Shown here piece by piece: positions 1 to 61,708 of a DNA stretch of 61,708 nucleotides. Positions within the stretch are counted from its first letter, which is position 1; every line of letters starts with the position of its first letter. The stretch lies in assembly GCA_042570405.1 (NCBI GenBank), contig JBHPGR010000006.1, positions 1-61,708 of the forward strand, written 5' to 3'. The translations under genes and the position numbers were made by a program. This stretch comes from Candidatus Omnitrophota bacterium. GTDB taxonomy: Bacteria > Omnitrophota > Gorgyraeia > Gygaellales > Profunditerraquicolaceae. The notes under the pieces are model-generated. The model did no database searches and had not been told where the DNA came from. It was given only the letters and a program-made list of their open reading frames with translations.

Positions 1-63
1 CGGCCCCTTAAGATTGCCGATGATCACCCTGAGGGGCGCGCCTGGGCGGGGTTTTTCCGGGTT

Positions 64-675
64 ATGCAGCTCCAGGTCAATTTACTTGAAAAGGCCGGGC
101 TATCAAGGCAGACGGCCGAGCAGCTTGTCAATGAAAGGGTCCAGGAGGTGGAGAGAAGCGTCTTACCGAGGAATCATATGCAGGCAGTAGATGCTGCAAG
201 GCTATTAGATATTCCCCTGATCTGCGTGCATACACCGGCTGATAACCACGCGGCAGATTTTATCCAGGGATTGCTAAATAAAAAGAAGCCGAAGAGGCTT
301 GCCGGTATCGTAGATATCCTGGAGCAGGTGCCCGAGTATAAAGAGGCTAAGAAAGACCTCTTCGGCCCAAGGGTGATCATCGGCAATCTTAAGGGGCCGG
401 TAGGTAAGGTTTTTGTCGAGATGACAGGGGGTACTGAAGGGCCGAAGAAAGCAATAAAGAAACTTAAGGCCTGCGGGGTGCGTACGCTGGTAAGCATGCA
501 TCTGAGCGAACCGCACTTTAAGGAAGTAAAGGATGCAGGGCTTAACGTAGTGATCGCCGGACACATCTCTTCGGATACGCTGGGGATGAACTTATTGTTG
601 GATCGGATCGAGAAACGCAGCAGGGAGAAGCTTCAGGTGATCAACTGTTCGGGTTTCCGCAGGATAAAAAGGTAA
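64..675 (+). CDS. NIF3/NGG1-interacting-factor-like metal-binding protein, 5'-truncated (true start lies at or beyond the window edge)
   Basis: HTPADN, SMH and AGHISSD motifs typical of NIF3-like proteins; immediately upstream of dnaG; first 30 nt of the window look chimeric. Confidence 0.7.
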   Translation: MQLQVNLLEKAGLSRQTAEQLVNERVQEVERSVLPRNHMQAVDAARLLDIPLICVHTPADNHAADFIQGLLNKKKPKRLAGIVDILEQVPEYKEAKKDLFGPRVIIGNLKGPVGKVFVEMTGGTEGPKKAIKKLKACGVRTLVSMHLSEPHFKEVKDAGLNVVIAGHISSDTLGMNLLLDRIEKRSREKLQVINCSGFRRIKR

Positions 676-678
676 GGG

Positions 679-2433
679 ATGAGCATAGGGCGCATACCGG
701 AAAATATATTGGAGGATATCTTAGGAAGGGTCAATATAGTCGAGGTGATCGCCGGATATATTCCATTGAAGCGCGCAGGAAGAAATTTCAAGGCGCTCTG
801 CCCCTTTCATCACGAGAAGACCGCATCTTTCATGGTCTCTGCCGACCGCCAGATCTACCATTGTTTTGGCTGTGCAAAAGGAGGAAACGCATTCCATTTT
901 CTGATGGAGTACGAGCGGATGGAGTTCCCCGAAGCAGTCCAGTTCCTGGCTAAGAAGTGCGGGGTAGCTTTGCCTGAGAGGCAGGACGCAAAGACTGTCA
1001 GCACGACAGAGAAACTTTACAAGATAAACGAGATCGCAGCGAATTTCTTCCAGCAGGCCTTAAATTCCCAGAGCGGCGCAAGGGCCAAGGATTATCTGAT
1101 AAAGCGCGGGCTTTCACCGGAGACGATCAAAAGCTTTAAATTAGGTTTTGCCTATGACCACTGGGATGCCCTGATGAACAGCCTGAGGCAGAAGGGGGTC
1201 AATCTTTCCCTGATCGAGAAGTCAGGATTGATCCTTTCTAAACAGGGCGGCGGATATTACGATAGGTTCCGCAAGCGGATCACCTTTCCGATATTTGACA
1301 TAAGATCGCGCGTGCTTGCCTTCGGCGGCAGGGTGCTTGATCAGACATTGCCGAAATACGTAAATTCTCCCGAGACCCCGATATACATCAAGGGCAGGAA
1401 TCTTTACGGATTAACCTTTGCTAAAGAGGCGATCCGCCTTAAGGATCAGGTGGTGATCGTCGAGGGGTATCTGGACCTGATCATGCCATTCCAGCAGGGA
1501 CTAAAGAATATAGTAGCCTCCCTCGGCACTGCCTTGACTACCGATCAGGTAAGGCTCTTGAAGAGATACACCTCCAACGCGGTGATGGTCTATGATGCCG
1601 ATAGCGCAGGGGAGATCGCTACAATGCGGACTCTGGATATATTGATCGAAGAGGGGATGGATGTGCGCGTGGTCTCTCTTCCTAAAGGGTATGACCCGGA
1701 TTCTTTTGTGCGCAGGCAGGGAATAGAAAAGTTTACTCAAATGATAGAGAACGCAGAGAATCTCTTTGATTATAAGCTAAAGGTGCTAAAGGTGCGCTTT
1801 GACGCAACGAGCATTGAGGGTAAGGCTAAGATCTCCTCGGAGATGCTTTCGAGTATCAAGAAGTTTAAAAACGAGATCTTGAAGTCCGAGTATATTAAAA
1901 AGCTGTCTTCAGCCTTAGATATTAATGAGGGGGCGCTTCTCTCGGAGCTCAAAAAAACAAGTTCTGAAAAGCGTTATGCCCGGGAGTTTCAGCCTGCCGT
2001 CAGTAAGGCCAAGCCGATGAATCCTACTGAGAAGCTGCTGATAAAACTGGTTTTAGAGGAGAATACTCTGATAGATCATATCAAGGAGAGCCTTGACTTG
2101 GGCGATTTCCGCGACGAGCGTGCCGCGAGGATCGTGGCAGTGATGTTTGATCTGGTCAGCCAGGGTAAAAATATTGACCCAAGGTCGCTGACCAGCCATT
2201 TAGACGAAGACGGGATCCAAAACGTGATCAGTGAAACGACTTTTCTTGCCCCAATACCGGAGCAGGACCGTGAGAGGGTGGTAGAAGATTGCATACAGAG
2301 GATGAAGTCAGAAAAAGAGAAGACGGTCAGGCACAACTTGCATCAGCAGATAAAAGTCGCTCAAGGTCAAGGTGACGATGATAAATTAAATAGATTGATG
2401 GAGAAGTTTCATCAATTAATTAAAAAAGGATAG
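679..2433 (+). CDS. dnaG: DNA primase
   Basis: CHC2 zinc finger [35 protein letters not shown] and YDADSAG. Confidence 0.98.
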
Positions 2434-2437
2434 CCGG

Positions 2438-3988
2438 ATGAAAAAAGAAAGAAAAAAAAGAAAGTGCACCAAGAAGGAAGTCGCCGCGATCATCGTCAAG
2501 GGTAAAAAGAAGGGGTATCTTACTTTTGACGACGTAAACGACATGCTCCCTGATAATATTTCAACTTCTGAGGATATTGACCGTGTCTTTGAGATCCTTG
2601 GAAGCGAAGGGATAAAGGTGCTTGAGAATCAAAGCGAAAAGGATTTTAAGAGTACGGGTGCGCAAACCCAGAAGGCCGAAGCGCTTAGCCAGCAGTCGCG
2701 CGTTGAGGAGAAATTCCTGCCGCTTGATGATCCGGTTAAGATGTATCTTAAGCAGATGGGTTCGATTTCACTGCTTTCAAGAGAGAACGAGCTGAAGCTG
2801 GCAAAGAAGATCGAGGAGGCAGAGAACAATTTTAAGCGTGAAACGCTTAAGACCAGATTCATCCGTAACCTGATCCTCGAAGTAGCGGATAAGGTTCTGG
2901 AGGAGAGGTTGAATTTTGAAGAGGTCCTCAAGGAGGATGTCAAGATCAGCAGGACAGGGATCTTGCGCAAAGTCAAAAGGCTGATCGACAGGGCAAGGAA
3001 GACGCGGAGCGTAAGAAAAAGTATCGAGTCCTTGATGGGATTTACGGCTGTAACTTCGGTGTTTGAGGAGGCATCACGCGCTCTTAGCGCCCTGATCAGG
3101 GAGTTTGGTTCCCTGAAGAGGCGTCAGAGCCGTACTAAGGCTAGCCGTCTGCGCAGACAAATGATCCTCTCGCAGATCGGAGAGCCATACTTGCAGACCA
3201 GGCAGCAGATGAAGATGATCAGGCTTACCCATATGAAGTTTAACCGCGCAAAGAAGCAATTGGTCGAGGCAAACCTTAGGCTGGTAGTGAGTATTGCAAA
3301 GAAATACACCAACAGGGGGCTGTCGTTTCTGGACCTGATACAGGAGGGGAATATCGGCCTGATGCGCGCAGTGGAGAAGTTTGAATACAGGAGGGGATAC
3401 AAGTTTTCTACCTATGCGACCTGGTGGATAAGGCAGGCGATCACACGCGCCATAGCTGACCAGGCGCGTACGATCAGGATCCCGGTACACATGACCGAAA
3501 CGATCAATAAGATCATCCGATTTTCGCGCGTCTTTGTCCAGAAGCACGGAAGAGAACCGACGCATGAAGAGATCTCTCATAAGATGAGCCTCCCGCAGAA
3601 TAAGATCAAGGCGATCCTGAAGGTGGCACAGGAGCCGATCTCTCTGCAGACACCGATCGGTGACGAAGGGGATACTCATTTCGGTGATTTTATCCAGGAT
3701 AAAAAGGCAGTTTCCCCGGCTAACGCAACCGTACACACGATGCTCAAGGAAGAGATGGGGGCTGCTTTGAACACCCTTACCGAACGTGAAAAGAAGATCC
3801 TTCTCTTAAGGTTCGGCGTGAATGACGGCTCCTCGCGTACATTGGAGGAAGTGGGCAATATATTTAAGGTGACCCGGGAGAGGGTGCGTCAGATCGAGGC
3901 AAAGGCCCTGAAGAAACTTAAGCATCCTACGCGCTCCAGAAGGCTGCGCGCATTTCTGGATATGACACTCGTCCACCAAAGGGATTAA
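2438..3988 (+). CDS. rpoD: Primary sigma factor (sigma-70)
   Basis: DDPVKMYL region 1.2, [46 protein letters not shown]; follows dnaG. Confidence 0.97.
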
Positions 3989-3998
3989 CCCGCCAAAA

Positions 3999-4037
3999 TT
4001 TAAGGGGCATTCTACTTTTCGTAAAATGCCCCTTAAA
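3999..4037. terminator. Probable bidirectional intrinsic terminator between rpoD and the convergent gene
   Basis: Inverted repeat TTTAAGGGGCATT...AATGCCCCTTAAA between two converging stop codons. Confidence 0.7.
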
Positions 4038-4052
4038 AGACCACATTAAGGT

Positions 4053-4388
4053 TTATTCTTCAGCTTTTGCGTCGAAAACGTAATCTGGCTTAAAGAGCGG
4101 CTCGTAGCCTGCTGGCGCTGCTGCCGGGAAGGTTACAATATCCCAAACTCCTGAGAGGATACGCATGGCAGCACAGCCAGTACCTTTGACGAGGCCGGCA
4201 AAGATCCCTATCGCAGCATTATTGCTTGCTGTCCACTCTTCATCAATGGTCTGCGGGATCTCGAAGATTGCCGTATAAATATTACCGATACCGCGGGCGA
4301 GCTTGTCAGCCGGGCCCTTTGCATAAGCCATTGAGGATATGCTTAAAATTAATACAACTACCAGTATCAAACCTAAGGTCTTTTTCAT
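4053..4388 (-). CDS. Secreted protein resembling the exosortase-system-associated TIGR04073 family
   Basis: Start moved to MKKTLG (AGGAGG upstream); signal peptide ending AYA; DKLARGIGN..EIP and G.WDIVTFP motifs. Confidence 0.65.
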   Translation of the reverse strand: MKKTLGLILVVVLILSISSMAYAKGPADKLARGIGNIYTAIFEIPQTIDEEWTASNNAAIGIFAGLVKGTGCAAMRILSGVWDIVTFPAAAPAGYEPLFKPDYVFDAKAEE

Positions 4389-4471
4389 CCTTCGCCTCCT
4401 TTGTATACAGGTTAGCATAGGTTATTTTTTTGTCAATAGAATTAATTTATACGCAGAAGGTAATTTTTGTC

Positions 4472-4500
4472 TTGCCAAAAGCCGGCAATAATTGTATTAT
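4472..4500 (+). promoter_or_regulatory. Candidate sigma-70 promoter upstream of the repeat array and tRNAs
   Basis: TTGCCA-17 nt-TATTAT. Confidence 0.45.
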
Positions 4501-4533
4501 ATAGTATTAAGTTTCAGCAGGTTAAGCAATTTC

Positions 4534-4833
4534 GGGCCCTCCCTCGTTGCTGATTCAAATTAGAGTGCAACTCGGGATGGGCTAATGAACTAATAGAGGG
4601 CCCATGGTTCGACTCCGCTCACCATTGGGCTCTGGAAGTTATAGCGGGCCCATAGCTCATACATTAAATTGATAGCGCAGTATGGCTATGGTCCAGCAAC
4701 TAATAGCGGGCCCATAGCTCATACATTAAATTAATAGCGAAGTATGGCTATGGGCTTAGGAAGCAATAGCGGGCCCATAGCTCATACATTAAATTAATAG
4801 CGAAGTATGGCTATGGGCTTAGGAAGTAATAGC
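4534..4833 (+). repeat. Tandem array of five tRNA-Ile-derived hairpin units
   Basis: GGGCCC starts at 4534, 4598, 4646, 4708, 4771 and at the tRNA (4834); last three units carry GGGCCCATAGCTCA, identical to the first 14 nt of the tRNA; each unit is self-complementary. Confidence 0.92.
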
Positions 4834-4905
4834 GGGCCCATAGCTCAGCGGTAGAGCAGGTGACTCATAATCACTTGGTCGGAGGTTCGATCCCCCCTGG
4901 GCCCA
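4834..4905 (+). tRNA. tRNA with CAT anticodon, probably tRNA-Ile2 (lysidine)
   Basis: GGGCCCA/TGGGCCC acceptor, GGTGA-CT-CAT-AA-TCACT anticodon arm, GTTCGAT T loop, no encoded CCA; acceptor sequence is Ile2-like rather than Met-like. Confidence 0.85.
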
Positions 4906-4937
4906 GTTGATAAATTCGTTGAAGGCCAAGGGGTTTA

Positions 4938-5014
4938 GGGCGATTGGCTCAGTTGGTTAGAGCGCCACACTCACATTGTGGAGATCGGAGGTTCGAATCC
5001 TCTATCGCCCACCA
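4938..5014 (+). tRNA. tRNA-Val(CAC)
   Basis: GGGCGAT/ATCGCCC acceptor, CCACA-CT-CAC-AT-TGTGG, GTTCGAAT, ends ACCA. Confidence 0.95.
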
Positions 5015-5027
5015 TTAAAGAAAAAGG

Positions 5028-5756
5028 ATGTCAAATACAGACCTTAAGTCACAGATAAAGAACCTCGTGCAGTTGCAGAAGGTTGATTCTCAGATCCACG
5101 ACCTGAAATACAAAAAGAGCCAGTTTCCCCAGGAGATTGAGGCGATTACCGCTTCCTTTGAGGCAAAGAAGCAGAGTCTGGCCGAGCTTGAGAAGGCGAC
5201 CCTTGACCTGGAGGTCAAGAAGAAGGAGGGGGAGGTGGACCTGGCATCAAAGGAGGAGCAGGCAAAGAAATTTCAGGGGCAACTTTATTCGCTGAAGACC
5301 AACGAAGAGTATAAGACGATGATGCAGCAGATCGAAGGGATTCATGCCGATGCCTCTGTCGTGGAAGATAAGGTCCTGGAGCTGCTTGAAAAAATCGAAG
5401 AATCAAAAAAGGCTATCGTTAAGGAAAGAGAGAGGCTCAAAGAGGAGGAAAAGTTATCTGGCCAAGAGAAGGCTAAGATCGAGGTGCGGATAAAGGAGAT
5501 CGACGGTCAACTGGCGCAACTGGATGCACAGAGAAAACAGCTCTCTCCGGGAGTAGATGCCAAGATCCTTAAACAGTACGAGAGGATCCTTGCAAACCGG
5601 GACGCGCTGGCGATAGTCGATATAAAGGATAACGCTTGTCATGGGTGTAATATGTCCGTGCCGCCGCAGGTGGTAAACTTGATCAGGATGTATGAACGTA
5701 TTGTGACCTGCGAGGTATGCAATAGGATATTATATATAAAGGATGAAGAAGCTTAA
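5028..5756 (+). CDS. Coiled-coil protein with C4 zinc ribbon (DUF164/CT398 family)
   Basis: Long coiled coil followed by CHGC..CEVC; usual neighbour of RNase H. Confidence 0.88.
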   Translation: MSNTDLKSQIKNLVQLQKVDSQIHDLKYKKSQFPQEIEAITASFEAKKQSLAELEKATLDLEVKKKEGEVDLASKEEQAKKFQGQLYSLKTNEEYKTMMQQIEGIHADASVVEDKVLELLEKIEESKKAIVKERERLKEEEKLSGQEKAKIEVRIKEIDGQLAQLDAQRKQLSPGVDAKILKQYERILANRDALAIVDIKDNACHGCNMSVPPQVVNLIRMYERIVTCEVCNRILYIKDEEA

Positions 5757-6141
5757 TATCTACATTGACGGAGCGTCTAAGGGTAACCCCGGTCCGGCAG
5801 GGATCGGGGTGGTGATCTCTTGCGACGGTGAAGTTTTAAAGAACATATCCGTTAATATCGGGATTGCTACGAATAATTTTGCAGAATATACAGCTTTGAT
5901 CTATGCCCTTCAAGAAGCGCTGATCATGAAGGCGGAGGAATTATATATAAAATCCGACAGCTTGCTGCTTTGCAAGCAGATAAACAGAGAATATAAGGTT
6001 AAAAACGTAAATATCATCAGGCTTTATAAGCAGGCGCAGCATTTGATCACGGCCTTTAAGCAGGTAAAGGTCAGCCATATCCGGCGCGAGTTTAACAGCG
6101 GCGCTGATAAACTGGCAAACCAGGCCGTGAAGAAGGCTTGA
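5743..6141 (+). CDS. rnhA: Ribonuclease HI family protein
   Basis: DGASKGNPGPAG, TNNFAEY, DS, N..ADKLAN. Confidence 0.9.
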   Translation: MKKLNIYIDGASKGNPGPAGIGVVISCDGEVLKNISVNIGIATNNFAEYTALIYALQEALIMKAEELYIKSDSLLLCKQINREYKVKNVNIIRLYKQAQHLITAFKQVKVSHIRREFNSGADKLANQAVKKA

Positions 6142-6144
6142 AAT

Positions 6145-6584
6145 TCAGGAGGCAGGCGGAGAGTGGCCGCTCCCCCGCCAATTGGTGAGGGAGAGGAAAG
6201 TCCGGGCTCCACAGGATAAGCGCGCTCTGTAACACAGAGCCTCGCCGCAATTCGTGGCGGGAGGGAAAGTGCCGCAGAGAATAGACTGCCGATAGTCCGC
6301 TACTGCGGACATGGCGATGGTGAAAAGGTAGTGTAAGAGACTACCGTTGGCTGCAGCGATGCGGCTTGCACGGAAAACCCCGCGCGGAGAAAGGCGAAAT
6401 AGTCCCGTCAATCCCATATTTAATGGGAATAAAAGTGGTCCGCTTGAAATCCGGCATTCGCCGGATTGACGGGAGGGTAAGCTGCTTGAGTCCCGGCGGC
6501 AACGTCGGGATCGAGAGAAATGGTCACTGCGGTTGCGGTTAATCGCACCAAGACAGAACCCGGCTTATTCCGCCTGCTTTCTGA
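6145..6584 (+). ncRNA. rnpB: RNase P RNA (bacterial type A)
   Basis: GAGGAAAGTCCGGGCTCC, GAAAGTGCC.CAGA, GGTGAAA, ACAGAACCCGGCTTA; P1 pairing TCAGGAGGCAGGCGGA/TCCGCCTGCTTTCTGA. Confidence 0.96.
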
Positions 6585-6633
6585 TAATAAATATTCAACT
6601 AGCAAAGGTGCTTAATAAGAAAAAGGAGGGGTA

Positions 6634-7389
6634 ATGTCAGGCCATTCAAAATGGAAGACGAATAAATCGAGGAAGAATGCGGCCGATGCCAAGAGGGGGG
6701 CGGCCTTTACTAAGATCATCAAGGAGATAGTGGTCGCCGCACGCGAGGGGGGCGGTAATCCTGAAGTCAACCCCAGGCTGCGCACAGTGATCTCCCGGGC
6801 AAGGGAATTGAATATGCCCAATGATAACGTAAAGACAGCGATCATGCGCGGCACAGGAGAGTTGCCCGGCATTACTTATGAGAGCGTCTCCTACGAGGCC
6901 TACGGACCTGCGGGAGTAGCTATCCTGATAGAGGCGCTTACCGATAATAAAAACCGTACCACAGCAGAGGTACGTAATATCATGTCTAAGAAGGGTGGAA
7001 ACCTTGCCGGGGGAGGTTCGGTCAATTGGATGTTTACCAAAAAGGGATATATCCTGATCGAGAAGAGCCAGATCGGAGAAGACGAGCTGATGACAATCGC
7101 CTTGGATGCCGGCGCCGAGGATTTTAAGGCGGATCAGAAAAACTACGAAATATTCACTTCAGTGCAGGATTTTGAAAAGGTCAAAAAGGCGATCCAGGAT
7201 AAGGGGATCAAGTGTCAGTTCGCAGAATTGACGATGATCCCGTCATCTGTGGTCAAGGTGAGTGGTAATGACGCCAAATCCCTGTTGGGCCTGATCGATA
7301 GCCTTGAGGATCACGATGACGTACAACAGGTCTATGCTAATTTTGATATCCCTGATGAGGTCCTGGAGAAGATGGGCAGCAGCTCATAG
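6634..7389 (+). CDS. yebC: YebC/PmpR family protein
   Basis: MSGHSKW, YEAYGPAG, TDNKNRT, DHDDVQQVYAN. Confidence 0.95.
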   Translation: MSGHSKWKTNKSRKNAADAKRGAAFTKIIKEIVVAAREGGGNPEVNPRLRTVISRARELNMPNDNVKTAIMRGTGELPGITYESVSYEAYGPAGVAILIEALTDNKNRTTAEVRNIMSKKGGNLAGGGSVNWMFTKKGYILIEKSQIGEDELMTIALDAGAEDFKADQKNYEIFTSVQDFEKVKKAIQDKGIKCQFAELTMIPSSVVKVSGNDAKSLLGLIDSLEDHDDVQQVYANFDIPDEVLEKMGSSS

Positions 7390-7392
7390 AAG

Positions 7393-7878
7393 ATGAAGAT
7401 ACTGGGTGTTGATCCTGCCATTGCGATTACAGGTTACGGACTGATCAGCGCGCAGAAAAAAAAGATCTCTTTGATAGAGGCGGGCATAATCAAGACATCT
7501 GCAAGCTATGGCCTTGCCTGCAGGATGGAACGTATTTACACCGGGATCCGCAGATTGATCATCCAGACAAGGCCCGATGTCATTGTGCTTGAAAAGCTGT
7601 ACGCGCATTACCGGCACCCGGCTACTGCATTTCACTTGGGGCATGCGCGGGGAGTGATAGTTTTGGCTTGCGCGCAGGAGAAGGTGGCTTTAATCGAGTA
7701 CGGCGCTACCCGCATCAAGAAGGCTGTCGTTGGCAGGGGCCTTGCTACAAAGTACCAGGTGCAGAGGATGGTCGCCGGGATGATCGGGTTAAAGAGTCTG
7801 CCTAAATATACCGATGTTACGGATGCGCTGGCTTTAGCAATCGCGCATAGCCATATAGTAAGGGCCAAAGAAATATGA
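7393..7878 (+). CDS. ruvC: Holliday junction resolvase
   Basis: ILGVDP..TGYG, GHARGV, IKKAVVG.G.A.K.QV, D..DALALA. Confidence 0.95.
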   Translation: MKILGVDPAIAITGYGLISAQKKKISLIEAGIIKTSASYGLACRMERIYTGIRRLIIQTRPDVIVLEKLYAHYRHPATAFHLGHARGVIVLACAQEKVALIEYGATRIKKAVVGRGLATKYQVQRMVAGMIGLKSLPKYTDVTDALALAIAHSHIVRAKEI

Positions 7879-8504
7879 TCGTAAAGATTTCAGGTAAGGT
7901 CAGGCAAAAAAACGCAAACGCTGTTGTCGTAGAGGTCTCAGGGATCTCTTACGAGGTCCTGCTTCCAACGGCCGTAATGCAGAGACTGCAGGATAAAATT
8001 GCCGGTCAGAGCGATGTCAGCCTGATCACTTATCATTATCTTGCCAGCGAGCCATCGAAGAGCACGCCGGTGCTGATCGGCTTCTTAAGTGAAGTCGAGA
8101 AAGATTTTTTTGAAACATTTATTACGGTATCCGGGATCGGACCGCGCGCAGCCTTAAGGGCATTAAGCCAGCCGATATCACTGATCGCTCATGCGATCGA
8201 TGACGGCAACACGGAATTCTTGAGGTCACTTCCGGGAATAGGCCAGCAGCGGGCAAGGGAGATCGTAGCCAAGCTTCAGAATAAAGTAGGAAGGTTCGGC
8301 TTGATCCGGGATGATAAATTACAGCAGCAGGAGGCCAGGGCCAGCGGTGCCGAGCAGGAGGCGCTGGCGGTTTTACTGCAGCTGCAGTATAAGAAGTCCG
8401 AGGCAGAGGTGATGATCCAGAGAGCGCTAAAAGGAGAAAGGAAAATCGATTCTACGGAAGAGTTACTTAACGAGGTATATAAACAAAAAAAGCATGTCAG
8501 ATAA
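7875..8504 (+). CDS. ruvA: Holliday junction branch-migration protein
   Basis: GISYEV, VSGIGPR and LPGIG HhH motifs, C-terminal ALAVL..L.Y domain. Confidence 0.92.
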   Translation: MIVKISGKVRQKNANAVVVEVSGISYEVLLPTAVMQRLQDKIAGQSDVSLITYHYLASEPSKSTPVLIGFLSEVEKDFFETFITVSGIGPRAALRALSQPISLIAHAIDDGNTEFLRSLPGIGQQRAREIVAKLQNKVGRFGLIRDDKLQQQEARASGAEQEALAVLLQLQYKKSEAEVMIQRALKGERKIDSTEELLNEVYKQKKHVR

Positions 8505-9078
8505 TAACGTTCATCCGGTAATCGAGGCGGTACTTTTTTCCAGCGATAAGCCGGTCACCCTGGAGCAGCTTAAAAATACGCTTGAGTCGATGGCGCCTGA
8601 TGAGATCCGCAGTGCGATCGAACAGTTGATGTTAGAATACGAAAAGACTAACCGGGGGATGCGGATCATTGAGATCGCCGGCGGCTTTCAGATGGTCACA
8701 TCATCCGGAGTTGCACCGTTTTTAAAGAAGTTCTACAAAAAACGCCACGTTGAACGGTTATCAAAACCGGCCCTTGAGACCCTGGCGATCATCGCTTATA
8801 AGCAGCCGTCGACAAAACTTGAGATAGAGGCCTACAGGGGGGTAAACGTCGACGGAGTGATGTATAATCTACTGGATAAGGGGCTGGTGCGTATCTCGGG
8901 TAGAAGGAAAGCGCCAGGTAGGCCTTTTGTATTCTCGACCTCCAGGCAGTTCCTGGAATATTTCGGACTTAAATCATTGGAGGAGCTTCCTAAGATGGAA
9001 GACTTTTCCGCATTGGTCGCAGCAAAGGAGGGGACAGATGAAACTGAAAAATCTGCGCCACCAGATAAACAAGCTTGA
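8494..9078 (+). CDS. scpB: SMC-Scp complex subunit ScpB
   Basis: IEAVLF, LETLAIIAYKQP, RGV, PGRP, FL.YFGL.SLEELP. Confidence 0.95.
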   Translation: MSDNNVHPVIEAVLFSSDKPVTLEQLKNTLESMAPDEIRSAIEQLMLEYEKTNRGMRIIEIAGGFQMVTSSGVAPFLKKFYKKRHVERLSKPALETLAIIAYKQPSTKLEIEAYRGVNVDGVMYNLLDKGLVRISGRRKAPGRPFVFSTSRQFLEYFGLKSLEELPKMEDFSALVAAKEGTDETEKSAPPDKQA

Positions 9079-10099
9079 TAAGAGTATTGTCGGTCTTTTG
9101 AACCAGCGTGCCGGGATCACCCGAAAGATCGGGACTCTTAAGCGAGGCAGCGGAGGAGGCGTCTATTCGCCTGACCGGGAGCAGGATGTATTAAAAAGGA
9201 TCTCTTGCCAGAACCGCGGCCCCTTGACCAGCGATGGCCTGAAGGCGATCTACCGTGAGGTGATGTCATGTTCGCTCTCTGCAGATAAGAATCTCCGGTT
9301 AGCTTACCTAGGCCCCGAGGCGACCTTCACCCACCTGGCAGCGCTAAAGAGGTTTGGTTCACAGGTAGAGTACATGGCTTGCAAGAACATCTCGGATGTC
9401 TTTCTAAAGGTGGCAAGGGATAACGCCGATTACGGAGTCGTCCCGATAGAGAACACGATCGAGGGAGTAGTCAGCCACACGCTGGATATGTTCATCGATT
9501 CTGACCTTAAGATCTGCGCCCAGATTATCCTGGATGTTTCGCACAACCTGATGGCGAACTGTTCAAAAAACAGCATCAAGAGGGTGTATTCCAACCCGCA
9601 TGTCTTCGGGCAGTGCAGGCTCTGGTTGCAGGAGAACCTTCCATGCGCAGAGCTGATAGAGGTCTCAAGTACGACCCGCGCAGCCCAGATCGCCGCTAAA
9701 ACTAAAGCAGCCGCTTGTATCGGGTCTTCTCTGGCTGCCAGAGTCTATAAACTAAAGATCATCGCGCGCGGTATCGAGGATTCTCCGCACAACATAACGC
9801 GCTTCTTAGTAATCGCTAAGATCGATGTCCCGGCAACCGGCGACGACAGGACATCGGTGATGTTCTCGATAAAGGACAGGGTGGGAGCCCTACACGATAT
9901 GCTCTTGCCTTTCAAGAGGAATAAGATCAATCTGACCAAGATCGAATCGAGGCCCTCTAAAAAGAAGGCTTGGGATTATTATTTCTATGTGGATTTTAAG
10001 GGCCACAAGGATAATCCGCGCGTGCGAATAGCGCTGTCGCAGTTGGAGAGTAAATGTAAGTTCTTAAAAGTCCTCGGGTCATACCCGATGGGAGAGTAG
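9038..10099 (+). CDS. pheA: Chorismate mutase/prephenate dehydratase
   Basis: Start moved to MKLKNLR (GGAGG RBS); CM domain, YLGPEATFT, PIENTIEG, TRFLV, INLTKIESRP. Confidence 0.95.
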   Translation: MKLKNLRHQINKLDKSIVGLLNQRAGITRKIGTLKRGSGGGVYSPDREQDVLKRISCQNRGPLTSDGLKAIYREVMSCSLSADKNLRLAYLGPEATFTHLAALKRFGSQVEYMACKNISDVFLKVARDNADYGVVPIENTIEGVVSHTLDMFIDSDLKICAQIILDVSHNLMANCSKNSIKRVYSNPHVFGQCRLWLQENLPCAELIEVSSTTRAAQIAAKTKAAACIGSSLAARVYKLKIIARGIEDSPHNITRFLVIAKIDVPATGDDRTSVMFSIKDRVGALHDMLLPFKRNKINLTKIESRPSKKKAWDYYFYVDFKGHKDNPRVRIALSQLESKCKFLKVLGSYPMGE

Positions 10100-10102
10100 A
10101 GT

Positions 10103-11194
10103 ATGCTTGAGTTTGTCAGGAAGAATATCATCGGTTTAAAGCCTTATATCGCCGGAAAGCCTATAGAGGAGACGAAGAGGGAGTTTCGGCTGAAGCAGGT
10201 GGTAAAACTTGCTTCAAACGAGAACCCGATCGGACCTTCTCCAAAGGCAAAGGTTGCGATCAGAAAGGCATTGTCGGGGCTGAACCGTTATCCGGACAGC
10301 CAGGGGTATTGCCTTAAAAAACGGCTGGCGCGGATGCTTCGCGTCCAGGATTCCAACATCGTCTTAGGCAACGGTTCTGACGAACTGATCGACGTGATCA
10401 TTAAGACCTTTGTCGAGGACGATCAGAATATCGTTACTGCCGATGTGACTTTCCTGGAGTACGCAATCATCTCTCGTGTCAATGACCGCAGGGTGATCAC
10501 GGCGCCCCTGCGCTACTTTAAGTTTGACTTAGAGGCGATAAGGTCGAAGATCGACGCCAAGACCAAGCTTGTGTTTATTGCTAATCCCAATAATCCGACC
10601 GGTACTTATGTCGGCAAGGTTGAGTTGAAGGAGTTCCTCGGCAGCATCCCGAAGAGTGTCTTAGTGGTGCTTGACCAGGCATATGATGCCTTTATTGACG
10701 TCGATGATTTCCCGCTTAATTTGGACTTTCGCAGGTATAATAACCTGATCGTGTTAAAGACTTTCTCCAAGGCCTTTGGCCTGGCGGGATTGCGTATAGG
10801 GTATTGCATCGCCCGCCCGGAGTTTGTCAATTTCATGGAGCGGGTAAGACAGCCATTCAACGTGAATTCACTGGCTCAGAAGGCCGCACTTGCCGCCCTT
10901 GACGATAAAGCCTTCCTCAAAAAAACGCGCAGAGTAATCCTTAAGGGGAAGAGTTACCTTTACCAGCGCCTGGCTTCACTGGGAGTCAGCTATGTGCCCA
11001 GTGTTGCCAATTTTATCTTAGTTGATGTCGGGCGCGACAGCAGAGAAGTCTTTAAGGAGATGCTTAAAGGAGGCGTGATCGTCAGAGATATGCGCCAGTA
11101 CCGGTTGAAGAACTTTATCCGCGTGACTATCGGAACAAAAAAAGAAAATCGGAAGCTGATCAAAGTTTTAAAGAGTGTACTTTTAAAGAAGTAA
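10103..11194 (+). CDS. hisC: Histidinol-phosphate/aromatic aminotransferase
   Basis: [36 protein letters not shown]. Confidence 0.92.
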
Positions 11195-11213
11195 AAAAAG
11201 CGAGGAAAAAAAG

Positions 11214-12230
11214 ATGATCATAGTCCTGAGGCCTGATGCCACAAAAAAACAAATAGAGCATATAACTGAAAAAGTCAGCAAGCTGGGTCTAAAGCCCCAT
11301 GTTTCTAGAGGGGCACAGCGTACGATCATCGGAGTAATCGGCCCTGAAGATGTATTGCGCGTGACGCCGCTTGAAGTCTTCCCGGGCGTTGAAAAGGTGA
11401 TGCCGGTATTAGCTCCCTATAAGCTTGTTTCGCGGGAGTTTAAGCCCAGGGGCTCGGTAATTGACGTAGGCAAGGGCGTCAAGTTCGGCGGAAAGACGAT
11501 CATAGTAATGGGCGGGCCGTGTGCGATAGAAGATCCGCAGACGCTGGGTGAAATAGCAGCTGCAATCAAGAAGGCGGGAGCTGTGGTGTTGCGCGGGGGG
11601 GCCTTTAAGCCGCGCACCTCTCCTTACAGCTTTCAGGGGTTAGGTGAAGAAGGCCTTAAGTATCTTTTCACTGCGGGCAAAGAGCAGGACCTGGTTACCG
11701 TAAGCGAGGTTATGGATACGCGCGACGTAGAGTTAGTCGCCAGGTACGTGGATATCCTGCAGATCGGCGCGCGCAATATGCAGAACTTTGACCTGCTTAA
11801 AGAGGTAGGCTCTACCAGGAAGCCGGTGCTTCTGAAGCGCGGGATGTCTTCAACGATCAAAGAACTGCTGATGTCGGCTGAGTATATCCTCTCCGAGGGT
11901 AACTTTAACGTGATACTTTGCGAACGCGGCATAAGGACCTTTGAAGACCACACGCGAAATACATTAGATGTCAGCGCTATTCCGATAGCAAAGCAGCTTT
12001 CGCATCTTCCGATCATCGCCGACCCCAGCCACGCTGCCGGTAAATGGGGATTGGTTGCGCCGCTTTCAATGGCGGCAGTAGCTGCCGGGGCAGACGGGCT
12101 GATCATCGAGGTGCATACGCACCCGGAAGACGCTGCCTCTGACGGAGCACAATCATTATATCCGGAGAATTTTGCCACTTTAATGCAGGAGCTGAAGAGT
12201 TTATCAAAGGTTATAGGCAGGCAGATCTGA
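11214..12230 (+). CDS. aroF: DAHP synthase (type I-beta, N-terminal regulatory domain)
   Basis: [36 protein letters not shown]. Confidence 0.95.
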
Positions 12231-13060
12231 TGAAAGTTTTTAAGAAAGCGGCGATTATCGGCACAGGATTGATCGGCGGCTCGATCGCCTTGGCATTGAA
12301 GAAGAAACGCCTTGCCGGGGAAGTCGTTGGTGTTGCCCGTAGAAGATCCAGCCTAACAGCCGCTAAAATGATCGGAGCAATCGACCGGGGTTCGCAGGAT
12401 ATCTCTATCATCAAGGGTGCCGATCTTGTGATCCTGGCAACTCCGGTAGGATTGATCAAGCGTTTTGCTCCCAGGGTGCGCAGGTTGATCAATGATAGGT
12501 GCCTGGTCATTGATGTGGGCAGCACAAAGCAGGAGATCGTATCATCTTTAAGCAGGGAATTCGTGCGATATATCGGGTGCCACCCGCTGGCAGGCTCTGA
12601 AAAACAGGGAGTAGCAAATGCTGACGCCGGAATCTTTAAGGGGTGCCTTTGCATATTGACACCGACGGCAAGTTCAAATCCAGCTGCCTTAGCCAGGACA
12701 AAAGAGTTGTGGCAGGTTTTAGGCGCAAGGGTCGTGAAGATGTCTGCGGCAAGCCATGATCTGGCGCTGTCTTTCATCAGCCATCTCCCGCACGCAGTTG
12801 CTTTTTCGCTGATCGATACGGTCCCTGCAAAACACCTTTTGCTGGCTTCCTCCGGACTAAAGGATGCTACCCGGATCGCAGCATCGGACAGCCGTTTATG
12901 GGTGGATATATTCTTAAGCAACCGTAAGAACACTGCCGCTTCGATCAAGGCCCTCCGAAAGAACCTTTCAATACTAAGGTCAGCGATCATTAAGAATGAC
13001 AGCAAGACCCTAAAGAGATTGATCAGCCGCGCCAAGACTAAAAGAGACAGCCTGCAATGA
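12230..13060 (+). CDS. tyrA: Prephenate/arogenate dehydrogenase
   Basis: IIGTGLIGGS, DVGSTK, HPLAGSE, SHLPH. Confidence 0.92.
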   Translation: MKVFKKAAIIGTGLIGGSIALALKKKRLAGEVVGVARRRSSLTAAKMIGAIDRGSQDISIIKGADLVILATPVGLIKRFAPRVRRLINDRCLVIDVGSTKQEIVSSLSREFVRYIGCHPLAGSEKQGVANADAGIFKGCLCILTPTASSNPAALARTKELWQVLGARVVKMSAASHDLALSFISHLPHAVAFSLIDTVPAKHLLLASSGLKDATRIAASDSRLWVDIFLSNRKNTAASIKALRKNLSILRSAIIKNDSKTLKRLISRAKTKRDSLQ

Positions 13061-13713
13061 TCGTTGCTATTGACGGCCCCGCCGGCGCAGGCAAAAGTAC
13101 AGTCGCAAAGAGAGTCGCGGAAAAGTTAAACTATCTTTACATCGATACCGGAGCGATGTACCGTGCCCTGACGCTGAAGGCGATCGAGGAGAAGATCGAG
13201 ATCTTCGACACAAATGCCCTGATCGGTATCGCCTCAACTTCCCTGATCGACCTAAAGAACAATTCAGCAGGCGAGATGGAGGTCTATATCGACGGGCGAG
13301 ATGTCTCAAGTTCGATCAGAGAACCGAGGATCACAAAGCTGGTCTCCGATATTGCTAAGATCAAGGAAGTAAGGGATGTGATGCTGAAGCTTCAAAGGAG
13401 GCTGGGCAGACAGAGGGACAGCGTCTTAGACGGAAGGGATATCGGGACAGTGGTCTTTCCTGATGCCAATAAGAAGTTTTATCTTGATGCTGAGTTCAAC
13501 GAGCGGGTAAAGAGGAGATTTGAGGAACTAAAGAAACTCGGGCAGGATGTGACGATGCCGGAAATCGAAGCGGATCTGGAAAATCGCGATACTATAGATT
13601 CCACCCGCAAGGTAGCACCACTAAAACAAGCCAAAGACGCTATCTATATCGATACGACTACGATGTCGGTCGAAGAAGTGGTCGGTAATGTATTAGGATA
13701 CATCAATGGATAA
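13057..13713 (+). CDS. cmk: Cytidylate kinase
   Basis: IDGPAGAGKST, DTGAMYR, DGRDIGTVVFPDA. Confidence 0.96.
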   Translation: MIVAIDGPAGAGKSTVAKRVAEKLNYLYIDTGAMYRALTLKAIEEKIEIFDTNALIGIASTSLIDLKNNSAGEMEVYIDGRDVSSSIREPRITKLVSDIAKIKEVRDVMLKLQRRLGRQRDSVLDGRDIGTVVFPDANKKFYLDAEFNERVKRRFEELKKLGQDVTMPEIEADLENRDTIDSTRKVAPLKQAKDAIYIDTTTMSVEEVVGNVLGYING

Positions 13714-15502
13714 GTCTTTGATCAGGAACTTCAGTATCATCGCGCACATCGACCACGGCAAGTCTACCCTGGCAGACAGGATCCTTGAGTTGACCGGAGC
13801 CGTCGACAGGCGTAACAAGCGCGACCAGCTTCTGGATGATATGGAGCTGGAGCGAGAGCGCGGGATCACGATCAAGGCTTCGACGGTACGCATCTCTTAT
13901 CCTGCGGATGATTCAAAGACATATACGCTGAATCTGATCGATACGCCCGGGCACGTTGATTTTACTTATGAAGTCTCCAAATCCCTTGCTGCGTGCGAAG
14001 GTGCGGTTTTAGTAGTCGATGCAGCTCAGGGGATCGAGGCGCAGACCGTGGCTAATTTTTACCTGGCAAAGGAGAATGATCTGCGCGTTATTCCCGTGAT
14101 CAATAAGATCGATCTTTCATCTGCGGATATCGCTCGGGTAACGAAACAGTTGGTAGAAGTGTTAGGTTTTAAGGAAGACGAGATCATTACCGCTTCCGCC
14201 AAGGAGGGTACTGGCGTAAAGGAAATACTGGAGAGGATCGTAAAAGAGATACCTCCCCCCTCAGGAGAGACGTTAAGCCCCTTGAAGGCGTTGGTCTTTG
14301 ATTCCCGCTTTGACACCTTTAAGGGTGCGGTGGTTTTTGTCAGGGTCGTAGACGGCCAGATTCTACCCCATACCAAGATCAGGTTGATGAACTCAGGCAG
14401 GGACTATAAGATCGAAGAGCTGGGCGTGTTTAAGAATCTAAAATATGCATCGGCTGATTCCCTGGGGTGCGGTGAGGTCGGGTATCTAACCGCTAATTTC
14501 CGCGACCCCAGAGAGGTCGTAATCGGAGATACAATAACCGACATAAAGAATCCCTGCGCTGCGGCGCTTGCGGGATACCGGACACTAAAACCGCTGGTCT
14601 TCTGCGGTATCTATCCTGTCAACCCGGGTGATTTTGTGCATCTGCGCGAAGCGATGGATAAGATGAAGCTCTCCGACGCTTCTTTTGTATATGAACCTGA
14701 AAGTTCCCAGTCCTTCGGCCCGGGATTCCGCTGCGGATTCTTGGGTCTTTTACACATGGAGATCGTGCAGGAGCGGTTAAGGAGGGAGTATGACCTTAGC
14801 CTGATCCTGACCGTGCCTAACGTGGTTTACTGGGTAAGGAAGAGAAACGGTGAATCGATCGAGGTGGATACCCCCAGAGATCTGCCTCCGTCGCAGGATA
14901 CGCAAGAGACCCTCGAGCCTTTCGCAAATCTCTTGATGATCGTCCCTATTGATACGATTGATCCGGTCTGCGAATTCGCCAAGTCCAGGCGCGGCATCTT
15001 TAAATCCAATGATTATCTGGGGGAAGACAGGATCAAGTTAAATTACGAGATGCCGCTTTCGGAGATCATCGTTGATTTTTACGACCGGATAAAATCACTG
15101 ACTAAGGGCTTTGGTTCCCTGGATTATGAATTTAACGCATATTATCCGACAAAACTGGTAAAGTTAGATGTGATGCTAAATGGAGTCGTCTGCGATGCCT
15201 TCTCATCTCTTTTGCATAAGGATAAAGCAAGTTCCCGGGCGCACGCAATAGTGAATAAGCTTAAAGAGCATATTCCGCGGCAGGTCTATGAAGTGGTGAT
15301 CCAGGCAGGGATAGGCAATCAGATCCTGTCTTCGGCAAAAGTCCGGGCATTAAGTAAGCATGTCACGAGTAAATGTTACGGGGGAGATATCACGCGTAAA
15401 CGCAAACTCTGGGAGCTCCAGAAGAGGGGGAAGAAGCGGCTGAAGCAGTTCGGTAAGGTAGAGATCCCGCAGGAAGTCTTTCTGGAGGTACTGAAGATAT
15501 GA
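13706..15502 (+). CDS. lepA: Elongation factor 4
   Basis: IRNFSIIAHIDHGKSTL, DTPGHVDF, GFRCGFLGLLHMEI, KCYGGDITRKRKL. Confidence 0.98.
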   Translation: MDKSLIRNFSIIAHIDHGKSTLADRILELTGAVDRRNKRDQLLDDMELERERGITIKASTVRISYPADDSKTYTLNLIDTPGHVDFTYEVSKSLAACEGAVLVVDAAQGIEAQTVANFYLAKENDLRVIPVINKIDLSSADIARVTKQLVEVLGFKEDEIITASAKEGTGVKEILERIVKEIPPPSGETLSPLKALVFDSRFDTFKGAVVFVRVVDGQILPHTKIRLMNSGRDYKIEELGVFKNLKYASADSLGCGEVGYLTANFRDPREVVIGDTITDIKNPCAAALAGYRTLKPLVFCGIYPVNPGDFVHLREAMDKMKLSDASFVYEPESSQSFGPGFRCGFLGLLHMEIVQERLRREYDLSLILTVPNVVYWVRKRNGESIEVDTPRDLPPSQDTQETLEPFANLLMIVPIDTIDPVCEFAKSRRGIFKSNDYLGEDRIKLNYEMPLSEIIVDFYDRIKSLTKGFGSLDYEFNAYYPTKLVKLDVMLNGVVCDAFSSLLHKDKASSRAHAIVNKLKEHIPRQVYEVVIQAGIGNQILSSAKVRALSKHVTSKCYGGDITRKRKLWELQKRGKKRLKQFGKVEIPQEVFLEVLKI

Positions 15503-16074
15503 GCGCGCATAAGAAATCAGTCATCCGGGAATGGGCCGAATCGATCATTATCGCTTTTGTGATGGCGATGATCATACGGGCTTTCGTGATCCAGGCTTTT
15601 AAGATCCCCACCGGATCGATGAGGCCAACGCTTATTGAAGGAGATATTATCCTGGTGAATAAATTTATTTACGGCGCTAAGATCCCCTTCACCAACCTGA
15701 GGCTTCCGGCTGTCCGCCAGCCAAAGAGAGGGGACGTGATCGTCTTTGTATATCCTGATAACCCGAAGAAGGATTTTATAAAAAGGTTAGTTGCGGTAGG
15801 AGGGGAGACCGTCGAAATCGATAATGGAACGATCTATGTCGACGCCGAACCCCTGACGGGATCTTCATTCAGCCAGAGGTATTATTACAACCGCGGTGAT
15901 TTTGCCGGGGAAGGGAGAAAGATCAAGGTGCCTGAGGATAGCTATTTCGTCCTTGGGGACAATTCCGCTTCCTCGCAGGATAGCCGATATTGGGGTTTTG
16001 TGCCAAGGGAAAATCTTCTGGGTAAAGCCTTAGTGATTTACTGGCCGCCGCGGAGGATAAGGATGATACGTTGA
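15499..16074 (+). CDS. lepB: Signal peptidase I
   Basis: TM segment, IPTGSM, FIKR, GDN...S.DSRYWG. Confidence 0.95.
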   Translation: MSAHKKSVIREWAESIIIAFVMAMIIRAFVIQAFKIPTGSMRPTLIEGDIILVNKFIYGAKIPFTNLRLPAVRQPKRGDVIVFVYPDNPKKDFIKRLVAVGGETVEIDNGTIYVDAEPLTGSSFSQRYYYNRGDFAGEGRKIKVPEDSYFVLGDNSASSQDSRYWGFVPRENLLGKALVIYWPPRRIRMIR

Positions 16075-16640
16075 ATTTCGCTAATAAAATCTCCACTTTC
16101 AGGATATTAAGCGTTCCTTTCTTTATCGCAAGCCTCGTCTACTATACACCCGAGAGCGATTACTTGAGGTTTGTGGCATTGGGGATCTTTTCCCTGGCGG
16201 TGATCTCTGATGCTGTAGACGGATACATCGCCAGGAGATCCAAGCAGCTATCCAAGGCAGGACTAGTGCTGGATCCCTTAGCCGATAAAGCGCTGTTATT
16301 GAGTGCTTTTGTCTGCCTTCATCTAGTCGAAGGTCTCCCCAGCGGAATAAGATTTCCTCTTTGGGTGATCCTGATCGTGATCAGCAGGGATGTGGTGTTG
16401 ATCTTCGGGTCGGCAGTGATCTACGTAGTCAAGCAGAAGATCGATATCCGTCCTACGAGACTGGGCAAGGTCACTACGATCCTACAGATGATAACAGTGA
16501 TCAGCCTGCTCCTGCAACTTGATTTCTCTTTTATTTTTTGGTGGATAGCAAGCCTGCTTACTGTCGCCTCAGGCTTTGATTATGTCAGAAAGGGGTTAAA
16601 TACGCTCTATGCTCCCGATAATCACCGCAATAATAGCTAG
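16071..16640 (+). CDS. pgsA: CDP-alcohol phosphatidyltransferase (PgsA-like)
   Basis: D..DGYIAR......G..LDPLADK signature; hydrophobic; TTG start. Confidence 0.8.
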   Translation: MNFANKISTFRILSVPFFIASLVYYTPESDYLRFVALGIFSLAVISDAVDGYIARRSKQLSKAGLVLDPLADKALLLSAFVCLHLVEGLPSGIRFPLWVILIVISRDVVLIFGSAVIYVVKQKIDIRPTRLGKVTTILQMITVISLLLQLDFSFIFWWIASLLTVASGFDYVRKGLNTLYAPDNHRNNS

Positions 16641-17241
16641 TTATCTGATCGGCTCCATACCTACGGCCTATATATTCGTAAAGCTTATAAAGGGCGATGA
16701 TATCCGTAAATATGGTTCCGGGAATGTCGGGGCGACCAATGCTATGCGGATATTAGGAAGAGGGCCGGGAATTACAGTGCTGCTCCTGGATATCCTTAAG
16801 GGGGTTGCCGCGGTAGTATCCGTTGGTGGAGCCCTGGCGATGAGGACATCCTTATTGCCGGCTGAATCATTGTGGCTGATCACAGGCCTTGCCTGTATCT
16901 GCGGACACAACTGGCCGGTATTCCTCAGATTCAAGGGGGGTAAGGGGTTTGCTGCTACACTTGGCATATTCCTTGGCTTAGGGATCAAAATCCCGGGGCT
17001 TCTGCCCATATTTGCAATGATCATTCTCACCTGGCTTGCCGTATTTATCTTGACTCAGATAGTTTCTTTAGCCTCGATCGTCACTGCCATAGCTTTGCCG
17101 TTATATTCTGCGCTTTTTAAAGAGTCCATGGCATTAATCGCCGCGAGTATCCTGCTTTGCGCTTTCCTGGTCATCCGCCACACAGCCAATATTAAGAGGC
17201 TCTTTAAGGGTACCGAGCCAAAGACCTCCTTCAGAAAGTAA
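16609..17241 (+). CDS. plsY: Glycerol-3-phosphate acyltransferase
   Basis: YLIGSIP, GSGNVGATN, GH.WP, GGKG, RH.ANIKRL..GTE. Confidence 0.95.
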   Translation: MLPIITAIIASYLIGSIPTAYIFVKLIKGDDIRKYGSGNVGATNAMRILGRGPGITVLLLDILKGVAAVVSVGGALAMRTSLLPAESLWLITGLACICGHNWPVFLRFKGGKGFAATLGIFLGLGIKIPGLLPIFAMIILTWLAVFILTQIVSLASIVTAIALPLYSALFKESMALIAASILLCAFLVIRHTANIKRLFKGTEPKTSFRK

Positions 17242-17465
17242 ACCATTCCCTGTCCCTCAAGAAAACGCTTTCAAAACAAGCGTTTATAGCCTTGATTTCT
17301 TCTCGAAACAATTGCATACTTTAAGTGTAGAAAAGTCTTAATGAATCCCCACCAGCCACAGGAGAAGGTGAGGGATAGCCGGGTTGCTAAGCTATATAAT
17401 GGCTTAATATGCAACCCGGCTCCTAATTTAAGGTTTTATAAAGAATGCTTTGGGGGGTGGCCAAG

Positions 17466-17810
17466 GTGAGAGACCTGGTCTTTAAGAACCTTACATCTCG
17501 AAATAGAAAACGCAGGGTCCTGGCCAGCTCTGAGATCACGGATAAGCAGGGCGTGCGCAGCACTATCCACCGCCACTTCATCTGTATTATGAAGGAGGTA
17601 GACGCAAAGAGCATGCAAAAGCCGCAGCCTTGCCTGTATGTCTTAAAAAAGCACAGCAATAAAGAGCGCAAAGAGAAGTTCTTCTGCAGGATCAAGGGAG
17701 GGGTGCTGGCGGTAAGTAACGGAAAAGTCTTTATGATCCAGTTTATGCATTCTCTTAAGATCAGCTTGAAGCCTACACCGGTATTTGAAACTGGCGGCAG
17801 GCCTAATTAA
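17466..17810 (+). CDS. Hypothetical basic protein
   Basis: Open frame with probable GTG start after GGGGGG; own candidate promoter (TTGATT-17-CATACT, 17292-17320) and terminator; no family recognised. Confidence 0.6.
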   Translation: MRDLVFKNLTSRNRKRRVLASSEITDKQGVRSTIHRHFICIMKEVDAKSMQKPQPCLYVLKKHSNKERKEKFFCRIKGGVLAVSNGKVFMIQFMHSLKISLKPTPVFETGGRPN

Positions 17811-17836
17811 TATAACACCTTATAAATAAAGAAGTT

Positions 17837-17873
17837 AAAGAGCCAAATCAATTATGGTTTGGCTCTTTTTTTT
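17837..17873 (+). terminator. Intrinsic terminator
   Basis: AAAGAGCCAAATCA/TGGTTTGGCTCTTT stem followed by a T run. Confidence 0.85.
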
Positions 17874-17886
17874 CACAATATTTTTA

Positions 17887-17914
17887 TTGACAGGAGAAGA
17901 ATTGATAATATAAT
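17887..17914 (+). promoter_or_regulatory. Sigma-70 promoter
   Basis: TTGACA-16 nt-TATAAT, ending 11 nt before the ATG at 17926. Confidence 0.7.
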
Positions 17915-17925
17915 AGATATTAAAG

Positions 17926-20490
17926 ATGATTAACAAAGTCCAATATTTAACGATTATTACTTTACTACTGGTGTTGGTGCCTGTAGCGGCTGCTCCGGTT
18001 TATGCCGCATCGGAGCTCCTGAGCGCCGATACTACTGATTACCTTAGACTTGCCGAAAGAGATCAGGCCATAGATGCCACATTTAAAAGGCTAAACGCAG
18101 AGCGTCATCCAACAGGGACCTTAAATGAAGAAGAGTCCGGGGATAGGCCCGGGATCAAGGTCTCCGGTGAGACCCAGTTAAGCGCCGGCATTACTTCAAA
18201 TGATGCTGTCTGGCAGAGCGCTAATTATGACCTGAACGAAAGAAACTGGCGAGTGCTCTCTGGGGATGCGCTTAACAGGCATTTTAACACCTATGATCCG
18301 AGAATCTTTGAGAGACTAAGCGTCGATCTTGATACGGAGAATGAGGAGGGTTTTAACTTCCACAGTAATATTGTGGTAGACCCCTGGAGTTTTACCGGCA
18401 AGGGCCCTAAGGTGACGGTCACCAGCGATTTCGACGATATAGCCGAGGTGCAGTTAAAGTACTGGTCAAATACCGATTACACGATTAACGAGACTTACTT
18501 TACTAAGTTATTGGGGAATTCATTTTCCGTTCCCGAACTTAAGGTCTCTGACGGCAGTACTAAGGCATTCAGGGCAATCGGCGCCTTTGATCCCCGTGAC
18601 ACCTTTGATTTTTCTGCGATGCAGATCCATCACGAATTTCAACCGGTGCGAGAAGTCTGGTTTGAATATGCTAACGATGCATTTAATTTCAGGTTTTTCC
18701 CCATGGCCTACCAGGATCAGGCGCTTATTTCCGATGATCCCTTAGGGATAGCTAATCACCATGAATGGTGGGAGGAGAGCCTCTGGTTGAGTAAGTATAC
18801 GCCGGGGATCTATAACTCTGGTGTAGCGGCCCCTGACTTTACCCAGGGGCGCTGGGATGACTCATTGGCTTTTTTGACCAGGGATTCTAGCGGGGTGTAC
18901 CTGACTGCCCTAAGGGGGATGTCCTTCTCATGGCAGCCGGAGGATGGCACAAGTTTCAGTACTACGATCGCTTCTCCCAAGGACCTTTGGCAGGACTATG
19001 AAGAGGTGGATAATCTCAGCCTGGCCAGCAGGCTAAAGCATTCAGTCGGCGATAATCTTGACCTGGGAGCTACCCTGACATCCCGCTTTGGCTTTGAGCC
19101 TGACGGTTCAGAGACTGATAGTAAGAACTACGTGGCAGGATTTGACCTCGGGTATGAGCTCTTTGACGGGTTGAAGGCAGAGGCGGAGATTTTGACCTCA
19201 AAGTCTTACTATGATTTAAATAACCTGCAGTACAGGACTAAATCAAGGGGGCATGCCTTCTATTTCTCTCTGGTTTCGCGTTATCCGCGCAAGAGCATCA
19301 TCGACCTGGAGTTTGGTTATAACGATATAAAGCTGGAAAAGAGCGAGGACTTTCTGGTAAAAAGCAGGTTTTATGGCGCGCATATGGATCAGGGCTTTGA
19401 GAGCTCATTATCGAGTTTCCGCGAAACACGCAATGACGAACACTGGTCAAGGCATATACATTTTAGAAATCCCGGTGAATATTATTACGGAGGTATGCGC
19501 GAGACGAACGTTAACTGGGACGATGTCAGCTCAACCCGTATCGGCGACGGGATAGATACCGGGCGCGATGTCCTGGGATTCAGGCTGGAGATGGAGGAAA
19601 GTGATAAATTCAGCAATCTTTTTGATCTGCGCAATGTCCATGATGTCGACGGAGATTATATTGAAACCGTAGCCCGCGATGAGATCACCTATAAGGTAAA
19701 CCCGAAGCTTACCGTAAAGGCGCTTGGCATCTATCATGACCTGCCTAAGACCGATACCGGAGTGGATCCCTTTATCTTTGATCCGGATACGGGTGAGTTT
19801 GCCGAGGATCTTTCAACAAATCCGATCGACGGCGATCAGGACCCTACCTTAAAGAGCGGATCAGTCGGTTTAGAATATGGTTTCTTTGACTGGATAAAGG
19901 CATACGGGATCTATGAGCGGACCAATGATTATACGCTTGGATACGGCAATTTTCCGCGCAGCGCCTTTAACGGCCAGCAGCGCTCACGGCTTTTTTACGA
20001 GAGGGATAACGCCTACAGGGCAGATCGTTTTTATCTTTATGATCAACAGCTCTTTCCCCAGCCTCCCTATAAGTTTTACAATATTTTTAAATTAGGAGTG
20101 ACCCTAAGCCCGATGGATAAGCTGCAGATCTTCCTGGATTACACCCGCAATGAATACGAGATCGCGGGGCAAAATTCTGACAATATCAACCATATAGGTT
20201 TTGAGATAAACTATATTCCTACGGAAAGAATCGGGTTTATGCTGAAATACACATATTCCCGCTGGAAGGACATCACTCGATTGGAGGGTGGGGTGACCGA
20301 TCCTGCGGGCTACCATAATTTCTTCGCTGAGATAAGTTACTTTGCTTCCAAGGACGACGAATTCATCCTGCAATACGGTGAAGGCAATACCAGCCCGGTA
20401 GGCAATATGACATTTGATCCCTACGGCGGAGGCCTGCTAACCCTCGATACCCAGCATATCATCAGGGCATACTACCGCAAGAAGTTCTAG
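17926..20490 (+). CDS. Exported protein, probable outer-membrane beta-barrel
   Basis: Signal peptide; aromatic/acidic composition with alternating strand patterns; terminal Phe (YYRKKF). Confidence 0.55.
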   Translation: MINKVQYLTIITLLLVLVPVAAAPVYAASELLSADTTDYLRLAERDQAIDATFKRLNAERHPTGTLNEEESGDRPGIKVSGETQLSAGITSNDAVWQSANYDLNERNWRVLSGDALNRHFNTYDPRIFERLSVDLDTENEEGFNFHSNIVVDPWSFTGKGPKVTVTSDFDDIAEVQLKYWSNTDYTINETYFTKLLGNSFSVPELKVSDGSTKAFRAIGAFDPRDTFDFSAMQIHHEFQPVREVWFEYANDAFNFRFFPMAYQDQALISDDPLGIANHHEWWEESLWLSKYTPGIYNSGVAAPDFTQGRWDDSLAFLTRDSSGVYLTALRGMSFSWQPEDGTSFSTTIASPKDLWQDYEEVDNLSLASRLKHSVGDNLDLGATLTSRFGFEPDGSETDSKNYVAGFDLGYELFDGLKAEAEILTSKSYYDLNNLQYRTKSRGHAFYFSLVSRYPRKSIIDLEFGYNDIKLEKSEDFLVKSRFYGAHMDQGFESSLSSFRETRNDEHWSRHIHFRNPGEYYYGGMRETNVNWDDVSSTRIGDGIDTGRDVLGFRLEMEESDKFSNLFDLRNVHDVDGDYIETVARDEITYKVNPKLTVKALGIYHDLPKTDTGVDPFIFDPDTGEFAEDLSTNPIDGDQDPTLKSGSVGLEYGFFDWIKAYGIYERTNDYTLGYGNFPRSAFNGQQRSRLFYERDNAYRADRFYLYDQQLFPQPPYKFYNIFKLGVTLSPMDKLQIFLDYTRNEYEIAGQNSDNINHIGFEINYIPTERIGFMLKYTYSRWKDITRLEGGVTDPAGYHNFFAEISYFASKDDEFILQYGEGNTSPVGNMTFDPYGGGLLTLDTQHIIRAYYRKKF

Positions 20491-20506
20491 CTCATCCTAA
20501 TTTAAC

Positions 20507-23500
20507 TTATCCTAAGAATATATCGGCGTGCTTGATCTGGCGTGCCCTAAACTGCTGAGCATAGGGTGAGGCAAGCGTGCCTGAAGAGATCTCTACTTGC
20601 CTGCCGTCTTTATCCTGGAAGGCGATTCTTTTGATCCTGGCCGCATCCTTACCAAAGGTATTCTTTCTCTTTGGATTATGATATACGATGCGGATCTTAC
20701 TTAAGAAATTAAAGGAGTAAGTATTGTCTTTGGCAAAGAGCCAACGGGCAAGTATTGGTTTAAATCTCAAGCTTAATCCTGCCTTACTATCGATCCAGAA
20801 GGGCCGGGCCCCCACATTCATCAGCAACCAGATATTGATGAATTCCGCGGTCGATCCTGATAGACGGGCGGTGAAGCCGTTGCCCCAGAGGGATCTGTCT
20901 GTATGGGCGCTGCTGACGATAAATGAGGTGTTCTCCAGAGTGCTCCTGCCGTAGATCTTCGGGTCCTGGAAGGGGGGCAGCAGATTCTTAAAGTCCTTAT
21001 AAAATTCTTCGTTTAGGCCCCCGCGCAGGAGCTCAAGTAGATACTTATACTCCATATGCATCCAGATAGATTCATTCTCAAGCCAGCCCGGGGTAAATGC
21101 GCGGCACCTGCCGATCTCCTGCGGCATGCCTTTTAAGGACGCAGTTACCTTGTACATCTTTAGATTCCTGTCAAAGAGCGCACTTTTTCGTGTGGCGCGA
21201 TGTAAGGCTAATGCGCTCTTTTTATTCTCCGCAAGCCTGAGAGCGTGCACCTGGCCTTCAAGGAACAGCGGAAGCCTTTTTTGCCTGAATGCCTTTGCCT
21301 TAATGTAGGGAGATTTTAAGGGTGTGGATCTAGTGATTTCGTTGATGAAGTAGGCGCAGTAGACGCCGGTCTTGCGATCCCTGGCTTTTTTGATCCCGGC
21401 TTCAAGTTTCTTTAAAGCGAGCTCAAGAATTGAATCTATCCTTGCAGAGGTAACGCGTTTTTCCTTGCCGCTGAAACCTAAAATCGTCTTTGCTCTGTAA
21501 GCCTCCTTAACCGATGCGCTTCTATCCCAGTATCTAAAATCTCTGTCAGGACGGTTACTGCGCAGGTTCTCACCGATCAATCTATGAAGGGCATCAAGCA
21601 AGCGGGAGGTTTCCAGGGTGATCTTAAGGCTCTTGATACCGCTTGAACCCAATGATTCCCTGACAAAGATGATCAGCCTCTTCAGTTCAAAGGTCTCATT
21701 AAGCGATGAGCCAAAGAGCGCAGGCAGGCCGTTTAAAGCGTCATACCAGTTAGGTTTGCCGGCTTCCATCTCGATCCCCACGCCGAAGGGGTCAAGCGTT
21801 GCCAGTTTATTCCCGATCAGGCAGAGTAATTTATTTATAAGAGTAGTTTTATAGATCTCGCCCTTACCGTACCGGGTTCTTGAGGTATTGGCAAAAGTCG
21901 TTCTTTTTCCGATAATCGTCGATTTTGCCTGGTGAAGAGATACAGCGGATAGCTGCCGGAGCTTACCCTCTAAAACCTGGTATTTATGCTTCCTGGGATT
22001 GACGGTCTGGGCGCTGTCAAAGAAAGTGAAGACTTTTTTGTTAAAGATGATCTCGCTTTTCTTCTCCGGATAGATACTCAGGTAGTTTTCAAGCAGGTCG
22101 AGGTTGTACGTCCAGTGGTCGGTCCAGAAGCCCTCCCTGTGTTCTGCCTCCTGGTGTTTGGCGCAATCTGCAAGTAGTGTCTGCAGGAACCTGTCTATCG
22201 GCACGTTAAGCTTGACTCTGTGGTTCTTAAGAAAGAAAGCCAGCTCACCGGGCGTAAAGGGCCCGTCCAGGAAAGAGAGGATCTTTTTAATCGATCGCGC
22301 CGGGGCGAGCCTGCTTAATTTCTTTTTAAGGGAGGATCTGCTTCTGGCGCTGAAACGGGCGACCTTGACTACCAGCGGATTATAGCCGTCTGACTGAAGC
22401 AAGTTGCACAAAGTGATCAGGTTTTCATCTCCTACTTCAGGATTAAACCATACATCGCATCTGCGGTTCTGGTTTAAGTCGCGGTAGTTTCCGTCACCTT
22501 GTGAGAAATAGCTGGACTGGATGTGAAACTTATTGTAGTCCCGTTCGAGGTCACCGTGCTTCCTGGAGTACATATAAAACACATTTTTACGCTTCCCGTT
22601 GCTCAGGATCACAGGATATCCTCCGCGCATTATATTATCCAGGTATGTCTGTTTCGCGTAATGATTGAAGCGGCTGCTTGATGATCCGGTATCAATATCC
22701 GATTGAAGCTTAAGGATCAGGTCCCGGTTCTCGCGCCTCTTCTTATCCAGGTAGCCTCGCCCGGTGATCCTGTTTATGGATGAATTAAGCGCGGCTGGAG
22801 AGTGCATGCTTCCGATCAAGGAATGGATATCTTTACTCTCACCGGGAGCGAGGGTAACTTTAAGAAAGGCAAAACCGCAGGGCATCTGGCTGCGGGTGAT
22901 CTGGGTCTTGGGAAGGGTAAAATTCCTGCAGCTGATAAATTCGTGCGGACAGGAGAGGTCATTGGAGGGGCCGAATATGTACTTAGGATCTACGACCGCC
23001 TCAAGGACCTTAGGGCGTTTACCGTTATAGTGAAAGGGAAGATAAAAATTTCCCCCCTTTATATGGATCACCTGTGCCCTATCAACCGGGTCGACATCGA
23101 TCTTATAGAAGGGCACCCCATTTTCCAGGTTTTTGACTCCCATCCAGGCCTCGATCGTGCGCCCTAACTTCTTTAAGAAGAGGTTAGCGGTTCCGTAAGG
23201 GACTATCCTGGGGAGTCCGTCTATTAATTGAAGGCTGATCTTTTTCTTTGAGTTGTTCCTTAACGAAAGGGTCCTGGCAAGAGCCCCATAGGAGTCATTG
23301 GGTATGGTAAAGTATTCGACATCGACCTCAAGGCCCAACGTACGGTTGGTCTCTTTTAATCTTAGGTCGTAGGGGGTAATCGAGATATTGTTTGAAAGAT
23401 GGAAGCCGGCATTAGAGAATCCGTTATGAAATGGTTCATAGAAGAGTTGTTTTGAGCCCTTAGAGGTTCTAATAAAGGTCCGGAATCCCAGAAGATGGGT

Positions 23501-23743
23501 AAACCTCCAGGCTTTATTTGCCGGAAAGAATTCAAGGATCGAATGTTCCTTATCCTTACTGCCGAATGCCGAGACCCCTTGCCCCCTGTTGACGTAAAAG
23601 ACCCAGATCGGGATACCATATCTACCTGCTATACCGGGGAAGAAGCTGGCAAAGGGCTTGGAGGAGTTAAAGTTACTGATCGAAAACTCCCCATTTTCCT
23701 CAATGCTATATTTTACGGATCCTCTGATATGGCCTTTGCTCAT
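20507..23743 (-). CDS. Glycoside phosphorylase, probably GH161 (beta-1,3-glucan phosphorylase)
   Basis: FYVNRGQG, YSRKHGDLERDYN, GNYRDLNQNRR, WTDHWTY, WYDALNGLP, GWLENESIWMHMEYKY, RLSGSTAEF; recognised from memory of the family. Confidence 0.72.
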   Translation of the reverse strand: MSKGHIRGSVKYSIEENGEFSISNFNSSKPFASFFPGIAGRYGIPIWVFYVNRGQGVSAFGSKDKEHSILEFFPANKAWRFTHLLGFRTFIRTSKGSKQLFYEPFHNGFSNAGFHLSNNISITPYDLRLKETNRTLGLEVDVEYFTIPNDSYGALARTLSLRNNSKKKISLQLIDGLPRIVPYGTANLFLKKLGRTIEAWMGVKNLENGVPFYKIDVDPVDRAQVIHIKGGNFYLPFHYNGKRPKVLEAVVDPKYIFGPSNDLSCPHEFISCRNFTLPKTQITRSQMPCGFAFLKVTLAPGESKDIHSLIGSMHSPAALNSSINRITGRGYLDKKRRENRDLILKLQSDIDTGSSSSRFNHYAKQTYLDNIMRGGYPVILSNGKRKNVFYMYSRKHGDLERDYNKFHIQSSYFSQGDGNYRDLNQNRRCDVWFNPEVGDENLITLCNLLQSDGYNPLVVKVARFSARSRSSLKKKLSRLAPARSIKKILSFLDGPFTPGELAFFLKNHRVKLNVPIDRFLQTLLADCAKHQEAEHREGFWTDHWTYNLDLLENYLSIYPEKKSEIIFNKKVFTFFDSAQTVNPRKHKYQVLEGKLRQLSAVSLHQAKSTIIGKRTTFANTSRTRYGKGEIYKTTLINKLLCLIGNKLATLDPFGVGIEMEAGKPNWYDALNGLPALFGSSLNETFELKRLIIFVRESLGSSGIKSLKITLETSRLLDALHRLIGENLRSNRPDRDFRYWDRSASVKEAYRAKTILGFSGKEKRVTSARIDSILELALKKLEAGIKKARDRKTGVYCAYFINEITRSTPLKSPYIKAKAFRQKRLPLFLEGQVHALRLAENKKSALALHRATRKSALFDRNLKMYKVTASLKGMPQEIGRCRAFTPGWLENESIWMHMEYKYLLELLRGGLNEEFYKDFKNLLPPFQDPKIYGRSTLENTSFIVSSAHTDRSLWGNGFTARLSGSTAEFINIWLLMNVGARPFWIDSKAGLSLRFKPILARWLFAKDNTYSFNFLSKIRIVYHNPKRKNTFGKDAARIKRIAFQDKDGRQVEISSGTLASPYAQQFRARQIKHADIFLG

Positions 23744-23804
23744 GTCTGTTTCATTATTTTACACAAATTAGGGCTTTTGTCCACATAAATCTTGGCGACA
23801 ATTC

Positions 23805-23833
23805 TTGACTTTTAGGGGGTTTGATGTTAGTAT
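23805..23833 (+). promoter_or_regulatory. Candidate promoter of the gatCAB operon
   Basis: TTGACT-17 nt-TAGTAT with TG extension. Confidence 0.5.
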
Positions 23834-23856
23834 TAAAATCTAATACAGGAGGCAAG

Positions 23857-24144
23857 ATGTCCCTATCCAAAAAGACGGTCGAGTACGTAGCGCACCTTGC
23901 TCGTATCGACTTGAAGCCAAAGGAATTAGAGAAATTATCCGGCCAGCTGAAGGGGATCATCGATTTTATCGGCAGGCTCAAAAAAGCCGATGTGAGCAAG
24001 GTCGATCCTACGAGCCATATCCTGCCGATAAGTAATGTCTTGCGGGAGGATGAGCCGCAAGATTCTTTATCCAGTACCCAGGCCCTTGAGAACGCGCCAG
24101 AGCTAAGGGAAAACTTCTACGTGGTCCCCAAGATAATCGAATAA
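23857..24144 (+). CDS. gatC: Asp/Glu-tRNA amidotransferase subunit C
   Basis: Start moved to MSLSKK (AGGAGG); VAHLARI, LREDE, NAP, VPKI. Confidence 0.93.
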   Translation: MSLSKKTVEYVAHLARIDLKPKELEKLSGQLKGIIDFIGRLKKADVSKVDPTSHILPISNVLREDEPQDSLSSTQALENAPELRENFYVVPKIIE

Positions 24145-25566
24145 ATGGAGCTTGCATACCTTTGCGCCCACCAGTTAAAAGAAAAAATAGCTAAAAGCGA
24201 GATTTCGCCTGAGGAGATAGAGTCTGCTCTTTACGGGCGGATCCGATCTGTGGATAGTAAGGTCAAGGCCTACGTACGGCTGGGTGAGAGATCCGCGCCA
24301 GCGAAAACCGCAGGGAGCGGCATCCCGGTAACTATAAAAGATAATATCTGTACCCTTGGCCTCAATACCGAGTGCTGCTCCAGGATCCTTGATGGCTTCA
24401 AGCCGCCGTACGACGCCACAGTAGTCAAGAAGCTAAGCGAAGCAGGCCATCCGGTTCTACCGCTGAAGACGAATATGGATGAATTTGCATTTGGTTCATC
24501 CACGGAGAACTCCTGCTTTGGCCCGACACACAATCCCTGGGATTTAGATCGGGTACCGGGAGGTTCATCCGGGGGTTCTGCGGCGGCAGTTGCTGCAGAT
24601 CTAGCGATCTGGGCGTTAGGCTCTGACACCGGCGGCTCAATCCGTCAGCCGGCTGCGTTTTGCGGGGTAGTAGGATTGAAGCCCACATACGGAAGGGTCT
24701 CCAGATACGGACTGATCGCTTTTGCTTCAAGCCTTGATCAGATCGGGCCGCTGACTAAGGATGTCAGGGATGCGGCAATTTTGACCGGGATCATCTCCGG
24801 GCATGACCCGAAGGATTCGACTTCAGCAGTTAGGGATGTCCCGGATTTCACTAAGATATTAGGGAGAGATCTAAAGGGTATCAGGGCGGCTGTGCCAAGG
24901 GAATATTTTGTCAAAGGGATCGACCCGGAAGTAAAGGCCAGAGTCAATGATGCAGTCGTTGAGCTGAAGAAGCTAGGGTGCGATGTAAAGGAGGTCTCTT
25001 TACCGCATACCGAATATGCGGTACCGGTCTATTATATTGTAGCGACTGCAGAAGCAAGCTCTAACCTGGCAAGGTTTGACGGCGTTCAATATGCCTTCCG
25101 CGCCAAGGAGCCTCTTGGCATGATCGATATGTATAAAAAGACTAGGGGCCAGGCCTTTGGAGATGAAGCTAAGCGGAGGAATATTCTGGGCACCTTTGTC
25201 TTATCACACGGCTATTACGATGCCTATTATCTTCGCGCCTTAAAGGTACGCACACTGATCAAGCAGGATTTTGATAAGGTCTTTGAAGAATTCGATTGCA
25301 TCGTCGCCCCGACCGCACCGACTCCCGCATTTAAGTTAGGCGAAAAAACACAAGACCCCCTGAAGATGTATCTTTCGGATATCTACACGATCTCAGCGAA
25401 TTTAGCAGGGATCCCGGCGATATCAATACCTTGCGGCTTTACTAAAGATGGATTGCCGGTCGGACTACAGCTTTTAGCTAAGGCCTTTGATGAGGAGATG
25501 CTCTTTCGGGTAGCCTATGCCTATGAGCAGGGCACGCCCTGGCATACTAAGAAACCAAAATTATAA
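24145..25566 (+). CDS. gatA: Asp/Glu-tRNA amidotransferase subunit A
   Basis: [38 protein letters not shown]. Confidence 0.97.
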
Positions 25567-27000
25567 ATGGAATACGAAGTCGTTATCGGACTAGAGGTCC
25601 ACCTTCACTTAAATACTAAGACCAAGGCCTTTTGCGGCTGCTCTACTGAGTTTGGCAAAGCCCCTAATTCGCAGGTCTGTCCGGTATGCCTTGGTTTCCC
25701 CGGGTCTTTGCCTGTACTAAACGGCATTGCCCTGGATTACGCAATAAAGGTGGCTCTGGCCTTAAACTGCGAGATCCAGGAATTCACTAAATTCGACCGC
25801 AAGCATTATTATTATCCTGATCTGCCGAAAAATTATCAGATCTCTCAGTATGATTTACCGGTGGCAAGGGGCGGAAATCTTAATATTGAGCAGGAGGGTC
25901 TTAGTAAACGGATCGGGATCTTGCGCGTACACCTTGAGGAGGACGCCGGCAAACTGATCCACGAAAAAGATTCGAGCTTAGTTGATTTTAACCGTGCCGG
26001 TATTCCATTGCTTGAGATAGTCAGCCTCCCGGATATTAATTCGCCTCAGGAGGCGCACGCTTATCTGAGCAGCCTAAAGACCACGCTTGAATACCTGGAT
26101 GTATCGGACTGCGATATGGAAAAGGGTTCGCTGCGTTGTGACGCAAATATTTCGTTGCGCAAAAGCCAAGCTAAGCAGTTAGGGGTAAAAACAGAGCTAA
26201 AAAATATGAATTCTTTTAAAGCGGTAAAGGATGCCTTGACTTACGAGGTAGCGCGTCAGACCGAATCATTAAAATCCGGTAAAAAAATCGTTCAGGATAC
26301 CAGGCTCTGGGATGCCAAAGAGGCAAAGACACTTTCTATGCGCTCAAAAGAAGAGGCGATGGATTACCGCTATTTCCCTGAGCCGGACCTTGCGCCATTT
26401 CTGATCTCTAAAGAGAAGATCAAAAAGATCTCTGCGGAGATCCCGGAGTTGCCGGCGATGAAACTGAAGCGTTTCATCAGGGAGTTCGGCCTCTCTGAAT
26501 ATGATGCCGGGATACTTGTGGCCTCCAGGCCGGATGCGGAATTCGCACAAAACTGTATAGAAGCATATCCGGAAAAGGATAAAAAACCTGTGGTTAACTG
26601 GCTGATCGGCCCTGCACTCTCCGAGGCAAACGAGCGCAAATGCAGCATTCAAGAGTTAAAATTAAGACCGGATGCCTTAATGAAGCTGATCGGCTTTGTG
26701 GCCAGCGGAAAGATCTCAAACTTGGCGGCTAAAGCGGTATTTAAGGAGATGGTCGATGCCGGAAAGGGCGCAGAGGAGATCATCAAAGAGAAAAACCTGG
26801 GGCAGATCTCAGATGCAGGCAGCCTGAATGACCTGATCGAGGAAGTGATCAGGGAGAATAAGAAATCAGCCGATGATTTTAGATCAGGAAAGGCTAATGC
26901 GCTGATGTTTCTGGTGGGACAGGTAATGAAGAAGAGCAAGGGAAAGGCTAATCCAAAAACGGTGCAGGAACTTTTAAAGCGGAGGCTTACTGATGCGTAG
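25567..27000 (+). CDS. gatB: Asp/Glu-tRNA amidotransferase subunit B
   Basis: IGLEVH, YYYPDLPKNYQISQ, LRCDANIS, DYRYFPEPDL. Confidence 0.98.
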   Translation: MEYEVVIGLEVHLHLNTKTKAFCGCSTEFGKAPNSQVCPVCLGFPGSLPVLNGIALDYAIKVALALNCEIQEFTKFDRKHYYYPDLPKNYQISQYDLPVARGGNLNIEQEGLSKRIGILRVHLEEDAGKLIHEKDSSLVDFNRAGIPLLEIVSLPDINSPQEAHAYLSSLKTTLEYLDVSDCDMEKGSLRCDANISLRKSQAKQLGVKTELKNMNSFKAVKDALTYEVARQTESLKSGKKIVQDTRLWDAKEAKTLSMRSKEEAMDYRYFPEPDLAPFLISKEKIKKISAEIPELPAMKLKRFIREFGLSEYDAGILVASRPDAEFAQNCIEAYPEKDKKPVVNWLIGPALSEANERKCSIQELKLRPDALMKLIGFVASGKISNLAAKAVFKEMVDAGKGAEEIIKEKNLGQISDAGSLNDLIEEVIRENKKSADDFRSGKANALMFLVGQVMKKSKGKANPKTVQELLKRRLTDA

Positions 27001-28270
27001 GAAGCTTATAATCTTTTGTGTGTTATTGATCTTGGTTGCGCTGGTAGTCTTTGCAACCAGGGCGATATCGGCCATGGAGAAGAAGAATAAAGATGACCTC
27101 TTCAGGCAGGTCAGCCTCTTCTCTGATACGATCGCGATCATCCAGTCGGAATACGTAGAGGATGTCCCCTCTCAGGATCTGATCTACGGAGCCCTGAAGG
27201 GATTGCTTTCGGCACTGGATCCGCATAGCCAGTTCCTTGACCCTGATTCCTACAAGGAATTGAAGGTTGAAACTGAAGGCAGGTTCGGGGGGCTGGGAAT
27301 CGAGATCACGATCAAAGACGGGTTACTGACTATAATCACCCCGATAGAGGATACCCCTGCCTGGGATGTCGGCCTTAAGGCTGGGGACAGGATAGTCAAG
27401 ATCGAAGACGAATTAACCCGCGACATGACGCTTATTGATGCGGTAAAGCGATTGCGCGGCAAACCCGGGGATGCGGTAAATATTACGGTTTTACGTGAGT
27501 CTGAAAAAAAGCTTCTTGATTTTAAGATCGTCAGAGCGATAATCAAGATAAAAGATATCAAGGACGCTAAGATATTAGAGGATGGCATCGCTTACATCAG
27601 GCTTGTGGAATTCCGCGAGAATTCGGCAAGAGATATTAATAGGGCCCTGGGGGCTCTAAAAAAAGAAGGGATGGATTCATTGATTCTGGATCTGCGCAAT
27701 AATCCGGGAGGCCTGCTTGATGTGGCTGCAAAGGTTGCAGGAGGTTTTATAGAGAAGGACAAGATGATCGTCTATACCAAGGGGAGGAGGGGAAATCAGG
27801 ATCTTAAATTTTTCTCGCGCGAAGATTCACCGCTCCTTGAATTGCCGATGGTGGTTCTGATCAATGAAGGTTCGGCTTCAGGCAGCGAGATCGTCGCCGC
27901 CTGCCTGCAGGATCACAAGCGGGCTATTATCCTGGGAATTAAATCCTTTGGAAAAGGCTCCGTGCAGACGGTGATACCGCTGGGGGATGGCTCGGCATTG
28001 AGGCTGACGACAAGCAAGTATTTTACACCGCTGGGCAAGGAGATCCATGAAAAAGGCGTTCAGCCTGACATTGTCGTAGAGCAACCTCCGGCGCCGTCTC
28101 ATGCCGTCGATGAAGAGAAAGATGCGCCCGGTAAAATATTTGATCAGCTGGAGGTAGAGAAGGAAGAAGAGACAGGGCTTGATGAAAAAGTCAGGGGCGA
28201 TCATCAGCTTGTCAGGGCGATAGACGTGATCAAGGCCCTGAAGATCTACAGAAAGACAAATAGCCGGTGA
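26993..28270 (+). CDS. ctpA: Carboxyl-terminal processing protease (S41) with PDZ domain
   Basis: LDPHS, GLGIEI, LDLRNNPGGLL, SASGSEI, FGKGSVQ. Confidence 0.92.
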   Translation: MRRKLIIFCVLLILVALVVFATRAISAMEKKNKDDLFRQVSLFSDTIAIIQSEYVEDVPSQDLIYGALKGLLSALDPHSQFLDPDSYKELKVETEGRFGGLGIEITIKDGLLTIITPIEDTPAWDVGLKAGDRIVKIEDELTRDMTLIDAVKRLRGKPGDAVNITVLRESEKKLLDFKIVRAIIKIKDIKDAKILEDGIAYIRLVEFRENSARDINRALGALKKEGMDSLILDLRNNPGGLLDVAAKVAGGFIEKDKMIVYTKGRRGNQDLKFFSREDSPLLELPMVVLINEGSASGSEIVAACLQDHKRAIILGIKSFGKGSVQTVIPLGDGSALRLTTSKYFTPLGKEIHEKGVQPDIVVEQPPAPSHAVDEEKDAPGKIFDQLEVEKEEETGLDEKVRGDHQLVRAIDVIKALKIYRKTNSR

Positions 28271-29070
28271 AACGGATCTTATCGTCAAAGAATCTTGTCG
28301 TCTACAAAGCGGCCGTTATCATCCTCTCAACGGTAGTCCTGCTGCAATGGGCGCTTTTTTTCATTTTTATCCGGCCCAGGCTTGAGGGTGTTACTCCCGC
28401 GCCGTTTAAGGGTAAGATCGCTATCGTGATCGACGACTGGGGTTACAGCCTGCAAAACATTCAGACGATCAGCCAGTTCAGCTTTCGGGTCACAGTTTCG
28501 CTCCTGCCGAACCTGAAGTTTTCAAGGGTGCTAGCTGAGAAACTTCACGGGATGGGGCATGAAGTGATCCTGCATCTTCCGATGGAGCCGCAAGAACCTA
28601 AGCGGCTGGAAAAGAATACTATCCTCACCTCAATGGATGCATCTACGGTCAGAAATATATTGGCCGATGACCTGAAACAGCTGCGCCGGGCGATAGGAGT
28701 ATCCAATCACATGGGCTCGAGAGCAACCGAAGACACGGAAACGGTCACCGTTTTGTTCAAGGAGTTAAAACGGAGGAAGCTGTATTTTCTCGATAGCCTG
28801 GTGAGTACGAAATCCGTATGCCAGAAAGTAGCGGCGAGCCAGAGATTGCGATTCGCTAAGCGAGACGTATTTCTTGATAATCGCTCTGACCCGGAATACA
28901 TCTTGGCCCAGATAGAAGAATTAAAGGAGAGAGCCGTTGCCTTTGGCATGAGCATAGGTATCTGCCATGACCGCCGTAATACTCTTGAGGTCCTAAAGAA
29001 GGTAATGCCTGAACTTGAAAAGGAGGGATTTGAGCTGGTGGTCCTCTCGGAGCTGGTGAAAAGGCAATGA
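28267..29070 (+). CDS. Divergent polysaccharide deacetylase family protein
   Basis: IAIVIDDWG, LHLPMEP, NHMGS, FLDS, RDVFLDN; typical ctpA neighbour. Confidence 0.9.
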   Translation: MKRILSSKNLVVYKAAVIILSTVVLLQWALFFIFIRPRLEGVTPAPFKGKIAIVIDDWGYSLQNIQTISQFSFRVTVSLLPNLKFSRVLAEKLHGMGHEVILHLPMEPQEPKRLEKNTILTSMDASTVRNILADDLKQLRRAIGVSNHMGSRATEDTETVTVLFKELKRRKLYFLDSLVSTKSVCQKVAASQRLRFAKRDVFLDNRSDPEYILAQIEELKERAVAFGMSIGICHDRRNTLEVLKKVMPELEKEGFELVVLSELVKRQ

Positions 29071-30044
29071 ATGTCCTGGGGATCGAGACCTCCTGCGATG
29101 AGACGGCTGCTGCGGTAGTGCGTGACGGCAGAAAGGTCCTCTCTAATGTCGTGGCTTCAAGCCTTGCGCTTCACAAAAGATTTGGCGGAGTGGTGCCGGA
29201 AATAGCCTTCCGCAAACAACTGGAGACGATCACGCAGGTAGCAGACAGCTCGCTGGATAGGGCAGGGCTGAACTTAAAAGATATAGGATTGATCAGCGTT
29301 ACCTCTTCACCAGGGCTTTTGGGGTCATTGCTGGTCGGCCTTTCATTTGCCGAAGGTGTTTCTCTAAGCAGGGGGATCCCGCTTTTGCCTATAGATCATC
29401 TTCAAGGGCACATTTATGCCGGCTTTCTTAACGGTGAAAAGATCCCCTTCCCCTTTGTTTCTTTAGTCGCCTCAGGCGGGCACACCAGCCTGAATCTGGT
29501 AAAGGATTTTAGCCGGATCGTTCCGTTAGGAGCGACCCGGGATGATGCATCAGGAGAGGCCTTTGATAAAGTCGCAAAGATCCTCGGATTAGGCTATCCG
29601 GGCGGACCGCCGATAGAACGGCGGGCCCGCAGGGGAAATCGCGAAAAGATCAAGTTCGCCTGCAGCAATACCCCGGATCCGCTGGATTTTAGTTTTAGCG
29701 GCATTAAAACAGCCGTACTCTATTATTGCCGAGATAAAAAGATTAAGCCGCTGGCGGGTAAGCAAATCTCGGATGTTGCCGCTTCCTTCCAGGAGGCGGT
29801 GGTAGATACCCTGGTCAAGAAGTCCCTTTTTGCCTGCGCAAAGACGAAGGCCAGGCACCTGGTGATCGGAGGGGGGGTGGCTGCAAACCAGAGGCTAAGA
29901 GAAAAGTTCCATTCAGGGGGAGCTTTAGCGGGGGTAAAGTGCCACTTTCCGCAGAAGGCCTACTGTATGGATAACGCCGCGATGATCGCAGGGCTAGGAT
30001 ACCGTCTTTTTAAAAAAGGATACCGAGGAGGTAGCTATGCTTAG
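29067..30044 (+). CDS. tsaD: tRNA t6A threonylcarbamoyltransferase
   Basis: GIETSCDET, GGVVPE, SGGHT, GEAFDK, FSFSGIKT, DNAAMI. Confidence 0.95.
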   Translation: MNVLGIETSCDETAAAVVRDGRKVLSNVVASSLALHKRFGGVVPEIAFRKQLETITQVADSSLDRAGLNLKDIGLISVTSSPGLLGSLLVGLSFAEGVSLSRGIPLLPIDHLQGHIYAGFLNGEKIPFPFVSLVASGGHTSLNLVKDFSRIVPLGATRDDASGEAFDKVAKILGLGYPGGPPIERRARRGNREKIKFACSNTPDPLDFSFSGIKTAVLYYCRDKKIKPLAGKQISDVAASFQEAVVDTLVKKSLFACAKTKARHLVIGGGVAANQRLREKFHSGGALAGVKCHFPQKAYCMDNAAMIAGLGYRLFKKGYRGGSYA

Positions 30045-30489
30045 TGAATCCCAGATCATAATCAGGTTAACGCTGGCAGGGGTGCTCAGCGGACTAGTGG
30101 GCTTGGAGCGGCAGATGCACCGCCGCCATGCGGGCCTGCGCACTCATATCCTGGTCTGTCTTGGGTCATGTCTAATAATGTTGACATCCTTATACGTTTT
30201 TGATATATATATAAACAAAGTCCCTCTTGACCCGGCCAGGATCGCAGCAGGCGTGATCGCCGGTATCGGCTTTCTGGGGGCGGGCACGATCATCAGGGAG
30301 AGCGACCGGATCAGGGGCCTGACTACGGCAGCAAGCCTTTGGGTGATCGCAGGTATCGGCCTGGCGGTAGGTTGCGGTTTTTTTACGGGAGCTGTTTATA
30401 CTACGCTGCTGGTATTGGTGGTTTTATTTTTCTTAAGGCGCCTGGAGGCGCAAGCCAAATTAAAGGAAAATCAAGCTAAGAGGAGGTGA
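30037..30489 (+). CDS. MgtC/SapB family membrane protein
   Basis: GLER, AGLRTH, DPARIAA, GIGFLGAG, GLTTAA. Confidence 0.92.
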   Translation: MLSESQIIIRLTLAGVLSGLVGLERQMHRRHAGLRTHILVCLGSCLIMLTSLYVFDIYINKVPLDPARIAAGVIAGIGFLGAGTIIRESDRIRGLTTAASLWVIAGIGLAVGCGFFTGAVYTTLLVLVVLFFLRRLEAQAKLKENQAKRR

Positions 30490-30498
30490 GCTAGGAAA

Positions 30499-31002
30499 AT
30501 GGCTTTTAAGAAAAAGGCGGATGAAAAAATACTGGATGTGGATGCAGCGATGCAGGGGTCCCTTAATTTTAAGGATCCGGTGAACCTGCGGATAAACGGG
30601 AAGTTCGAGGGTACCCTTGAGACAAAGGGGAACTTGACCGTGGGCTCTACCGCTACGGTTCTGGCAGATATTATCGGCGATAATATCGTGATCGGCGGCA
30701 GGGTGAAGGGTAAGGTTACAGCCAAAGAGAGGCTGACGCTTCTTCCTACGGCGATCATCGAAGGTAATATCTTCCCGGCAAAATTGAATGTCGCAGAAGG
30801 CGCGATATTCGAGGGCAAATGCACGATGCTTCACGATTTTCTGACCTCAGAGGAGTTATCCCGGTACCTTGATGTCGATCTGAATTCGATCATGGACTGG
30901 GCTAATTCCGGGAAAGTCCCTGCTTTAAAGGAAGGCGAGGACTGGAGGTTTGAAAGAAAGGCGATCGATTCCTGGGTCGCGACCGGCAAGGTAAAGAAGT
31001 AA
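30499..31002 (+). CDS. Bactofilin domain fused to a C-terminal excisionase-like HTH
   Basis: G.L.F...LRING.FEG...I.G.V.G.V.A..GAIFEG repeats, then FLT.EE..RYL.......WA..GKVPA.K.G..WRF....ID.W. Confidence 0.82.
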   Translation: MAFKKKADEKILDVDAAMQGSLNFKDPVNLRINGKFEGTLETKGNLTVGSTATVLADIIGDNIVIGGRVKGKVTAKERLTLLPTAIIEGNIFPAKLNVAEGAIFEGKCTMLHDFLTSEELSRYLDVDLNSIMDWANSGKVPALKEGEDWRFERKAIDSWVATGKVKK

Positions 31003-31030
31003 GCCCACCGATCAATAGAACGGCTTAAAA

Positions 31031-31342
31031 ATGGCTGATGAGAAACTTTTGACCGTCAGGGATGCCGCTGCCGTCTTGGGCATCGCTGAAAAAGAGATCA
31101 TGGATCTGGCTGAAAATGGCTCTATCCCCGCGTATAAGATAGGCGGAGTATACCTGCGCTTCAAGCCTTCGCAGCTGGAACTTTATCAAAAGAGCATTAA
31201 CCCCGCAGCGCATAAAAGCAAGCCTGCGGATACAAGGAGCGCGGGTAGTAAGCTTTCCGACTTTTTGTATTTTAATGATTTTTATATCATAGCCGCAGCG
31301 GTGATCGTCCTGCTCTTTGTGATCATTTTTAGAGGGTCTTAG
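31031..31342 (+). CDS. Excisionase-like HTH protein with C-terminal transmembrane helix
   Basis: LLTVRDAA.VLG......G.IPAYKIGG..LRF; tail FYIIAAAVIVLLFVIIF. Confidence 0.78.
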   Translation: MADEKLLTVRDAAAVLGIAEKEIMDLAENGSIPAYKIGGVYLRFKPSQLELYQKSINPAAHKSKPADTRSAGSKLSDFLYFNDFYIIAAAVIVLLFVIIFRGS

Positions 31343-31345
31343 CAA

Positions 31346-32011
31346 GTGGAGAAGGTCGGAATCTGCGATCTGGGCTTTGCAAAGATAGACCTGGAGAGGC
31401 TCAGCAGGAGAGGATTCTCCGAGGCCATATATTGCACCGGAAAGAGCAGGGAACAGCTCAAAAAGATCTGTCTTGGGCTTTCTAAAAATGAACAGGATCT
31501 ACTGCTCACCAGGCTAGAGAAGAAGACTTACCGATACCTGAAGCGTTCCTTTAAGCAACTTAAATATAATCCTACCGCTAGGATCGGCTATACACATAAG
31601 CTTGAGAAGGGCCGGGGCAAAGGGTCAGTCTTGGTCGTCACTGCCGGTACATCTGATATGCCGGTAGCTGAAGAGGCGGCGGTGACGCTTAGATTGATGG
31701 GGAACAGGTGTGAGGTGCTCTGCGATGTGGGCGTTGCCGGAGTACACCGGTTGATGCGAAACCTTAAAACCCTGAAAAAAGCGAAGGTGATCGTCGTAGT
31801 CGCCGGTATGGAGGCAGCGCTGGCAAGCCTGGTAAGCGGGCTGGTGAAATGTCCGGTGATCGCGGTACCGACAAGTTGCGGTTACGGGGCAAGTTTTAAA
31901 GGCCTGGCAGCATTGTTGGCGATGCTCAACAGCTGTTCTCCGGGTGTTGTAGTGGTAAATATTGACAATGGTTTTGGTGCGGGATATTTTGCGGGCCTGA
32001 TAAATAAATGA
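31346..32011 (+). CDS. larB: Nickel-pincer cofactor biosynthesis protein LarB-like
   Basis: D..R..R.G..E.IY..GK, AGTSD.PVAEEA, DVGVAG.HRL, AVPTS.GYG, VNIDNGFGAG. Confidence 0.9.
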   Translation: MEKVGICDLGFAKIDLERLSRRGFSEAIYCTGKSREQLKKICLGLSKNEQDLLLTRLEKKTYRYLKRSFKQLKYNPTARIGYTHKLEKGRGKGSVLVVTAGTSDMPVAEEAAVTLRLMGNRCEVLCDVGVAGVHRLMRNLKTLKKAKVIVVVAGMEAALASLVSGLVKCPVIAVPTSCGYGASFKGLAALLAMLNSCSPGVVVVNIDNGFGAGYFAGLINK

Positions 32012-32039
32012 TAAGTCGTAAGTAGTAAGTCGTAAGTAA
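32012..32039 (+). repeat. Heptamer tandem repeat, TAAGT(C/A)(G/A) x4
   Basis: TAAGTCG TAAGTAG TAAGTCG TAAGTAA. Confidence 0.85.
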
Positions 32040-32461
32040 TGAGTAAAAATAGAGTAACTTTAGAAGAGGCGGAAAAATTTCACGGTCATTTAGGCCCGTA
32101 TTTAATATTAGGCATTATAGCAGGTGATATAGCTTTAAATAACCTTAGATGTAAGAAGTACTTTGGTTTAGAGGTTAAGGTTTGGGGTGTTAATAGAAAA
32201 CCCAAGTCTTGTTTAGTAGATGGCCTACAGTTATCTACAGGTGCGACTTATGGTAAAGGAAATATTATTAAATTAAATAGCCCTATGATTAAAATAGAAT
32301 TTACTAATTGTAAAAATCGAAAAAAAATCGTCCTAAGATGCAAGGGTGATCTTATGAAAAAGTTAGAATCAACAAAAAACCACAGAGATTGCGAATCATT
32401 AGCAAGAAGATTGTATAGTACAGATTGCGGCAAGCTTTTTAACTTGCAACTTACTACTTAA
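32039..32461 (+). CDS. FmdE family protein
   Basis: FHGHLGP...G, SC.VDG.Q..TGAT.GKGN; visibly AT-rich. Confidence 0.85.
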   Translation: MSKNRVTLEEAEKFHGHLGPYLILGIIAGDIALNNLRCKKYFGLEVKVWGVNRKPKSCLVDGLQLSTGATYGKGNIIKLNSPMIKIEFTNCKNRKKIVLRCKGDLMKKLESTKNHRDCESLARRLYSTDCGKLFNLQLTT

Positions 32462-32476
32462 AACTTACGACTAAAG
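32442..32476 (-). repeat. Degenerate heptamer repeat, inverted relative to 32012-32039
   Basis: ACTTGCA ACTTACT ACTTAAA ACTTACG ACTAAAG; reverse complement gives (A/C)GTAAGT units. Confidence 0.75.
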
Positions 32477-33805
32477 ATGGCGCTATCAGGATTAGATATC
32501 TATAAGCTATTGCCCAAGACTAACTGCAAGGAGTGCGGATTTGCTACGTGTCTGGCCTTTGCCATGCAGATCGCAAAGAAAGCCGCAAGCCTGGATAAGT
32601 GCCCTCACTTGACAGAAGAGGCCAAGTCAAAACTTGAAGAATCAAGTCAACCCCCGATAAAATTGATTACTATCGGCGCGGGCGAGAATAAATTAGAGGT
32701 AGGTAACGAAACCGTCCTTTTCCGGCATGAAGAGAAGTTCCATCATCCATGCGGCATAGGTTTTATCATTGAATCGGACCAGGCAGAGCCCGTGATCAAA
32801 GAGAAACTCAATAAGATCGATCAGCTGAAATTTGAGCGCGTCGGGCAAGAGATCAGTGTCAACCTGGTAGCGATAAGGCAGAAGGGCACGCCCGAAGGCC
32901 TGCTTAAGGCGTTAAGAATAGCCCTTGAGAATACGCAGTTAGGGCTTATCTTGATGACGGATGACCCCGGGGCTTTAAAGAGCTGCCTTGAGATCTCAAA
33001 GGAACGTAGGCCTTTGATCTACCGGGCAACAAAGGAAAATGCTGCGTCGTTTTCAAAGTTGGCCGCGGAATTCAAGTCTGCGCTTGTAGTCAGCGCAGAG
33101 GAGATCGAAGGACTTTCTGCACTGACTAAAGAAGCGAATAACCAGGGCGCGCAGGAATTAATCCTGGATACCGGGGAGAAGGGCGTGGCGGAAAAATTAT
33201 GGGATTTTACCCGGATCAGGAGACGTGCATTAAAGAAGTCTGACCGCAGCTTAGGGTATCCGGTTTTGGCGGTGATCGAGAAAGATGACCCCTTTGAAGA
33301 GGCGATGGAGGCAGCTACATTTATCTGTAAATATGCCGGAATCGTGCTGATGAAGAGCATAGAATCATGGCAGGCCTTATCGTTACTGACTCTCAGGCAG
33401 AATATATACACTGATCCGCAGAAACCCCTGCAGATCGAGCCTAAGCTTTATGAAGTCGGACAGGTAAGCGCGGGATCCCCGCTTCTGGTGACCACTAATT
33501 TTTCCCTTACCTATTATACTGTCCTGGGAGAAGTCGAGGCAAGTAAGATCCCCTCCTACATCTTAAGCGTTGATACCGAGGGGATGTCTGTACTTACTGC
33601 CTGGGCAGCAGAGAAGTTTACACCGGAGAGCATCAGCAAGGCGATCACAAAGTTTGGGGTCAAAGATAAGATCTCGCACAAGAACATGGTCATCCCGGGT
33701 TATGTAGCTGTCTTAAGCGGCGACCTGGAAGAAAGCTCAGGACTTAAGGTTACCGTCGGCCCAAAAGAGGCTGCCGGCATCCCAAGTTTTTTGAGGAATC
33801 TTTAA
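32477..33805 (+). CDS. acsC: Corrinoid iron-sulfur protein large (gamma) subunit
   Basis: LPKTNCKECG..TC.AFA...CP, LRQNIYTDPQKP, TTNFSLTY, DTEG.SVLTAWAA. Confidence 0.95.
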   Translation: MALSGLDIYKLLPKTNCKECGFATCLAFAMQIAKKAASLDKCPHLTEEAKSKLEESSQPPIKLITIGAGENKLEVGNETVLFRHEEKFHHPCGIGFIIESDQAEPVIKEKLNKIDQLKFERVGQEISVNLVAIRQKGTPEGLLKALRIALENTQLGLILMTDDPGALKSCLEISKERRPLIYRATKENAASFSKLAAEFKSALVVSAEEIEGLSALTKEANNQGAQELILDTGEKGVAEKLWDFTRIRRRALKKSDRSLGYPVLAVIEKDDPFEEAMEAATFICKYAGIVLMKSIESWQALSLLTLRQNIYTDPQKPLQIEPKLYEVGQVSAGSPLLVTTNFSLTYYTVLGEVEASKIPSYILSVDTEGMSVLTAWAAEKFTPESISKAITKFGVKDKISHKNMVIPGYVAVLSGDLEESSGLKVTVGPKEAAGIPSFLRNL

Positions 33806-33809
33806 AGAT

Positions 33810-35738
33810 ATGGAAAAATTCAAAGTAAGGTTTTATCCGGAGGATAAGACTGTCGAGGTTCCTAAGGGCAAGACCATACTTCATGCCGCTATATCGGCGG
33901 GCGTTTATATCAATACCAGCTGCGGGGGTGACGGAGTCTGCGGAAGGTGCAAGGTGATCCTGAAGAAGGGGAACGTCAGCTCACAACCTACAGGAAGGAT
34001 CAGCGTCAAACAGAGGAAGCTCGGATATTACCTGGCATGTCTTACCACCGTCCAAAGCGACCTTGAGGTCGAAATACCCCCTGAATCAAGGCTCGAGCTT
34101 GAGAAACTTTCCGGTGAGGATCTGGACCTGAGATTAAAAGGACTTTATTCAGAGAGCGAGAATATAGAGCCTCCCAAATCAATACTCGGCGAGCAGTTCT
34201 TTGCGCATTCTCCGCTGGCCACAAAACTATACCTGGAGTTACCCAAACCATCCCTTGATGATAAGATCTCGGACCTCGAGAGGCTCTACCGGCAGATCAG
34301 GCGCAAACAGGATATCCCGATCATGCAAACAGGCCTTGCCAACATCAGAAGGCTGGGTGGACTCTTACGCTCCTCGGACTGGAAGGCCACAGTTACCCTG
34401 GGCAAAAGAAACGGGACGACCGAGATCGTACTGATCGAGCCGCACGATACCTCAGGAAGTAATTATGCTCTTTGTTTTGATGTCGGCACTACGACTATCT
34501 CCGGCCAACTGATCGACCTCAACGAAAAGAAGGTCCTTGGCACAAAGGTCACCTATAATAAACAGGCAAGCTACGGAAGCGACGTGATCACGCGGATCAT
34601 CTATGCCAGAGAGAAGGACGGCCTTGAGAAACTGCATCACGCCGTAATCGACGGCTTGAACCAGATGGTCCAGGATCTTGTGCGGGAGCATTCAATAGAC
34701 CTGATCAATGTCACCGCTGTCGTCTGCGCCGGTAATACCACTATGGTCCATCTCTTATTACGGGTAGATCCTGCCAATATCAGGAGGGAGCCATATGTGC
34801 CTACGGCTAATTTCGTACCGACGGTACGCGCCGCAGAATCCGGCTTGAGAGTAAACCCGAGAGGCCTCCTCTACTGCGTTCCGGGCGTTGCCAGCTATAT
34901 AGGAGGAGATATTACTGCCGGGGTCCTCGCCTGCGGGATCGATTCTGCCGAGGACTTAAGCCTTTTGATCGATATCGGGACTAACGGAGAGATCGTCTTA
35001 GGAAGCAAGGATTTTCTGATCTCGGCGGCTGCATCCGCCGGTTCGGCATTTGAGGGGAGCGGGATGACGTCCGGAATTCGGGCCACAAAAGGGGCGATGC
35101 AAAAGATCAAGATCACGGCAAAGACTCTTGATGTAGCTTTTGAGACGATCGGAGGGAGCAAGCCGCTTGGCATATGCGGTTCAGGGTATATTGATCTGTT
35201 GGCAGAATTGCTTTCCTGCGGCGTGGTCGATAAAGACGGAAAGATAAAACCGCTGGAGAATAAACGTATCCGCAGCGGCGAATCGGGCCGCGAATTTGTG
35301 ATCGCTTTTAAAAAAGATGCCGATGCCAGCCAGGATATTGTGATCAGTGAGCCGGATATCGAAAACCTGAAGCGGGCAAAGGCTGCGATCTATTCTGCCG
35401 GTGCAACCTTGATCAAGCACATGGGACTTGAATTTTCCGGGATCTGTAAAGTATTTATCGGGGGCGGCTTTGGCACGTATATTAATATAGAGAATGCCGT
35501 AAGGATCGGGCTGCTGCCGGATATCGATAGGTCCCGGTTTGTTTTTGTGGGAAACTGCTCTTTGACGGGAGCGCGGCATATACTGCTTTCATATGAGGCG
35601 ATGAAGAAAGCGGAAGAGATCGCAAAGAAGACTACCTGTTTTGAGCTATCGGTCGATGCCGGATACATGGATGAATACATGGCAGCGATGTTCTTTCCGC
35701 ATACGGATTTGCAAAGATTCCCTAGCGTGAGAATATAA
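33810..35738 (+). CDS. acsV: Reductive activator of corrinoid protein (RACo/AcsV): 2Fe-2S plus ASKHA ATPase
   Basis: CGG.G.CG.C ferredoxin, DVGTTT, DIGTNGE, AFEG, GICGSG, FFPHTD. Confidence 0.9.
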   Translation: MEKFKVRFYPEDKTVEVPKGKTILHAAISAGVYINTSCGGDGVCGRCKVILKKGNVSSQPTGRISVKQRKLGYYLACLTTVQSDLEVEIPPESRLELEKLSGEDLDLRLKGLYSESENIEPPKSILGEQFFAHSPLATKLYLELPKPSLDDKISDLERLYRQIRRKQDIPIMQTGLANIRRLGGLLRSSDWKATVTLGKRNGTTEIVLIEPHDTSGSNYALCFDVGTTTISGQLIDLNEKKVLGTKVTYNKQASYGSDVITRIIYAREKDGLEKLHHAVIDGLNQMVQDLVREHSIDLINVTAVVCAGNTTMVHLLLRVDPANIRREPYVPTANFVPTVRAAESGLRVNPRGLLYCVPGVASYIGGDITAGVLACGIDSAEDLSLLIDIGTNGEIVLGSKDFLISAAASAGSAFEGSGMTSGIRATKGAMQKIKITAKTLDVAFETIGGSKPLGICGSGYIDLLAELLSCGVVDKDGKIKPLENKRIRSGESGREFVIAFKKDADASQDIVISEPDIENLKRAKAAIYSAGATLIKHMGLEFSGICKVFIGGGFGTYINIENAVRIGLLPDIDRSRFVFVGNCSLTGARHILLSYEAMKKAEEIAKKTTCFELSVDAGYMDEYMAAMFFPHTDLQRFPSVRI

Positions 35739-35752
35739 TTACCCTATACTCT

Positions 35753-36508
35753 ATGGGTTACATAATCGCACTAGCTGGTAAAGGAGGGACAGGCAAGACC
35801 ACGGTCGCCTGCCTCCTGATCAGGCTGTTGAAAGATAAAAGGGCTGGTTCGATCCTGGCGATCGATGCCGATCCAAACAGTAATCTCGCTGAGGCTGCCG
35901 GAGTGGCTGCATCGGACTCGGTGGGTTCTATTCTTGAGGAGATCTCGAAGGACCCAAAGTCGATCCCTGCCGGGGTTTCAAAGGACAGCTTTATCAATTA
36001 TCAGGTACAGACAGCGATCAGCGAAGGTGAGGGATTTGACCTGCTTACCATGGGCAGGTCCGAAGGCCCCGGCTGCTATTGCTACGTTAATAATGTGCTC
36101 CGGGGGATCATTGAGCGGACGACCAAGGACTACGATTACATAGTCATAGACAATGAAGCTGGCCTTGAGCATCTCTCGCGCCGCACCATGCGAAGAGCAG
36201 ATGCTTTATTGATAGTTTCGGATCCCAGCAGGATAGGCCTCAAATCCGCACAGCGCATTGATGCCCTGGCAAAAGAGCTTGAATTCAAGGTGGCAAAGCG
36301 CCTGCTGATCACAAACCGTGCTGATCAGCGGATCAAGGATGAGCTGCTTAAGGAGTTGGGATTAGATCTGCAATATCTGGGGAATATCCCTGAAGACCAT
36401 TATATAGGTAAGATCAGTCTTAACGGCGCCTCCCTGATGGAACTGGATAGGGGGAGTAAGGCCCTACAGGCGTTAGAAGAGATCGGAGGCAGGATTTGGC
36501 AAGCTTGA
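35753..36508 (+). CDS. cooC: CooC/AcsF-type nickel-insertion ATPase
   Basis: GKGGTGKT, DADPN, EGPGCYC, DNEAGLEHLSR. Confidence 0.9.
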   Translation: MGYIIALAGKGGTGKTTVACLLIRLLKDKRAGSILAIDADPNSNLAEAAGVAASDSVGSILEEISKDPKSIPAGVSKDSFINYQVQTAISEGEGFDLLTMGRSEGPGCYCYVNNVLRGIIERTTKDYDYIVIDNEAGLEHLSRRTMRRADALLIVSDPSRIGLKSAQRIDALAKELEFKVAKRLLITNRADQRIKDELLKELGLDLQYLGNIPEDHYIGKISLNGASLMELDRGSKALQALEEIGGRIWQA

Positions 36509-37443
36509 TCAACACAATAACTATAGGGGCGACAAAGGAGGAGGGGGGTACCCGTTCAAGCGTGATCAAGGCGGGTGGCCAGAATACCCTGCCCCTCTTA
36601 TTCAGCGATGGCTCAATCCCCAATCAACCGACAGTCGCCTTTGAGATCTGGGATATCGCGCCCAATGACTGGCCCGAAGAGCTGGTTAAGTCATATAGCA
36701 GCGTTTTAAAGGACCCGCTATCCTGGGCGAAGATGTGCGTAAATGATTATAAAGCCCGGGCAATATGTATAAGGCTAAAGGGCGCGCATCCTGAATTCGG
36801 CAATAAAGGCGCTGACGAAGAGGCCAGGCTGATCTCTGAGCTGTTGAAGAATGTAAGCGTACCATTGATCATTCTGGGGTGCGGTGACGATGAAAAGGAT
36901 AACCAGGTCCTGCCTGCCTGCTGCCAGGCCGCAAAGGGCGAGCGCTGCCTGATCGGAGAGGCGGTCCAGGATAATTATAAGACGATCGCCGCAGCGGTCC
37001 TGGCTGACGGCCATAATATCATCGCGCAATCACCGATCGATATCAATATCGCCAAACAGCTGAATATCCTGATCTCTGATATGGGGATGCCTTTGGAGCG
37101 CATCGTGATCAATCCAACGATAGGTGCATTAGGTTACGGCCTTGAGTATGCCTATTCGATAATGGAGCGGGCAAGGCTGGCCGCACTTGCCGGAGATAAG
37201 ACTATGGCATTGCCCTTCTTCTGCTTGGTCGGACAGGAGAGCTGGAGGGCAAAGGAGGCAAAGGCTAAGCTTGAGGAGTTCCCGGCATGGGGCCCGCAGG
37301 CAGAGCGCGGAGTGATCTGGGAGGCGATAACCGCAACCGCCCTGATCCAGGCAGGTGCGGATATCCTGGTGATGCGCCACCCCAAGGCAGTAGAGAAAGT
37401 CAACGGGTACATAGAAGGCCTGTATGAAAATCGTAAGCACTAA
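36496..37443 (+). CDS. acsD: Corrinoid iron-sulfur protein small (delta) subunit
   Basis: SPIDINIAKQLN, LGYGLEY.YS.MER.RLAAL.GD, MRHP; TTG start. Confidence 0.94.
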   Translation: MASLINTITIGATKEEGGTRSSVIKAGGQNTLPLLFSDGSIPNQPTVAFEIWDIAPNDWPEELVKSYSSVLKDPLSWAKMCVNDYKARAICIRLKGAHPEFGNKGADEEARLISELLKNVSVPLIILGCGDDEKDNQVLPACCQAAKGERCLIGEAVQDNYKTIAAAVLADGHNIIAQSPIDINIAKQLNILISDMGMPLERIVINPTIGALGYGLEYAYSIMERARLAALAGDKTMALPFFCLVGQESWRAKEAKAKLEEFPAWGPQAERGVIWEAITATALIQAGADILVMRHPKAVEKVNGYIEGLYENRKH

Positions 37444-37483
37444 ATCCCAAACTTTAGAATTTTTAAGCTAGAGGAGCTTAATC

Positions 37484-38272
37484 ATGTTTATTATAGGCGA
37501 GTTGATCAACGGGATGTATACTGATATAGGAATTGCGATCAAGGAGAAAGATAAGTCAGTGATCCAGAAGCGCGCGGTCGAACAGGTCAAGGCGGGCGCT
37601 GATGCGCTTGATGTTAATTGCGGGCCGGCGTCAAAGGATCACGAAAACGATATCCAGTGGTTGGTCGAAACCATACAGGAGGTCTGCGATAAACCACTCG
37701 CCCTTGATTCCAGTAAGCCAAAGGTGATCGAGTCCGGGTTAAGGGTAGTAAAGAACAAGGCGATAATCAACTCTACTACAGCGGATCCGGAGAAGCTTGC
37801 AGTACTGATCGGGCTTGCTAAGCAATATAACGCCAGACTGATCGGGATCACGATCAGCGCAAAGGGGATCCCCCAGAACAAGGACCAGAGGCTTGAGCTG
37901 GCAGCAAGTATAGTGGCCGCCTGCGTTGAGCAGGAGTTTCCGGTCGAGGATCTTTATCTGGACCCGATCGTCCTTCCGGTAAATGTAGCACAGGCGCAGA
38001 TGCCTGATATCCTTGAAGCAATACGGGAATTTAAGATCATCTCTGACCCCTCACCTAAAACCATAGTCGGCTTAAGTAATGTTTCGCAGGGGACTTGCGA
38101 GCGGCCGATCATCAACAGGACATTCCTTACTATGGCTCTTGCCTACGGCCTTGACGCAGCGATCCTTGATCCTCTGGATCGGGAGTTAGTCGATGCCGCT
38201 ATCACCGCGGAGCTTGTCTTAAACAAGCACATCTACTGCGACTCATTCTTAGATGCCTACAGGAAGAAATAG
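37484..38272 (+). CDS. acsE: Methyl-THF:corrinoid iron-sulfur protein methyltransferase
   Basis: IIGE.ING, LDVN.GP, INST, GLSNVS, GLDAAI.D, YCDSFL; position in acs cluster. Confidence 0.92.
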   Translation: MFIIGELINGMYTDIGIAIKEKDKSVIQKRAVEQVKAGADALDVNCGPASKDHENDIQWLVETIQEVCDKPLALDSSKPKVIESGLRVVKNKAIINSTTADPEKLAVLIGLAKQYNARLIGITISAKGIPQNKDQRLELAASIVAACVEQEFPVEDLYLDPIVLPVNVAQAQMPDILEAIREFKIISDPSPKTIVGLSNVSQGTCERPIINRTFLTMALAYGLDAAILDPLDRELVDAAITAELVLNKHIYCDSFLDAYRKK

Positions 38273-38321
38273 GGTGATGCGCAGTAGGGTATATCCTTTT
38301 TGCAAGGAGGTTGATGAAATA

Positions 38322-38705
38322 ATGAAGAGATATGTGTTGGGATTGATGTTTCTTTGCGCGGGCTTCTCGGTTTGCTTCGCGCAGGTAACCGCTGGCTCGA
38401 TCCAGAGGAGCGAGAAGTTGATAGAGAAGGAGAAGGAGTTAAGGCAGAAGGTCGAGGTCCCGAGCAAGGTCTTTCCGATAAAATTCATGGTAGAGGGGGT
38501 ATCATTGCTTACCGCTGAAGAGATCGTGGGAGTCGCCTCTGCCTATAGAAATAGATGGCTTGGTGAGAAGGAGGTAAACGAACTATTTGACCTGATCCGG
38601 AAGGCCTATGAGGAGAAGGGGTTCAGCGGGCAACCGCAAGAGATCTCCTATAGGATGAGGAGCAAATATTTTATGGTGATCATCGTAGAAGAGGGTAAGG
38701 ATTAA
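38322..38705 (+). CDS. Small exported stand-alone POTRA-like protein
   Basis: Start moved to MKRYV (AGGAGG); signal peptide; V.G.SLL...I.......L......D....AY..KG aligns with POTRA1 of the downstream TpsB. Confidence 0.7.
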   Translation: MKRYVLGLMFLCAGFSVCFAQVTAGSIQRSEKLIEKEKELRQKVEVPSKVFPIKFMVEGVSLLTAEEIVGVASAYRNRWLGEKEVNELFDLIRKAYEEKGFSGQPQEISYRMRSKYFMVIIVEEGKD

Positions 38706-38870
38706 CGTTTGACAGATTCGGCGACAAGCCCCAATGCTTGGCCTTGGAAATCCAGAGCCGTAAGCCTGAAGGGCTGAATAGGCTTGTCGCTCTCACTGTC
38801 AACACTGAGTATATCCAGAATAAATCCAGAAAACATACCATGATGGCAAGTTTCGGGGAATACGAATGTG

Positions 38871-38899
38871 TTGACAAGCCAGGGTGTTTATACTAAAAT
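38871..38899 (+). promoter_or_regulatory. Sigma-70 promoter of tpsB
   Basis: TTGACA-17 nt-TAAAAT. Confidence 0.7.
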
Positions 38900-38935
38900 G
38901 CTTTATAAAGTCACTAACTTAAAGGGGTGCTAAAA

Positions 38936-40636
38936 ATGAAGAAAATCGGAATTATTTTTTTGGCGGCTATGTTTTTCGCTTCAGCATACATGCCGCTATA
39001 CGCAGAGGAAGTGGAGCAGCTGGAGAAGATCGACAAGGATATCCAGCGCGACAAGACACTGATAGAGCGGATCTTCCGAAAGAAGGAGAAACCTGCGGTT
39101 GAAGAAAAATTGCCGGAGGGCGTAGGCGCTGCGGTATCCGGTGAAACCGTATTGGTGAAAAAGATCAATGTCACCGGTACCAGCTTGCTTGCGCAAAAAG
39201 ATATTGACGCCATAGTGGTGCCTTTCCAGAACAAGAATCTTACCTTAAGAGATATGCAGAAGGTCGCGGATCTGGTCACTGATGCATACCGCCAGAAGGG
39301 GTATGTCACTTCACGCGCATACCTTCCTCCGCAAAGAGTCAAAGGCGGGATATTAGAGATCAGCGTAGTAGAGGGTATTACCGGCTGTATCACGTTCAGG
39401 GGAAATAAGTATTTCGAGACCTCGCTATTAAGGAGGAAGATTAACCTTAATACGGGTGACCCCTTTGATTATGATGAACTGAGAAAAGGATTGACTAAGA
39501 TAAATGAGCAGCGGGACAGGTACGCAAAGACAGTGCTTGCTCCGGGATCCGAGCCGGGTACTACTGACATAATCATCGATGTGGAGGACCAGTTGCCGAT
39601 ACATCTCGGCCTGATTCTTGATAACTTCGGGTCCAGGTATATCGACCAGGAGCGCCTAAGGACCACACTCGTCCACAATAATCTATTCGGCCTGGATGAT
39701 GTCTTCACATTGCAGTACCAGGTAGCAGAGGGTGAGAACTACAGGTTGTTAATGGCCAGGTATCTTTTGCCTATACATGAATATCTGAAGGTCGGTTTTC
39801 TTGCCGCGCAATCAAAGTTAAAACTCGGGAAGGAATACGAAGCGCTTAATGCCAGGGGAAAGAGCGAGTACTACAGTATCTTTTTGATCCAGCATCTCTT
39901 TGACAGGGAAAATATTGACGCAAACCTGAACCTTGGCTTTGATTATAAGGATGTGTTTAATTTTCAAAACAATCTCGAGATCAGCCGTGACCGCCTGCGT
40001 ACCGCAAAGTTAAGTCTTGACTTCGATCTCACTGATGGTTTAGGCAGGACCATAATCGTAAACGAATGGAGTTACGGCATACACGGAATAATGGGAGGGC
40101 TTGAGGAAGTTGACGCCAAGGCCTCGCGCGCCGGTTCAGGCGGAAAGTTTTTTAAAGACAACTTAAGTATTTTAAGGCTGCAGAGAATGCCTTTTAATTC
40201 GACCCTTCTATGGAAGAACGAGTTTCAATTTACCCCATACATACTTACCGCTACCGAACAATTTCAAATCGGCGGCATCGTTAATGTAAGGGGATATCCC
40301 CCGGCTGAAGTTGTCGGAGATAAGGGGTATTCGATGACCTGGGAGTGGTCAATGCCTGTTTATCTTCTTCCCAAAGACGCCAAGGTCCCGTTTTCAAAAG
40401 CAATGTGGTATGATGCTTTAAGGATGATCCTCTTCTATGATTGGGCAAATGCAAATCTGCGCAGGCCGGCAGCAGGAGAAGAGGAGAGCACCACGCTTAG
40501 GTCTGCGGGTTGCGGTTTTCGTTTTAATCTACCCGAGGATTTTTCTTGCAGGATGGAATTTGCCTGGCCGCTGGACAGGACTCCCTCCGACGGAGACCAC
40601 ATGCATATGTGGTTTGAGGTGACTAAGACTTTTTAA
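38936..40636 (+). CDS. TpsB transporter (ShlB/FhaC/HecB family)
   Basis: Signal peptide, Y..KGYVTSRA.LPPQ..GG.L.I.V.EG POTRA, DNFGS, IGG...VRGY, terminal Phe. Confidence 0.93.
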   Translation: MKKIGIIFLAAMFFASAYMPLYAEEVEQLEKIDKDIQRDKTLIERIFRKKEKPAVEEKLPEGVGAAVSGETVLVKKINVTGTSLLAQKDIDAIVVPFQNKNLTLRDMQKVADLVTDAYRQKGYVTSRAYLPPQRVKGGILEISVVEGITGCITFRGNKYFETSLLRRKINLNTGDPFDYDELRKGLTKINEQRDRYAKTVLAPGSEPGTTDIIIDVEDQLPIHLGLILDNFGSRYIDQERLRTTLVHNNLFGLDDVFTLQYQVAEGENYRLLMARYLLPIHEYLKVGFLAAQSKLKLGKEYEALNARGKSEYYSIFLIQHLFDRENIDANLNLGFDYKDVFNFQNNLEISRDRLRTAKLSLDFDLTDGLGRTIIVNEWSYGIHGIMGGLEEVDAKASRAGSGGKFFKDNLSILRLQRMPFNSTLLWKNEFQFTPYILTATEQFQIGGIVNVRGYPPAEVVGDKGYSMTWEWSMPVYLLPKDAKVPFSKAMWYDALRMILFYDWANANLRRPAAGEEESTTLRSAGCGFRFNLPEDFSCRMEFAWPLDRTPSDGDHMHMWFEVTKTF

Positions 40637-40673
40637 GCCACTTTATAAAACCTCATTTTAAAAGATTTTTTAC

Positions 40674-40701
40674 TTGACAAACCTAGTTTTAGTGTTATAC
40701 T
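40674..40701 (+). promoter_or_regulatory. Sigma-70 promoter of tpsA
   Basis: TTGACA-16 nt-TATACT with TG extension. Confidence 0.65.
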
Positions 40702-40774
40702 TACAACAAGTTCTTTTAAACAGAAACAAAAGCCACACAGTAGCAGTAGGTTAGGGTCAGGCCGAAGGGCCTAA

Positions 40775-43700
40775 ATGAAAAGTAAAGTAAAAATCCTCGC
40801 AACAGTAGTTCTCGCCGTTTTAATTTTCCCGGTTATTGCGCATGCATTACCTGAGGGAGAGAGTGTGGCTCATGGCAGTGCAACTTTCGTTCGCATTGAT
40901 GATACTTTAAATATAAATCAATCTACGCAAAATGTAATCGTAAATTACGATAGCTTTAGTATCTCTCAACAGGAAACAGTAAATTTTAACCAGCCATCTT
41001 CCAGCGCGATCGCGCTAAACCGCGTAACAGGCGTTAGCCCTTCTGAAATTTTCGGGACACTCACCGCAAACGGCATAGTCTATCTGATCAATGAAAACGG
41101 CGTAACCTTTGGGCCGAATTCACGCGTTGATGCGGCTGCAGTACTTGCTTCAACCTTAAATATCTCTGATAGTGACTTCCTGGCAGGCAAAAGTATTTTT
41201 TTGGCGGGAAATGAAAACGCTTTCATTTTAAACCAGGGTAATATAAAGGCAAGCAACGGTGGTTTTATCGTATTACTTTCTGCTGCGGTAAAGAATGAAG
41301 GATTGTTAGAAGCAGAGCTTGGTACGGTAGTTTTGGCTGCCGGCGAAAAGATCACCCTGGCCCTTGATGACCTTAATGATATCTCCGTAGTAATCAATGA
41401 AGGAGTGCGGGAAGCGGTAGCGGGCTTTGACAGCGCCATTGCAAACAGCGGAACGATTTCAGCTGATGGCGGTAAGGTAATCTTATCCGCAGATGTATTA
41501 AACGATGTCTTTGATCAATCAATAAATAATACCGGAATCATAGAAGCAGGTTCCATTCAGAGCCAGAACGGAGAGATTCTTCTGGTTGGAGCCGGAGCAC
41601 CTGTTACTAATATAGGTAAGATATCCGCAAGCGGCACTCAAGAGACAGCTGATGGCGGTAATATTTCAATAATCGGAGCTTCGGTATTTCAGAGTGGCAT
41701 CCTCAGCGCAAACGCAGCCGAGGGTGGGACAGCCGGGGAGATAATAATCGTTGCGGAGTCAGACGTGACCCTGGATGCCGCCTCTACAACCGAGGCCACA
41801 GCAGCAGTGCTGAATGGAGCCGGAGGCAGGATTAAGATTAGCTCAAGCGCAGGAAGCGTCATCGCAGCTGGAGCAGTGAATGTTGACGGCGGCCTGAATT
41901 CAGGCAACGCCGGAACGATAGATATCAATGCATATGAACAATTGGAAATGAGCGGAATAATTTCCGGAAGAGCGCCTCCGGGATTTGAAATTTCTACCGT
42001 TCTTTTACAAGTTAACCTTCCCAATGACCCATCCAATGCACAGCTATACACCCTGATCTCTTCAGGCGTTATAGTTGCCGGTAAAGTAAGCTTTTCCACA
42101 AACCAAAGAGCAGATATTTCAGGTGTTATAGTCGCTTTTGATAGCGTAACTATAGATTCCCAGGGAGCAAGATTTTACGGTGTTATAGTCACGCATCAAG
42201 GTACCTATAATATGAATAACGGGGATATTTTGCTTTCCGGAGGCTATATCGGCGACCAGTCCTGGACTGATAACGAGCATATTACGGTAAACGGCCTCCT
42301 GATCGTAGACGGCGACATATATATATCCGCAGATAACGATAATAACGGCTCAGGCGACTTTACACAGCTGGCAGGGACCCTAATAGTAGGATCCGGAAAT
42401 ATTGCTATTTTGGGTGCTAATCTTACCCTGGGAGATATCGTCTTTGGCGGTGCCGATTTTACCGGTATGGCTAAAAGCGGTGGGATCAATGTCTTTGGCC
42501 TGATCGTTTCCAGGGAAGTAGATGTGGTCACTGATATAATACGTATTACTGACACTCTGCTGCTTCCCGTCAGCGATGATTCCTATACAAACCAGACCGA
42601 TGGCAAGAAGGATGATAACTATGGATTAGACCCGCACCTGATGGTAGGCAGCGGTTACGGTAATGAGCAGGACAATAACTGGGCTTGGTTGAAATTTGAT
42701 TTATCTGCTCTTCCTTCTGGTACGATAATTTTAGATTCGATTTTAACTCTATTTGCCTTACATGATCAAGACGCTCCGATCGGGGCTTATCACGGAAACG
42801 ATTCTTGGGGCGAATTGACCATCACCTGGAATAATCAGCCCTGGAGTTCGGACACACCCTCGTATATTCTCCCCGAGATTGACCAAAACGAAAATAGTTG
42901 GCTACTTCCAGGCAGCATACTTACAGGTGATTTAGCGGATGGTTATTCCACTTGGGTTCTTAAGGTAATCGATGATAATATTGAAAATCCGACTCCTGCA
43001 AAATTTTGGTCAAAGGATAACCGTGCAGGCAAGCCGATCCCGAGCCTTTTACTCACCTATTACACTGAGGAAAAGGTTGTCACCGGCTATATAATCGGCG
43101 ACCTGCAGGACGGGACTATTACTCTAGTAGCCAATGTAACCAGTGCGACAGCCGTACCTGACGACATTACCTTTACTGATCACGGCCAGGCAGTAACACT
43201 TGGCCGGGTTAATATCGGCGCGCTCACAGGGGCAATAATCAACCAGACTTCCGGGATTAATGTAATCGCTGATGAGCTGGTAATGAACGCAGTTGAGGGT
43301 ATCGGCTCAAGTAATGCGATCAAGACCAGGATCAACAAGCTTCAGGCTTGGAATACGACTTCCGGCAACATCGGGGTCCACAACTACGGACTGGATCTTT
43401 ACCTGGTAGTTCTGGAAAGCGCTGGATTTGCAGTGCAAAACGATGCTCCTTGCGGAGAAATAGAGATTTCAGTCTTCTGCCTTAATTACGCTTACAATGT
43501 TGACGGCGACATCACCGACTGGGGTATTTACCTGTATAATGCCGGTGGCGAAGTCATCGGATACCTGGATACTAATCTCCCATCCGGCGGGAATGATATC
43601 GATTATTGGACTGAAGATAATTGTGATGTCTATCACCAGGTCAGTCATTATGTCGGGCCTGGGCACAGCATGAGGAACCTCTATGATGCCGAGGCTCTTT

Positions 43701-45463
43701 ATTTTGATAATGACGGGACTAACCTCTACTTTGTCGTAGTAACCGGAACAAAGAATGGCTTTGAAGCCGGCGATATCGGTATTGATGTAGACGGCGACGG
43801 TATTTATGAATATGCCGTCCTCCGGAAAACTACTAGCTATGGCCCAGGACCGTACCTCTGTAGCGTAGCGGGAACACCTATATATAAACCTGGGGAGAAA
43901 CTAGGGTGGCTCCCCACCGCCGGAGACAGGGATAAGTTTTGGATTGTCTATGATGGTTTTCCTATTGCTCCGGTAGAATTTGTTTATAGCGAGAATCAAA
44001 ACAGCCACTATGTGATGGAAGGTAAAATCCCCTTATCATTATTGGGCTTGGATCCTCTGGTTGCCAAAGATGTAGGAGTGCATTGGACGATGAGTTGCGG
44101 TAATGATATTGCTGAGCTGATCGGCGATATCACCCCCCTTGGTTGCGGAGTTAATTTAATCGTCCAGGATCATGTTAACGGAAAAGGAGATATTGATTTC
44201 CACGCTGACGGTGATATCATCCATCTTTCTAACGGGATCGTAACGATTGACCAGTCACCCAGCTTGATCAATCCTCCCCAGATAGTAAGGAGCACCTCAC
44301 ATGATATCAGGGTCTGGTCTCCTGACAATACTATCGACGTAGAATGGAATCTTCCTGAGCAGGGGGCAGTTTGCGGGCATTATACTGCCACCGCGCTTGA
44401 TGAATATATTATGAATAGAGGCTCAGCGGTATACACCAACGGCGGAGATGCGACGATCACTGCCAATAACGACATCAAGCTAACCCTGATCGATGCGCAG
44501 AACGGCGACGTTACGATTACTTCAAATTCTGGCTCGATCATAGACGGCGATGGAGGAGTTGTTTCGAAAGATTACGATGTTATCGGCCATACGATAGTTT
44601 TAACGGCTGCCGGAAGCGTTGGCGGTCCTTCACCGGCGGAGATCGATCTGGGATATCCAACATTAGGTTTTTCCTATCTTTGGGATATGGTCAGCACCAC
44701 TGACCCTGACGATATTGCGGAAACAGATTATTCGGCAGTATTCAACCCTTACGGTAATAATGAATGGTGGTTCCAGCATACTTCACCGGCTTTATCCCCT
44801 GATAGCGATAATTGGTTTTTCCATATCGCGACTTTAGGCAGTCAGTCAACGACAGCTCATTTAGGGCCGTTCTACATCGATACTACCGCGCCGATTATAA
44901 CGATCACCTTAGATCCTGCAACACCTAACGGCTCAAACGGCTGGTATATTACGTTTGTTGATTCAAGTGCTACAGCCAAAGATCCTATGCCCGGTTCTGA
45001 TATTAACGCCGGAACCTTTCAATACAGCTACAATGGCGGGGTATGGACTGCTTATTCAGCAGGCGCAATCGTTCCCCTTACCGATGAAGGCGTGGTCACT
45101 ATCGCCTTCCGTATTAATGATAACGTCGGACACTTAGGCACAGCTTCAGAGACTGTTAAGATTGCTATCCCCGTAGCTTTTTCGGCTACCGCGGTTTATG
45201 GGCTGACCATTAAATATTACTGGCCGCCCCAGGAAGAGCTGGGCGGTGTAAACGTAGAACCGACAGATATCATGAGTTCAGATGCTATCGCCGGCCCGGT
45301 ATTCTTCTACCATCCGTTAACGCCTTCGGATATGACCGGGTTTGAGGAGTTCCTGCTTGATGAGGGTCTCTACGAATTTATCGACGGAAACCTTAACTTC
45401 CTTGAGAATACCCCCTTCTTCATGTTCATGGAGGAGGAGAAAAAGAAGCAGCAGCAGATTTAA
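40775..45463 (+). CDS. TpsA filamentous-hemagglutinin-family exoprotein
   Basis: Signal peptide then TPS domain (LP.G..V..G, LNRVTG..PS.I.G.L.ANG.V.LIN.NG), G/N-rich beta-helix repeats and inserted globular domains. Confidence 0.9.
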   Translation: MKSKVKILATVVLAVLIFPVIAHALPEGESVAHGSATFVRIDDTLNINQSTQNVIVNYDSFSISQQETVNFNQPSSSAIALNRVTGVSPSEIFGTLTANGIVYLINENGVTFGPNSRVDAAAVLASTLNISDSDFLAGKSIFLAGNENAFILNQGNIKASNGGFIVLLSAAVKNEGLLEAELGTVVLAAGEKITLALDDLNDISVVINEGVREAVAGFDSAIANSGTISADGGKVILSADVLNDVFDQSINNTGIIEAGSIQSQNGEILLVGAGAPVTNIGKISASGTQETADGGNISIIGASVFQSGILSANAAEGGTAGEIIIVAESDVTLDAASTTEATAAVLNGAGGRIKISSSAGSVIAAGAVNVDGGLNSGNAGTIDINAYEQLEMSGIISGRAPPGFEISTVLLQVNLPNDPSNAQLYTLISSGVIVAGKVSFSTNQRADISGVIVAFDSVTIDSQGARFYGVIVTHQGTYNMNNGDILLSGGYIGDQSWTDNEHITVNGLLIVDGDIYISADNDNNGSGDFTQLAGTLIVGSGNIAILGANLTLGDIVFGGADFTGMAKSGGINVFGLIVSREVDVVTDIIRITDTLLLPVSDDSYTNQTDGKKDDNYGLDPHLMVGSGYGNEQDNNWAWLKFDLSALPSGTIILDSILTLFALHDQDAPIGAYHGNDSWGELTITWNNQPWSSDTPSYILPEIDQNENSWLLPGSILTGDLADGYSTWVLKVIDDNIENPTPAKFWSKDNRAGKPIPSLLLTYYTEEKVVTGYIIGDLQDGTITLVANVTSATAVPDDITFTDHGQAVTLGRVNIGALTGAIINQTSGINVIADELVMNAVEGIGSSNAIKTRINKLQAWNTTSGNIGVHNYGLDLYLVVLESAGFAVQNDAPCGEIEISVFCLNYAYNVDGDITDWGIYLYNAGGEVIGYLDTNLPSGGNDIDYWTEDNCDVYHQVSHYVGPGHSMRNLYDAEALYFDNDGTNLYFVVVTGTKNGFEAGDIGIDVDGDGIYEYAVLRKTTSYGPGPYLCSVAGTPIYKPGEKLGWLPTAGDRDKFWIVYDGFPIAPVEFVYSENQNSHYVMEGKIPLSLLGLDPLVAKDVGVHWTMSCGNDIAELIGDITPLGCGVNLIVQDHVNGKGDIDFHADGDIIHLSNGIVTIDQSPSLINPPQIVRSTSHDIRVWSPDNTIDVEWNLPEQGAVCGHYTATALDEYIMNRGSAVYTNGGDATITANNDIKLTLIDAQNGDVTITSNSGSIIDGDGGVVSKDYDVIGHTIVLTAAGSVGGPSPAEIDLGYPTLGFSYLWDMVSTTDPDDIAETDYSAVFNPYGNNEWWFQHTSPALSPDSDNWFFHIATLGSQSTTAHLGPFYIDTTAPIITITLDPATPNGSNGWYITFVDSSATAKDPMPGSDINAGTFQYSYNGGVWTAYSAGAIVPLTDEGVVTIAFRINDNVGHLGTASETVKIAIPVAFSATAVYGLTIKYYWPPQEELGGVNVEPTDIMSSDAIAGPVFFYHPLTPSDMTGFEEFLLDEGLYEFIDGNLNFLENTPFFMFMEEEKKKQQQI

Positions 45464-45490
45464 GACATCACTGTCAGGTTTTAAGTTCTT

Positions 45491-45518
45491 AGGGGCAACG
45501 AAAAGTTGCCCTTTTTTT
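45491..45518 (+). terminator. Intrinsic terminator
   Basis: GGGCAAC-GAAAA-GTTGCCC then TTTTTTT. Confidence 0.85.
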
Positions 45519-45574
45519 ATAGAATTTTGCCCGGAATATAGTATAATGAACTTCTAGAAAGAAAGGAGCAAAAA

Positions 45575-46030
45575 ATGAAAAAATCACTAATGATCCTCTG
45601 CTTGATCTTCTTTGTCTTGGGGTGCGGCAAAAAGCCGGCCCGCGGGCCTCAGGACCGGATCCTGGCCAAGATCAATAACTACGAGATCTCGCTTGGCCAG
45701 TTCGAAGATGAATTTAGGCAGTCGAGTTACTCGATGGCCAATACCCTTGCGGCGAGGAAAGAGTTCCTGGATATCCTGATCATCCGGAAACTGATCCTGC
45801 AGGATGCCCAGAGCAAGGGTTTGGATAAGGACCCTGACTTCCTGAAGATGATCGAAAGATTCTGGGAGCATTCGCTGCTTAAGCTTACTCTTGACCAAAA
45901 GAGTGACCAGATCAGCGGAAAGAAGCTGGGCAGAAAAAAAGAAGCAAAACTCCTGCAGGAATGGGAGGAGAACCTGCGCAAGAAGGCATGTATAATAGTA
46001 GATGAAGGCCTGATAAAAGAAAAAGAGTAG
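45575..46030 (+). CDS. Lipoprotein with SurA/PrsA N-terminal chaperone-like domain, no PPIase domain
   Basis: Lipobox VLGC; LAKIN...I...F, LI...L.LQ.A...GLDK.P.F pattern. Confidence 0.6.
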   Translation: MKKSLMILCLIFFVLGCGKKPARGPQDRILAKINNYEISLGQFEDEFRQSSYSMANTLAARKEFLDILIIRKLILQDAQSKGLDKDPDFLKMIERFWEHSLLKLTLDQKSDQISGKKLGRKKEAKLLQEWEENLRKKACIIVDEGLIKEKE

Positions 46031-46041
46031 GAGGTAACTCA

Positions 46042-46590
46042 ATGGATATCAAGAGAACCTTTAATAGGCGGCGGATCTATTTTATCGAAAAGAGCTTTCA
46101 GACAAAGTTTATCCTGAAGTTTTGCGCACTGGTGGCGCTGGGGGGGCTGCTTACTACGGCAATCATTTATCTCCTGGCGATGCATTCAACCACTGTTTCG
46201 ATCATTAACTCAAGAGTGGTTGTACGCAGTACCGCGGATTTTATGCTTCCGGTACTGACTCAAACGGTGCTGGTGGTGATGATCCTGGTGTCTGCGGCAA
46301 CGGTCCTGGTGACTCTTTTTGTTTCGCATAAGATCGCCGGGCCCCTCTTTCACTTCAAGAAAACGATGCGGGCACTTGAAAGCGGGGATTTCTCGTCGGA
46401 ATTTTCACTGCGTGAACTTGACCAGCTTAAGGAGCTTGCCGAGTCATTTGACGCCATGATCAAGAAGATAAAGGCTCAGCTTGTGATGCTAAAGGAATGT
46501 CAGGCGAAACTCTCCGGAAGCCACTCCGAACAAGAGCTTAAGCAGGCAATAGCAGAACTCAAAAGTATCCTGGACTACTTTAAAACTTAA
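46042..46590 (+). CDS. Two-TM membrane protein with HAMP domain
   Basis: RR.YFI...FQ, two TM helices, SHKIAGP, GD......LR..D.L.ELA..F..M. Confidence 0.75.
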   Translation: MDIKRTFNRRRIYFIEKSFQTKFILKFCALVALGGLLTTAIIYLLAMHSTTVSIINSRVVVRSTADFMLPVLTQTVLVVMILVSAATVLVTLFVSHKIAGPLFHFKKTMRALESGDFSSEFSLRELDQLKELAESFDAMIKKIKAQLVMLKECQAKLSGSHSEQELKQAIAELKSILDYFKT

Positions 46591-47171
46591 TGCTCAAAAA
46601 ACGCCTAATTTGCCTAATCTCCGTTTCGCTATTACTGTCGGTGCTTGCCACGTGCGCCCACTGCTTTAATGACGGGTTCGGCAACGCAAAAAAGCTTACC
46701 GGTGACCACTTCACTGTTTACTGCGCTTCGGGCATAGATCCGGCTCAACTGGCTGATAATCTCGGTATCGGGTTGATCGATGAGTTGTTAGCCGGAAAAT
46801 CCGTAAAGACAGGGTCCTCGGCAAAAAGCAGCCTTACCGGGATGCTGGATACCTTCTTTGCCCAGATAATCGATATCCTTGATATGCCGCTTTACAGTTA
46901 TAAGGGCAATATCAAGATCTGCAGGGATGATGCGCAGTTAAGCCAGGTATATTACAGTCTGTTCCGCAGCAAGATCAATAAACGCAAGGCTTTTTATGTC
47001 CACGATCTGAATACGGTCTATATTTCCGCAGAGAGCTTCACCCGTGAGGTGCTGGGGCATGAGATCGCGCATGCGGTGATCAGTAATTATTTCGTGGTTA
47101 TGCCCCCGATGAAGGTGCAGGAGGTCCTGGCCGGTTATGTGGAGTTTCAGCTTCGAAAAGTCCGTAGGTAA
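46590..47171 (+). CDS. Exported hypothetical protein with HEXXH motif
   Basis: Signal peptide; VLGHEIAHA followed by QEVLA. Confidence 0.6.
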   Translation: MLKKRLICLISVSLLLSVLATCAHCFNDGFGNAKKLTGDHFTVYCASGIDPAQLADNLGIGLIDELLAGKSVKTGSSAKSSLTGMLDTFFAQIIDILDMPLYSYKGNIKICRDDAQLSQVYYSLFRSKINKRKAFYVHDLNTVYISAESFTREVLGHEIAHAVISNYFVVMPPMKVQEVLAGYVEFQLRKVRR

Positions 47172-47189
47172 TTGACAATTTATTAGTTT

Positions 47190-47263
47190 GGCGGCGTAGC
47201 TCAGCCTGATAGAGCAATCGGCTCATACCCGACAGGTCACTGGTTTAAATCCAGTCGCCGCCA
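47190..47263 (+). tRNA. tRNA-Met(CAT), elongator-like
   Basis: GGCGGCG/CGCCGCC acceptor, TCGG-CT-CAT-AC-CCGA; atypical D loop (GA) and T loop (TTTAAAT). Confidence 0.85.
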
Positions 47264-47282
47264 TAAACTTGTAAGCGACGCA

Positions 47283-47386
47283 ATCCTGAGGAGACGAAGG
47301 ACCTCTCGACGCCATTAGATCTCTAACTAATCTTTACCGGAGATCTAATCCCGAGTAACCAGCTATTGATCGCCTGTTACGAGGGA
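47283..47386. repeat. Cluster of three REP-like hairpins downstream of tRNA-Met
   Basis: TCCTGAG..CGAAGGA (47284-47301); ATTAGATCTC-16 nt-GAGATCTAAT (47314-47349); ATCCCGAGTAAC-16 nt-GTTACGAGGGA (47348-47386). Confidence 0.7.
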
Positions 47387-47406
47387 CAAAACCCAAGGAG
47401 AATGTT

Positions 47407-47778
47407 ATGGAAGAAAATCAGGATTCTCAGGAAGCAAAGGGAAAGTTAAGTGAATTTGCAATCGCAAGCCTGGTAATCGGCATCGCCTCATTGATCAGCC
47501 TGGCCGGCCTGGAGAAGGCGATCATCGCGATCATCTTCGGTGCGCTTGCGCTAAAGAAGATGGAGAAGAACGAGCAGCTTTCCGGAAGAAATCTTGCTAC
47601 CGCAGGAATCGTTGTAGCGCTATTCTCAATCGTAATCACAGCTACCTTCATCATTAAATTCCTTCCCAAGTTAAAAGAGCAAGTCAAGCAGTTGCAATCC
47701 CAGGAGGCTGATCGCCCTGGCAATGCCGCTGGTACGGGTCTTAAGACAGAGCCTTCCCCGCAATCAAAGCTTTACTAA
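47407..47778 (+). CDS. DUF4190-like membrane protein
   Basis: AIASLV.GI, AIIFG.LAL, G..LA.AGIV. Confidence 0.75.
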   Translation: MEENQDSQEAKGKLSEFAIASLVIGIASLISLAGLEKAIIAIIFGALALKKMEKNEQLSGRNLATAGIVVALFSIVITATFIIKFLPKLKEQVKQLQSQEADRPGNAAGTGLKTEPSPQSKLY

Positions 47779-47800
47779 TTTTTTTAAAAGGAGAGGGAAA

Positions 47801-48172
47801 ATGCCTAAAAAGATATTAATCGCCGACGATGAAGTCGATGTGCTGGAGATCATGAAGAAGAAACTCGGGGAAAAGGGCTACCTGGTCACAGCCGTATCAA
47901 ACGGCGCTGATGCGCTGAAATCCTGCATGCTTGATAAGCCGGACCTGGCATTATTGGATATCGCCATGCCTGATATGGATGGATATTCGATCGCCTCCGA
48001 GCTTAAGAAAGACAGCGCGCTTGCTGAAGTCCCGATAATCTTTGTGACAGGAAAAAATTTAGACCATAAAGGCATGGAGGAGCGTATCTCTGAACTAGGG
48101 GCATACGATTACATAACTAAACCCTGCGAATTCGAAGAGATACTCAGCAAAATCGAAAAGGTCTTGAGGTAA
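47801..48172 (+). CDS. Single-domain response regulator
   Basis: Start moved to MPKK; ILIADDE, LLDIAMP.MDG, FVTG, YITKP. Confidence 0.92.
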   Translation: MPKKILIADDEVDVLEIMKKKLGEKGYLVTAVSNGADALKSCMLDKPDLALLDIAMPDMDGYSIASELKKDSALAEVPIIFVTGKNLDHKGMEERISELGAYDYITKPCEFEEILSKIEKVLR

Positions 48173-48177
48173 GCCCA

Positions 48178-49152
48178 GTGTTTGCGGAAAAAGTAAAAGC
48201 TACAATAAAAAATTACAGGCTTTTTAAAAGGGGTGAGAAGGTCGTGGTCGGTGTTTCAGGCGGCCCTGACTCGACGAGCCTGCTTTACGTGCTGCATGGA
48301 CTAAAGAGCAGCTTTGGCCTTAAATTACACGTTGCACATCTTAATCATATGCTGCGGAAGAATTCAGGAGATGATGAAAAGTTCGTAGCCTGTCTGGCTG
48401 CGAAGCTTAAACTTCCGGTCACCTGCGCAAGGGTCAATCTTAAATCAATCCCCAAAAAGGGTTCACTTGAGGAGATCGCCCGTAATGCCCGGCTGGCTTT
48501 CCTGTTTAAGGTCGCACGAGATATAAAGACCGACAAGATCGCCTTAGGCCACAACCTGGATGACCGCGCAGAGACTGTGCTGATGCGTATCCTGCGCGGG
48601 TGCGGCCTCTACGGACTTAGCGGGATCATTCCGGTCAGGGATATCCGCGGATACAAGATCGTGCGCCCACTCCTGGAAGTCACCCGCAAAGAGGTGGAGG
48701 GATACCTTAAAAAGAGGAAGATCAAGCCAAGGCTCGACGAGAGCAATTTAGATGATACTTTTTTTAGAAACAGGATCAGAAACCGGCTGCTCCCGCTCCT
48801 TGAAAAAGATTACAACCGGAATATCCGCAGGGTCCTGGCCACTACCGCTGAAACCGCAGGTTATGATTACGAATATCTCACCCGCTGCGCAGGCAGATCG
48901 CTTAATGGATCCGGGAAAAAGCTTTCGCTAAAGATGATCTCCGGGGCTCACCCTGCAATGCGCAGGCTGCTGCTGAGGATGATCATCGCCAGGGTAAAGG
49001 GAGACTTGCGCAGGATCGAATTCCGCCATATCCAGGAGCTTGAAGAGCTGATCTTTAACCGCCCCACAGGTTCTGTTGTCGACCTTCCGAAAGGTATTTC
49101 AGCAGTCAAGAAGAAGAAACACCTCTCCTTTAGCAAGCCTCAGGATCCCTAA
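48178..49152 (+). CDS. tilS: tRNA(Ile)-lysidine synthase
   Basis: SGGPDS, H.NH.LR, GHN.DD.AET, RPLL, D.SN, RNRIR. Confidence 0.95.
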   Translation: MFAEKVKATIKNYRLFKRGEKVVVGVSGGPDSTSLLYVLHGLKSSFGLKLHVAHLNHMLRKNSGDDEKFVACLAAKLKLPVTCARVNLKSIPKKGSLEEIARNARLAFLFKVARDIKTDKIALGHNLDDRAETVLMRILRGCGLYGLSGIIPVRDIRGYKIVRPLLEVTRKEVEGYLKKRKIKPRLDESNLDDTFFRNRIRNRLLPLLEKDYNRNIRRVLATTAETAGYDYEYLTRCAGRSLNGSGKKLSLKMISGAHPAMRRLLLRMIIARVKGDLRRIEFRHIQELEELIFNRPTGSVVDLPKGISAVKKKKHLSFSKPQDP

Positions 49153-49159
49153 TAAATAC

Positions 49160-49188
49160 TTGATTTCGCAACTGTTTAGATTTATAAT
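49160..49188 (+). promoter_or_regulatory. Candidate ftsH promoter
   Basis: TTGATT-17 nt-TATAAT. Confidence 0.6.
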
Positions 49189-49211
49189 AAGGTCTCTAAA
49201 AGAGGGAAAAA

Positions 49212-51077
49212 ATGCCTAATAAAAATGTTCCTAAGTCCAAAAAGAACAACATGTTCAAACGATTTCCTTTCGGTTGGGTATTCGCAATAGTAATCTTCTA
49301 TCTTTTGGTCAGTTCGCTTAATGTCTCTCTTACCGGCGTCCCTAAAGAGTTGGCATACAGCGAGTTCTATCATCTTTTAAAGGATAACCCCGGACAGATA
49401 CGCTCCGTGACAAAGACTGAGACCATCCTCCAGGTAGAGCTTGCGGATGATCTGCGCTACTTTGTAAATATCCCCGATGACGACAAGGATCTGTTGAGCC
49501 TGATGCGGGAGAACTTGAGCCGCTTTGAGGTCAAGCCGGCGCGGACATTCCTGGCTAACCTGTTCTTCTCGATAGGGCCGGTGGTCTTGTTGATATTCTT
49601 CTGGTGGCTGATGATGTCGCGCGGACAGCAGATGGGTAACAAGATCATGGGGTTTGGAAAGCTTAAGCCTAAGATCCACAGCGAAAAAGACGGCAAGAAA
49701 GTGACATTTAATGATGCCGCCGGGGTAGACGAGGCAAAGGAAGAACTAAGCGAGATCATCGAGTTTCTTAAGGATCCGAAGAGGTTTCAACGGCTGGGAG
49801 GGAAGATCCCTAAGGGGGTCTTACTGGTGGGCCCGCCGGGGACCGGCAAGACTCTTTTAGCGCGCGCAGTTGCAGGAGAAGCAAGTGTCCCGTTTTACAG
49901 CCTCTCCGGTTCTGATTTTGTTGAGATGTTTGTTGGAGTAGGCGCCAGCCGGGTAAGAGACCTGTTCGAACAGGGCAGGCGCGCGGCAAAGACCTCTGGA
50001 AAGGGCGCGATCATATTTATTGACGAGATCGACGCAGTAGGACGCCTTCGTTTTTCAGGTATCGGCGGCGGTCATGACGAACGCGAGCAGACGCTGAATG
50101 CCCTGCTGGTTGAAATGGACGGGTTTAACACCGGAGAGGGGTTGATACTGATCGCTGCGACTAACCGGCCGGATACCCTGGATCCTGCACTTCTGCGCCC
50201 CGGAAGATTTGACAGGACTATCGTAATCCACCTGCCTGATATCAAGGGAAGAGAAGAGATACTTAAGGTCCACGTGCGTAATATCACTCTTGACCCAAAG
50301 GTAGACCTGAAGGCGATAGCGCGGCAGACGTCTTTATTCTCCGGAGCAGATATCGCTAATCTCTGCAATGAAGCCGCTCTTTTAGCAGCCAGGAAGAATA
50401 AGAGCGCGGTAGAGCAGGATGATCTTGAGTCTGCGATCGAAAGAGTGATCATGGGCCCGGAGAAGAAAAGCAGGATTATGTCTAAGCGCGATAAAGAACT
50501 GACTGCTTTTCATGAAGCGGGACATGCGATACTCTCGCTGCTTATCTCAGAGGTCGACCCGATGACTAAGGTGTCGATCATCCCCAGGGGGATGGCTGGT
50601 GGATACACCCTGATCCCGCCTCGAGAAGATAAAAAGTATCCTTCAAAGAAAGAGCTACTGGCAGAAATTACTGTGGCTCTGGGCGGCAGGGTTTCCGAAG
50701 AGATAAACTTCGGCGACATTACAACCGGCGCTTCACAAGACCTTAAGATGACGACTCACTTTGCAAGAAAGATGGTCTGTGATTTCGGTATGAGCCAGCG
50801 CATGGGGAATATCACCCTGGGTAATCGTCATGGCCCTGTATTCCTCGGGAGAGACCTGGTTGAAGAAAAAAACTACAGTGAAGAAACCGCCAAGATTATA
50901 GACCAGGAGGTAAAATCGATCATAGACAGTTGCTACCAGAGGGCAAAACAACTGATCGAAGCAAACAAAGACAAAATAAAACTTCTTGTAAAAGTACTGA
51001 TTGAGAAGGAAGTGTTAAGCGTAAGCGAAGTCAGGCAGCTGCTTGGCTTCCCGGAAGATAAGCAGCACGCCTCTTAA
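49212..51077 (+). CDS. ftsH: ATP-dependent zinc metalloprotease
   Basis: Two TMs, [25 protein letters not shown]. Confidence 0.98.
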
Positions 51078-51083
51078 TGGTGG

Positions 51084-51938
51084 ATGGATAGACACGGCTT
51101 TACGCTGGATCTTGGCAGGTACAAACTAAAGCTGAGCGAGCGCAGAAGCCGGATAATGGGGATCCTTAACCTCACCCCTGACTCCTTTAGCGGCGACGGG
51201 ATGTATCCGGCGCCTGTAAGCCGGATAGTGGACCGCGCGCAAAGGATGGTAGGGGAGGGCGCCGATATTCTGGATATCGGCGGGGAATCAAGCCGTCCGG
51301 GCGCAATGGCGGTGCCTCTTAAGGAAGAACTGAAGAGGACGATCCCTGCGATCAGGGCCTTGAGTAAAAAGGTAAAAGTCCCGCTATCAATAGACACCTG
51401 CAAGCCGGAAGTAGCAAGGGCTGCTCTGGAAAATGGCGCCGTGATCGTAAACGATATTTTGGGTTTTAGAAACCCCAAAATGGCCAGGTTGGCAGCCAGG
51501 AAGAAGGCGGCGGTTGTGATCATGCATATGAAGGGGATGCCGCGCACGATGCAAAGGAATCCCTCTTATAAGTGCCTGATCAAAGAAATAGCGGGGTTCC
51601 TGGCTGATGCTATAAAGTCTGCTATCGAACAGGGCATCGACAGAAATAAAATCATCATCGATCCCGGCATAGGTTTCGGCAAGACCCAAGAGCATAACTT
51701 AGAGATAATCAAAAAACTCGAGAGTTTTAAATCGTTGGGCAGGCCGATTCTTGTCGGTCCGTCCAGAAAGTCGTTTATCGGTAAAGTATTAAAGACTGCG
51801 CCCCAAGAGAGGCTCTTCGGGACGGTCTCCGTAAGTGTTGTCGCGGTAAAAAACGGCGCCGGGATCGTCAGGACACACGACGTCAAAGAGGTCAGGCAGG
51901 CCCTGAAGATGCTGGATGCACTGAACAGGACAAAATGA
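51084..51938 (+). CDS. folP: Dihydropteroate synthase
   Basis: MGILNLTPDSFS, DIGGESSRPG, DPGIGFGK, SRKSF, RTHDV. Confidence 0.96.
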   Translation: MDRHGFTLDLGRYKLKLSERRSRIMGILNLTPDSFSGDGMYPAPVSRIVDRAQRMVGEGADILDIGGESSRPGAMAVPLKEELKRTIPAIRALSKKVKVPLSIDTCKPEVARAALENGAVIVNDILGFRNPKMARLAARKKAAVVIMHMKGMPRTMQRNPSYKCLIKEIAGFLADAIKSAIEQGIDRNKIIIDPGIGFGKTQEHNLEIIKKLESFKSLGRPILVGPSRKSFIGKVLKTAPQERLFGTVSVSVVAVKNGAGIVRTHDVKEVRQALKMLDALNRTK

Positions 51939-52714
51939 TGAATATTGCAGATCTGCTCTTTCTCTGGAAACCCCTGGTCGAAGTAACCATACTCTGGTTT
52001 GTTATTTACCACATCATGCTTTTCTTCGAGGGGACGCGCGCGGTATCAGTGCTGCGCGGAATAGTAGTCCTGATCGTTGCGTTTTTACTCTTTCAGATAC
52101 TGGGTTTGCACATCCTTGACTGGATGCTGACCAAGATATTCGCAATCTCGGTAATCGCGCTCCTGATCATCTTTCATCCCGAGATCAGACAGGGGCTGTC
52201 CAGGCTTGGTAGACAGCGTTATCTTTTCGGCGCGGCTTACCTTGGGCAGGAAGAGCTGGATTACGTGCTCAAGCAGGTGACCGATGCCGTTGATCAGCTT
52301 TCCAAAAATAAAGTCGGGGCGCTGATCGCAATAGAAAAGAGCGAGCCGTTAAATTCTTACGTTGAGAGCGGGGTAAAGGTAGATTCTCTCGTTTCTTCGG
52401 AGCTGATCCAGACGATCTTTACGCCCAACAGCATGCTTCATGACGGTGGCTTGATCTTACAGCACGACCGCATCGTTGCCGCGGGATGCCTTTTTCCTTT
52501 AACGAGTAATCCTTATCTAAGCAGGATCTACGGCACACGGCACCGCGCTGCGCTGGGCTTAAGCGAAGAGACGGATGCGATCATAGTCATCGTCTCGGAA
52601 GAGCGGCGGGAAATCTCCCTGGTATATCAGGGAAAGCTTGAAAAAGATTTAAAACGCGAGGACATATTCAATAAGGTCAAGGAGATCATCAAAACTAAAA
52701 AGAAGAATGACTAA
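51935..52714 (+). CDS. cdaA: Membrane diadenylate cyclase
   Basis: Three TMs, F.PEIR..L, LHDGG, GTRHRAA, VSEE. Confidence 0.93.
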   Translation: MMNIADLLFLWKPLVEVTILWFVIYHIMLFFEGTRAVSVLRGIVVLIVAFLLFQILGLHILDWMLTKIFAISVIALLIIFHPEIRQGLSRLGRQRYLFGAAYLGQEELDYVLKQVTDAVDQLSKNKVGALIAIEKSEPLNSYVESGVKVDSLVSSELIQTIFTPNSMLHDGGLILQHDRIVAAGCLFPLTSNPYLSRIYGTRHRAALGLSEETDAIIVIVSEERREISLVYQGKLEKDLKREDIFNKVKEIIKTKKKND

Positions 52715-52847
52715 AAAGAAACCGGATATAAAAAGTATTTTCTTGCATTTTTTCACCCATCATCCCTGGCTTAAGTTCATCTCACTGGTTCTGGCTGTGA
52801 TCGTCTGGTTTTACGTCAGGGGAGAGATCAGCCGCTTTAATTATTGA
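52707..52847 (+). CDS. 46-aa membrane peptide resembling the CdaR N-terminal anchor (absent from the ORF track)
   Basis: MTKKKPDIKSIFLHFFTHHPWLKFISLVLAVIVWFYVRGEISRFNY*; overlaps the cdaA stop and ends 3 nt before pdxJ. Confidence 0.7.
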   Translation: MTKKKPDIKSIFLHFFTHHPWLKFISLVLAVIVWFYVRGEISRFNY

Positions 52848-52850
52848 CCG

Positions 52851-53570
52851 ATGCCGCTACTCGGAGTAAACATCGACCATGTTGCGACCCTGCGGCAGGC
52901 GCGCAAGGGTAAAGTGCCTGAGCCGGTTGCCGCTGCTTGTATCTGCGAGTCCGCCGGAGCTGATTCCATTGTTGTACACTTACGCCAAGACCGCCGGCAC
53001 ATCAACGATAAAGACGTTTATGGGTTAAGGGAGGCGGTTAAAACCAGGTTAAACCTGGAGATGTCGACATATCCGGAGATCGTGGATATTGCCTGTGCGG
53101 TAAAACCTAATCAGGCAACACTGGTGCCGGAGAAGAGGCAGGAGCTGACAACGGAGGGTGGCCTTAACGTGGTATCAAACCTTGCGAAGATCAAAGATGT
53201 CGCGTCGAGGCTGAAGCAGAATGGTGTAACCGTAAGCCTTTTTATAGACCCTCAAGAAGAACAGATAGATGCTTCCCTGAAGGCCGGCGTAGATATGATC
53301 GAACTGCACACCGGACGCTACGCCGATGCTGCCGGAAAAAGTGAAGAGGATAAATATTTCAGAGAGATCGAGTCAGCGTTAAATTACGCATTGGGTAAGG
53401 GGATGACCGTGAATGCCGGGCATGGCCTGGATTATTCAAATACTGCGCGCATCGCCGCAATAGTGGGGCTAGAAGAGCTTAATATAGGTTATTCCATTGT
53501 ATGCAGGGCTGTTTTTACAGGTCTTGAGCGCGCCGTCAAAGAGATGAAGAAGCTTACAGAGCGGACATGA
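52851..53570 (+). CDS. pdxJ: Pyridoxine 5'-phosphate synthase
   Basis: LGVNIDHVATLRQAR, HLR.DRRHI, TTEGG, ELHTG, NAGHGL. Confidence 0.97.
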   Translation: MPLLGVNIDHVATLRQARKGKVPEPVAAACICESAGADSIVVHLRQDRRHINDKDVYGLREAVKTRLNLEMSTYPEIVDIACAVKPNQATLVPEKRQELTTEGGLNVVSNLAKIKDVASRLKQNGVTVSLFIDPQEEQIDASLKAGVDMIELHTGRYADAAGKSEEDKYFREIESALNYALGKGMTVNAGHGLDYSNTARIAAIVGLEELNIGYSIVCRAVFTGLERAVKEMKKLTERT

Positions 53571-53923
53571 TCATTGGAACGGGAGTCGACATTACCGAAG
53601 TAAGGCGCCTGCGTCATGCGGTAGAAAAGTGGGGCGAAGAATTCCTGGAGCGCATCTTTACCAAAAGTGAACTTAAGAACGCAAAAACCAGAGGCAGTCT
53701 CTACCAACATCTTGCCGGAAGATTTGCCGCCAAAGAAGCGGTCTTTAAGGCGCTGGGGGATAGACACCTTAACTGGAAGGATGTCGAAATACTGAATGAC
53801 CGGGATGGTAAGCCGGTTTGCGTTGTCTCCAACAGTAAAGAAAAAAGAATCGACGTGCAAATTTCCATCTCCCACGTAAAGACCTATGCGGTTGCCAACG
53901 CGATTATTACAGAGAAACGCTAA
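53567..53923 (+). CDS. acpS: Holo-ACP synthase
   Basis: G.GVDI, LAGRFAAKEA..KA, GKP, ISISH. Confidence 0.95.
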   Translation: MIIGTGVDITEVRRLRHAVEKWGEEFLERIFTKSELKNAKTRGSLYQHLAGRFAAKEAVFKALGDRHLNWKDVEILNDRDGKPVCVVSNSKEKRIDVQISISHVKTYAVANAIITEKR

Positions 53924-54752
53924 GTCGCATAAAGGCCACTTCGGGCATCTTTTCGCAATAGCCGGTTCAGCAAGATTCTCGGGGGCAGCGGCTCTTTGCG
54001 CGGAGGCAGGTCTTCGCTGCGGCGCAGGGCTTGTGACCCTGGGGATACCAAAAAGCCTAAACAGTTCTTTGATAAAGATTAAGCCTCTTGAGGTGATGAC
54101 CCTGCCGCTTCAGGAAACGCCTGACAAGAGTTTAAGCCTATCGGCCCTGAAGAGGATCAAGGGTTTTGTTAAGAAGGGACTTATACTTGTTATCGGGCCG
54201 GGCTTAGGCAGGAACGGATCAACGCAGCAGCTTGTGCGCAGGATGATTTCAGAGATACGCTCCCCCATGGTGATCGATGCCGACGGGTTAAACGCTTTAG
54301 TAGGTCATCTAGAGCTTTTACGAAATAACGAAACAACGAAAAAGCGAGAAACGGTCTTAACTCCCCACCCCGGTGAAATGTCGAGGCTGACCGGAGCGAG
54401 CACTAAGGCAGTGGCGAAGAACAGAAGAAAAGCCGCAAAGAAGCTGGCGCGCGATTACAGGGTTACGGTTGTTTTAAAGGGGCACAATACGGTAGTCGCT
54501 GATTGCCGTGGTAATTTATACGTCAATAAGACCGGGAATCCCGGGATGGCCAAAGGCGGAAGCGGAGATGTACTGGCCGGAATGATCGGTGCATTTTTGG
54601 GGCAGGGCTTGAAGGCTTTTGCTGCGGCAAAGTATGCGGTTTACTTGCACGGCCTCGCCGGCGACCTGGCGGCAAAAAAGAAGACTCAGGTCGGGATGAT
54701 CGCAACAGATATAATCAAAGAAATACCTGCGGCGATCAGGAAGTGTTCTTAA
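53886..54752 (+). CDS. nnrD: ADP-dependent NAD(P)H-hydrate dehydratase
   Basis: HKG.FG, GPGLG, DADGLN, TPHPGE, LKG..T, GGSGDVLAG. Confidence 0.93.
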   Translation: MRLPTRLLQRNAKSHKGHFGHLFAIAGSARFSGAAALCAEAGLRCGAGLVTLGIPKSLNSSLIKIKPLEVMTLPLQETPDKSLSLSALKRIKGFVKKGLILVIGPGLGRNGSTQQLVRRMISEIRSPMVIDADGLNALVGHLELLRNNETTKKRETVLTPHPGEMSRLTGASTKAVAKNRRKAAKKLARDYRVTVVLKGHNTVVADCRGNLYVNKTGNPGMAKGGSGDVLAGMIGAFLGQGLKAFAAAKYAVYLHGLAGDLAAKKKTQVGMIATDIIKEIPAAIRKCS

Positions 54753-54766
54753 AATTAGGGGAGTTT

Positions 54767-54842
54767 GCCGGCGTAGCTCAGTTGGTAGAGCAGCGGTTTT
54801 GTAAACCGCGGGTCGGGGGTTCGATCCCTCTCGCCGGCTCCA
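54767..54842 (+). tRNA. tRNA-Thr(TGT)
   Basis: GCCGGCG/CGCCGGC acceptor, GCGGT-TT-TGT-AA-ACCGC, ends TCCA. Confidence 0.95.
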
Positions 54843-54858
54843 GAAAAAGAGATGTTGT

Positions 54859-54944
54859 GGGCAGGTACCCAAGTGGCCAAAGGGGACAGACTGTAAATCT
54901 GTTGCGCTTGCGCTTCAGAGGTTCGAATCCTCTCCTGCCCACCA
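54859..54944 (+). tRNA. tRNA-Tyr(GTA)
   Basis: GGGCAGG/CCTGCCC acceptor, ACAGA-CT-GTA-AA-TCTGT, long variable arm, ends ACCA. Confidence 0.95.
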
Positions 54945-54982
54945 GCTTTTGTTTCGCAAAAGCGCAGTCCCGAAAAGTAATA

Positions 54983-55219
54983 ATGCAGGAAAAGAAGGGA
55001 TTCAGTTTAGTCTATTCAACTCCGAACTCCGCGCAGGTAGCGATCATTAAATCTATTCTGATCGGTACCGATATCCCCTTCTTTGTAACTAATGAGAATT
55101 TTCACAACCTTTACGGAAGCGCAAACGGGCTTACGGCGATGGGGATCATGGTCGCAAGCGAAAGGTTGGAGGAAGCCAAGGAATTACTGGGTAGTTTTAT
55201 TGATCCTAAGGCAAAATAG
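54983..55219 (+). CDS. DUF2007-like small protein
   Basis: Start moved to MQEKK; A.IIKSIL...DIP.F..NE...I.V.....EEAKELL pattern. Confidence 0.7.
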   Translation: MQEKKGFSLVYSTPNSAQVAIIKSILIGTDIPFFVTNENFHNLYGSANGLTAMGIMVASERLEEAKELLGSFIDPKAK

Positions 55220-55225
55220 CAATCT

Positions 55226-55448
55226 GCGGGCATAGCACAGCGGCAGTGCAGTAGCCTTCTCCCGCTACGATATTGATTGATGCGGGGTTTCGCCTTAAGG
55301 TATGATATACGAAGGCTCAACAAGCTACCAAGAGAAGGGGGATTTGCGGGAGTAGTTCAGTGGTAGAACAATAGCCTTCTCCCGCTTCGGTATTGATTGA
55401 TGCGGGATTTCGCCTCTAAGTGTAATATGCGAAGGCTCAACAAGCTAT
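55226..55448 (+). repeat. Two tandem tRNA-Gly 5' halves, each with a 61-nt insert in the anticodon
   Basis: 55226-55259 identical to tRNA-Gly nt 1-34; inserts at 55260-55320 and 55380-55440; both resume CAAGCTA and then lack T arm and 3' acceptor. Confidence 0.88.
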
Positions 55449-55460
55449 ATAACAAGTAGT

Positions 55461-55534
55461 GCGGGCATAGCACAGCGGCAGTGCAGTAGCCTTCCAAGCT
55501 ACCTACACGGGTTCGAGTCCCGTTGCCCGCTCCA
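55461..55534 (+). tRNA. tRNA-Gly(TCC)
   Basis: GCGGGCA/TGCCCGC acceptor, GTAGC-CT-TCC-AA-GCTAC, GTTCGAG, ends TCCA. Confidence 0.93.
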
Positions 55535-55542
55535 AGATAAAG

Positions 55543-56301
55543 ATGGCGCACACACAGAGAGAATTCTTAGAGCCGGTTTTTATAGACGCCTTTGACCTGG
55601 ACGACGCCTGGTTTCAGGCCCTTAACTGCATCCTTGATAAGGGGCATGTTTATACGATCACAAAAGGCAGTTATGAGGGGCAGAGGCGCCTGGAGTTTGA
55701 TTTTGTGGTGGTGCGCGTGCGCAAGCCATCGCACCAGATCATTCCGATAATCCCCGAGGGGATGAGTATACCCGCCCCTACGGATATGGATTATATACAA
55801 GGTTACCTGGGCTATCTGATCACCGGGGCAAAGACCGAGACCGAAGACTACACCTACGGCGAGAGATTGGTCGATCCGAAAGTAAAAGCAAAAGTCGAGG
55901 TAGGCGGTAAAGAGATGGTCAAGGAGATGCCGCTTCAGGTCAACCAGATCGAAGAGATCATCAAGATTTACAAAGAAAAAGGCCCGGGAACGAACCAGGC
56001 GATCATGGAGATCGGAATGCCATCCGATATAAAATTAACTGATCCGCCCTGCCTGCGCCTGATCGATACCCGGATCCGCTACGGTAAGCTGCATTTTATA
56101 CTCTATTTTCGCTCATGGGACCTCTGGGGCGGTTTCCCCTCAAACATGGGAGGGTTGCAGCTGGTAAAGCAGTACATCGCAGAGGAGATCGGCGTCGGAG
56201 ACGGAGAGATCGTCGCTGTCAGTAAGGGGCTGCACCTTTATGAGTACAGCTGGGAACTGGCAAAGATCAGGACAAATAAATACAGCATGGAGATAGGCTA
56301 A
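55543..56301 (+). CDS. thyA: Thymidylate synthase family protein (short, archaeal-like)
   Basis: YTYGER, NQ, DPPCL, YFRSWD..GFP.N, LHLY. Confidence 0.75.
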   Translation: MAHTQREFLEPVFIDAFDLDDAWFQALNCILDKGHVYTITKGSYEGQRRLEFDFVVVRVRKPSHQIIPIIPEGMSIPAPTDMDYIQGYLGYLITGAKTETEDYTYGERLVDPKVKAKVEVGGKEMVKEMPLQVNQIEEIIKIYKEKGPGTNQAIMEIGMPSDIKLTDPPCLRLIDTRIRYGKLHFILYFRSWDLWGGFPSNMGGLQLVKQYIAEEIGVGDGEIVAVSKGLHLYEYSWELAKIRTNKYSMEIG

Positions 56302-56306
56302 GGGCT

Positions 56307-57317
56307 ATGTTTGCGATGAAACGAAAGATTAGAATCTCAATATTAGGAGACGGCGGCTGGGGGACTACACTGGCGATAATCCTTCACCGCAAGGGCCACG
56401 CAATAAGTTTATGGAGCGCATTTCCTAAGTATGCCGCTTATTTAGACAAAAAGAGGCGTAATCCTAAATTTCTTGCGCAGGTAAAGATACCTAAGGGAAT
56501 AAAGATCACCCATAAGATCAGCGAGGCTGCCCGGGAAGCCGAGATCATAGTCTTGGCTGTTCCCGCACAGTATCTGCGCGCAGTATTGAAGAAATTCAAA
56601 CGGGTAAATTATCCGCGCAGCGCGTTGTATCTGAGTGTGGCAAAGGGTATCGAGGTCGGTTCGCTGAAAAGGGTCTCTGAGGTGATCCATGAAGAGCTGG
56701 GGAATGTGCAGCTGGCGGTACTCTCAGGGCCGACTATCGCAAATGAGATCATCAAAGGGATTCCCACAACCGCGGTAGTCGCATCCCATAAAAAGGCGCT
56801 GAGGACCCGTCTTCAAAGGATCTTCATGTCTGAAAGATTTAGAATTTACACTAACAGCGACGTTGTCGGAGTTGAATTAGGAGGCAGCCTGAAGAACGTC
56901 ATCGCTATCGCCTGCGGCATCTCAGACGGTCTTAGGTTCGGCGCAAATACAAAAGCGGCCCTGTTATCCAGGGGGCTTGCCGAAATCGCAAAGCTAGGGA
57001 AGGTTATGGGCGCCAGGGCCCGCACCTTTAGCGGTCTCAGCGGGCTAGGGGATCTAGTAACTACCTGTATCAGTCCGTACAGCCGCAATAGATATGTAGG
57101 CGAAGAGATCGGCAGAGGAAAAAACCCCAAGCGCATCGCTAAAGGTACCCAGATGGTGGCGGAGGGTGTTGCCACTGCCAAATCTGCCTATGGATTAAGC
57201 TGCAAATTCAGGGTGGATATGCCGATAACCCGGCAGATATACCTAGTACTTTATAAGAATAAATCTCCCCTTAAGGCTGTGAATGATCTAATGGGTCGGC
57301 GGGGGAAAGAGGAATAA
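56307..57317 (+). CDS. gpsA: NAD(P)H-dependent glycerol-3-phosphate dehydrogenase
   Basis: G.GGWGT, KGIE, LSGP..A.E, LKNVIAIA.G, GLGDL..TC, SRN. Confidence 0.95.
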   Translation: MFAMKRKIRISILGDGGWGTTLAIILHRKGHAISLWSAFPKYAAYLDKKRRNPKFLAQVKIPKGIKITHKISEAAREAEIIVLAVPAQYLRAVLKKFKRVNYPRSALYLSVAKGIEVGSLKRVSEVIHEELGNVQLAVLSGPTIANEIIKGIPTTAVVASHKKALRTRLQRIFMSERFRIYTNSDVVGVELGGSLKNVIAIACGISDGLRFGANTKAALLSRGLAEIAKLGKVMGARARTFSGLSGLGDLVTTCISPYSRNRYVGEEIGRGKNPKRIAKGTQMVAEGVATAKSAYGLSCKFRVDMPITRQIYLVLYKNKSPLKAVNDLMGRRGKEE

Positions 57318-57338
57318 TTAAGTTATAATAATTTGTAA

Positions 57339-57413
57339 CGGGGCGTAGCTCAGTTTGGCTGGAGCGCTTGAATGGGGTTCAAGAGGTCGACAGTTCGAGT
57401 CTGTCCGCCCCGA
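57339..57413 (+). tRNA. tRNA-Pro(GGG)
   Basis: CGGGGCG/CGCCCCG acceptor, CTTGA-AT-GGG-GT-TCAAG, GTTCGAG. Confidence 0.92.
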
Positions 57414-57433
57414 CAATTTTAAGGGAGGTTGAA

Positions 57434-57790
57434 ATGCTGTACACAGGCCAGGAAAAAAGAAAGCACCCGCGCATATCAGCCCGCTTCATCGTATCTTACC
57501 GGATGGTGGATGAAGCAAATAATATTGACGTAACCCAGACGAAGAACTTGAGCCTGGGAGGCATGCTCCTGACTACCAACAAGGTATTTAGTCCCGGGAC
57601 GACCCTGGCGCTTGAGATCAGACTCCCCTTTGACCCAAACCCGATCATTATGACGGGAAAAGTAGTCGAGTCAAAGGAAGTCACCAAAGACCTGATCTAT
57701 GATACCCGGCTCCAATTCCTGACGGTAGATGAAAAACATAGGAATATAATGTCTAAAACTGTAGATTACTATATTAAAAAAAGGAAATAA
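57434..57790 (+). CDS. Single-domain PilZ protein
   Basis: Start moved to MLYTG (GGAGG); RKHPR (RxxxR) and NLSLGG (D/NxSxxG). Confidence 0.88.
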   Translation: MLYTGQEKRKHPRISARFIVSYRMVDEANNIDVTQTKNLSLGGMLLTTNKVFSPGTTLALEIRLPFDPNPIIMTGKVVESKEVTKDLIYDTRLQFLTVDEKHRNIMSKTVDYYIKKRK

Positions 57791-57791
57791 G

Positions 57792-59090
57792 ATGAAGAAG
57801 ATCAACGTAGGTTTAATCGGACTGGGAAATGTCGGCAGGGGCGTAGTAAAGATCCTTGCCGATAAAAGACGGCTCTTGACGGACAAGATCGGTATGGAGA
57901 TCAATATCAAGAAGATCTGCGATAAGGATCTCTCCGCAAGAAGAGGTTTGCCTGCAGGTAAGTGCGTTTTTGTGAAGAACCCAACCCAGGTATTAAATGA
58001 CCCGCAGATCGACATCGTCGTGGAGCTGATCGGGGGAATACATCCGGCAAAGGAATATATCGGGCTTGCCCTTAAAAATGGTAAGAGTGTCGTCACCGCG
58101 AATAAAGCACTGCTTTCCCGGGAAGGTAAAGAACTCTTTAAGCTGGCAGAGGAGCGCGGCAAGAACATCTATTTTGAATCCTCGGTGGGAGCAGGTATCC
58201 CGATCATAAAATCCCTGCGTGAAGGGCTGGTGGCAAACAGGTTTAATTCGATCTTTGGCATTGTAAACGGCACTTCTAATTTTATGCTTTCGCAGATGTC
58301 AAACAGGAACTGTGCCTTCAGGGAAGCGCTAAAAGAAGCCAGGCATAGGGGTTTTGCAGAGAAGAATGCTGCCCTGGATATCGAAGGCATTGATTCTGCG
58401 CATAAACTGATCCTTTTGACTTTTTTGAGTTTTGGAAGGCTGGTGGATCTAAGCGATGTGTACGTTGAGGGGATCTCAAGGATATCCCTGGATGATATCA
58501 ATTACGCTAAAGAGCTTGGGTTTGAGATCAAGCTCCTGGCTATAGCCAAAAAGGAGGAAGGAGAGCTGGAGGTAAGGGTGCACCCTACCTTTCTCCCTAA
58601 AGAACACCTCCTGTCTTCCGTCAGCGGAGTAAACAACGCGATCTATGTCTCCTGCGACCTTGCCGGAGACCTGCTCTTTTACGGGCCGGGAGCCGGACAG
58701 AGATCAGCAGCTTCGGCGGTTGTGGCAGACCTGGTGGATCTGACCCAGGATATCAAGGCAGGCCTGTTCAGGCCTACCCTAAGGAGTGTTGCAGACGGGT
58801 CTATAAAGAGATTGCGCAAGATCGATCAGGTGGAGAGCAAATACTATATCCGCTTTATGGCCGCAGATAAACCCGGGGTGCTGGCAAAGATTGCCGGAGT
58901 CCTGGCTAAGTTTAAGATCAGTATCGCCTCAGTGACCCAGAAACAGAAGAAGGGAAGAAGCAGGATAGTACCGATAGTCATGGTGATCCACGAAGCCAGG
59001 GAGAAGAGCCTGCACAAGGCCCTGGAGATAATCGGATGCTTAGGGGTGATAAAGGAAAAACCGGTAGCGATCAGGATGGAGGAGGTGTGA
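57792..59090 (+). CDS. hom: Homoserine dehydrogenase with ACT domain
   Basis: GLGNVG, VVTANK, GAGIP, NGTSN, GPGAG, DKPGVLAKI. Confidence 0.96.
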   Translation: MKKINVGLIGLGNVGRGVVKILADKRRLLTDKIGMEINIKKICDKDLSARRGLPAGKCVFVKNPTQVLNDPQIDIVVELIGGIHPAKEYIGLALKNGKSVVTANKALLSREGKELFKLAEERGKNIYFESSVGAGIPIIKSLREGLVANRFNSIFGIVNGTSNFMLSQMSNRNCAFREALKEARHRGFAEKNAALDIEGIDSAHKLILLTFLSFGRLVDLSDVYVEGISRISLDDINYAKELGFEIKLLAIAKKEEGELEVRVHPTFLPKEHLLSSVSGVNNAIYVSCDLAGDLLFYGPGAGQRSAASAVVADLVDLTQDIKAGLFRPTLRSVADGSIKRLRKIDQVESKYYIRFMAADKPGVLAKIAGVLAKFKISIASVTQKQKKGRSRIVPIVMVIHEAREKSLHKALEIIGCLGVIKEKPVAIRMEEV

Positions 59091-60196
59091 GCAAGAGAAC
59101 AGAGAACAGAGAACAGAGAACAGGGTATAAGGGTGTAATTGAAAAATATAAAAAATACCTTCCTATAACTGAAAATACCCCCATAATTACTTTAAAAGAA
59201 GGGAATACCCCTCTTCTCTATGCGGCGCATCTAAGTAAGGCCGTGGGTAAGAACTTCCGGGTCTTTCTTAAGTACGAGGGATTAAACCCCACAGGTTCAT
59301 TTAAGGACAGAGGGATGACTCTGGCTATCTCTAAGGCCTGCGAAGAGAAGGCAAAGGCCGTGATCTGTGCCTCTACAGGCAACACCTCAGCCTCAGCAGC
59401 CGCCTATGCGGCCAAGGCAGGGATGAAATGCGTGGTCTTGATCCCGCGCGGGGCGATCGCGCTGGGAAAACTAAGCCAGGCGCTTATCCATGGCGCCCTT
59501 GTCCTGGCAATAGACGGAAACTTCGATGATGCTTTATCTTTAGTCCGCCAGATCGCAGAAGACTATCCATTAGTCCTGGTGAATTCCCTGAACCCTAACC
59601 GCATTGAAGGACAGAAGACCGCCAGTTTTGAGGTCTCGGATGTTCTGGGCCAGGCTCCGGATTTCCAAGTGATGCCGGTTGGAAATGCCGGAAACATTAC
59701 TGCTTATTGGAAGGGGTACAAAGAATACAGGGCGTTAAAAAGAAACGCAAAATTACCCAGGATGCTGGGATTTCAGGCGGCAGGGTCAGCACCTATCGTC
59801 AAGGGTCGAGTGATAAAGAATCCTTCCACTATCGCCACTGCGATCAAAATCGGTAATCCTGCCAGCTGGAAGCAGGCTGAACTCGCCCGGGATGAATCCG
59901 GGGGATTGATCGGAGAAGTCAGCGACAAAGAGATCCTGGCCGCCTATAAGTTACTGGCCGCAAAGGAAGGTATCTTTGTCGAGCCTGCCTCAGCAGCCTC
60001 TGTAGCCGGAATGCTAAAACTTGCGCGCAGGGGTTATTTTAAGCGAAAAAGCGCCGCATCCTCTTCGGCGGTAAAAATCGTGTGCATACTTACCGGTCAC
60101 GGATTGAAGGACCCGGATAGGGCGATAAAGAGCGTTAAAAAACCAAAAGTGCTCAAGGCAAATATCAAAGCGGTATTAAAAGAGATTGGCTATTAG
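59087..60196 (+). CDS. thrC: Threonine synthase
   Basis: Probable GTG start overlapping the hom stop (GTGA); EGNTPL, NPTGSFKDRG, ASTGNTS, PVGNAGN, TGHGLKD. Confidence 0.95.
   Translation: MSKRTENREQRTGYKGVIEKYKKYLPITENTPIITLKEGNTPLLYAAHLSKAVGKNFRVFLKYEGLNPTGSFKDRGMTLAISKACEEKAKAVICASTGNTSASAAAYAAKAGMKCVVLIPRGAIALGKLSQALIHGALVLAIDGNFDDALSLVRQIAEDYPLVLVNSLNPNRIEGQKTASFEVSDVLGQAPDFQVMPVGNAGNITAYWKGYKEYRALKRNAKLPRMLGFQAAGSAPIVKGRVIKNPSTIATAIKIGNPASWKQAELARDESGGLIGEVSDKEILAAYKLLAAKEGIFVEPASAASVAGMLKLARRGYFKRKSAASSSAVKIVCILTGHGLKDPDRAIKSVKKPKVLKANIKAVLKEIGY
59094..59123 (+). repeat. Perfect heptamer repeat (AGAGAAC)x4
   Basis: AGAGAAC AGAGAAC AGAGAAC AGAGAAC AG. Confidence 0.95.
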
Positions 60197-60827
60197 GAAT
60201 AAGCGGATCCTCATAACTGCCGGACCCACATGGGTGGCCATTGACAAGGTCAGGGTGATCAGTAACACCGCTACAGGCGAAACCGGGATCCTGATCGCAG
60301 AGAGGCTGCAGAAGTGCGGGGCTAAAGTCACCCTGATCTTAGGGCCGGTGGATGCGCGCCTGATAAATAGCGGAATAAAGGTCATCCGTTTTAAGTTCTT
60401 TGGAGAATTAAAGCGAATCCTTGAAAATGAATTAAGGTCAAGAAGGTACGATCTACTGATACACTCTGCAGCGGTCTCAGATTACAAGCCAAGATCCAGG
60501 CATAGCGGCAAGATCAGGTCAGGAAAAAGACAGTGGCGGTGCGTATTAGTACCGACCCCTAAGATCATCGACGGGCTTAAAAGAATCGATCGTTCATTGT
60601 TCCTGGTGGGTTTTAAATTTGCTCCTCTTGCCGGAGCTGATCAGCTCTTCAGGGAGGCTAAACGCCTGCGCAAACGGGCTGACCTGGACCTTGTGGTTGC
60701 AAATAGCCGCAGGAAGAACAAGTACTGCGCATATTTGATCGGTCCCGGCAGGGAAACGCTTCGACCGATCAGGAGCAAGTCAGAGCTTGCCGGCAGGTTG
60801 ATTAAACGCTTAAAGGTATTATTATGA
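60186..60827 (+). CDS. coaB: Phosphopantothenate-cysteine ligase domain, not fused to CoaC
   Basis: ILITAGPT...ID.VR.ISN..TG..G, AAVSDY, LVGFK, VVAN. Confidence 0.85.
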   Translation: MAIRNKRILITAGPTWVAIDKVRVISNTATGETGILIAERLQKCGAKVTLILGPVDARLINSGIKVIRFKFFGELKRILENELRSRRYDLLIHSAAVSDYKPRSRHSGKIRSGKRQWRCVLVPTPKIIDGLKRIDRSLFLVGFKFAPLAGADQLFREAKRLRKRADLDLVVANSRRKNKYCAYLIGPGRETLRPIRSKSELAGRLIKRLKVLL

Positions 60828-61708
60828 AGTACATCGTTTTAGTCGGAGATGGTATGGCCGACTACCCATTAAAAGAGCTGGATCAGCGCACCCCGTTGGA
60901 GGTGGCGCGAACCTCAAATATGGATTTTATCGCCCAGCACGGCAGGTTAGGGATGATCCGGACCATACCTGAGAATATGGTCCCTGCCTCGGATGTGGCG
61001 AACATCTCAATACTCGGATACGATCCAAAAGAATATTACACGGGACGTGGCCCCCTTGAAGCGGCTAATCTGGGGATAAATCTTGGCGACGACGATATCG
61101 CTTTCCGCTGCAACCTGATAACTGTCTCGGCCGAAAAAATAGTAGATTACAGCGCAGGGCATATCAGCTCTAAGGAAGCGCAGATCCTGATCAGCTCAAT
61201 TGATAAGGGGCTGGGGACTAACCGGATCAAGTTCTATCCCGGAGTAAGCTACAGGCACCTGATGGTAGTCAAGAGGGGCATGGAGGAACATTATCAGGAT
61301 CTGACCTGTAAGGCTCCTCATAATATTGTGGGACAATCGATCAAAAAGAACTTGCCGAGGAAGAAGATATTGTCAGCTGCTACCCTGAAAAAGCTAACCC
61401 TGGACTCTCGCTTGATCCTGGAGGGGCATGAAATAAACCATGTGCGCATAGATTTAAAAGAGAACCCTGCGAATATGATCTGGTTATGGGGACAGGGGAA
61501 GAGACCAAACATGCCGAAGTTCTTTAAGAAATACGGGCTAAGCGGCAGCGTGATCTCCGCAGTAGATTTGATCAAGGGGTTAGGGAGGATCCTGGGGTTA
61601 GAACCGATAAATGTCCATGGCGCCACCGGCTATTATGATACTGATTATGAGGGAAAGGCGACTGCTGCCCTAAAGTCTCTGGAGAAAGATGATTTTGTGT
61701 TTTTGCAT
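60824..61708 (+). CDS. apgM: Cofactor-independent phosphoglycerate mutase (ApgM family), runs off the window end
   Basis: MKYIVLVGDGMADYP..L..RTPLE, SDVAN..ILGYDP, GRGPLEAA, FRCN, SYRH, GATG. Confidence 0.85.
   Translation, partial: MKYIVLVGDGMADYPLKELDQRTPLEVARTSNMDFIAQHGRLGMIRTIPENMVPASDVANISILGYDPKEYYTGRGPLEAANLGINLGDDDIAFRCNLITVSAEKIVDYSAGHISSKEAQILISSIDKGLGTNRIKFYPGVSYRHLMVVKRGMEEHYQDLTCKAPHNIVGQSIKKNLPRKKILSAATLKKLTLDSRLILEGHEINHVRIDLKENPANMIWLWGQGKRPNMPKFFKKYGLSGSVISAVDLIKGLGRILGLEPINVHGATGYYDTDYEGKATAALKSLEKDDFVFLH

Follow-up and report, generated by a model that had tools for sequence, protein, structure and literature searches.

REP, BIME and REPIN elements, which are associated with RAYT transposases, are short hairpin repeats dispersed through intergenic regions, sometimes in tandem and with co-varying stems. 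Integrative elements are said, in a 2002 account by Williams, to leave att-site duplications in tRNA genes, and it is usually the 3' end of the tRNA that they duplicate. The 178-bp distal repeats of E. coli tyrT are arranged in tandem downstream of the gene, each with a fragment of the tRNA 3' end, and the Rfam family for the associated RtT RNA is RF00391. Pseudogenes of plastid trnF, for which there are Brassicaceae cases, are found upstream of the functional copy. According to one report, plastid trnF(GAA) pseudogene arrays are made up of tandem partial tRNA copies with anticodon, T and D domains, and their copy number varies between relatives (PMC3786074). The tyrT-linked RtT RNA comes from the tRNA operon and is freed on processing (Bosl & Kersten 1991, as cited in PMC4986893). 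Template-switch mutations are described as creating and maintaining hairpins (PMC8794818).

The window analyzed here, 61,708 nucleotides in length, is contig C6 of a 1.27-Mb Omnitrophota bin of 66 contigs that is 65% complete. Its RpoD is 57–69% identical to the proteins of the best 80 relatives, 79 of which fall within 64–69%. The region starts with dnaG (679-2433) and rpoD (2438-3988), and a small divergent ORF lies between rpoD and the array that is the subject of this study. The array abuts an intact tRNA gene with a CAT anticodon (4834..4905, forward strand), which has no encoded CCA and scores 67.2 bits against RF00005. ARAGORN calls this gene tRNA-Met(CAT) and Rfam a plain tRNA; we infer that it is of the Ile2 (lysidine) type, because an initiator-like and an elongator-like CAT tRNA are located elsewhere in the genome. 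The next gene, tRNA-Val(CAC) (4938..5014, forward strand), is a partner of tRNA-Ile2 whose downstream position is conserved in the order, the pair being present in all 19 of the relatives' loci. Further downstream are genes for a CT398-like zinc-ribbon protein and RNase H, and a bacterial type-A RNase P RNA gene (6152-6581) on the same strand, 1.2 kb from the array. The neighborhood of tRNA-Ile2/Val and RNase P RNA is also seen in relatives (L011, L012 and L019).

Five units precede the tRNA, all on the forward strand, starting at 4534, 4598, 4646, 4708 and 4771 with spacings of 64, 48, 62, 63 and 63 nt to the next start. Unit 5 (U5, 4771..4833) consists of tRNA nt 1–14, the fold-back arm GTATGGCTATGGGCT (16 pairs, one bulge) and the spacer TAGGAAGTAATAGC. 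Unit 4 (U4, 4708..4770) is the same save for one spacer base. Unit 3 (U3, 4646..4707) contains tRNA nt 1–14, TAC, a 17-nt loop, GTA, TGGCTATGGTCC and a spacer, with a variant 3' arm that ends in GGTCC. The two distal units enclose other hairpins: unit 2 (U2, 4598..4645) runs from GGGCCCA through a dispersed TGGTTCGACTCCGCTCACCA hairpin and TGGGCTC to a spacer ending in TTATAGC, and unit 1 (U1, 4534..4597) from GGGCCC through a dispersed TCCCTCG...CTCGGGA hairpin and TGGGCT to a spacer ending in TAATAGA. Tandem Repeats Finder reports a period of 63 with 3.5 copies (4626-4847, score 367). The 19-mer ATAGCGGGCCCATAGCTCA, which is the leader ATAGC plus tRNA nt 1–14, is present in four exact copies at 4641, 4703, 4766 and 4829 and is absent from 100 shuffles. 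In pairwise alignment with U5, U4 is identical at 62/63 columns, U3 at 56/63, U1 at 46/68 and U2 at 36/63. The preliminary description had reported the same five units and spacings before tRNA(CAT), the GGTC variant in the 3' arm of U3, a single difference between the two tRNA-proximal units with divergence rising with distance, and REP-like hairpins inside U1 and U2. All of this holds. The hairpins inside U1 and U2 belong to dispersed elements, of which the 65%-complete genome has 15 and 6 copies, respectively; the AT-rich interior of U3–U5 is unique to the tRNA-Ile2 locus.

Judged from folding energies, all five units form hairpins. The folds of U4 and U5 (−23.4 kcal/mol, z −3.7 and −4.1) and of U1 (−24.4 kcal/mol, z −3.5) are the strongest, those of U2 and U3 being weaker (z −1.8 and −2.3). 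Pairing in U4 and U5 involves tRNA nt 1–11 with GCTATGGGCTT and CATAC with GTATG, enclosing the 17-nt loop, and the stems of U2–U5 begin exactly at the tRNA-like +1. The units are not called as tRNAs by ARAGORN or RF00005, which identify only 4834-4905 and 4938-5014. No ORF of 60 aa or more is present in 4421-5027, and 44 nt separate the 19-nt repeats. Neither the units nor the other tRNA-flank elements described below could be assigned to an Rfam family (window at gathering score; 4000-5600 at E up to 10, with tRNA and chance matches only), and the RtT model has no match in 4000-5600 at E up to 10. The hairpin arms of U3–U5 have no exact-pattern match in metagenome contigs or in genome contigs. 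In a DNA search of 40 relatives, only the tRNA, the promoter and leader, and the inner hairpin of U2 were matched, and U3–U5 never. A CRISPR-like array was rejected, since the "spacers" of U3–U5 are one and the same sequence. Origin of a unit from a whole tRNA copy by internal deletion was also considered, and the matches, found by eye, are too weak (9 nt to the T loop in a unit at tRNA-Lys(CTT), 7 nt in U2).

It is extremely unlikely that this structure is an assembly artefact, i.e. a repeat collapsed or expanded in a short-read metagenome bin. Such an origin might be suspected from the 66 contigs and 65% completeness of the bin, from the single base that distinguishes U4 from U5, and from an array at tRNA-Arg(ACG) that holds two identical units. 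Against it, U1, U2 and U3 are distinct sequences in a fixed order, the 63-nt units are shorter than a typical read and U3, U4 and U5 can be told apart from one another, and the same architecture is found in independent assemblies of other genera. As far as assembled sequence can establish it, the array is confirmed as real. The exact number of units is taken from the assembly alone, reads of the source sample not having been found: none of 24 sequencing runs contained more than 0.08 of the sampled sequence words, no RNA run was listed among them, and in runs X1–X4 coverage fell on the two tRNA genes only, with none over the array.

The region upstream of the array indicates where the tRNA gene once began. 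A promoter-like site, TTGCCA-17-TATTAT (4472..4500, forward strand), matches the consensus at 10/12 positions and lies upstream of the whole array; it is the only such site on the plus strand in 4380-5060. It is followed by the original leader (4501..4533, forward strand). Promoters within the units were rejected, as they contain no consensus site and candidate −10 elements picked by eye in the spacers are inconsistent. The promoter and 33-nt leader are kept before tRNA-Ile2 in two relatives, G008 and G023. In the alignment, the tRNA of G008 starts at the position of the U1 start, the homologous leader stopping 2–3 nt before the tRNA, and that of G023 comes directly after the same promoter. 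Since the tRNA start in the relatives corresponds to the U1 start here, the GGGCCC of U1 is the displaced original 5' end, and the sequence up to 4833 has been added between it and the live gene. The proposal that older material is distal agrees with this position of U1. One groundwater contig (run X4) joins 4514 to 4834, with one side of the junction being 25 nt at 90% likeness, and is a weak hint of an array-less relative.

The preliminary description was to be given up if no comparable units occurred at tRNAs elsewhere; such units were found at other tRNAs both in this genome and in related ones. Four of the 38 tRNA genes here (Ile2, Arg-ACG, Lys-CTT and Gly-TCC) have an exact 11-nt upstream copy of their own 5' end. 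At tRNA-Arg(ACG) (C9:21586-21872; L026:1164-1373, minus strand) there are two identical 105-nt upstream units, each with tRNA nt 1–15, two small hairpins, the complement of nt 15–5 and a spacer, and tRNA-Lys(CTT) is preceded by one 60-nt unit. Both are of the canonical form, in which tRNA nt 1–13 are followed by a C-rich/G-rich hairpin (often TCCGCCACAAAGCGTTGGCGGA), a TTCRC box, the complement of tRNA nt 11 to ~4 and an A-rich spacer. In most class members the stem pairs nt 4–11, leaving nt 1–3 unpaired. Units in sister genera measure ~54–64 nt. They are found in G023 at Val-TAC and Lys-TTT (2/35 tRNAs scanned), in G010 at Arg-ACG, Arg-CCT (doubled), Phe and Pro-TGG (4/35), and in G005, with an 84-nt unit, at Lys-TTT (1/35).

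An alignment of seven units for a covariance model lost register at the inner hairpins, and a motif scan and a complementarity count were used instead. The motif TAGCTC..TTCRCTA..TAGCTCA has 26 matches in 19/401 genomes of the phylum, compared with 1 match for the reversed control. These matches concentrate in family f1, to which this genome belongs, with matches in 15 of its 60 other genomes as well as in this one. Copies of the canonical hairpin are few: among five genomes, 5 matches were obtained in three, with at most 3 per genome, and four of the five are at tRNAs, the other being in an rpsH–rplF spacer. No description of such a tRNA-front module was found in the full-text literature searched, and when Omnitrophota and Omnitrophica were used as search terms, neither word appeared in any match listed. 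The earlier statement that no named system has this layout is thus borne out in Rfam and in the literature covered.

Related elements were seen in two further settings. Upstream of tRNA-Gly(TCC) (55461-55534) are two pseudo-tRNA-Gly units of ~118 nt each (55226-55460). Each retains the acceptor 5' strand and D arm of the tRNA together with an anticodon arm whose loop (CTTCTCCC) has 8 nt, and is followed by a TCCCGC..GCGGGRTTTCGCC hairpin-box. The hairpin-box also makes up the first half of an element with two hairpins and GCTCATTAA at its end (G243:C1:95471-95495, L150; the leaders of L189, L196 and L197; the leader of tRNA-Ser(GCT) in G010). This element abuts tRNA starts and is found once in the rpsH–rplF spacer, so that the hairpin-box is not confined to modules with a tRNA copy.

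Among the 203 genomes of the family, a fold-back at tRNA-Ile2 is present only in this genome and in G456. The G456 unit (L201, among 17 rpoD-linked Ile2 loci) is a single canonical module, with the order GGGCCCATAGCTC, TCCGCCACAAAGCGTTGGCGGA, TTC, GCTATGGGC, TATGAACTGTTGAAAATTC. Its arm, GCTATGGGC plus T, is the arm of U3–U5; TGGGC+T closes U1 and U2 too, and the spacer start TATGAACT of the G456 unit matches AATGAACT of U1. The five units of the array thus have a common 3' shell (TGGGC+T) and related spacers, and as these are also present in G456, all five look like descendants of one module. This points to one ancestral module that was duplicated and whose interiors were swapped, rather than to five independent hits. 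The repeated disruption and re-duplication invoked in the preliminary description is not needed, given the common shell and related spacers and the presence of the shell in G456. The array resembles the canonical module in carrying the first 6–15 nt of the host tRNA at the original tRNA start position, and in having an antisense segment (GCTATGGGCT in U3–U5, TGGGCT in U1–U2) followed by an A/T-rich spacer and the intact tRNA. The C-rich/G-rich hairpin with the TTCRC box is absent from the array units: U3–U5 have no TTCRC box, and the TCCCTCG..CTCGGGA hairpin of U1 is without one.

The same evidence bears on whether the units could be scars of larger mobile elements (recombinase or homing-endonuclease based) that were successively integrated and excised at the 5' part of tRNA-Ile2, each leaving a displaced 5' fragment. 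Duplications of this general kind exist in the lineage. The 5' halves of tRNA-Ile2 (nt 1–37) are found 0.18–10 kb upstream of the intact gene at several places (G026, G029, G017, G012, G003 and L228), some of them with remnants of small GIY-YIG ORFs, and an intact GIY-YIG ORF (50.8 bits against PF01541) is present at tRNA-Asn of G010. However, those elements split the gene in the anticodon loop and not at nt 6–14, and the units here are 48–64 nt long with no cargo remnant; an ORF search of 4421-5027 revealed no element cargo or recombinase gene between the direct repeats. Furthermore, U4 and U5 are near-identical tandem copies, and the one type of shell and spacer in all five units marks them as paralogues of one module. 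We therefore consider such scars very unlikely. The small GIY-YIG genes are linked to a different class of event, namely the duplication of 5' halves at the anticodon loop.

Several of these 5'-half loci have features of their own. In L011, L019, L023 and L228, the Ile2 5' halves (nt 1–37) lie 0.18–0.7 kb upstream, the intervening DNA being full of small hairpin repeats, and at three of these four loci the last part of the insert, directly before the tRNA start, is the 3' end of a small GIY-YIG-like ORF. The tRNA-Asn locus of G010 (G010:C1:68620-68921, L076) has the same layout with the GIY-YIG ORF intact.

The complementarity between the fold-back arm and its own tRNA was assessed in 24 of the 26 motif matches, with one dropped at a contig edge (G194) and one whose spacer is shorter than the pattern allowed (G317). 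Complementarity extends at least 3 nt past the generic GCTA in 14 of the 24 units, compared with 1.2% of mismatched pairings, the related genomes in this count not being independent and at least seven different acceptor sequences being involved. The mean extension past GCTA is 2.6 nt for a unit's own tRNA and 0.24 nt for the acceptor strands of other units; four of the 24 units have no extension. In the unit of L137, the copy has diverged to AATCTCA and is matched fully by the arm TGAGATT. The antisense part is thus tRNA-specific, as judged by these pairings.

The most detailed view of how the module comes and goes is provided by the frr–tRNA-Lys(UUU) locus of genus g24. The tRNA is present at 29 of 30 loci, of which 18 are empty, 10 carry a single unit and 1 carries a tandem pair. 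At several empty sites the tRNA starts 3–5 nt past the frr stop codon, and at occupied sites (e.g. L169–L171) the upstream copy is located at that same position; others carry further inserts. The spacers are homologous, and the stems vary with compensating changes (TCCTCC/GGAGGA, CCCGCC/GGCGGA, TCCCC/GGGGGA). A tree of the flanking gene could be built for 19 of the 29 loci, the other ten being dropped where the stop codon was not found by the pattern or the flank was short. Occupancy on this tree implies at least five gains or losses, four of which are forced by well-supported branches, a distribution no better than that of shuffled labels. Well-supported sisters differ, with L179 empty and L180 occupied. 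The module has evidently been gained, lost or doubled at one locus within one genus, which bespeaks rapid turnover.

Both ends of tRNA genes carry duplicated fragments in this lineage. Direct repeats of the 3' end (T arm, acceptor 3' strand and trailer) bracket a structured module of ~140–170 nt behind tRNA-Trp and, doubled, behind tRNA-Gln(CTG). This 3'-side module has the conserved pattern GGGGTGAC..CCAGAGGGG..CCCTATGGGGAG and no Rfam match. Such repeats are found in this genome at C7:32172-32361, C10:9850-10185, C8 and C20 (L027–L030), and the repeats or the module in relatives at L012, L013, L015 and L023; at Arg-CCT and Pro-TGG, 3'-end repeats surround other inserts. The 3'-side module also lies between tRNA-Ile2 and tRNA-Val in three relatives, behind tRNA-Val in G001, and before tRNA-Leu(TAG), tRNA-Phe and tRNA-Glu(TTC) in this genome. 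At C2:60300-60640 of the same genome, a tRNA gene that is uncalled by ARAGORN has a long intron-like insert in the anticodon loop.

In view of the anatomy of the array, the homology of positions, the membership of the family, the target-matched antisense arm and the rapid turnover seen in the compared sequences, we consider it probable that the array arose by local amplification of one tRNA-front repeat module of an Omnitrophota family and is a stack in decay. We infer that slippage, template switching and co-transcription are involved and that the stack has no dedicated function. The module family would lodge at the first 6–15 bases of tRNA genes, and its inner hairpin would be exchangeable for other dispersed hairpin repeats. 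On insertion at tRNA-Ile2, the old 5' end would have been shifted upstream to its present place as U1, beside the former leader and promoter, with an intact gene left downstream. Growth of the stack probably followed, the exact 19-nt repeats (ATAGC plus tRNA nt 1–14) being the sites of slipped-strand or unequal recombination. Selection on the live tRNA would hold the proximal repeat perfect, so that new copies would arise beside the gene while older ones drift and have their interiors replaced, giving rise to the polarity. The gradient among the units is suggestive of such proximal growth, five units being too few for a proof. The fold-back complement could be made, or kept matched, by template switching between the arms.

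Since the one promoter-like site lies upstream and the units contain no other, transcription probably starts there and runs through the whole stack, giving a leader of ~330 nt that would be removed by an RNase P cut at the tRNA 5' end. It is conceivable, if unlikely, that such a transcript has a function, with the units acting as co-transcribed acceptor-stem mimics that are freed as small RNAs by RNase P or another RNase, or as decoys or timers of tRNA maturation; the array would then set the dosage. The stems of U2–U5 do begin at a tRNA-like +1 with the same ATAGC leader before it, the array has its single promoter upstream, and the type-A RNase P RNA gene is 1.2 kb downstream on the same strand. 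The class as a whole shows stem covariation and conserved loops, and small RNAs from tRNA operons are known, for example RtT, as described in PMC4986893. However, since most stems of the class pair nt 4–11 with nt 1–3 free, they are not acceptor-like, and the units are without a T-loop or an RCCA tail. The modules are also patchy in orthologous tRNAs and sister genomes, being present at Ile2 in 1 of 202 other genomes of the family, and the distal units decay and take in foreign hairpins.

The decaying stack of a repeat module that we favor leaves one feature of the class to be considered. Different genera and different tRNAs share a conserved hairpin, loop (ACAAAGCGTT) included, as well as a conserved box and spacer, and there is covariation in the stems. 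Such conservation is unexpected for a purely neutral by-product and suggests protein recognition or a selected structure. The modules could, at a low probability, be products of a target-templated, site-specific insertion system. In such a system, a small hairpin element would dock via antisense base-pairing to the 5' strand of the tRNA gene, much as the single-strand transposons of the IS200/IS605 type use guide sequences. It would be inserted after nt 13–14, with the 5' end of the gene rebuilt, and could be re-aimed at other tRNAs by changing 3–7 guide bases; in that case, the array would reflect a putative enzyme acting repeatedly at a single gene. No enzyme could be linked to the modules among the Y1-transposase and GIY-YIG genes that were looked at. 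A search for the Y1-transposase domain (PF01797) gave matches in 4/4 relatives and none in this genome, which is 65% complete. A simple regular-expression search of ~1.2 kb around seven Y1-transposase loci gave no hairpin-box motif at six and one likely chance match. No RAYT link was found, the Y1 genes at these loci not being flanked by the module.

If the array is only a repeat, as in the amplified stack that we favor, it is a clean natural example of a selected gene end anchoring directional repeat growth, and also shows an origin of long structured tRNA leaders. If the antisense arm guides insertion, the module would amount to a small programmable system for targeting DNA. Processing of the hairpins, if it occurs, would make them a new source of small RNAs from tRNA operons, and this in a phylum that lacks a cultured model.

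The combination of a copied 5' end, an antisense arm that matches the host tRNA and a conserved hairpin-box is seen in none of the systems compared. The likeness to REP/BIME elements lies in the dispersed inner hairpins of U1 and U2, with their 15 and 6 copies. Unlike them, the module is tied to the first bases of tRNAs, carries a copy and an antisense of the host tRNA, is low-copy and does not flank the Y1-transposase genes of the relatives, and the unit of U3–U5 is unique to one locus. The tyrT/RtT repeats are likewise tandem beside a tRNA gene and each carries a fragment of that tRNA's end, but they lie downstream, involve the 3' end and have no fold-back antisense arm. Plastid trnF arrays resemble the present array as tandem partial tRNA copies beside a functional gene; they differ in being organellar and in having neither a conserved foreign hairpin or box nor an antisense arm. 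Template switching could explain reverse-complement copies of neighboring sequence and, with no need for selection, co-varied stems such as that of the L137 unit, but it does not account for the hairpin, box and spacer common to different tRNAs and genera. As with att duplications, the inserted DNA is flanked by directly repeated tRNA sequence while the gene is left intact, whereas here it is the 5' end that is duplicated, the insert is a gene-free 44 nt, and it is tandemly amplified. Mobile DNA classically lands at tRNA genes, and the known cases duplicate the 3' part and involve gene-carrying elements; the module, of ~60 nt, sits at the 5' side, combines a copy of the host tRNA with its antisense, comes and goes within a genus and can accumulate into polar arrays.

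Follow-up and report, generated by a model that had tools for sequence, protein, structure and literature searches.

Hairpins at tRNA genes of an Omnitrophota bacterium as probable parts of short repeat units that combine partial tRNA copies with a folded DNA module

What are the hairpins that gather near tRNA genes in this Omnitrophota genome, and do they belong to one family? The stretch of DNA analysed here, 61,708 nucleotides long and referred to as the window, had been given a preliminary description in which the hairpins formed a single dispersed family with variable stems and a conserved 16-17-nt loop carrying an ATYAATA core. All seven hairpins listed there are present in the window: the Ile-type loops (4663-4679, 4725-4741 and 4788-4804; stem CATAC/GTATG), a loop at 31 kb (31006-31021; stem TAAGCC/GGCTTA), two at 47 kb (47324-47339, with a 10-bp stem, and 47360-47375, with the 5-bp stem GTAAC/GTTAC) and the Gly loops (55266-55281 and 55386-55401; stem CCCGC/GCGGG). 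Their clustering at tRNA genes is supported; the single family is not. The Ile-type (4646-4820) and Gly (55226-55460) hairpins sit in tandem units, every one of which opens with a copy of the 5' part of the tRNA gene next to it. These hairpins are pieces of short repeat units and not a free loop cassette, and in both arrays a folded DNA module caps or interrupts the partial tRNA copy.

The Ile-type array lies upstream of an intact tRNA(CAU) gene (4834..4905, an Rfam covariance-model match), presumably tRNA-Ile2 by its resemblance to that tRNA; this gene and the other features located below by start and end lie on the plus strand. A promoter-like site for the tRNA(CAU)-tRNA-Val operon (4472..4500; TTGCCA-17-TATTAT, 10/12 matches) precedes the array, with the same TTGCCA...TATxxT arrangement upstream of the orthologous tRNA in two relatives (L023 and L028), and the entire hairpin array would therefore fall in the transcribed leader. 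Unit 0 (4598..4632) is a hairpin with a 5' strand that begins like this tRNA (GGGCCCA) and a T-loop-like loop. Unit 1 (4646..4694; fold -21.1 kcal/mol, z -2.4) consists of a 14-nt copy of the tRNA 5' end, the first of the 17-nt loops and an inverted copy of the 5' end; unit 2 (4708..4757; fold -23.4 kcal/mol, z -3.7) is built in the same way around the second loop, with a period of 63 nt, and unit 3 (4771..4820), around the third, is identical to unit 2 in sequence. The 14-nt copy occurs three times in the array, and the hairpin stem repeats the tRNA 5' end in inverted form, as the earlier remark that it mirrors local tRNA sequence had implied. The array is absent from all nine relatives with a readable flank upstream of tRNA(CAU).

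The Gly array precedes an intact tRNA-Gly(UCC) gene of "type B" (55461..55534, again an Rfam covariance-model match). In Gly unit 1, nucleotides 1-34 of that gene are copied with 34/34 identity (55226..55259), a module follows (M1, 55260..55320), and nucleotides 35-43, which complete the anticodon loop and supply the 3' strand of its stem, close the unit (55321..55329); direct reading finds no T arm after this point. Gly unit 2 places its module (M2, 55380..55440) between nucleotides 1-34 (55346..55379) and 35-45 (55441..55451) of a "type A" tRNA-Gly(UCC), the allele of most relatives examined (L009, L011-L014 and L019), and differs from unit 1 by paired changes in the D and anticodon stems. 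A 34-nt 5' copy is present twice in the array. Each module is 61 nt long, comprises two hairpins (TCCCGC-loop-GCGGGR-TTTCGCC...GGCTCAA; in M1, HP1 occupies 55260-55287 and is followed by TTTCGCC, HP2 and GGCTCAA) and lies exactly in a 7-nt anticodon loop, where its removal restores CTTC joined directly to CAA. Covariance model R1 scores M1 at 49.6 bits (E 8.6e-13) and M2 at 50.8 bits (E 3.8e-13). The tRNA-Gly allele of the intact gene differs from that of the partial copies, and in genome G149 the two alleles have exchanged roles.

The 31-kb hairpin (31000..31027), the 6-bp stem of which overlaps a stop codon in a 28-nt spacer, was rejected as a member of the family: it is missing from seven of seven orthologous spacers, its fold has a z of -0.5, and it receives no model hit. 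Membership is likewise unsupported for the two 47-kb hairpins (47314..47380), which give no covariance-model hit at E<=1 and are probably unrelated to the units, or weak. They lie in the trailer of tRNA-Met (47189-47264), where the fold of 47265-47400 has a z of -2.5 and similarity to relatives ends within about 20 nt past the tRNA 3' end; relatives carry other hairpin-plus-3'-copy trailers behind this gene.

Several of the resemblances that suggested a family of loops are real. Although their stems differ and they lie on opposite strands, the Ile-type loop resembles the Gly loops to a degree reached by 0 of 2000 shuffles for Gly2 and 21 of 2000 for Gly1, and CGATCAATAG is indeed common to the 31-kb and 47.36-kb loops (17 of 2000 shuffles, uncorrected for 21 comparisons); the 47324 loop resembled none of the other listed loops in the same shuffle comparison. 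Related loops, CTAATCAATAGCGG and CTAATTAATAGAAG, occur in Gly/Glu-type modules from other genera. The window contains 599 perfect hairpins with stems of at least 4 and loops of 16-17, versus 501±23 in shuffles, and ATYAATA is found on either strand in six of them (shuffles 1.7±1.4, maximum 7) or, with stems of at least 5, in six of 174 (shuffles 0.53±0.74, maximum 4), although these six reduce to four independent loci, the Ile-type and Gly examples being tandem copies. The motif is enriched in the 16-17-nt loops of the window. This enrichment and these likenesses, together with the tRNA-derived Ile-type stem, speak for the model first put forward, a conserved loop cassette with an ATYAATA core and locally templated stems, or else a protein-binding site displayed on a hairpin. 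We now consider that model highly improbable. The core is present in only four of 46 distinct modules and absent from two of the listed loops (4663 and 47324), loop length varies between 3 and 31 nt, the 31-kb hairpin lacks conservation in relatives, GAT[CT]AATAG occurs 32 times in the whole genome against 22.6 expected, and in the cross-genome family it is the stem and 3' tail that are conserved and the loop that varies. The core also overlaps both a general [ATG]ATAG motif of tRNA 5' flanks, found at 12 of 38 tRNA genes versus 1.64±1.25 in random 20-mers, and the tRNA's own ATAGC segment (nucleotides 7-11 of the window's tRNA(CAU)), so that common descent from tRNA sequence would explain it.

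The cross-genome family, M, is defined by model R1 as HP1 with the stem TCCCGC(C)/(G)GCGGGA, a linker YTT, an HP2 beginning CGCC and the 3' end GGCTCAA, situated in the loop of a tRNA fragment. Its members, among them 55260-55320 and 55380-55440 of the window, are some 50-75 nt long with two hairpins, and what is conserved across genomes is a TCCCGC/GCGGGA stem, a YTTCGCC tail and a GGCTCAA end. The model finds six copies of 46-51 bits in this genome, all within tRNA-fragment loops, and GGGAYTTCGCC occurs six times in the genome, each time at a distance of 47-178 nt from a tRNA gene. Among 200 genomes of the order, 21 contain the exact pattern, every one of them from a single family, with no hits for the reversed control. 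Of 150 genomes from this Omnitrophota family, 115 have model hits, a figure inflated because weak hits include ordinary terminators (L024); by our own count 52 have hits at E<=1e-6. Every copy read that scores above 40 bits, with one unclear exception, is lodged in the T-, anticodon- or D-loop of a partial tRNA copy that has an intact tRNA gene next to it, and in the cases read the host loop returns to 7 nt once M is removed. Partial self-copies adjoin eight of the 38 tRNA genes of the genome. It had been overlooked that every Ile-type and Gly hairpin is enclosed in such a copy, made from part of the tRNA gene beside it.

Both helices of M covary (score 0.156 versus 0.071 in shuffles, a value reached by 0 of 500; in an independent set 0.201 versus 0.094, with six pairs changed on both sides), pair 45-66 of HP2, for instance, being AU in seven sequences, GC in six, CG in three and UA in two. 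Covariation of this kind might indicate that the units are functional structured RNAs of pre-tRNA leaders or trailers, mimics of tRNA ends that control processing, folding, stability or termination. The position of the Ile-type array downstream of the operon promoter agrees with such a role, as do the co-orientation of M with the tRNA gene at 19 of 25 relatives' loci and the better conservation of M than of its flanks between two congeneric loci, L081 and L085 (about 4/52 differences versus about 12/44 in the spacer, by eye). In a genome of another family (G021, locus L022) the same tRNA is preceded by a homologue of unit 0 in which one pair has changed in a compensatory way, and the conservation of this leader hairpin in two families does suggest an RNA role. 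We nevertheless judge the RNA explanation unlikely for the units as a whole. The conserved sequence of M is strand-specific, yet it is antisense to the tRNA gene, and to the local GC skew, at six of the 25 relatives' loci and in one of the six copies here, nearly all of them at tRNA-Gln; both orientations thus occur, as had been reported, which favours a role at the DNA level. The HP1 loop of the window is inverted relative to that of relatives, and copies of M also lie in spacers away from tRNA genes (L087-L089, L098, L099 and L103). Presence at orthologous loci is patchy and copy number varies by locus: at the Thr-Tyr-Gly locus some genera have a filled site where others have an empty one, and the filled and empty states looked for in the preliminary description also occur upstream of tRNA(CAU). 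Rfam matches above the gathering threshold in the window are confined to tRNA and RNase P RNA; nothing relevant appears at E<=5 in 4400-5100 or 54700-55600, and the inserts at seven further loci of this genome have no match.

Among candidate enzymes, small GIY-YIG nucleases are the ones for which a link to the units emerged. Profile searches for candidate enzymes bear out the earlier statement that the window encodes none, and no GIY-YIG match lies in it or adjoins its two arrays. The window's units hold no GIY-YIG ORF, but related units elsewhere do. At L143 and L155 the order is a tRNA-Glu 5' copy, a double hairpin in its D-loop, the GIY-YIG ORF and the intact tRNA-Glu; at L154, in the same operon as the window's Ile-type array, the ORF is flanked by the intact tRNA(CAU) gene on one side and by a 21-nt 3' copy of that gene on the other; and at L054 the best-scoring M overall (69.8 bits) ends 17 nt ahead of the GIY-YIG start codon. 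This genome probably contains another such case at tRNA-His, where an 80-aa ORF (C20:143-385; Pfam GIY-YIG match at residues 3-74) follows a 15-nt tRNA-His-like 5' copy and the repeats downstream overlap by 50 nt a contig end that runs into tRNA-His (C39). Among the matches listed, at least eight pairs of M and GIY-YIG lie within 300 nt of each other, and the density of CCCGC...GCGGG hairpins is 10 per 29.5 kb in the vicinity of GIY-YIG ORFs versus 3 per 55.8 kb farther off. A co-oriented tRNA gene is found within 600 nt at seven of the 30 top small GIY-YIG loci, where a rough estimate of chance gives about 1.3 of 30. The other 23 have no tRNA gene within that distance, an M hit is present at only three or four of the 30, and tblastn placed a GIY-YIG homologue at only one of 61 loci searched, 30 of them module loci; M and the GIY-YIG genes could therefore simply share tolerant intergenic DNA. 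The GIY-YIG clades track the neighbouring tRNA (Glu, 98/89; three upstream of His, 92/84; a Gln pair, 99/90), which speaks for the link but may mean vertical inheritance at a locus and not choice of target.

The anatomy of the units, the family-wide distribution and covariation of M, its tie to tRNA loops and its partial co-location with GIY-YIG genes are all shown by the sequences, and we think that the units arise at the DNA level from a selfish cassette directed at tRNA genes. In its complete form the cassette would combine a gene for a minimal GIY-YIG nuclease with the hairpin module and with a copy that replaces the part of the tRNA it displaces; because it carries this replacement, the tRNA gene would stay intact and the displaced part would be left alongside as a capped fragment. 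In this scheme the nuclease would cleave tRNA genes or DNA hairpins, the cassette would be copied in during repair, and units without an ORF would derive from those that have one, with arrays growing by repeated invasion or by unequal crossing-over between tRNA repeats. The units of the window would then be ORF-less relatives, degenerate or non-autonomous, of a nuclease cassette with tRNA genes as its targets, a tentative reading to which we give slightly less than an even chance. Against it stand the Ile-type units, which lack the conserved module and yield no model hit for M at E<=1, as well as the copies of M located away from tRNA genes, the leader hairpin shared by two families, and the bare catalytic domain of the small GIY-YIG proteins, which sets them apart from known homing enzymes. 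As far as these comparisons of sequence go, units of this type seem to represent a selfish or recombining element that is little known and common in this uncultured bacterial group; we found no published description of such tRNA-copy hairpin units.

Integrases that target tRNA genes classically leave direct repeats of tRNA ends, and the units might alternatively be passive debris, att-site duplications of this origin that were later shortened by deletion and multiplied by slippage, with incidental hairpins. In relative G003 the orthologous tRNA(CAU) has a tyrosine-recombinase gene ending about 100 nt upstream of it and a 38-nt copy of the tRNA 5' end 6.9 kb away, and similar 5' copies of 37-39 nt are also present in G012, G020 and G028. 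The units resemble attL/attR in having direct repeats of a tRNA-gene end beside the intact gene, as that integrase-bearing example does, but they contain no ORF or integrase, leave only 60-170 nt between repeats (units of 63-170 nt), include identical tandem copies and hold the module inside the loop of a tRNA arm. The same M recurs within the loop, not beside the repeat, at many tRNAs and in many genera, its helices covary, and the only two recombinase genes of XerC/D size in the genome are on other contigs, neither of them near the arrays. An origin as debris is accordingly quite unlikely in our view.

The cassette reading has partial parallels. Phage T4 SegB, a free-standing homing endonuclease, is reported to be encoded by a GIY-YIG gene among tRNA genes, and its cutting of DNA that lacks the region to promote the region's inheritance or amplification (PMC2330249, PMC13096335). 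The location of a GIY-YIG gene among tRNA genes is common to both systems. The proteins here, however, are mostly 80-130 aa (among the 150 matches listed), a bare catalytic domain that lacks the separate DNA-binding domain of a homing cassette; the setting is a bacterial chromosome; and in the units, most of which have no ORF, partial tRNA copies are accompanied by a conserved hairpin module. SegB-type enzymes are larger and include a DNA-binding part. It is possible, though we are doubtful, that the units reveal a new class of mobile element, in which catalytic-domain-only GIY-YIG nucleases would home into tRNA-gene loops, recognise the folded module and cloverleaf arms, carry a self-repairing tRNA fragment and spawn hundreds of ORF-less modules across Omnitrophota and perhaps other small-genome phyla.

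In fungal mitochondria, endonuclease genes insert at a gene end and bring a replacement end, leaving the displaced end as a fragment; the units likewise appear to bring a replacement piece and leave the old one as a truncated copy, although the hosts there are organellar protein-coding genes and no hairpin module is involved. Miniature inverted-repeat elements (MITEs), such as the Correia elements, are also small, non-coding and multicopy, and, like the units, probably depend on an enzyme encoded elsewhere, but the ends of M (TCCCGC..., ...GGCTCAA) are not terminal inverted repeats, and the loop is exactly restored with no target-site duplication. By eye, these ends do not resemble the R''/R' cores of integron attC sites (RYYYAAC / GTTRRRY). 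The enzymes proposed at the outset included GIY-YIG, now linked to units, and HUH/RAYT, for which nothing was found in this 65%-complete genome (0 matches to PF01797, Y1/RAYT). RAYT transposases accompany REP, BIME and REPIN sequences, which are short dispersed hairpin repeats, and IS1397 inserts into REP hairpin loops. M differs from REP in pairing two different hairpins with single-stranded conserved tails and in being hosted by tRNA-fragment loops; it resembles them as a short, dispersed intergenic hairpin element with conserved stems and variable loops, and its insertion into a loop has a precedent there.

The hairpins of the Ile-type and Gly arrays are not free-standing; they are parts of units in which a partial copy of the adjoining tRNA gene is capped or interrupted by a hairpin. 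Three Ile-type units with a 63-nt period (starting at 4646, 4708, and 4771; array 4646-4820) lie upstream of tRNA(CAU) (4834-4905). Each opens with the first 14 nt of that tRNA and, after the loop, carries an inverted copy of tRNA nucleotides 3-11, giving a 14-16-bp hairpin (-21 to -23 kcal/mol; z -2.4 and -3.7), so that the view of the stems as local inverted copies, put forward in a preliminary description, holds at this array. A fourth hairpin with a tRNA-like start (unit 0) occupies 4598-4632, and since an operon promoter-like site lies at 4472-4500, the Ile-type array should be in a transcribed leader. The Gly array (55226-55460) consists of two units of about 117 nt upstream of the intact tRNA-Gly(UCC) (55461-55534). 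Unit 1 starts with nucleotides 1-34 of the intact gene (34/34 identical) and unit 2 with nucleotides 1-34 of the other tRNA-Gly(UCC) allele, which most relatives examined carry; in both, a 61-nt insert after position 34 is followed by tRNA nucleotides 35-43/45, with no T arm thereafter. Falling between nucleotides 34 and 35, the insert lies in the anticodon loop, and its removal restores the CTTC-CAA junction.

The two Gly units also differ in allele. The window's intact tRNA-Gly(UCC), type B, differs from the allele usual in relatives (type A; loci L009-L019) by paired changes in the acceptor, D, and anticodon stems, and type A is kept in the window solely as a capped 5′ copy (55346-55379). 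One relative, G205, has the window's arrangement (intact B, capped copy A), and another, G149, the reverse, with an intact A gene and a degenerate B copy upstream.

In the Gly array the insert is a two-hairpin module, M (M1, 55260-55320; M2, 55380-55440), with the consensus order TCCCGC-loop-GCGGGR-TTTCGCC-(second hairpin)-GGCTCAA. Promoter searches inside the units gave one 9/12 site, in M1, and the regional count of 2 was not above shuffles (0.8 ± 1.0). In a BLAST comparison of the source genome's 38 tRNAs with the genome, partial self-copies adjoin 8 of them; two further such loci (Arg-UCG and Gln-UUG) were located via M, and all six occurrences of GGGAYTTCGCC in that genome are 47-178 nt from a tRNA gene. 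Across 30 loci, nearly all copies of M lie in a loop of a partial tRNA copy that has an intact tRNA gene beside it; the loop is that of the T arm in Trp, Pro, Met, Leu, and Arg copies, of the anticodon arm in Gly, Glu, and Gln copies, and of the D arm in Arg and Gln copies. An alignment of 23 copies supports two helices, HP1 and HP2. HP2 pair 45-66 is AU in 7, GC in 6, CG in 3, and UA in 2, and covariation is 0.156 against 0.071 in shuffled alignments, equalled by 0 of 500 shuffles, HP1 being invariant in this set by construction of the pattern. In an independent set aligned to a covariance model, and so biased towards it, HP1 too has paired changes (CG to UA), with covariation of 0.201 versus 0.094.

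The exact M pattern was found in 21 of 200 sampled genomes of the order, all in the window's family, and by group the count of such genomes is given as 20 of 169 in the family and 0 of 31 elsewhere; the reversed pattern, a control, had no match in the 200. The covariance model of M, R1, gives six matches of 46-51 bits in the source genome, along with weak ones at tRNA-Lys, at tRNA-Met (contig C3), and upstream of glmS. At E ≤ 0.01 it matches 115 of 150 family genomes (52 at E ≤ 1e-6), with up to 27 matches per genome, the weak ones including ordinary terminators (e.g., L024). Across the phylum, 15 genomes of a 151-genome sample have matches at E ≤ 1e-4, and scores above 40 bits are confined to the window's family. 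Three other families of the class have weaker relatives of M, some of which likewise lie between direct repeats of tRNA ends; in the largest family other than the window's, the count is 0 of 47. Module-like copies at glmS in two genomes and rplF in one (G000:C26:7103-7141, in the source genome; L078; L088) have a 3′ end, AAGGTGCTCAATG, that runs over the start codon of the gene and looks like a ribosome-binding site plus spacer.

This picture differs from the preliminary description, which had defined a dispersed family by a conserved 16-17-nt loop with an ATYAATA core on variable stems. Every hairpin that it listed is present at the coordinates it gave. Perfect hairpins with stems of at least 4 bp and loops of 16-17 nt number 599 in the window, against 501 ± 23 in dinucleotide shuffles, and ATYAATA, on either strand, occurs in 6 of the 599 loops (shuffles 1.7 ± 1.4, maximum 7) and, at stems of at least 5 bp, in 6 of 174 (0.53 ± 0.74, maximum 4). 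With the tandem copies of the Ile-type array and of the Gly array each counted once, these six hairpins come from four independent loci, and the core is missing from two of the listed loops (4663 and 47324). The claimed likeness among loops survives in part: that of the Ile and second Gly loops was matched by 0 of 2,000 shuffles and that of the Ile and first Gly loops by 21 of 2,000, but the 47324 loop is unlike all others. Similarity between the 31-kb and 47.36-kb loops was equalled in 17 of 2,000 shuffles, before correction for 21 comparisons. For the family as a whole the definition is reversed, stem and tail being conserved and the loop variable. The core is found in the HP1 loop of 4 of 46 distinct modules (2 forward, 2 reverse; shuffled loops 0.26 ± 0.5), where it marks a sub-group, that of Gly and Glu copies with the module in the anticodon loop; the two reverse cases are the window's, whose HP1 loop is inverted relative to that of relatives. 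[ATG]ATAG is present in the 20 nt upstream of 12 of 38 tRNA genes, as against 1.64 ± 1.25 in random 20-mers, and ATAGC, which in the window's tRNA(CAU) occupies nucleotides 7-11, is found again close to the 5′ end in several further tRNAs of the source genome. The simplest reading is that the loops are assembled from tRNA-gene 5′ sequence plus its flank; that a small loop cassette was inserted as such, with a locally templated inverted repeat, seems to us very doubtful, local templating of the stem at the Ile-type array counting for it and the variability of the loop against it.

R1 has no match at the 31-kb or the 47-kb locus. The 31-kb hairpin, a weak fold (z -0.5) within a 28-nt spacer, was not found in the seven orthologous spacers examined, which are of 3-72 nt and unrelated sequence. 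The 47-kb hairpins sit 3′ of tRNA-Met, where similarity to relatives stops within about 20 nt past the tRNA 3′ end; the relatives' trailers have other hairpins followed by a partial 3′ copy, one with an M-like insert in the T-loop copy.

Empty orthologous sites, which the preliminary description had anticipated, were seen at two places. At the Thr-Tyr-Gly locus, seven of nine relatives are without an extra Gly copy; L010 has one, and L015 and L017 have unrelated ORFs. The 63-nt array upstream of tRNA(CAU) is present in none of nine relatives with a readable flank, one of which has a unit-0-like hairpin alone. M runs along the local GC skew at 19 of 25 relatives' loci and in 5 of 6 copies in the source genome, and the remainder run opposite, which rules out orientation set by the replication strand; almost all antisense cases are at tRNA-Gln, in several genera. 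The mix of orientations, the filled and empty sites, and the differing alleles of intact and capped copies favor a DNA-level, turnover-prone element. We think it unlikely that the units are functional leader or trailer RNAs: a unit-0-like hairpin is kept in another family, and M appears by eye to be better conserved than its flanks between two congeners, but the filled and empty sites and the skew-opposed copies speak for the DNA level, and the units match no known RNA family. Between tRNA-Tyr and the Gly array the window also has a 78-aa DUF2007 ORF (54983-55219); six relatives have only 8-130 nt there, L010 holding a partial Gly copy as well, and two have unrelated ORFs.

With DnaG, RpoD, LepA, FtsH, and RNase P RNA (6152-6581), the window is evidently chromosomal; it also encodes RACo, a two-partner secretion pair, and seven tRNA genes. 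A phage origin was rejected, a megablast of 4000-12000 against a phage collection giving no match and the housekeeping genes speaking for a chromosome. We found no candidate enzyme gene in the window. In the source genome (1.27 Mb, 66 contigs, 65% complete), small GIY-YIG ORFs number two, as do recombinases of XerC/D size, and the Y1 transposase (Y1_Tnp) has no match. Of the enzyme associations proposed earlier, HUH/RAYT drew no match in this genome, and GIY-YIG ORFs do occur near some tRNA genes and modules. Upstream of one ORF (80 aa; C20:143-385; Pfam GIY-YIG, 70.6 bits) are 15 nt that nearly copy the tRNA-His 5′ end, and hairpins; downstream are two 99-nt repeats, whose last 50 nt are identical to the end of contig C39, which runs directly into tRNA-His; we infer that C20 and C39 are joined. 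The second (100 aa; locus G000:C4:9366-10249) has a truncated copy of its own N-terminus about 500 nt upstream and a TCCCGCC...GGCGGGA hairpin on its 3′ side; its contig carries no tRNA gene.

Small GIY-YIG ORFs are present in 95 of 100 family genomes. Among the best 30 loci, a tRNA gene in the same orientation lies within 600 nt in 7 (rough chance estimate, 1-2), no tRNA gene lies within that distance in 23, and only 3-4 have an R1 match; conversely, a GIY-YIG homologue was found in 1 of 61 loci examined. L143 and L155 have nucleotides 1-13 of tRNA-Glu, then a double hairpin of the TCCCGC type in the D-loop, then the GIY-YIG ORF, and last intact tRNA-Glu; in L154, from the operon that in the window holds the Ile-type array, the ORF has intact tRNA(CAU) on one side and 21 nt copied from the 3′ end of that tRNA on the other, directly before tRNA-Val. 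The top-scoring module overall (G119, 69.8 bits) stops 17 nt before a GIY-YIG start codon, at least eight module/GIY-YIG pairs fall within 300 nt among the matches listed, and the density of CCCGC...GCGGG hairpins within 400 nt of GIY-YIG ORFs is about six times that farther away. Clades of the GIY-YIG tree match the neighboring tRNA, which may reflect target choice or plain vertical descent. Between the ORF and tRNA-His in L149 (G031:C8) is a further small ORF with, by eye, Cys-rich and HNH-like motifs.

We regard origin from a nuclease-plus-hairpin cassette as the most likely mechanism, with confidence somewhat short of even; in it, we infer cleavage, copying through repair, and which units derive from which. 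The cassette would enter a tRNA gene at an arm loop and supply a replacement for the displaced part, so that the tRNA would stay functional; the displaced part would persist as a fragment that the module caps or interrupts, later decay of the ORF would leave units like those in the window, and tandem copies could arise by re-invasion or unequal crossing-over. That the units are integrase scars compounded by slippage we consider quite improbable: a real example of att-site tRNA repeats exists in the relative G003, but the window's units have no recombinase inside. Simple Campbell integration with crossover in the loop would not put M inside the loop, and it predicts mismatched T-stems at tRNA-Arg(UCG), where none is seen; as for an integrase source in the genome, there are only the two genes of XerC/D size.

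The closest known systems are T4 SegB, att-site tRNA repeats, MITEs, and REP/RAYT elements together with IS elements that target loops. IS200/IS605-type ends were rejected, the two hairpins being mutually unlike and HP1 abutting the left end, and unlike MITEs, the units have neither terminal inverted repeats nor target duplication. According to the available text of two reports (PMC2330249, PMC13096335), T4 SegB, a homing enzyme of the GIY-YIG type, belongs to a cluster of tRNA genes; compared with it and with classical homing cassettes, the window's units lack an ORF and the relatives' ORFs lack a DNA-binding domain. Displaced gene ends linked to an endonuclease are not documented in the accessible part of PMC4162613. 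In the available portions of the literature on bacterial tRNA-gene fragments, Omnitrophota, and GIY-YIG homing, we found no description of M or the units; even should the nuclease link fail, that literature has no conserved two-hairpin element with covarying helices that lies in loops of tRNA arms and is present in over a third of a bacterial family. If the cassette mechanism is correct, the tRNA genes of these reduced-genome bacteria (relatives' genomes are 0.7-2.7 Mb) are recurrently attacked by a very small nuclease-plus-hairpin element, one that would swap alleles of these genes, give rise to tandem leaders and trailers, and leave behind a recognizable module. Assembly breaks at tRNA loci and the confusion of tRNA gene callers would then be explained, a minimal structure-guided nuclease would become available for study, and R1 would serve as a marker for tracing tRNA-locus turnover.

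Other elements are linked to tRNA genes in these genomes. A Group I intron match (48.7 bits, slightly below the gathering score of 50) follows a tRNA 5′ half at G000:C9:17591-17787 (L007 92-288, minus strand). Larger units ending in a 3′ tRNA copy lie 3′ of tRNA-Trp (about 215 nt) and tRNA-Gln(CUG) (169 nt, twice), at G000:C7:32172-32400 and G000:C10:9850-10185; they have in common the structured stretch GGGGTGACAG...CGCCAGAGGGG...CCCTATGGGGAG and gave no Rfam match at E ≤ 1. A two-hairpin motif 3′ of tRNA-Tyr (L017 1727-1830 and L019 1584-1680, from G002 and G015), with repeated AGCGAGCG and covarying stems, is kept between two genera. A repeat of about 60 nt (G000:C2:60640-60700, C26:6755-6815, and C30:8030-8090), with a stem GGTTCGAGGCTCTC / GAGAGCCGAGAACC around a CCCGCC-GAAG-GCGGG hairpin, sits 100-280 nt upstream of tRNA-Leu, tRNA-Glu, and tRNA-Phe; these three and tRNA-Pro(UGG) have a common GCTATAG(C/T)GA(A/G)CGAC-like leader directly before position +1. 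Finally, 5′-half copies of tRNA(CAU), 37-39 nt long, lie 0.7-10 kb from the intact gene in four genomes (L026 of G003:C11, G012:C3, G020:C75, and G028:C35), and in G003 a tyrosine-recombinase gene abuts tRNA(CAU); integrative elements here thus seem to make use of the 5′ half of tRNA(CAU).

Follow-up and report, generated by a model that had tools for sequence, protein, structure and literature searches.

A two-hairpin element in the loops of tRNA fragments in a family of Omnitrophota

Upstream of an intact tRNA-Gly(UCC) gene, a contig of a “Candidatus Omnitrophota” bacterium carries two partial copies of tRNA-Gly, each interrupted within the anticodon by a similar 61-nt insert. Are these copies parts of a spliced or split tRNA, a structured RNA headed by a tRNA, or the remains left by a small mobile element? 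Here, we analyze the locus within a window of 61,708 nt (the whole stretch of DNA under study) and follow the insert, designated element E, through the genomes of related bacteria. Element E looks like an undescribed tiny selfish DNA element, not an intron. A full-text literature search found no description of small hairpin elements inside the loops of tRNA fragments; in the available text of van der Gulik et al. (2023; PMC9897764), tRNA fragments are described as the ends of 9- to 23-kb integrated elements or as CRISPR spacers.

Two interrupted copies of tRNA-Gly

The layout of the locus is given in Table 1. Re-reading of the sequence and searches with ARAGORN, Rfam, and BLAST bore out the coordinates and sequence statements of the preliminary description, including the exact reproduction of the first 34 nt of the downstream tRNA-Gly gene by the head of copy 1 (34/34; BLAST E value, 2.8e-13). 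The head of copy 2 is 74% identical to that of copy 1 over a 35-nt repeat that includes the base preceding each head. That the two heads, described as different, are two real tRNA-Gly(UCC) alleles is supported by the relatives: the head of copy 2 is the commonest intact-gene allele in the family (85 places with 100% identity over positions 1 to 34 among the matches listed, with a single match in most genomes), and 14 of 203 genomes have the allele of copy 1 as their intact gene, in some cases with no upstream fragment.

Table 1. Features of the tRNA-Gly locus
Feature	Coordinates	Strand	Description
Copy 1 head	55226..55259	+	tRNA-Gly(UCC) positions 1-34, allele of intact gene; 34/34 identity to 55461-55494
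Element E copy 1, 61 nt	55260..55320	+	Model R1, 50.7 bits, E value 4.3e-12; fold z -2.3
E copy 1, H1 and linker	H1, 55260-55265 with 55282-55287; linker, 55288-55291	+	
E copy 1, H2 and tail	H2, 55292-55296 with 55312-55316; tail TCAA, 55317-55320	+	
Copy 1 stub	55321..55329	+	tRNA positions 35-43, remaining anticodon loop and stem 3' strand; 9/9 identical to 55495-55503
Spacer 1, 16 nt	55330..55345	+	No similarity to tRNA
Copy 2 head	55346..55379	+	tRNA-Gly(UCC) positions 1-34, commonest intact allele of the family
Element E copy 2, 61 nt	55380..55440	+	Model R1, 52.6 bits, E value 1.3e-12; 87% identity to copy 1
Copy 2 stub	55441..55451	+	tRNA positions 35-45, allele of its own head; same as intact gene in relatives, e.g., G160 and G065
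Spacer 2, 9 nt	55452..55460	+	
Intact tRNA-Gly(UCC), CCA encoded	55461..55534	+	ARAGORN; Rfam tRNA, 68.5 bits

As had been reported, both heads break inside the anticodon, carry homologous inserts, resume briefly (for 9 and 11 nt, respectively), and stop. The break follows the second anticodon base, so that E separates anticodon positions 35 and 36. In each copy, the anticodon stem is completed by a 3' strand that fits its own head (GTAGC/GCTAC in copy 1 and ATAGC/GCTAT in copy 2), again as described. The tRNA ends with the stub in both copies, the T arm and the acceptor 3' strand being missing from both; in copy 1, divergence from tRNA-Gly begins right after the 9-nt stub. The two inserts are 87% identical over 68 nt (E value, 7.5e-18), and the two whole units are 82% identical over 102 to 106 nt. 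Folded alone, the inserts have z scores of -2.3 and -2.1, with 5 and 4 of 200 shuffles, respectively, being as stable; the whole units are no more stable than shuffles (z scores of -0.4 and -0.65). The Rfam tRNA model gives a partial match to copy 2 (55346 to 55386; 22.8 bits, below the cut-off of 29) that covers the acceptor-plus-D-arm part only.

In the window, the covariance model of E described below (R1) matched only these two copies. Their neighbors are housekeeping genes, encoding an NAD(P)H-hydrate dehydratase, a DUF2007 protein, a thymidylate-synthase-like protein, and GpsA. A scan of positions 54700 to 55650 found two promoters and two terminators, compared to about 0.9 expected, which we do not count as an excess. 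A perfect -35/-10 pair was seen by eye in one relative (G031) and is not general.

The source genome is a 1.27-Mb bin of 66 contigs with 65% completeness. Among public sequencing runs, the best word share was 0.11; contigs of X1, X2, X3, and X5 that match positions 55100 to 55700 belong to other organisms and cover only the tRNA-like parts and the thymidylate-synthase-like gene. The assembly of the Gly array is supported by the like architecture in other genomes. The fragmented, metagenomic nature of this bin would fit an assembly artefact, in which a chimera of strain variants was collapsed into a false tandem, and repeats of this kind do break assemblies elsewhere (at contig ends in G013 and at runs of N in G071 and G124). 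Such an artefact is nevertheless very improbable: the combination of a foreign-allele head, E, a stub, a spacer, and an intact gene was assembled independently in at least 16 of the 202 relatives, the array is embedded among unique genes at a distance of 6 kb from the end of the contig, and the two units differ at 18% of positions and so are not collapsed copies of each other.

Anatomy of element E

Element E is a dispersed, noncoding sequence of roughly 40 to 110 nt with two hairpins. It starts with hairpin H1 (TCCCGC-loop-GCGGGA), followed by a linker, YTTC, a second hairpin, H2 (GCCNN-loop-NNGGC, in which the NN bases covary), and a tail that is mostly TCAA. Its removal rejoins the flanks exactly into a 7-nt anticodon or T loop, with no target duplication. 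BLAST searches with the insert against 60 relatives returned chance-level matches only, so that a pattern and a covariance model were needed to find E, and Rfam holds no family for the insert. Model R1 was built from an alignment of 18 copies, with 10 of the 28 pattern matches, for which a script found no perfect 5-bp H2, excluded; its E values are rough. Pairing in the helices of this alignment amounts to 97.7% of cells, compared to 90.3% in shuffles (none of 500 reached 97.7%) and 27 to 50% when the helices are slid. One H2 pair is GC in 7 copies, AU in 5, CG in 4, and UA in 2, with no unpaired cells. Copies within the same genome share their stems but not their loops and are therefore old; the conserved stems could equally well reflect a function.

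These comparisons modify three details of the preliminary description. Of its two hairpins, H1 stands, while the proposed TTCG/CGAA stem gives way to GCCNN/NNGGC, the one supported by the relatives. The complementarity between GAAGGCT at the end of the insert and AGCCTTC before the break does exist here but is peculiar to this genome, the relatives having GGGGCT or GCGGCT. The suggested pairing of CTCCCGC with the acceptor strand is found at 7 of 7 bases in copy 2 but at 5 of 7 in copy 1, and TCCCGC is a general feature of E, which starts in the same way in Pro, Trp, Leu, Met, Arg, Glu, and Gln fragments.

Element E and tRNA debris in the source genome

In the source genome (G000), R1 finds 12 matches at an E value of ≤1, every one of them within about 150 nt of a tRNA gene: two each at Gly, Arg-ACG, Gln-UUG, and Met and one each at Arg-UCG, Glu-CUC, Glu-UUC, and Ser-GCU. 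The two Met matches overlap on opposite strands. The short motif GGGNYTTCGCC, which comes after the first hairpin in the Gly insert, also has 12 matches, 7 of them within 400 nt of a tRNA. Partial tRNA copies are found on both sides of intact genes, as heads of 14 to 34 nt upstream of the Met(CAU), Gly(UCC), Arg(ACG), and Lys(CUU) genes and as tails of 16 to 26 nt downstream of the Trp, Arg(CCU), Gln(CUG), and Pro(UGG) genes. Downstream of tRNA-Arg(UCG), there is a T arm plus acceptor 3' strand whose T loop is split by E, followed by a second, uninterrupted Arg 3' half, and one fragment on contig C17 carries several insertions. Altogether, 14 of 38 tRNA genes have E or debris of their own at their flanks. 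The tail duplicates at Arg-CCU and Trp extend 10 to 20 nt beyond the tRNA 3' end, which places the duplication at the DNA level and rules out an origin as retrocopies of the mature tRNA. A fixed target duplication of the casposon type is likewise ruled out, as the duplicated tRNA pieces vary from 14 nt to more than 55 nt.

Distribution and positions of E among relatives

A strict pattern consisting of H1 and the linker has matches in 19 of 202 other genomes of the family and in none of the 30 genomes from the other families of the order; the reversed pattern, used as a control, has none. Removal of the match rejoins a tRNA loop at 22 of the 24 places. With R1, matches were found in 55 of 101 family genomes with a completeness of at least 90%, at 1 to 11 copies each, and in 4 of 141 genomes in a phylum-wide sample outside the family, in one of these four at a tRNA. 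Element E is largely restricted to a single Omnitrophota family.

The context of 52 R1 matches from other genomes, the 32 best and 20 weaker ones, was established by reading the flanks, with ARAGORN as an aid. Among the best, 31 occupy a loop (D, anticodon, or T) of a recognizable tRNA fragment (Gly-UCC, Gly-CCC, Glu, Pro, Trp, Leu, Met, fMet-like, Lys, Gln, or Arg) and 1 is intergenic; among the weaker ones, 11 lie in loops of tRNA fragments, 1 lies directly before a tRNA-Ser gene, and 8 lie elsewhere. The site between anticodon positions 35 and 36 is shared by Gly-UCC, Gly-CCC, and Glu-UUC fragments, and T-loop copies follow position 55 or 56. Both orientations occur: relative to the tRNA, E runs antisense in Gln and Lys fragments, and it does so at the identical Gly site of G220 and G221 as well (model E value, about 0.01). 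Several insertions in one fragment are found in G185. The proposal of a site-specific, tRNA-targeting mini-element therefore survives in part. Element E is discrete, has defined ends, and recurs at tRNA sequences. Its specificity is not for Gly or for the anticodon, as it occupies D, anticodon, and T loops of at least nine kinds of tRNA, in both orientations, as well as some non-tRNA sites.

The copies away from tRNAs include five that are all in the sense orientation and 0 to 14 nt before a start codon; four of these five end in the Shine-Dalgarno-like AGGTG. Separately, two E matches in G116, 1,071 nt apart, form a 120-nt repeat before two small open reading frames (ORFs), with no tRNA.

The host fragments have a characteristic geometry. 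The side that points away from the working gene is complete, and the side facing that gene retains 7 to 13 nt, approximately one stem, beyond E. This is the geometry of integrase att sites and is not predicted by chance insertion into pre-existing fragments.

Full-length tRNA-Gly genes containing the insert, which the preliminary description suggested looking for in this and related genomes, did not turn up. With trivial cases set aside, none of the 32 best matches has a complete tRNA gene as its host, the nearest being a Met copy in G221 that is devoid of the acceptor 3' strand. Known interrupted tRNAs include bacterial genes with group I introns and archaeal genes that have bulge-helix-bulge (BHB) introns or, as for tRNA-Gly, are split or tri-split. 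The Gly locus resembles them in having an intervening sequence in the anticodon loop, stem pairing that is kept across the insert in both copies, and different 5' halves side by side. However, the T arm and acceptor 3' strand are missing, the tRNA exon after the insert is only 9 or 11 nt long, and in silico excision of both inserts yields no new tRNA. At 61 nt, the insert is far below the size of a group I intron, the catalytic core of which takes about 200 nt or more. Unlike in these interrupted tRNAs, there is no 3' exon, partner half, ribozyme core, or splicing endonuclease: BLAST against the 1.27-Mb, 65%-complete assembly finds the 5' duplicate only and no orphan Gly 3' half, no Rfam intron or ribozyme family matches positions 54500 to 56000 at an E value of ≤10, and the source genome has no EndA-type endonuclease (PF01974), in a search that did match the 4 archaeal members of the 14 control genomes. 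Because the hosts are dead fragments and never a complete gene, an intron-like or spliced product of E is unlikely, and it is extremely improbable that the insert is an intron or a split-tRNA joint whose halves are spliced or trans-spliced into a working tRNA-Gly.

Variation of the Gly tract

The Gly tract, of which 23 loci were read, is hypervariable among the relatives. Within one genus, the spacer between the Tyr and Gly genes has no fragment (G188, G201, and G212), a short form (G179 and G200), or a fragment with extra hairpins (G185). The short form, also found in G073, G072, and G134, consists of the head followed by TCCCGCC and 15 to 18 AT-rich bases, with GCGGG of the intact gene closing H1. 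Other loci have full head-E-stub units, identical tandem units (G124 and G071), or mixed arrays (G134 and G160). Separate 3' halves of tRNA-Gly, which are absent from the source assembly, do exist in three relatives (G155, G097, and G072), where they lie downstream of the intact gene and show the same 34/35 break, with E or H1 at the break. At 9 of the 15 Gly loci with a fragment, its allele differs from that of the intact gene, so that simple local duplication is an inadequate explanation; the intact Gly genes are all self-consistent alleles.

This variation bears on the alternative in which E is a functional RNA structure, i.e., a processing, stability, or expression signal in pre-tRNA leaders or trailers and mRNA 5' leaders, and the tRNA pieces belong to a structured leader that is transcribed (the “tRNA-headed small RNA” in the preliminary description). 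In favor of such a function, compensatory changes keep the two hairpins across genera, orthologous copies persist between genera (at Arg-ACG in G000 and G080 and at Pro in G013 and G097), the fragment heads are often pristine, and the five non-tRNA copies described above, four of them with AGGTG ends, all precede a start codon in the sense orientation. Yet E runs antisense in Gln and Lys fragments and at some Gly sites, the copy number in arrays varies, the insert has no Rfam family, whole units fold like shuffles, and promoters and terminators are not in excess at the Gly locus. Element E is also missing from many close relatives with the same gene order, a patchy distribution that argues against an indispensable RNA. 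We regard an RNA function as improbable.

Search for a mobilizing enzyme

No Y1 HUH transposase gene (Y1_Tnp) was found in the 65%-complete source genome, in which Xer-size tyrosine recombinases number only two. A search for PF04986 (Y2) was uninformative, with the source genome and all 14 control genomes blank, and an IS91-type rolling-circle origin is unsupported; the target of IS91-type elements, CAAG/GAAC, resembles many E flanks. Y1_Tnp genes are present in 90 of 101 relatives, at 1 to 9 each, with no correlation with E, which five genomes have without any Y1_Tnp. None of 20 Y1 genes of relatives has E at a distance of 1 kb or less. Ten of these genes were checked for repeats, and 9 proved to have flanking inverted repeats of their own, 26 to 62 nt long and different from E.

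The 52 loci have 121 ORFs within 800 nt of E. Three of these are recombinase- or nuclease-like, namely, a serine recombinase, a tyrosine integrase, and a PD-(D/E)XK nuclease, and none contains a GIY-YIG domain at an E value of ≤1e-5. A recombinase or integrase ORF of at least 100 amino acids is found within 800 nt of E at 2 of the 52 loci. In G211, a tyrosine integrase gene adjoins an orphan, fMet-like tRNA 3' fragment that carries E.

The last case and the fragment geometry both point to a second alternative, site-specific recombination, with the units as miniature integrative cassettes or as its scars. The fragments of tRNA would then be att-type sites (attL/attR) of elements recombining in the anticodon or T loop. 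Element E would serve as the recombination site, or as an arm, of a tiny unit that also comprises the stub, the spacer, and the tRNA end and that a recombinase moves in trans, with successive arrivals displacing the tRNA end and thereby building arrays. The breaks do lie in loops, which is where tRNA-targeting integrases reportedly cross over (attributed to Williams, 2002). The distal tRNA part is complete, and the proximal side retains a stem only; for tRNA-Gly, 5' heads upstream and 3' halves downstream share the same break. Fragment alleles unlike that of the resident gene and the common occurrence of identical tandem units also fit. Against this, E sits inside the loop, and hence within the would-be crossover region and not beside an intact core; the intact genes are not head/tail hybrids; the “element” between fragment and gene is merely 9 to 25 nt long; recombinase and integrase ORFs are as rare near E as noted above; and some copies lie away from tRNAs. 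We consider such cassettes or scars rather unlikely.

Comparison with known systems

Repetitive extragenic palindromic sequences (REP/REPIN) with their RAYT transposases, Rickettsia palindromic elements, and the IS200/IS605-derived PATEs are short, noncoding, hairpin-forming dispersed repeats of low to moderate copy number. They cause no target duplication, have compensatory stems, and are tolerated where they are harmless. Element E is likewise short, noncoding, hairpin forming, and dispersed, has no target duplication, has compensatory stems, and, like the short imperfect palindromes of REP/REPIN that are dispersed in intergenic DNA, has some intergenic copies. Unlike these repeats, it has two different hairpins with a conserved linker and tail, resides mainly inside loops of tRNA fragments, and is present at only 1 to 11 copies per genome. 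In contrast to REP/REPIN with RAYT, no cognate Y1 gene is flanked by E, and the RAYT-like Y1 genes of the family carry other repeats. The IS200/IS605-derived PATEs have subterminal hairpins and insert 3' of a fixed tetra- or pentanucleotide. In E, hairpins lie near both ends and TCAA is a frequent tail; the sequences to its left are variable (CTTC, GGTT, GGTTC, TTTT, TCAA, and CCTACC), with no conserved tetranucleotide. Unlike in a classical miniature inverted-repeat transposable element (MITE), the TCCCGC/GCGGGA inverted repeat closes H1 only and the flanks are not duplicated. We file E as a small palindromic dispersed repeat variant with an unusual niche.

The likeness to integrase att sites, as far as these are covered in the available text of van der Gulik et al. 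(2023; PMC9897764), consists of a partial tRNA copy beside a complete one, breaks in the anticodon or T loop, and a possibly foreign allele. A stem-loop-stem core is kept together with the distal tRNA end (positions 1 to 43 or 1 to 45 upstream; from the stem to the 3' end downstream). The differences are that the gap amounts to 9 to 25 nt plus E, compared to 9 to 23 kb of element in that text; that E interrupts the loop itself; that there are arrays of identical units of 94 to 172 nt; and that 50 of the 52 loci have no integrase, with housekeeping neighbors in the window.

The distal tandem partial duplications of Escherichia coli tyrT are 178-bp repeats, each with a tRNA 3' end. The Gly units resemble them in that a piece of the neighboring tRNA stands at the start or end of the tandem units, and unequal recombination likely drives the copy number here by analogy with tyrT-type repeats. 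Unlike in tyrT, each unit has a conserved hairpin element at its break, 14 of 38 tRNA genes are affected, and foreign alleles are involved.

Two further candidates were dismissed. The RYYYAAC-like end of the source-genome copies, reminiscent of integron attC sites, is not conserved, with relatives ending in TCAT or TCG. An origin of E as a decayed copy of tRNA-Gly finds agreement, by eye, at 6 or 7 of 13 or 14 positions and leaves E in other tRNAs unexplained.

A proposed explanation

The explanation that we favor, with a confidence slightly better than even, is that E is a noncoding, nonautonomous insertion repeat that acts at the DNA level and resides in the loops of redundant tRNA fragments, where recombination makes and unmakes arrays. 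The two “5' halves” at the Gly locus would be dead, truncated copies (positions 1 to 43 and 1 to 45) of two tRNA-Gly(UCC) alleles, each interrupted by one E. We infer that E is mobile; it may land in the single-stranded D, anticodon, and T loops that tRNA-gene DNA would extrude, in either orientation and with no target duplication. As a landing in a single-copy tRNA gene that is in use would be lethal, E would persist only in redundant fragments beside the working gene or at harmless sites in intergenic regions and 5' leaders. Recombination between repeated tRNA pieces could then copy, remove, shorten, or exchange the whole unit of fragment, E, and spacer, with short repeats such as GCGGGA as possible further substrates. 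The outcome would be an intact gene that is preceded by arrays of broken 5' copies or followed by arrays of broken 3' copies. How the tRNA fragments first arise is, like mobility, something that we infer; the anatomy of E, its family, the loop positions, both orientations, the conserved hairpins, and the presence or absence among relatives were observed directly.

In support of an insertion repeat are the discrete ends, the proximity to tRNAs, both orientations, multiple insertions, covarying stems, comings and goings among relatives, and duplication at the DNA level. Against it are the absence of a matching enzyme from our searches, Y1 genes that do not track E, the scarcity of recombinase neighbors, the age of the copies, the fragment geometry, and the allele mismatch. 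An unlikely reading is that E is the working site of an unrecognized, structure-directed system of DNA breakage and joining that opens tRNA-gene loops and installs replacement alleles beside the broken pieces. The tRNA genes would then be turned over by cassette exchange, and the upstream heads and downstream tails would be a record of past alleles.

If E is mobile, as the insertion-repeat explanation has it, it would be a selfish element that, unusually, targets the loops of hairpins in tRNA genes. Fragments of this kind mislead tRNA annotation and break metagenome assemblies at tRNA genes. The older or foreign alleles that they keep also offer a way to follow the turnover of tRNA alleles in lineages that have not been cultured. 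As the E family is compact and its covariance model is usable, the enzyme, the RNA products, and the movement of E are open to direct search in new complete genomes of Omnitrophota.

Self-copies and structured repeats beside tRNA genes

In the source genome, G000, six further tRNA genes have exact duplicates of their 5′- or 3′-terminal 14 to 26 nt in the flanking DNA, with structured modules of 46 to 169 nt, some of them in identical tandem units, lying between the self-copies (see the table). Outside the called tRNA genes, there is also a 20-nt stretch that matches several tRNAs exactly in their D-arm region.

In the window itself, the tRNA(CAU) gene is preceded by 3 to 5 tandem units of 62 to 63 nt, referred to in the preliminary description as the "Ile array." Every unit opens with a copy of bases 1 to 14 of this gene and folds on itself, the tRNA head being complementary to a later stretch of the same unit. 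The motif of E, the two-hairpin non-coding repeat, is absent from these tandem units.

Two other repeats adjoin tRNA genes in G000. One is a conserved GC-rich module with the blocks GGGGTGACAG ... CCAGAGGGG ... CCCTATGGGGAG, common to the tRNA-Gln(CUG) and tRNA-Trp trailers; the other, a repeat of ~50 nt with a perfect hairpin (AAGGAGAGAA..TTCTCTCCTT), is located next to tRNA-Trp, tRNA-Glu(UUC), and tRNA-Phe.

Repeats, tRNA-derived copies, and neighboring genes in the source genome (C, contigs of G000; W, window) and in related genomes (L, loci)
Feature	Location
Arg-ACG with self-copies	C9:21586-21872
Lys-CUU with self-copies	C9:28632-28767
Gln-CUG with self-copies	C10:9850-10258
Pro-UGG with self-copies	C20:1828-2067
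Trp with self-copies	C7:32099-32367
Arg-CCU with self-copies	C8:5373-5564
D-arm-like 20-nt stretch	C9:17980-17999
tRNA(CAU) tandem units	W:4578-4833
tRNA(CAU) gene	W:4834-4905
GC-rich trailer module	C10:~9860-10180; C7:~32250-32340
~50-nt hairpin repeat	C7:~32180-32240; C26:~6830-6870; C30:~8090-8140
tRNA-Tyr	W:54859-54944
DUF2007 gene	W:54977-55219
Apparently interrupted tRNA-Tyr	L055, L058, L064, L091, L094, L136
E variant before start codons	C26:~7102-7145; L155, L162, L163, L149
tRNA-Met 3′ fragment with E	L117, L109, L119

The interval between tRNA-Tyr and the Gly array contains a gene for an 80-aa DUF2007 protein, which looks like an insertion, judging from gene spacing, because in the relatives tRNA-Tyr and tRNA-Gly are about 9 to 330 nt apart. 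In several relatives, a long structured insert appears to split the tRNA-Tyr upstream of tRNA-Gly (as read by eye); the tRNA-Tyr of the window is uninterrupted.

E in other settings

A variant of E is found in five places, in the sense orientation, 0 to 14 nt upstream of the start codons of protein genes, which include glmS in G000 and, in relatives, an argininosuccinate synthase-like and a translation GTPase-like gene. This variant ends with AGGTGCTCAA in four of the five and may supply the ribosome-binding site of these genes.

Three species of one genus carry E in the T loop of an orphan initiator-like tRNA-Met 3′ fragment. In one of them (G211; L117, positions 1440 to 2868), this fragment directly follows a tyrosine integrase gene, a placement similar to that of an att site.

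Y1_Tnp genes of the family

RAYT-like genes with the Y1 transposase domain (Y1_Tnp), with open frames of ~136 to 430 aa, are found in this Omnitrophota family. Among 20 such loci from relatives (L173 to L192), 10 were examined for flanking repeats, and inverted repeats of 26 to 62 nt, most with a GGGAC..GTCCC core, flank the gene in 9. The 1 to 9 Y1_Tnp genes per genome are many copies for genomes of 1 to 2.7 Mb.
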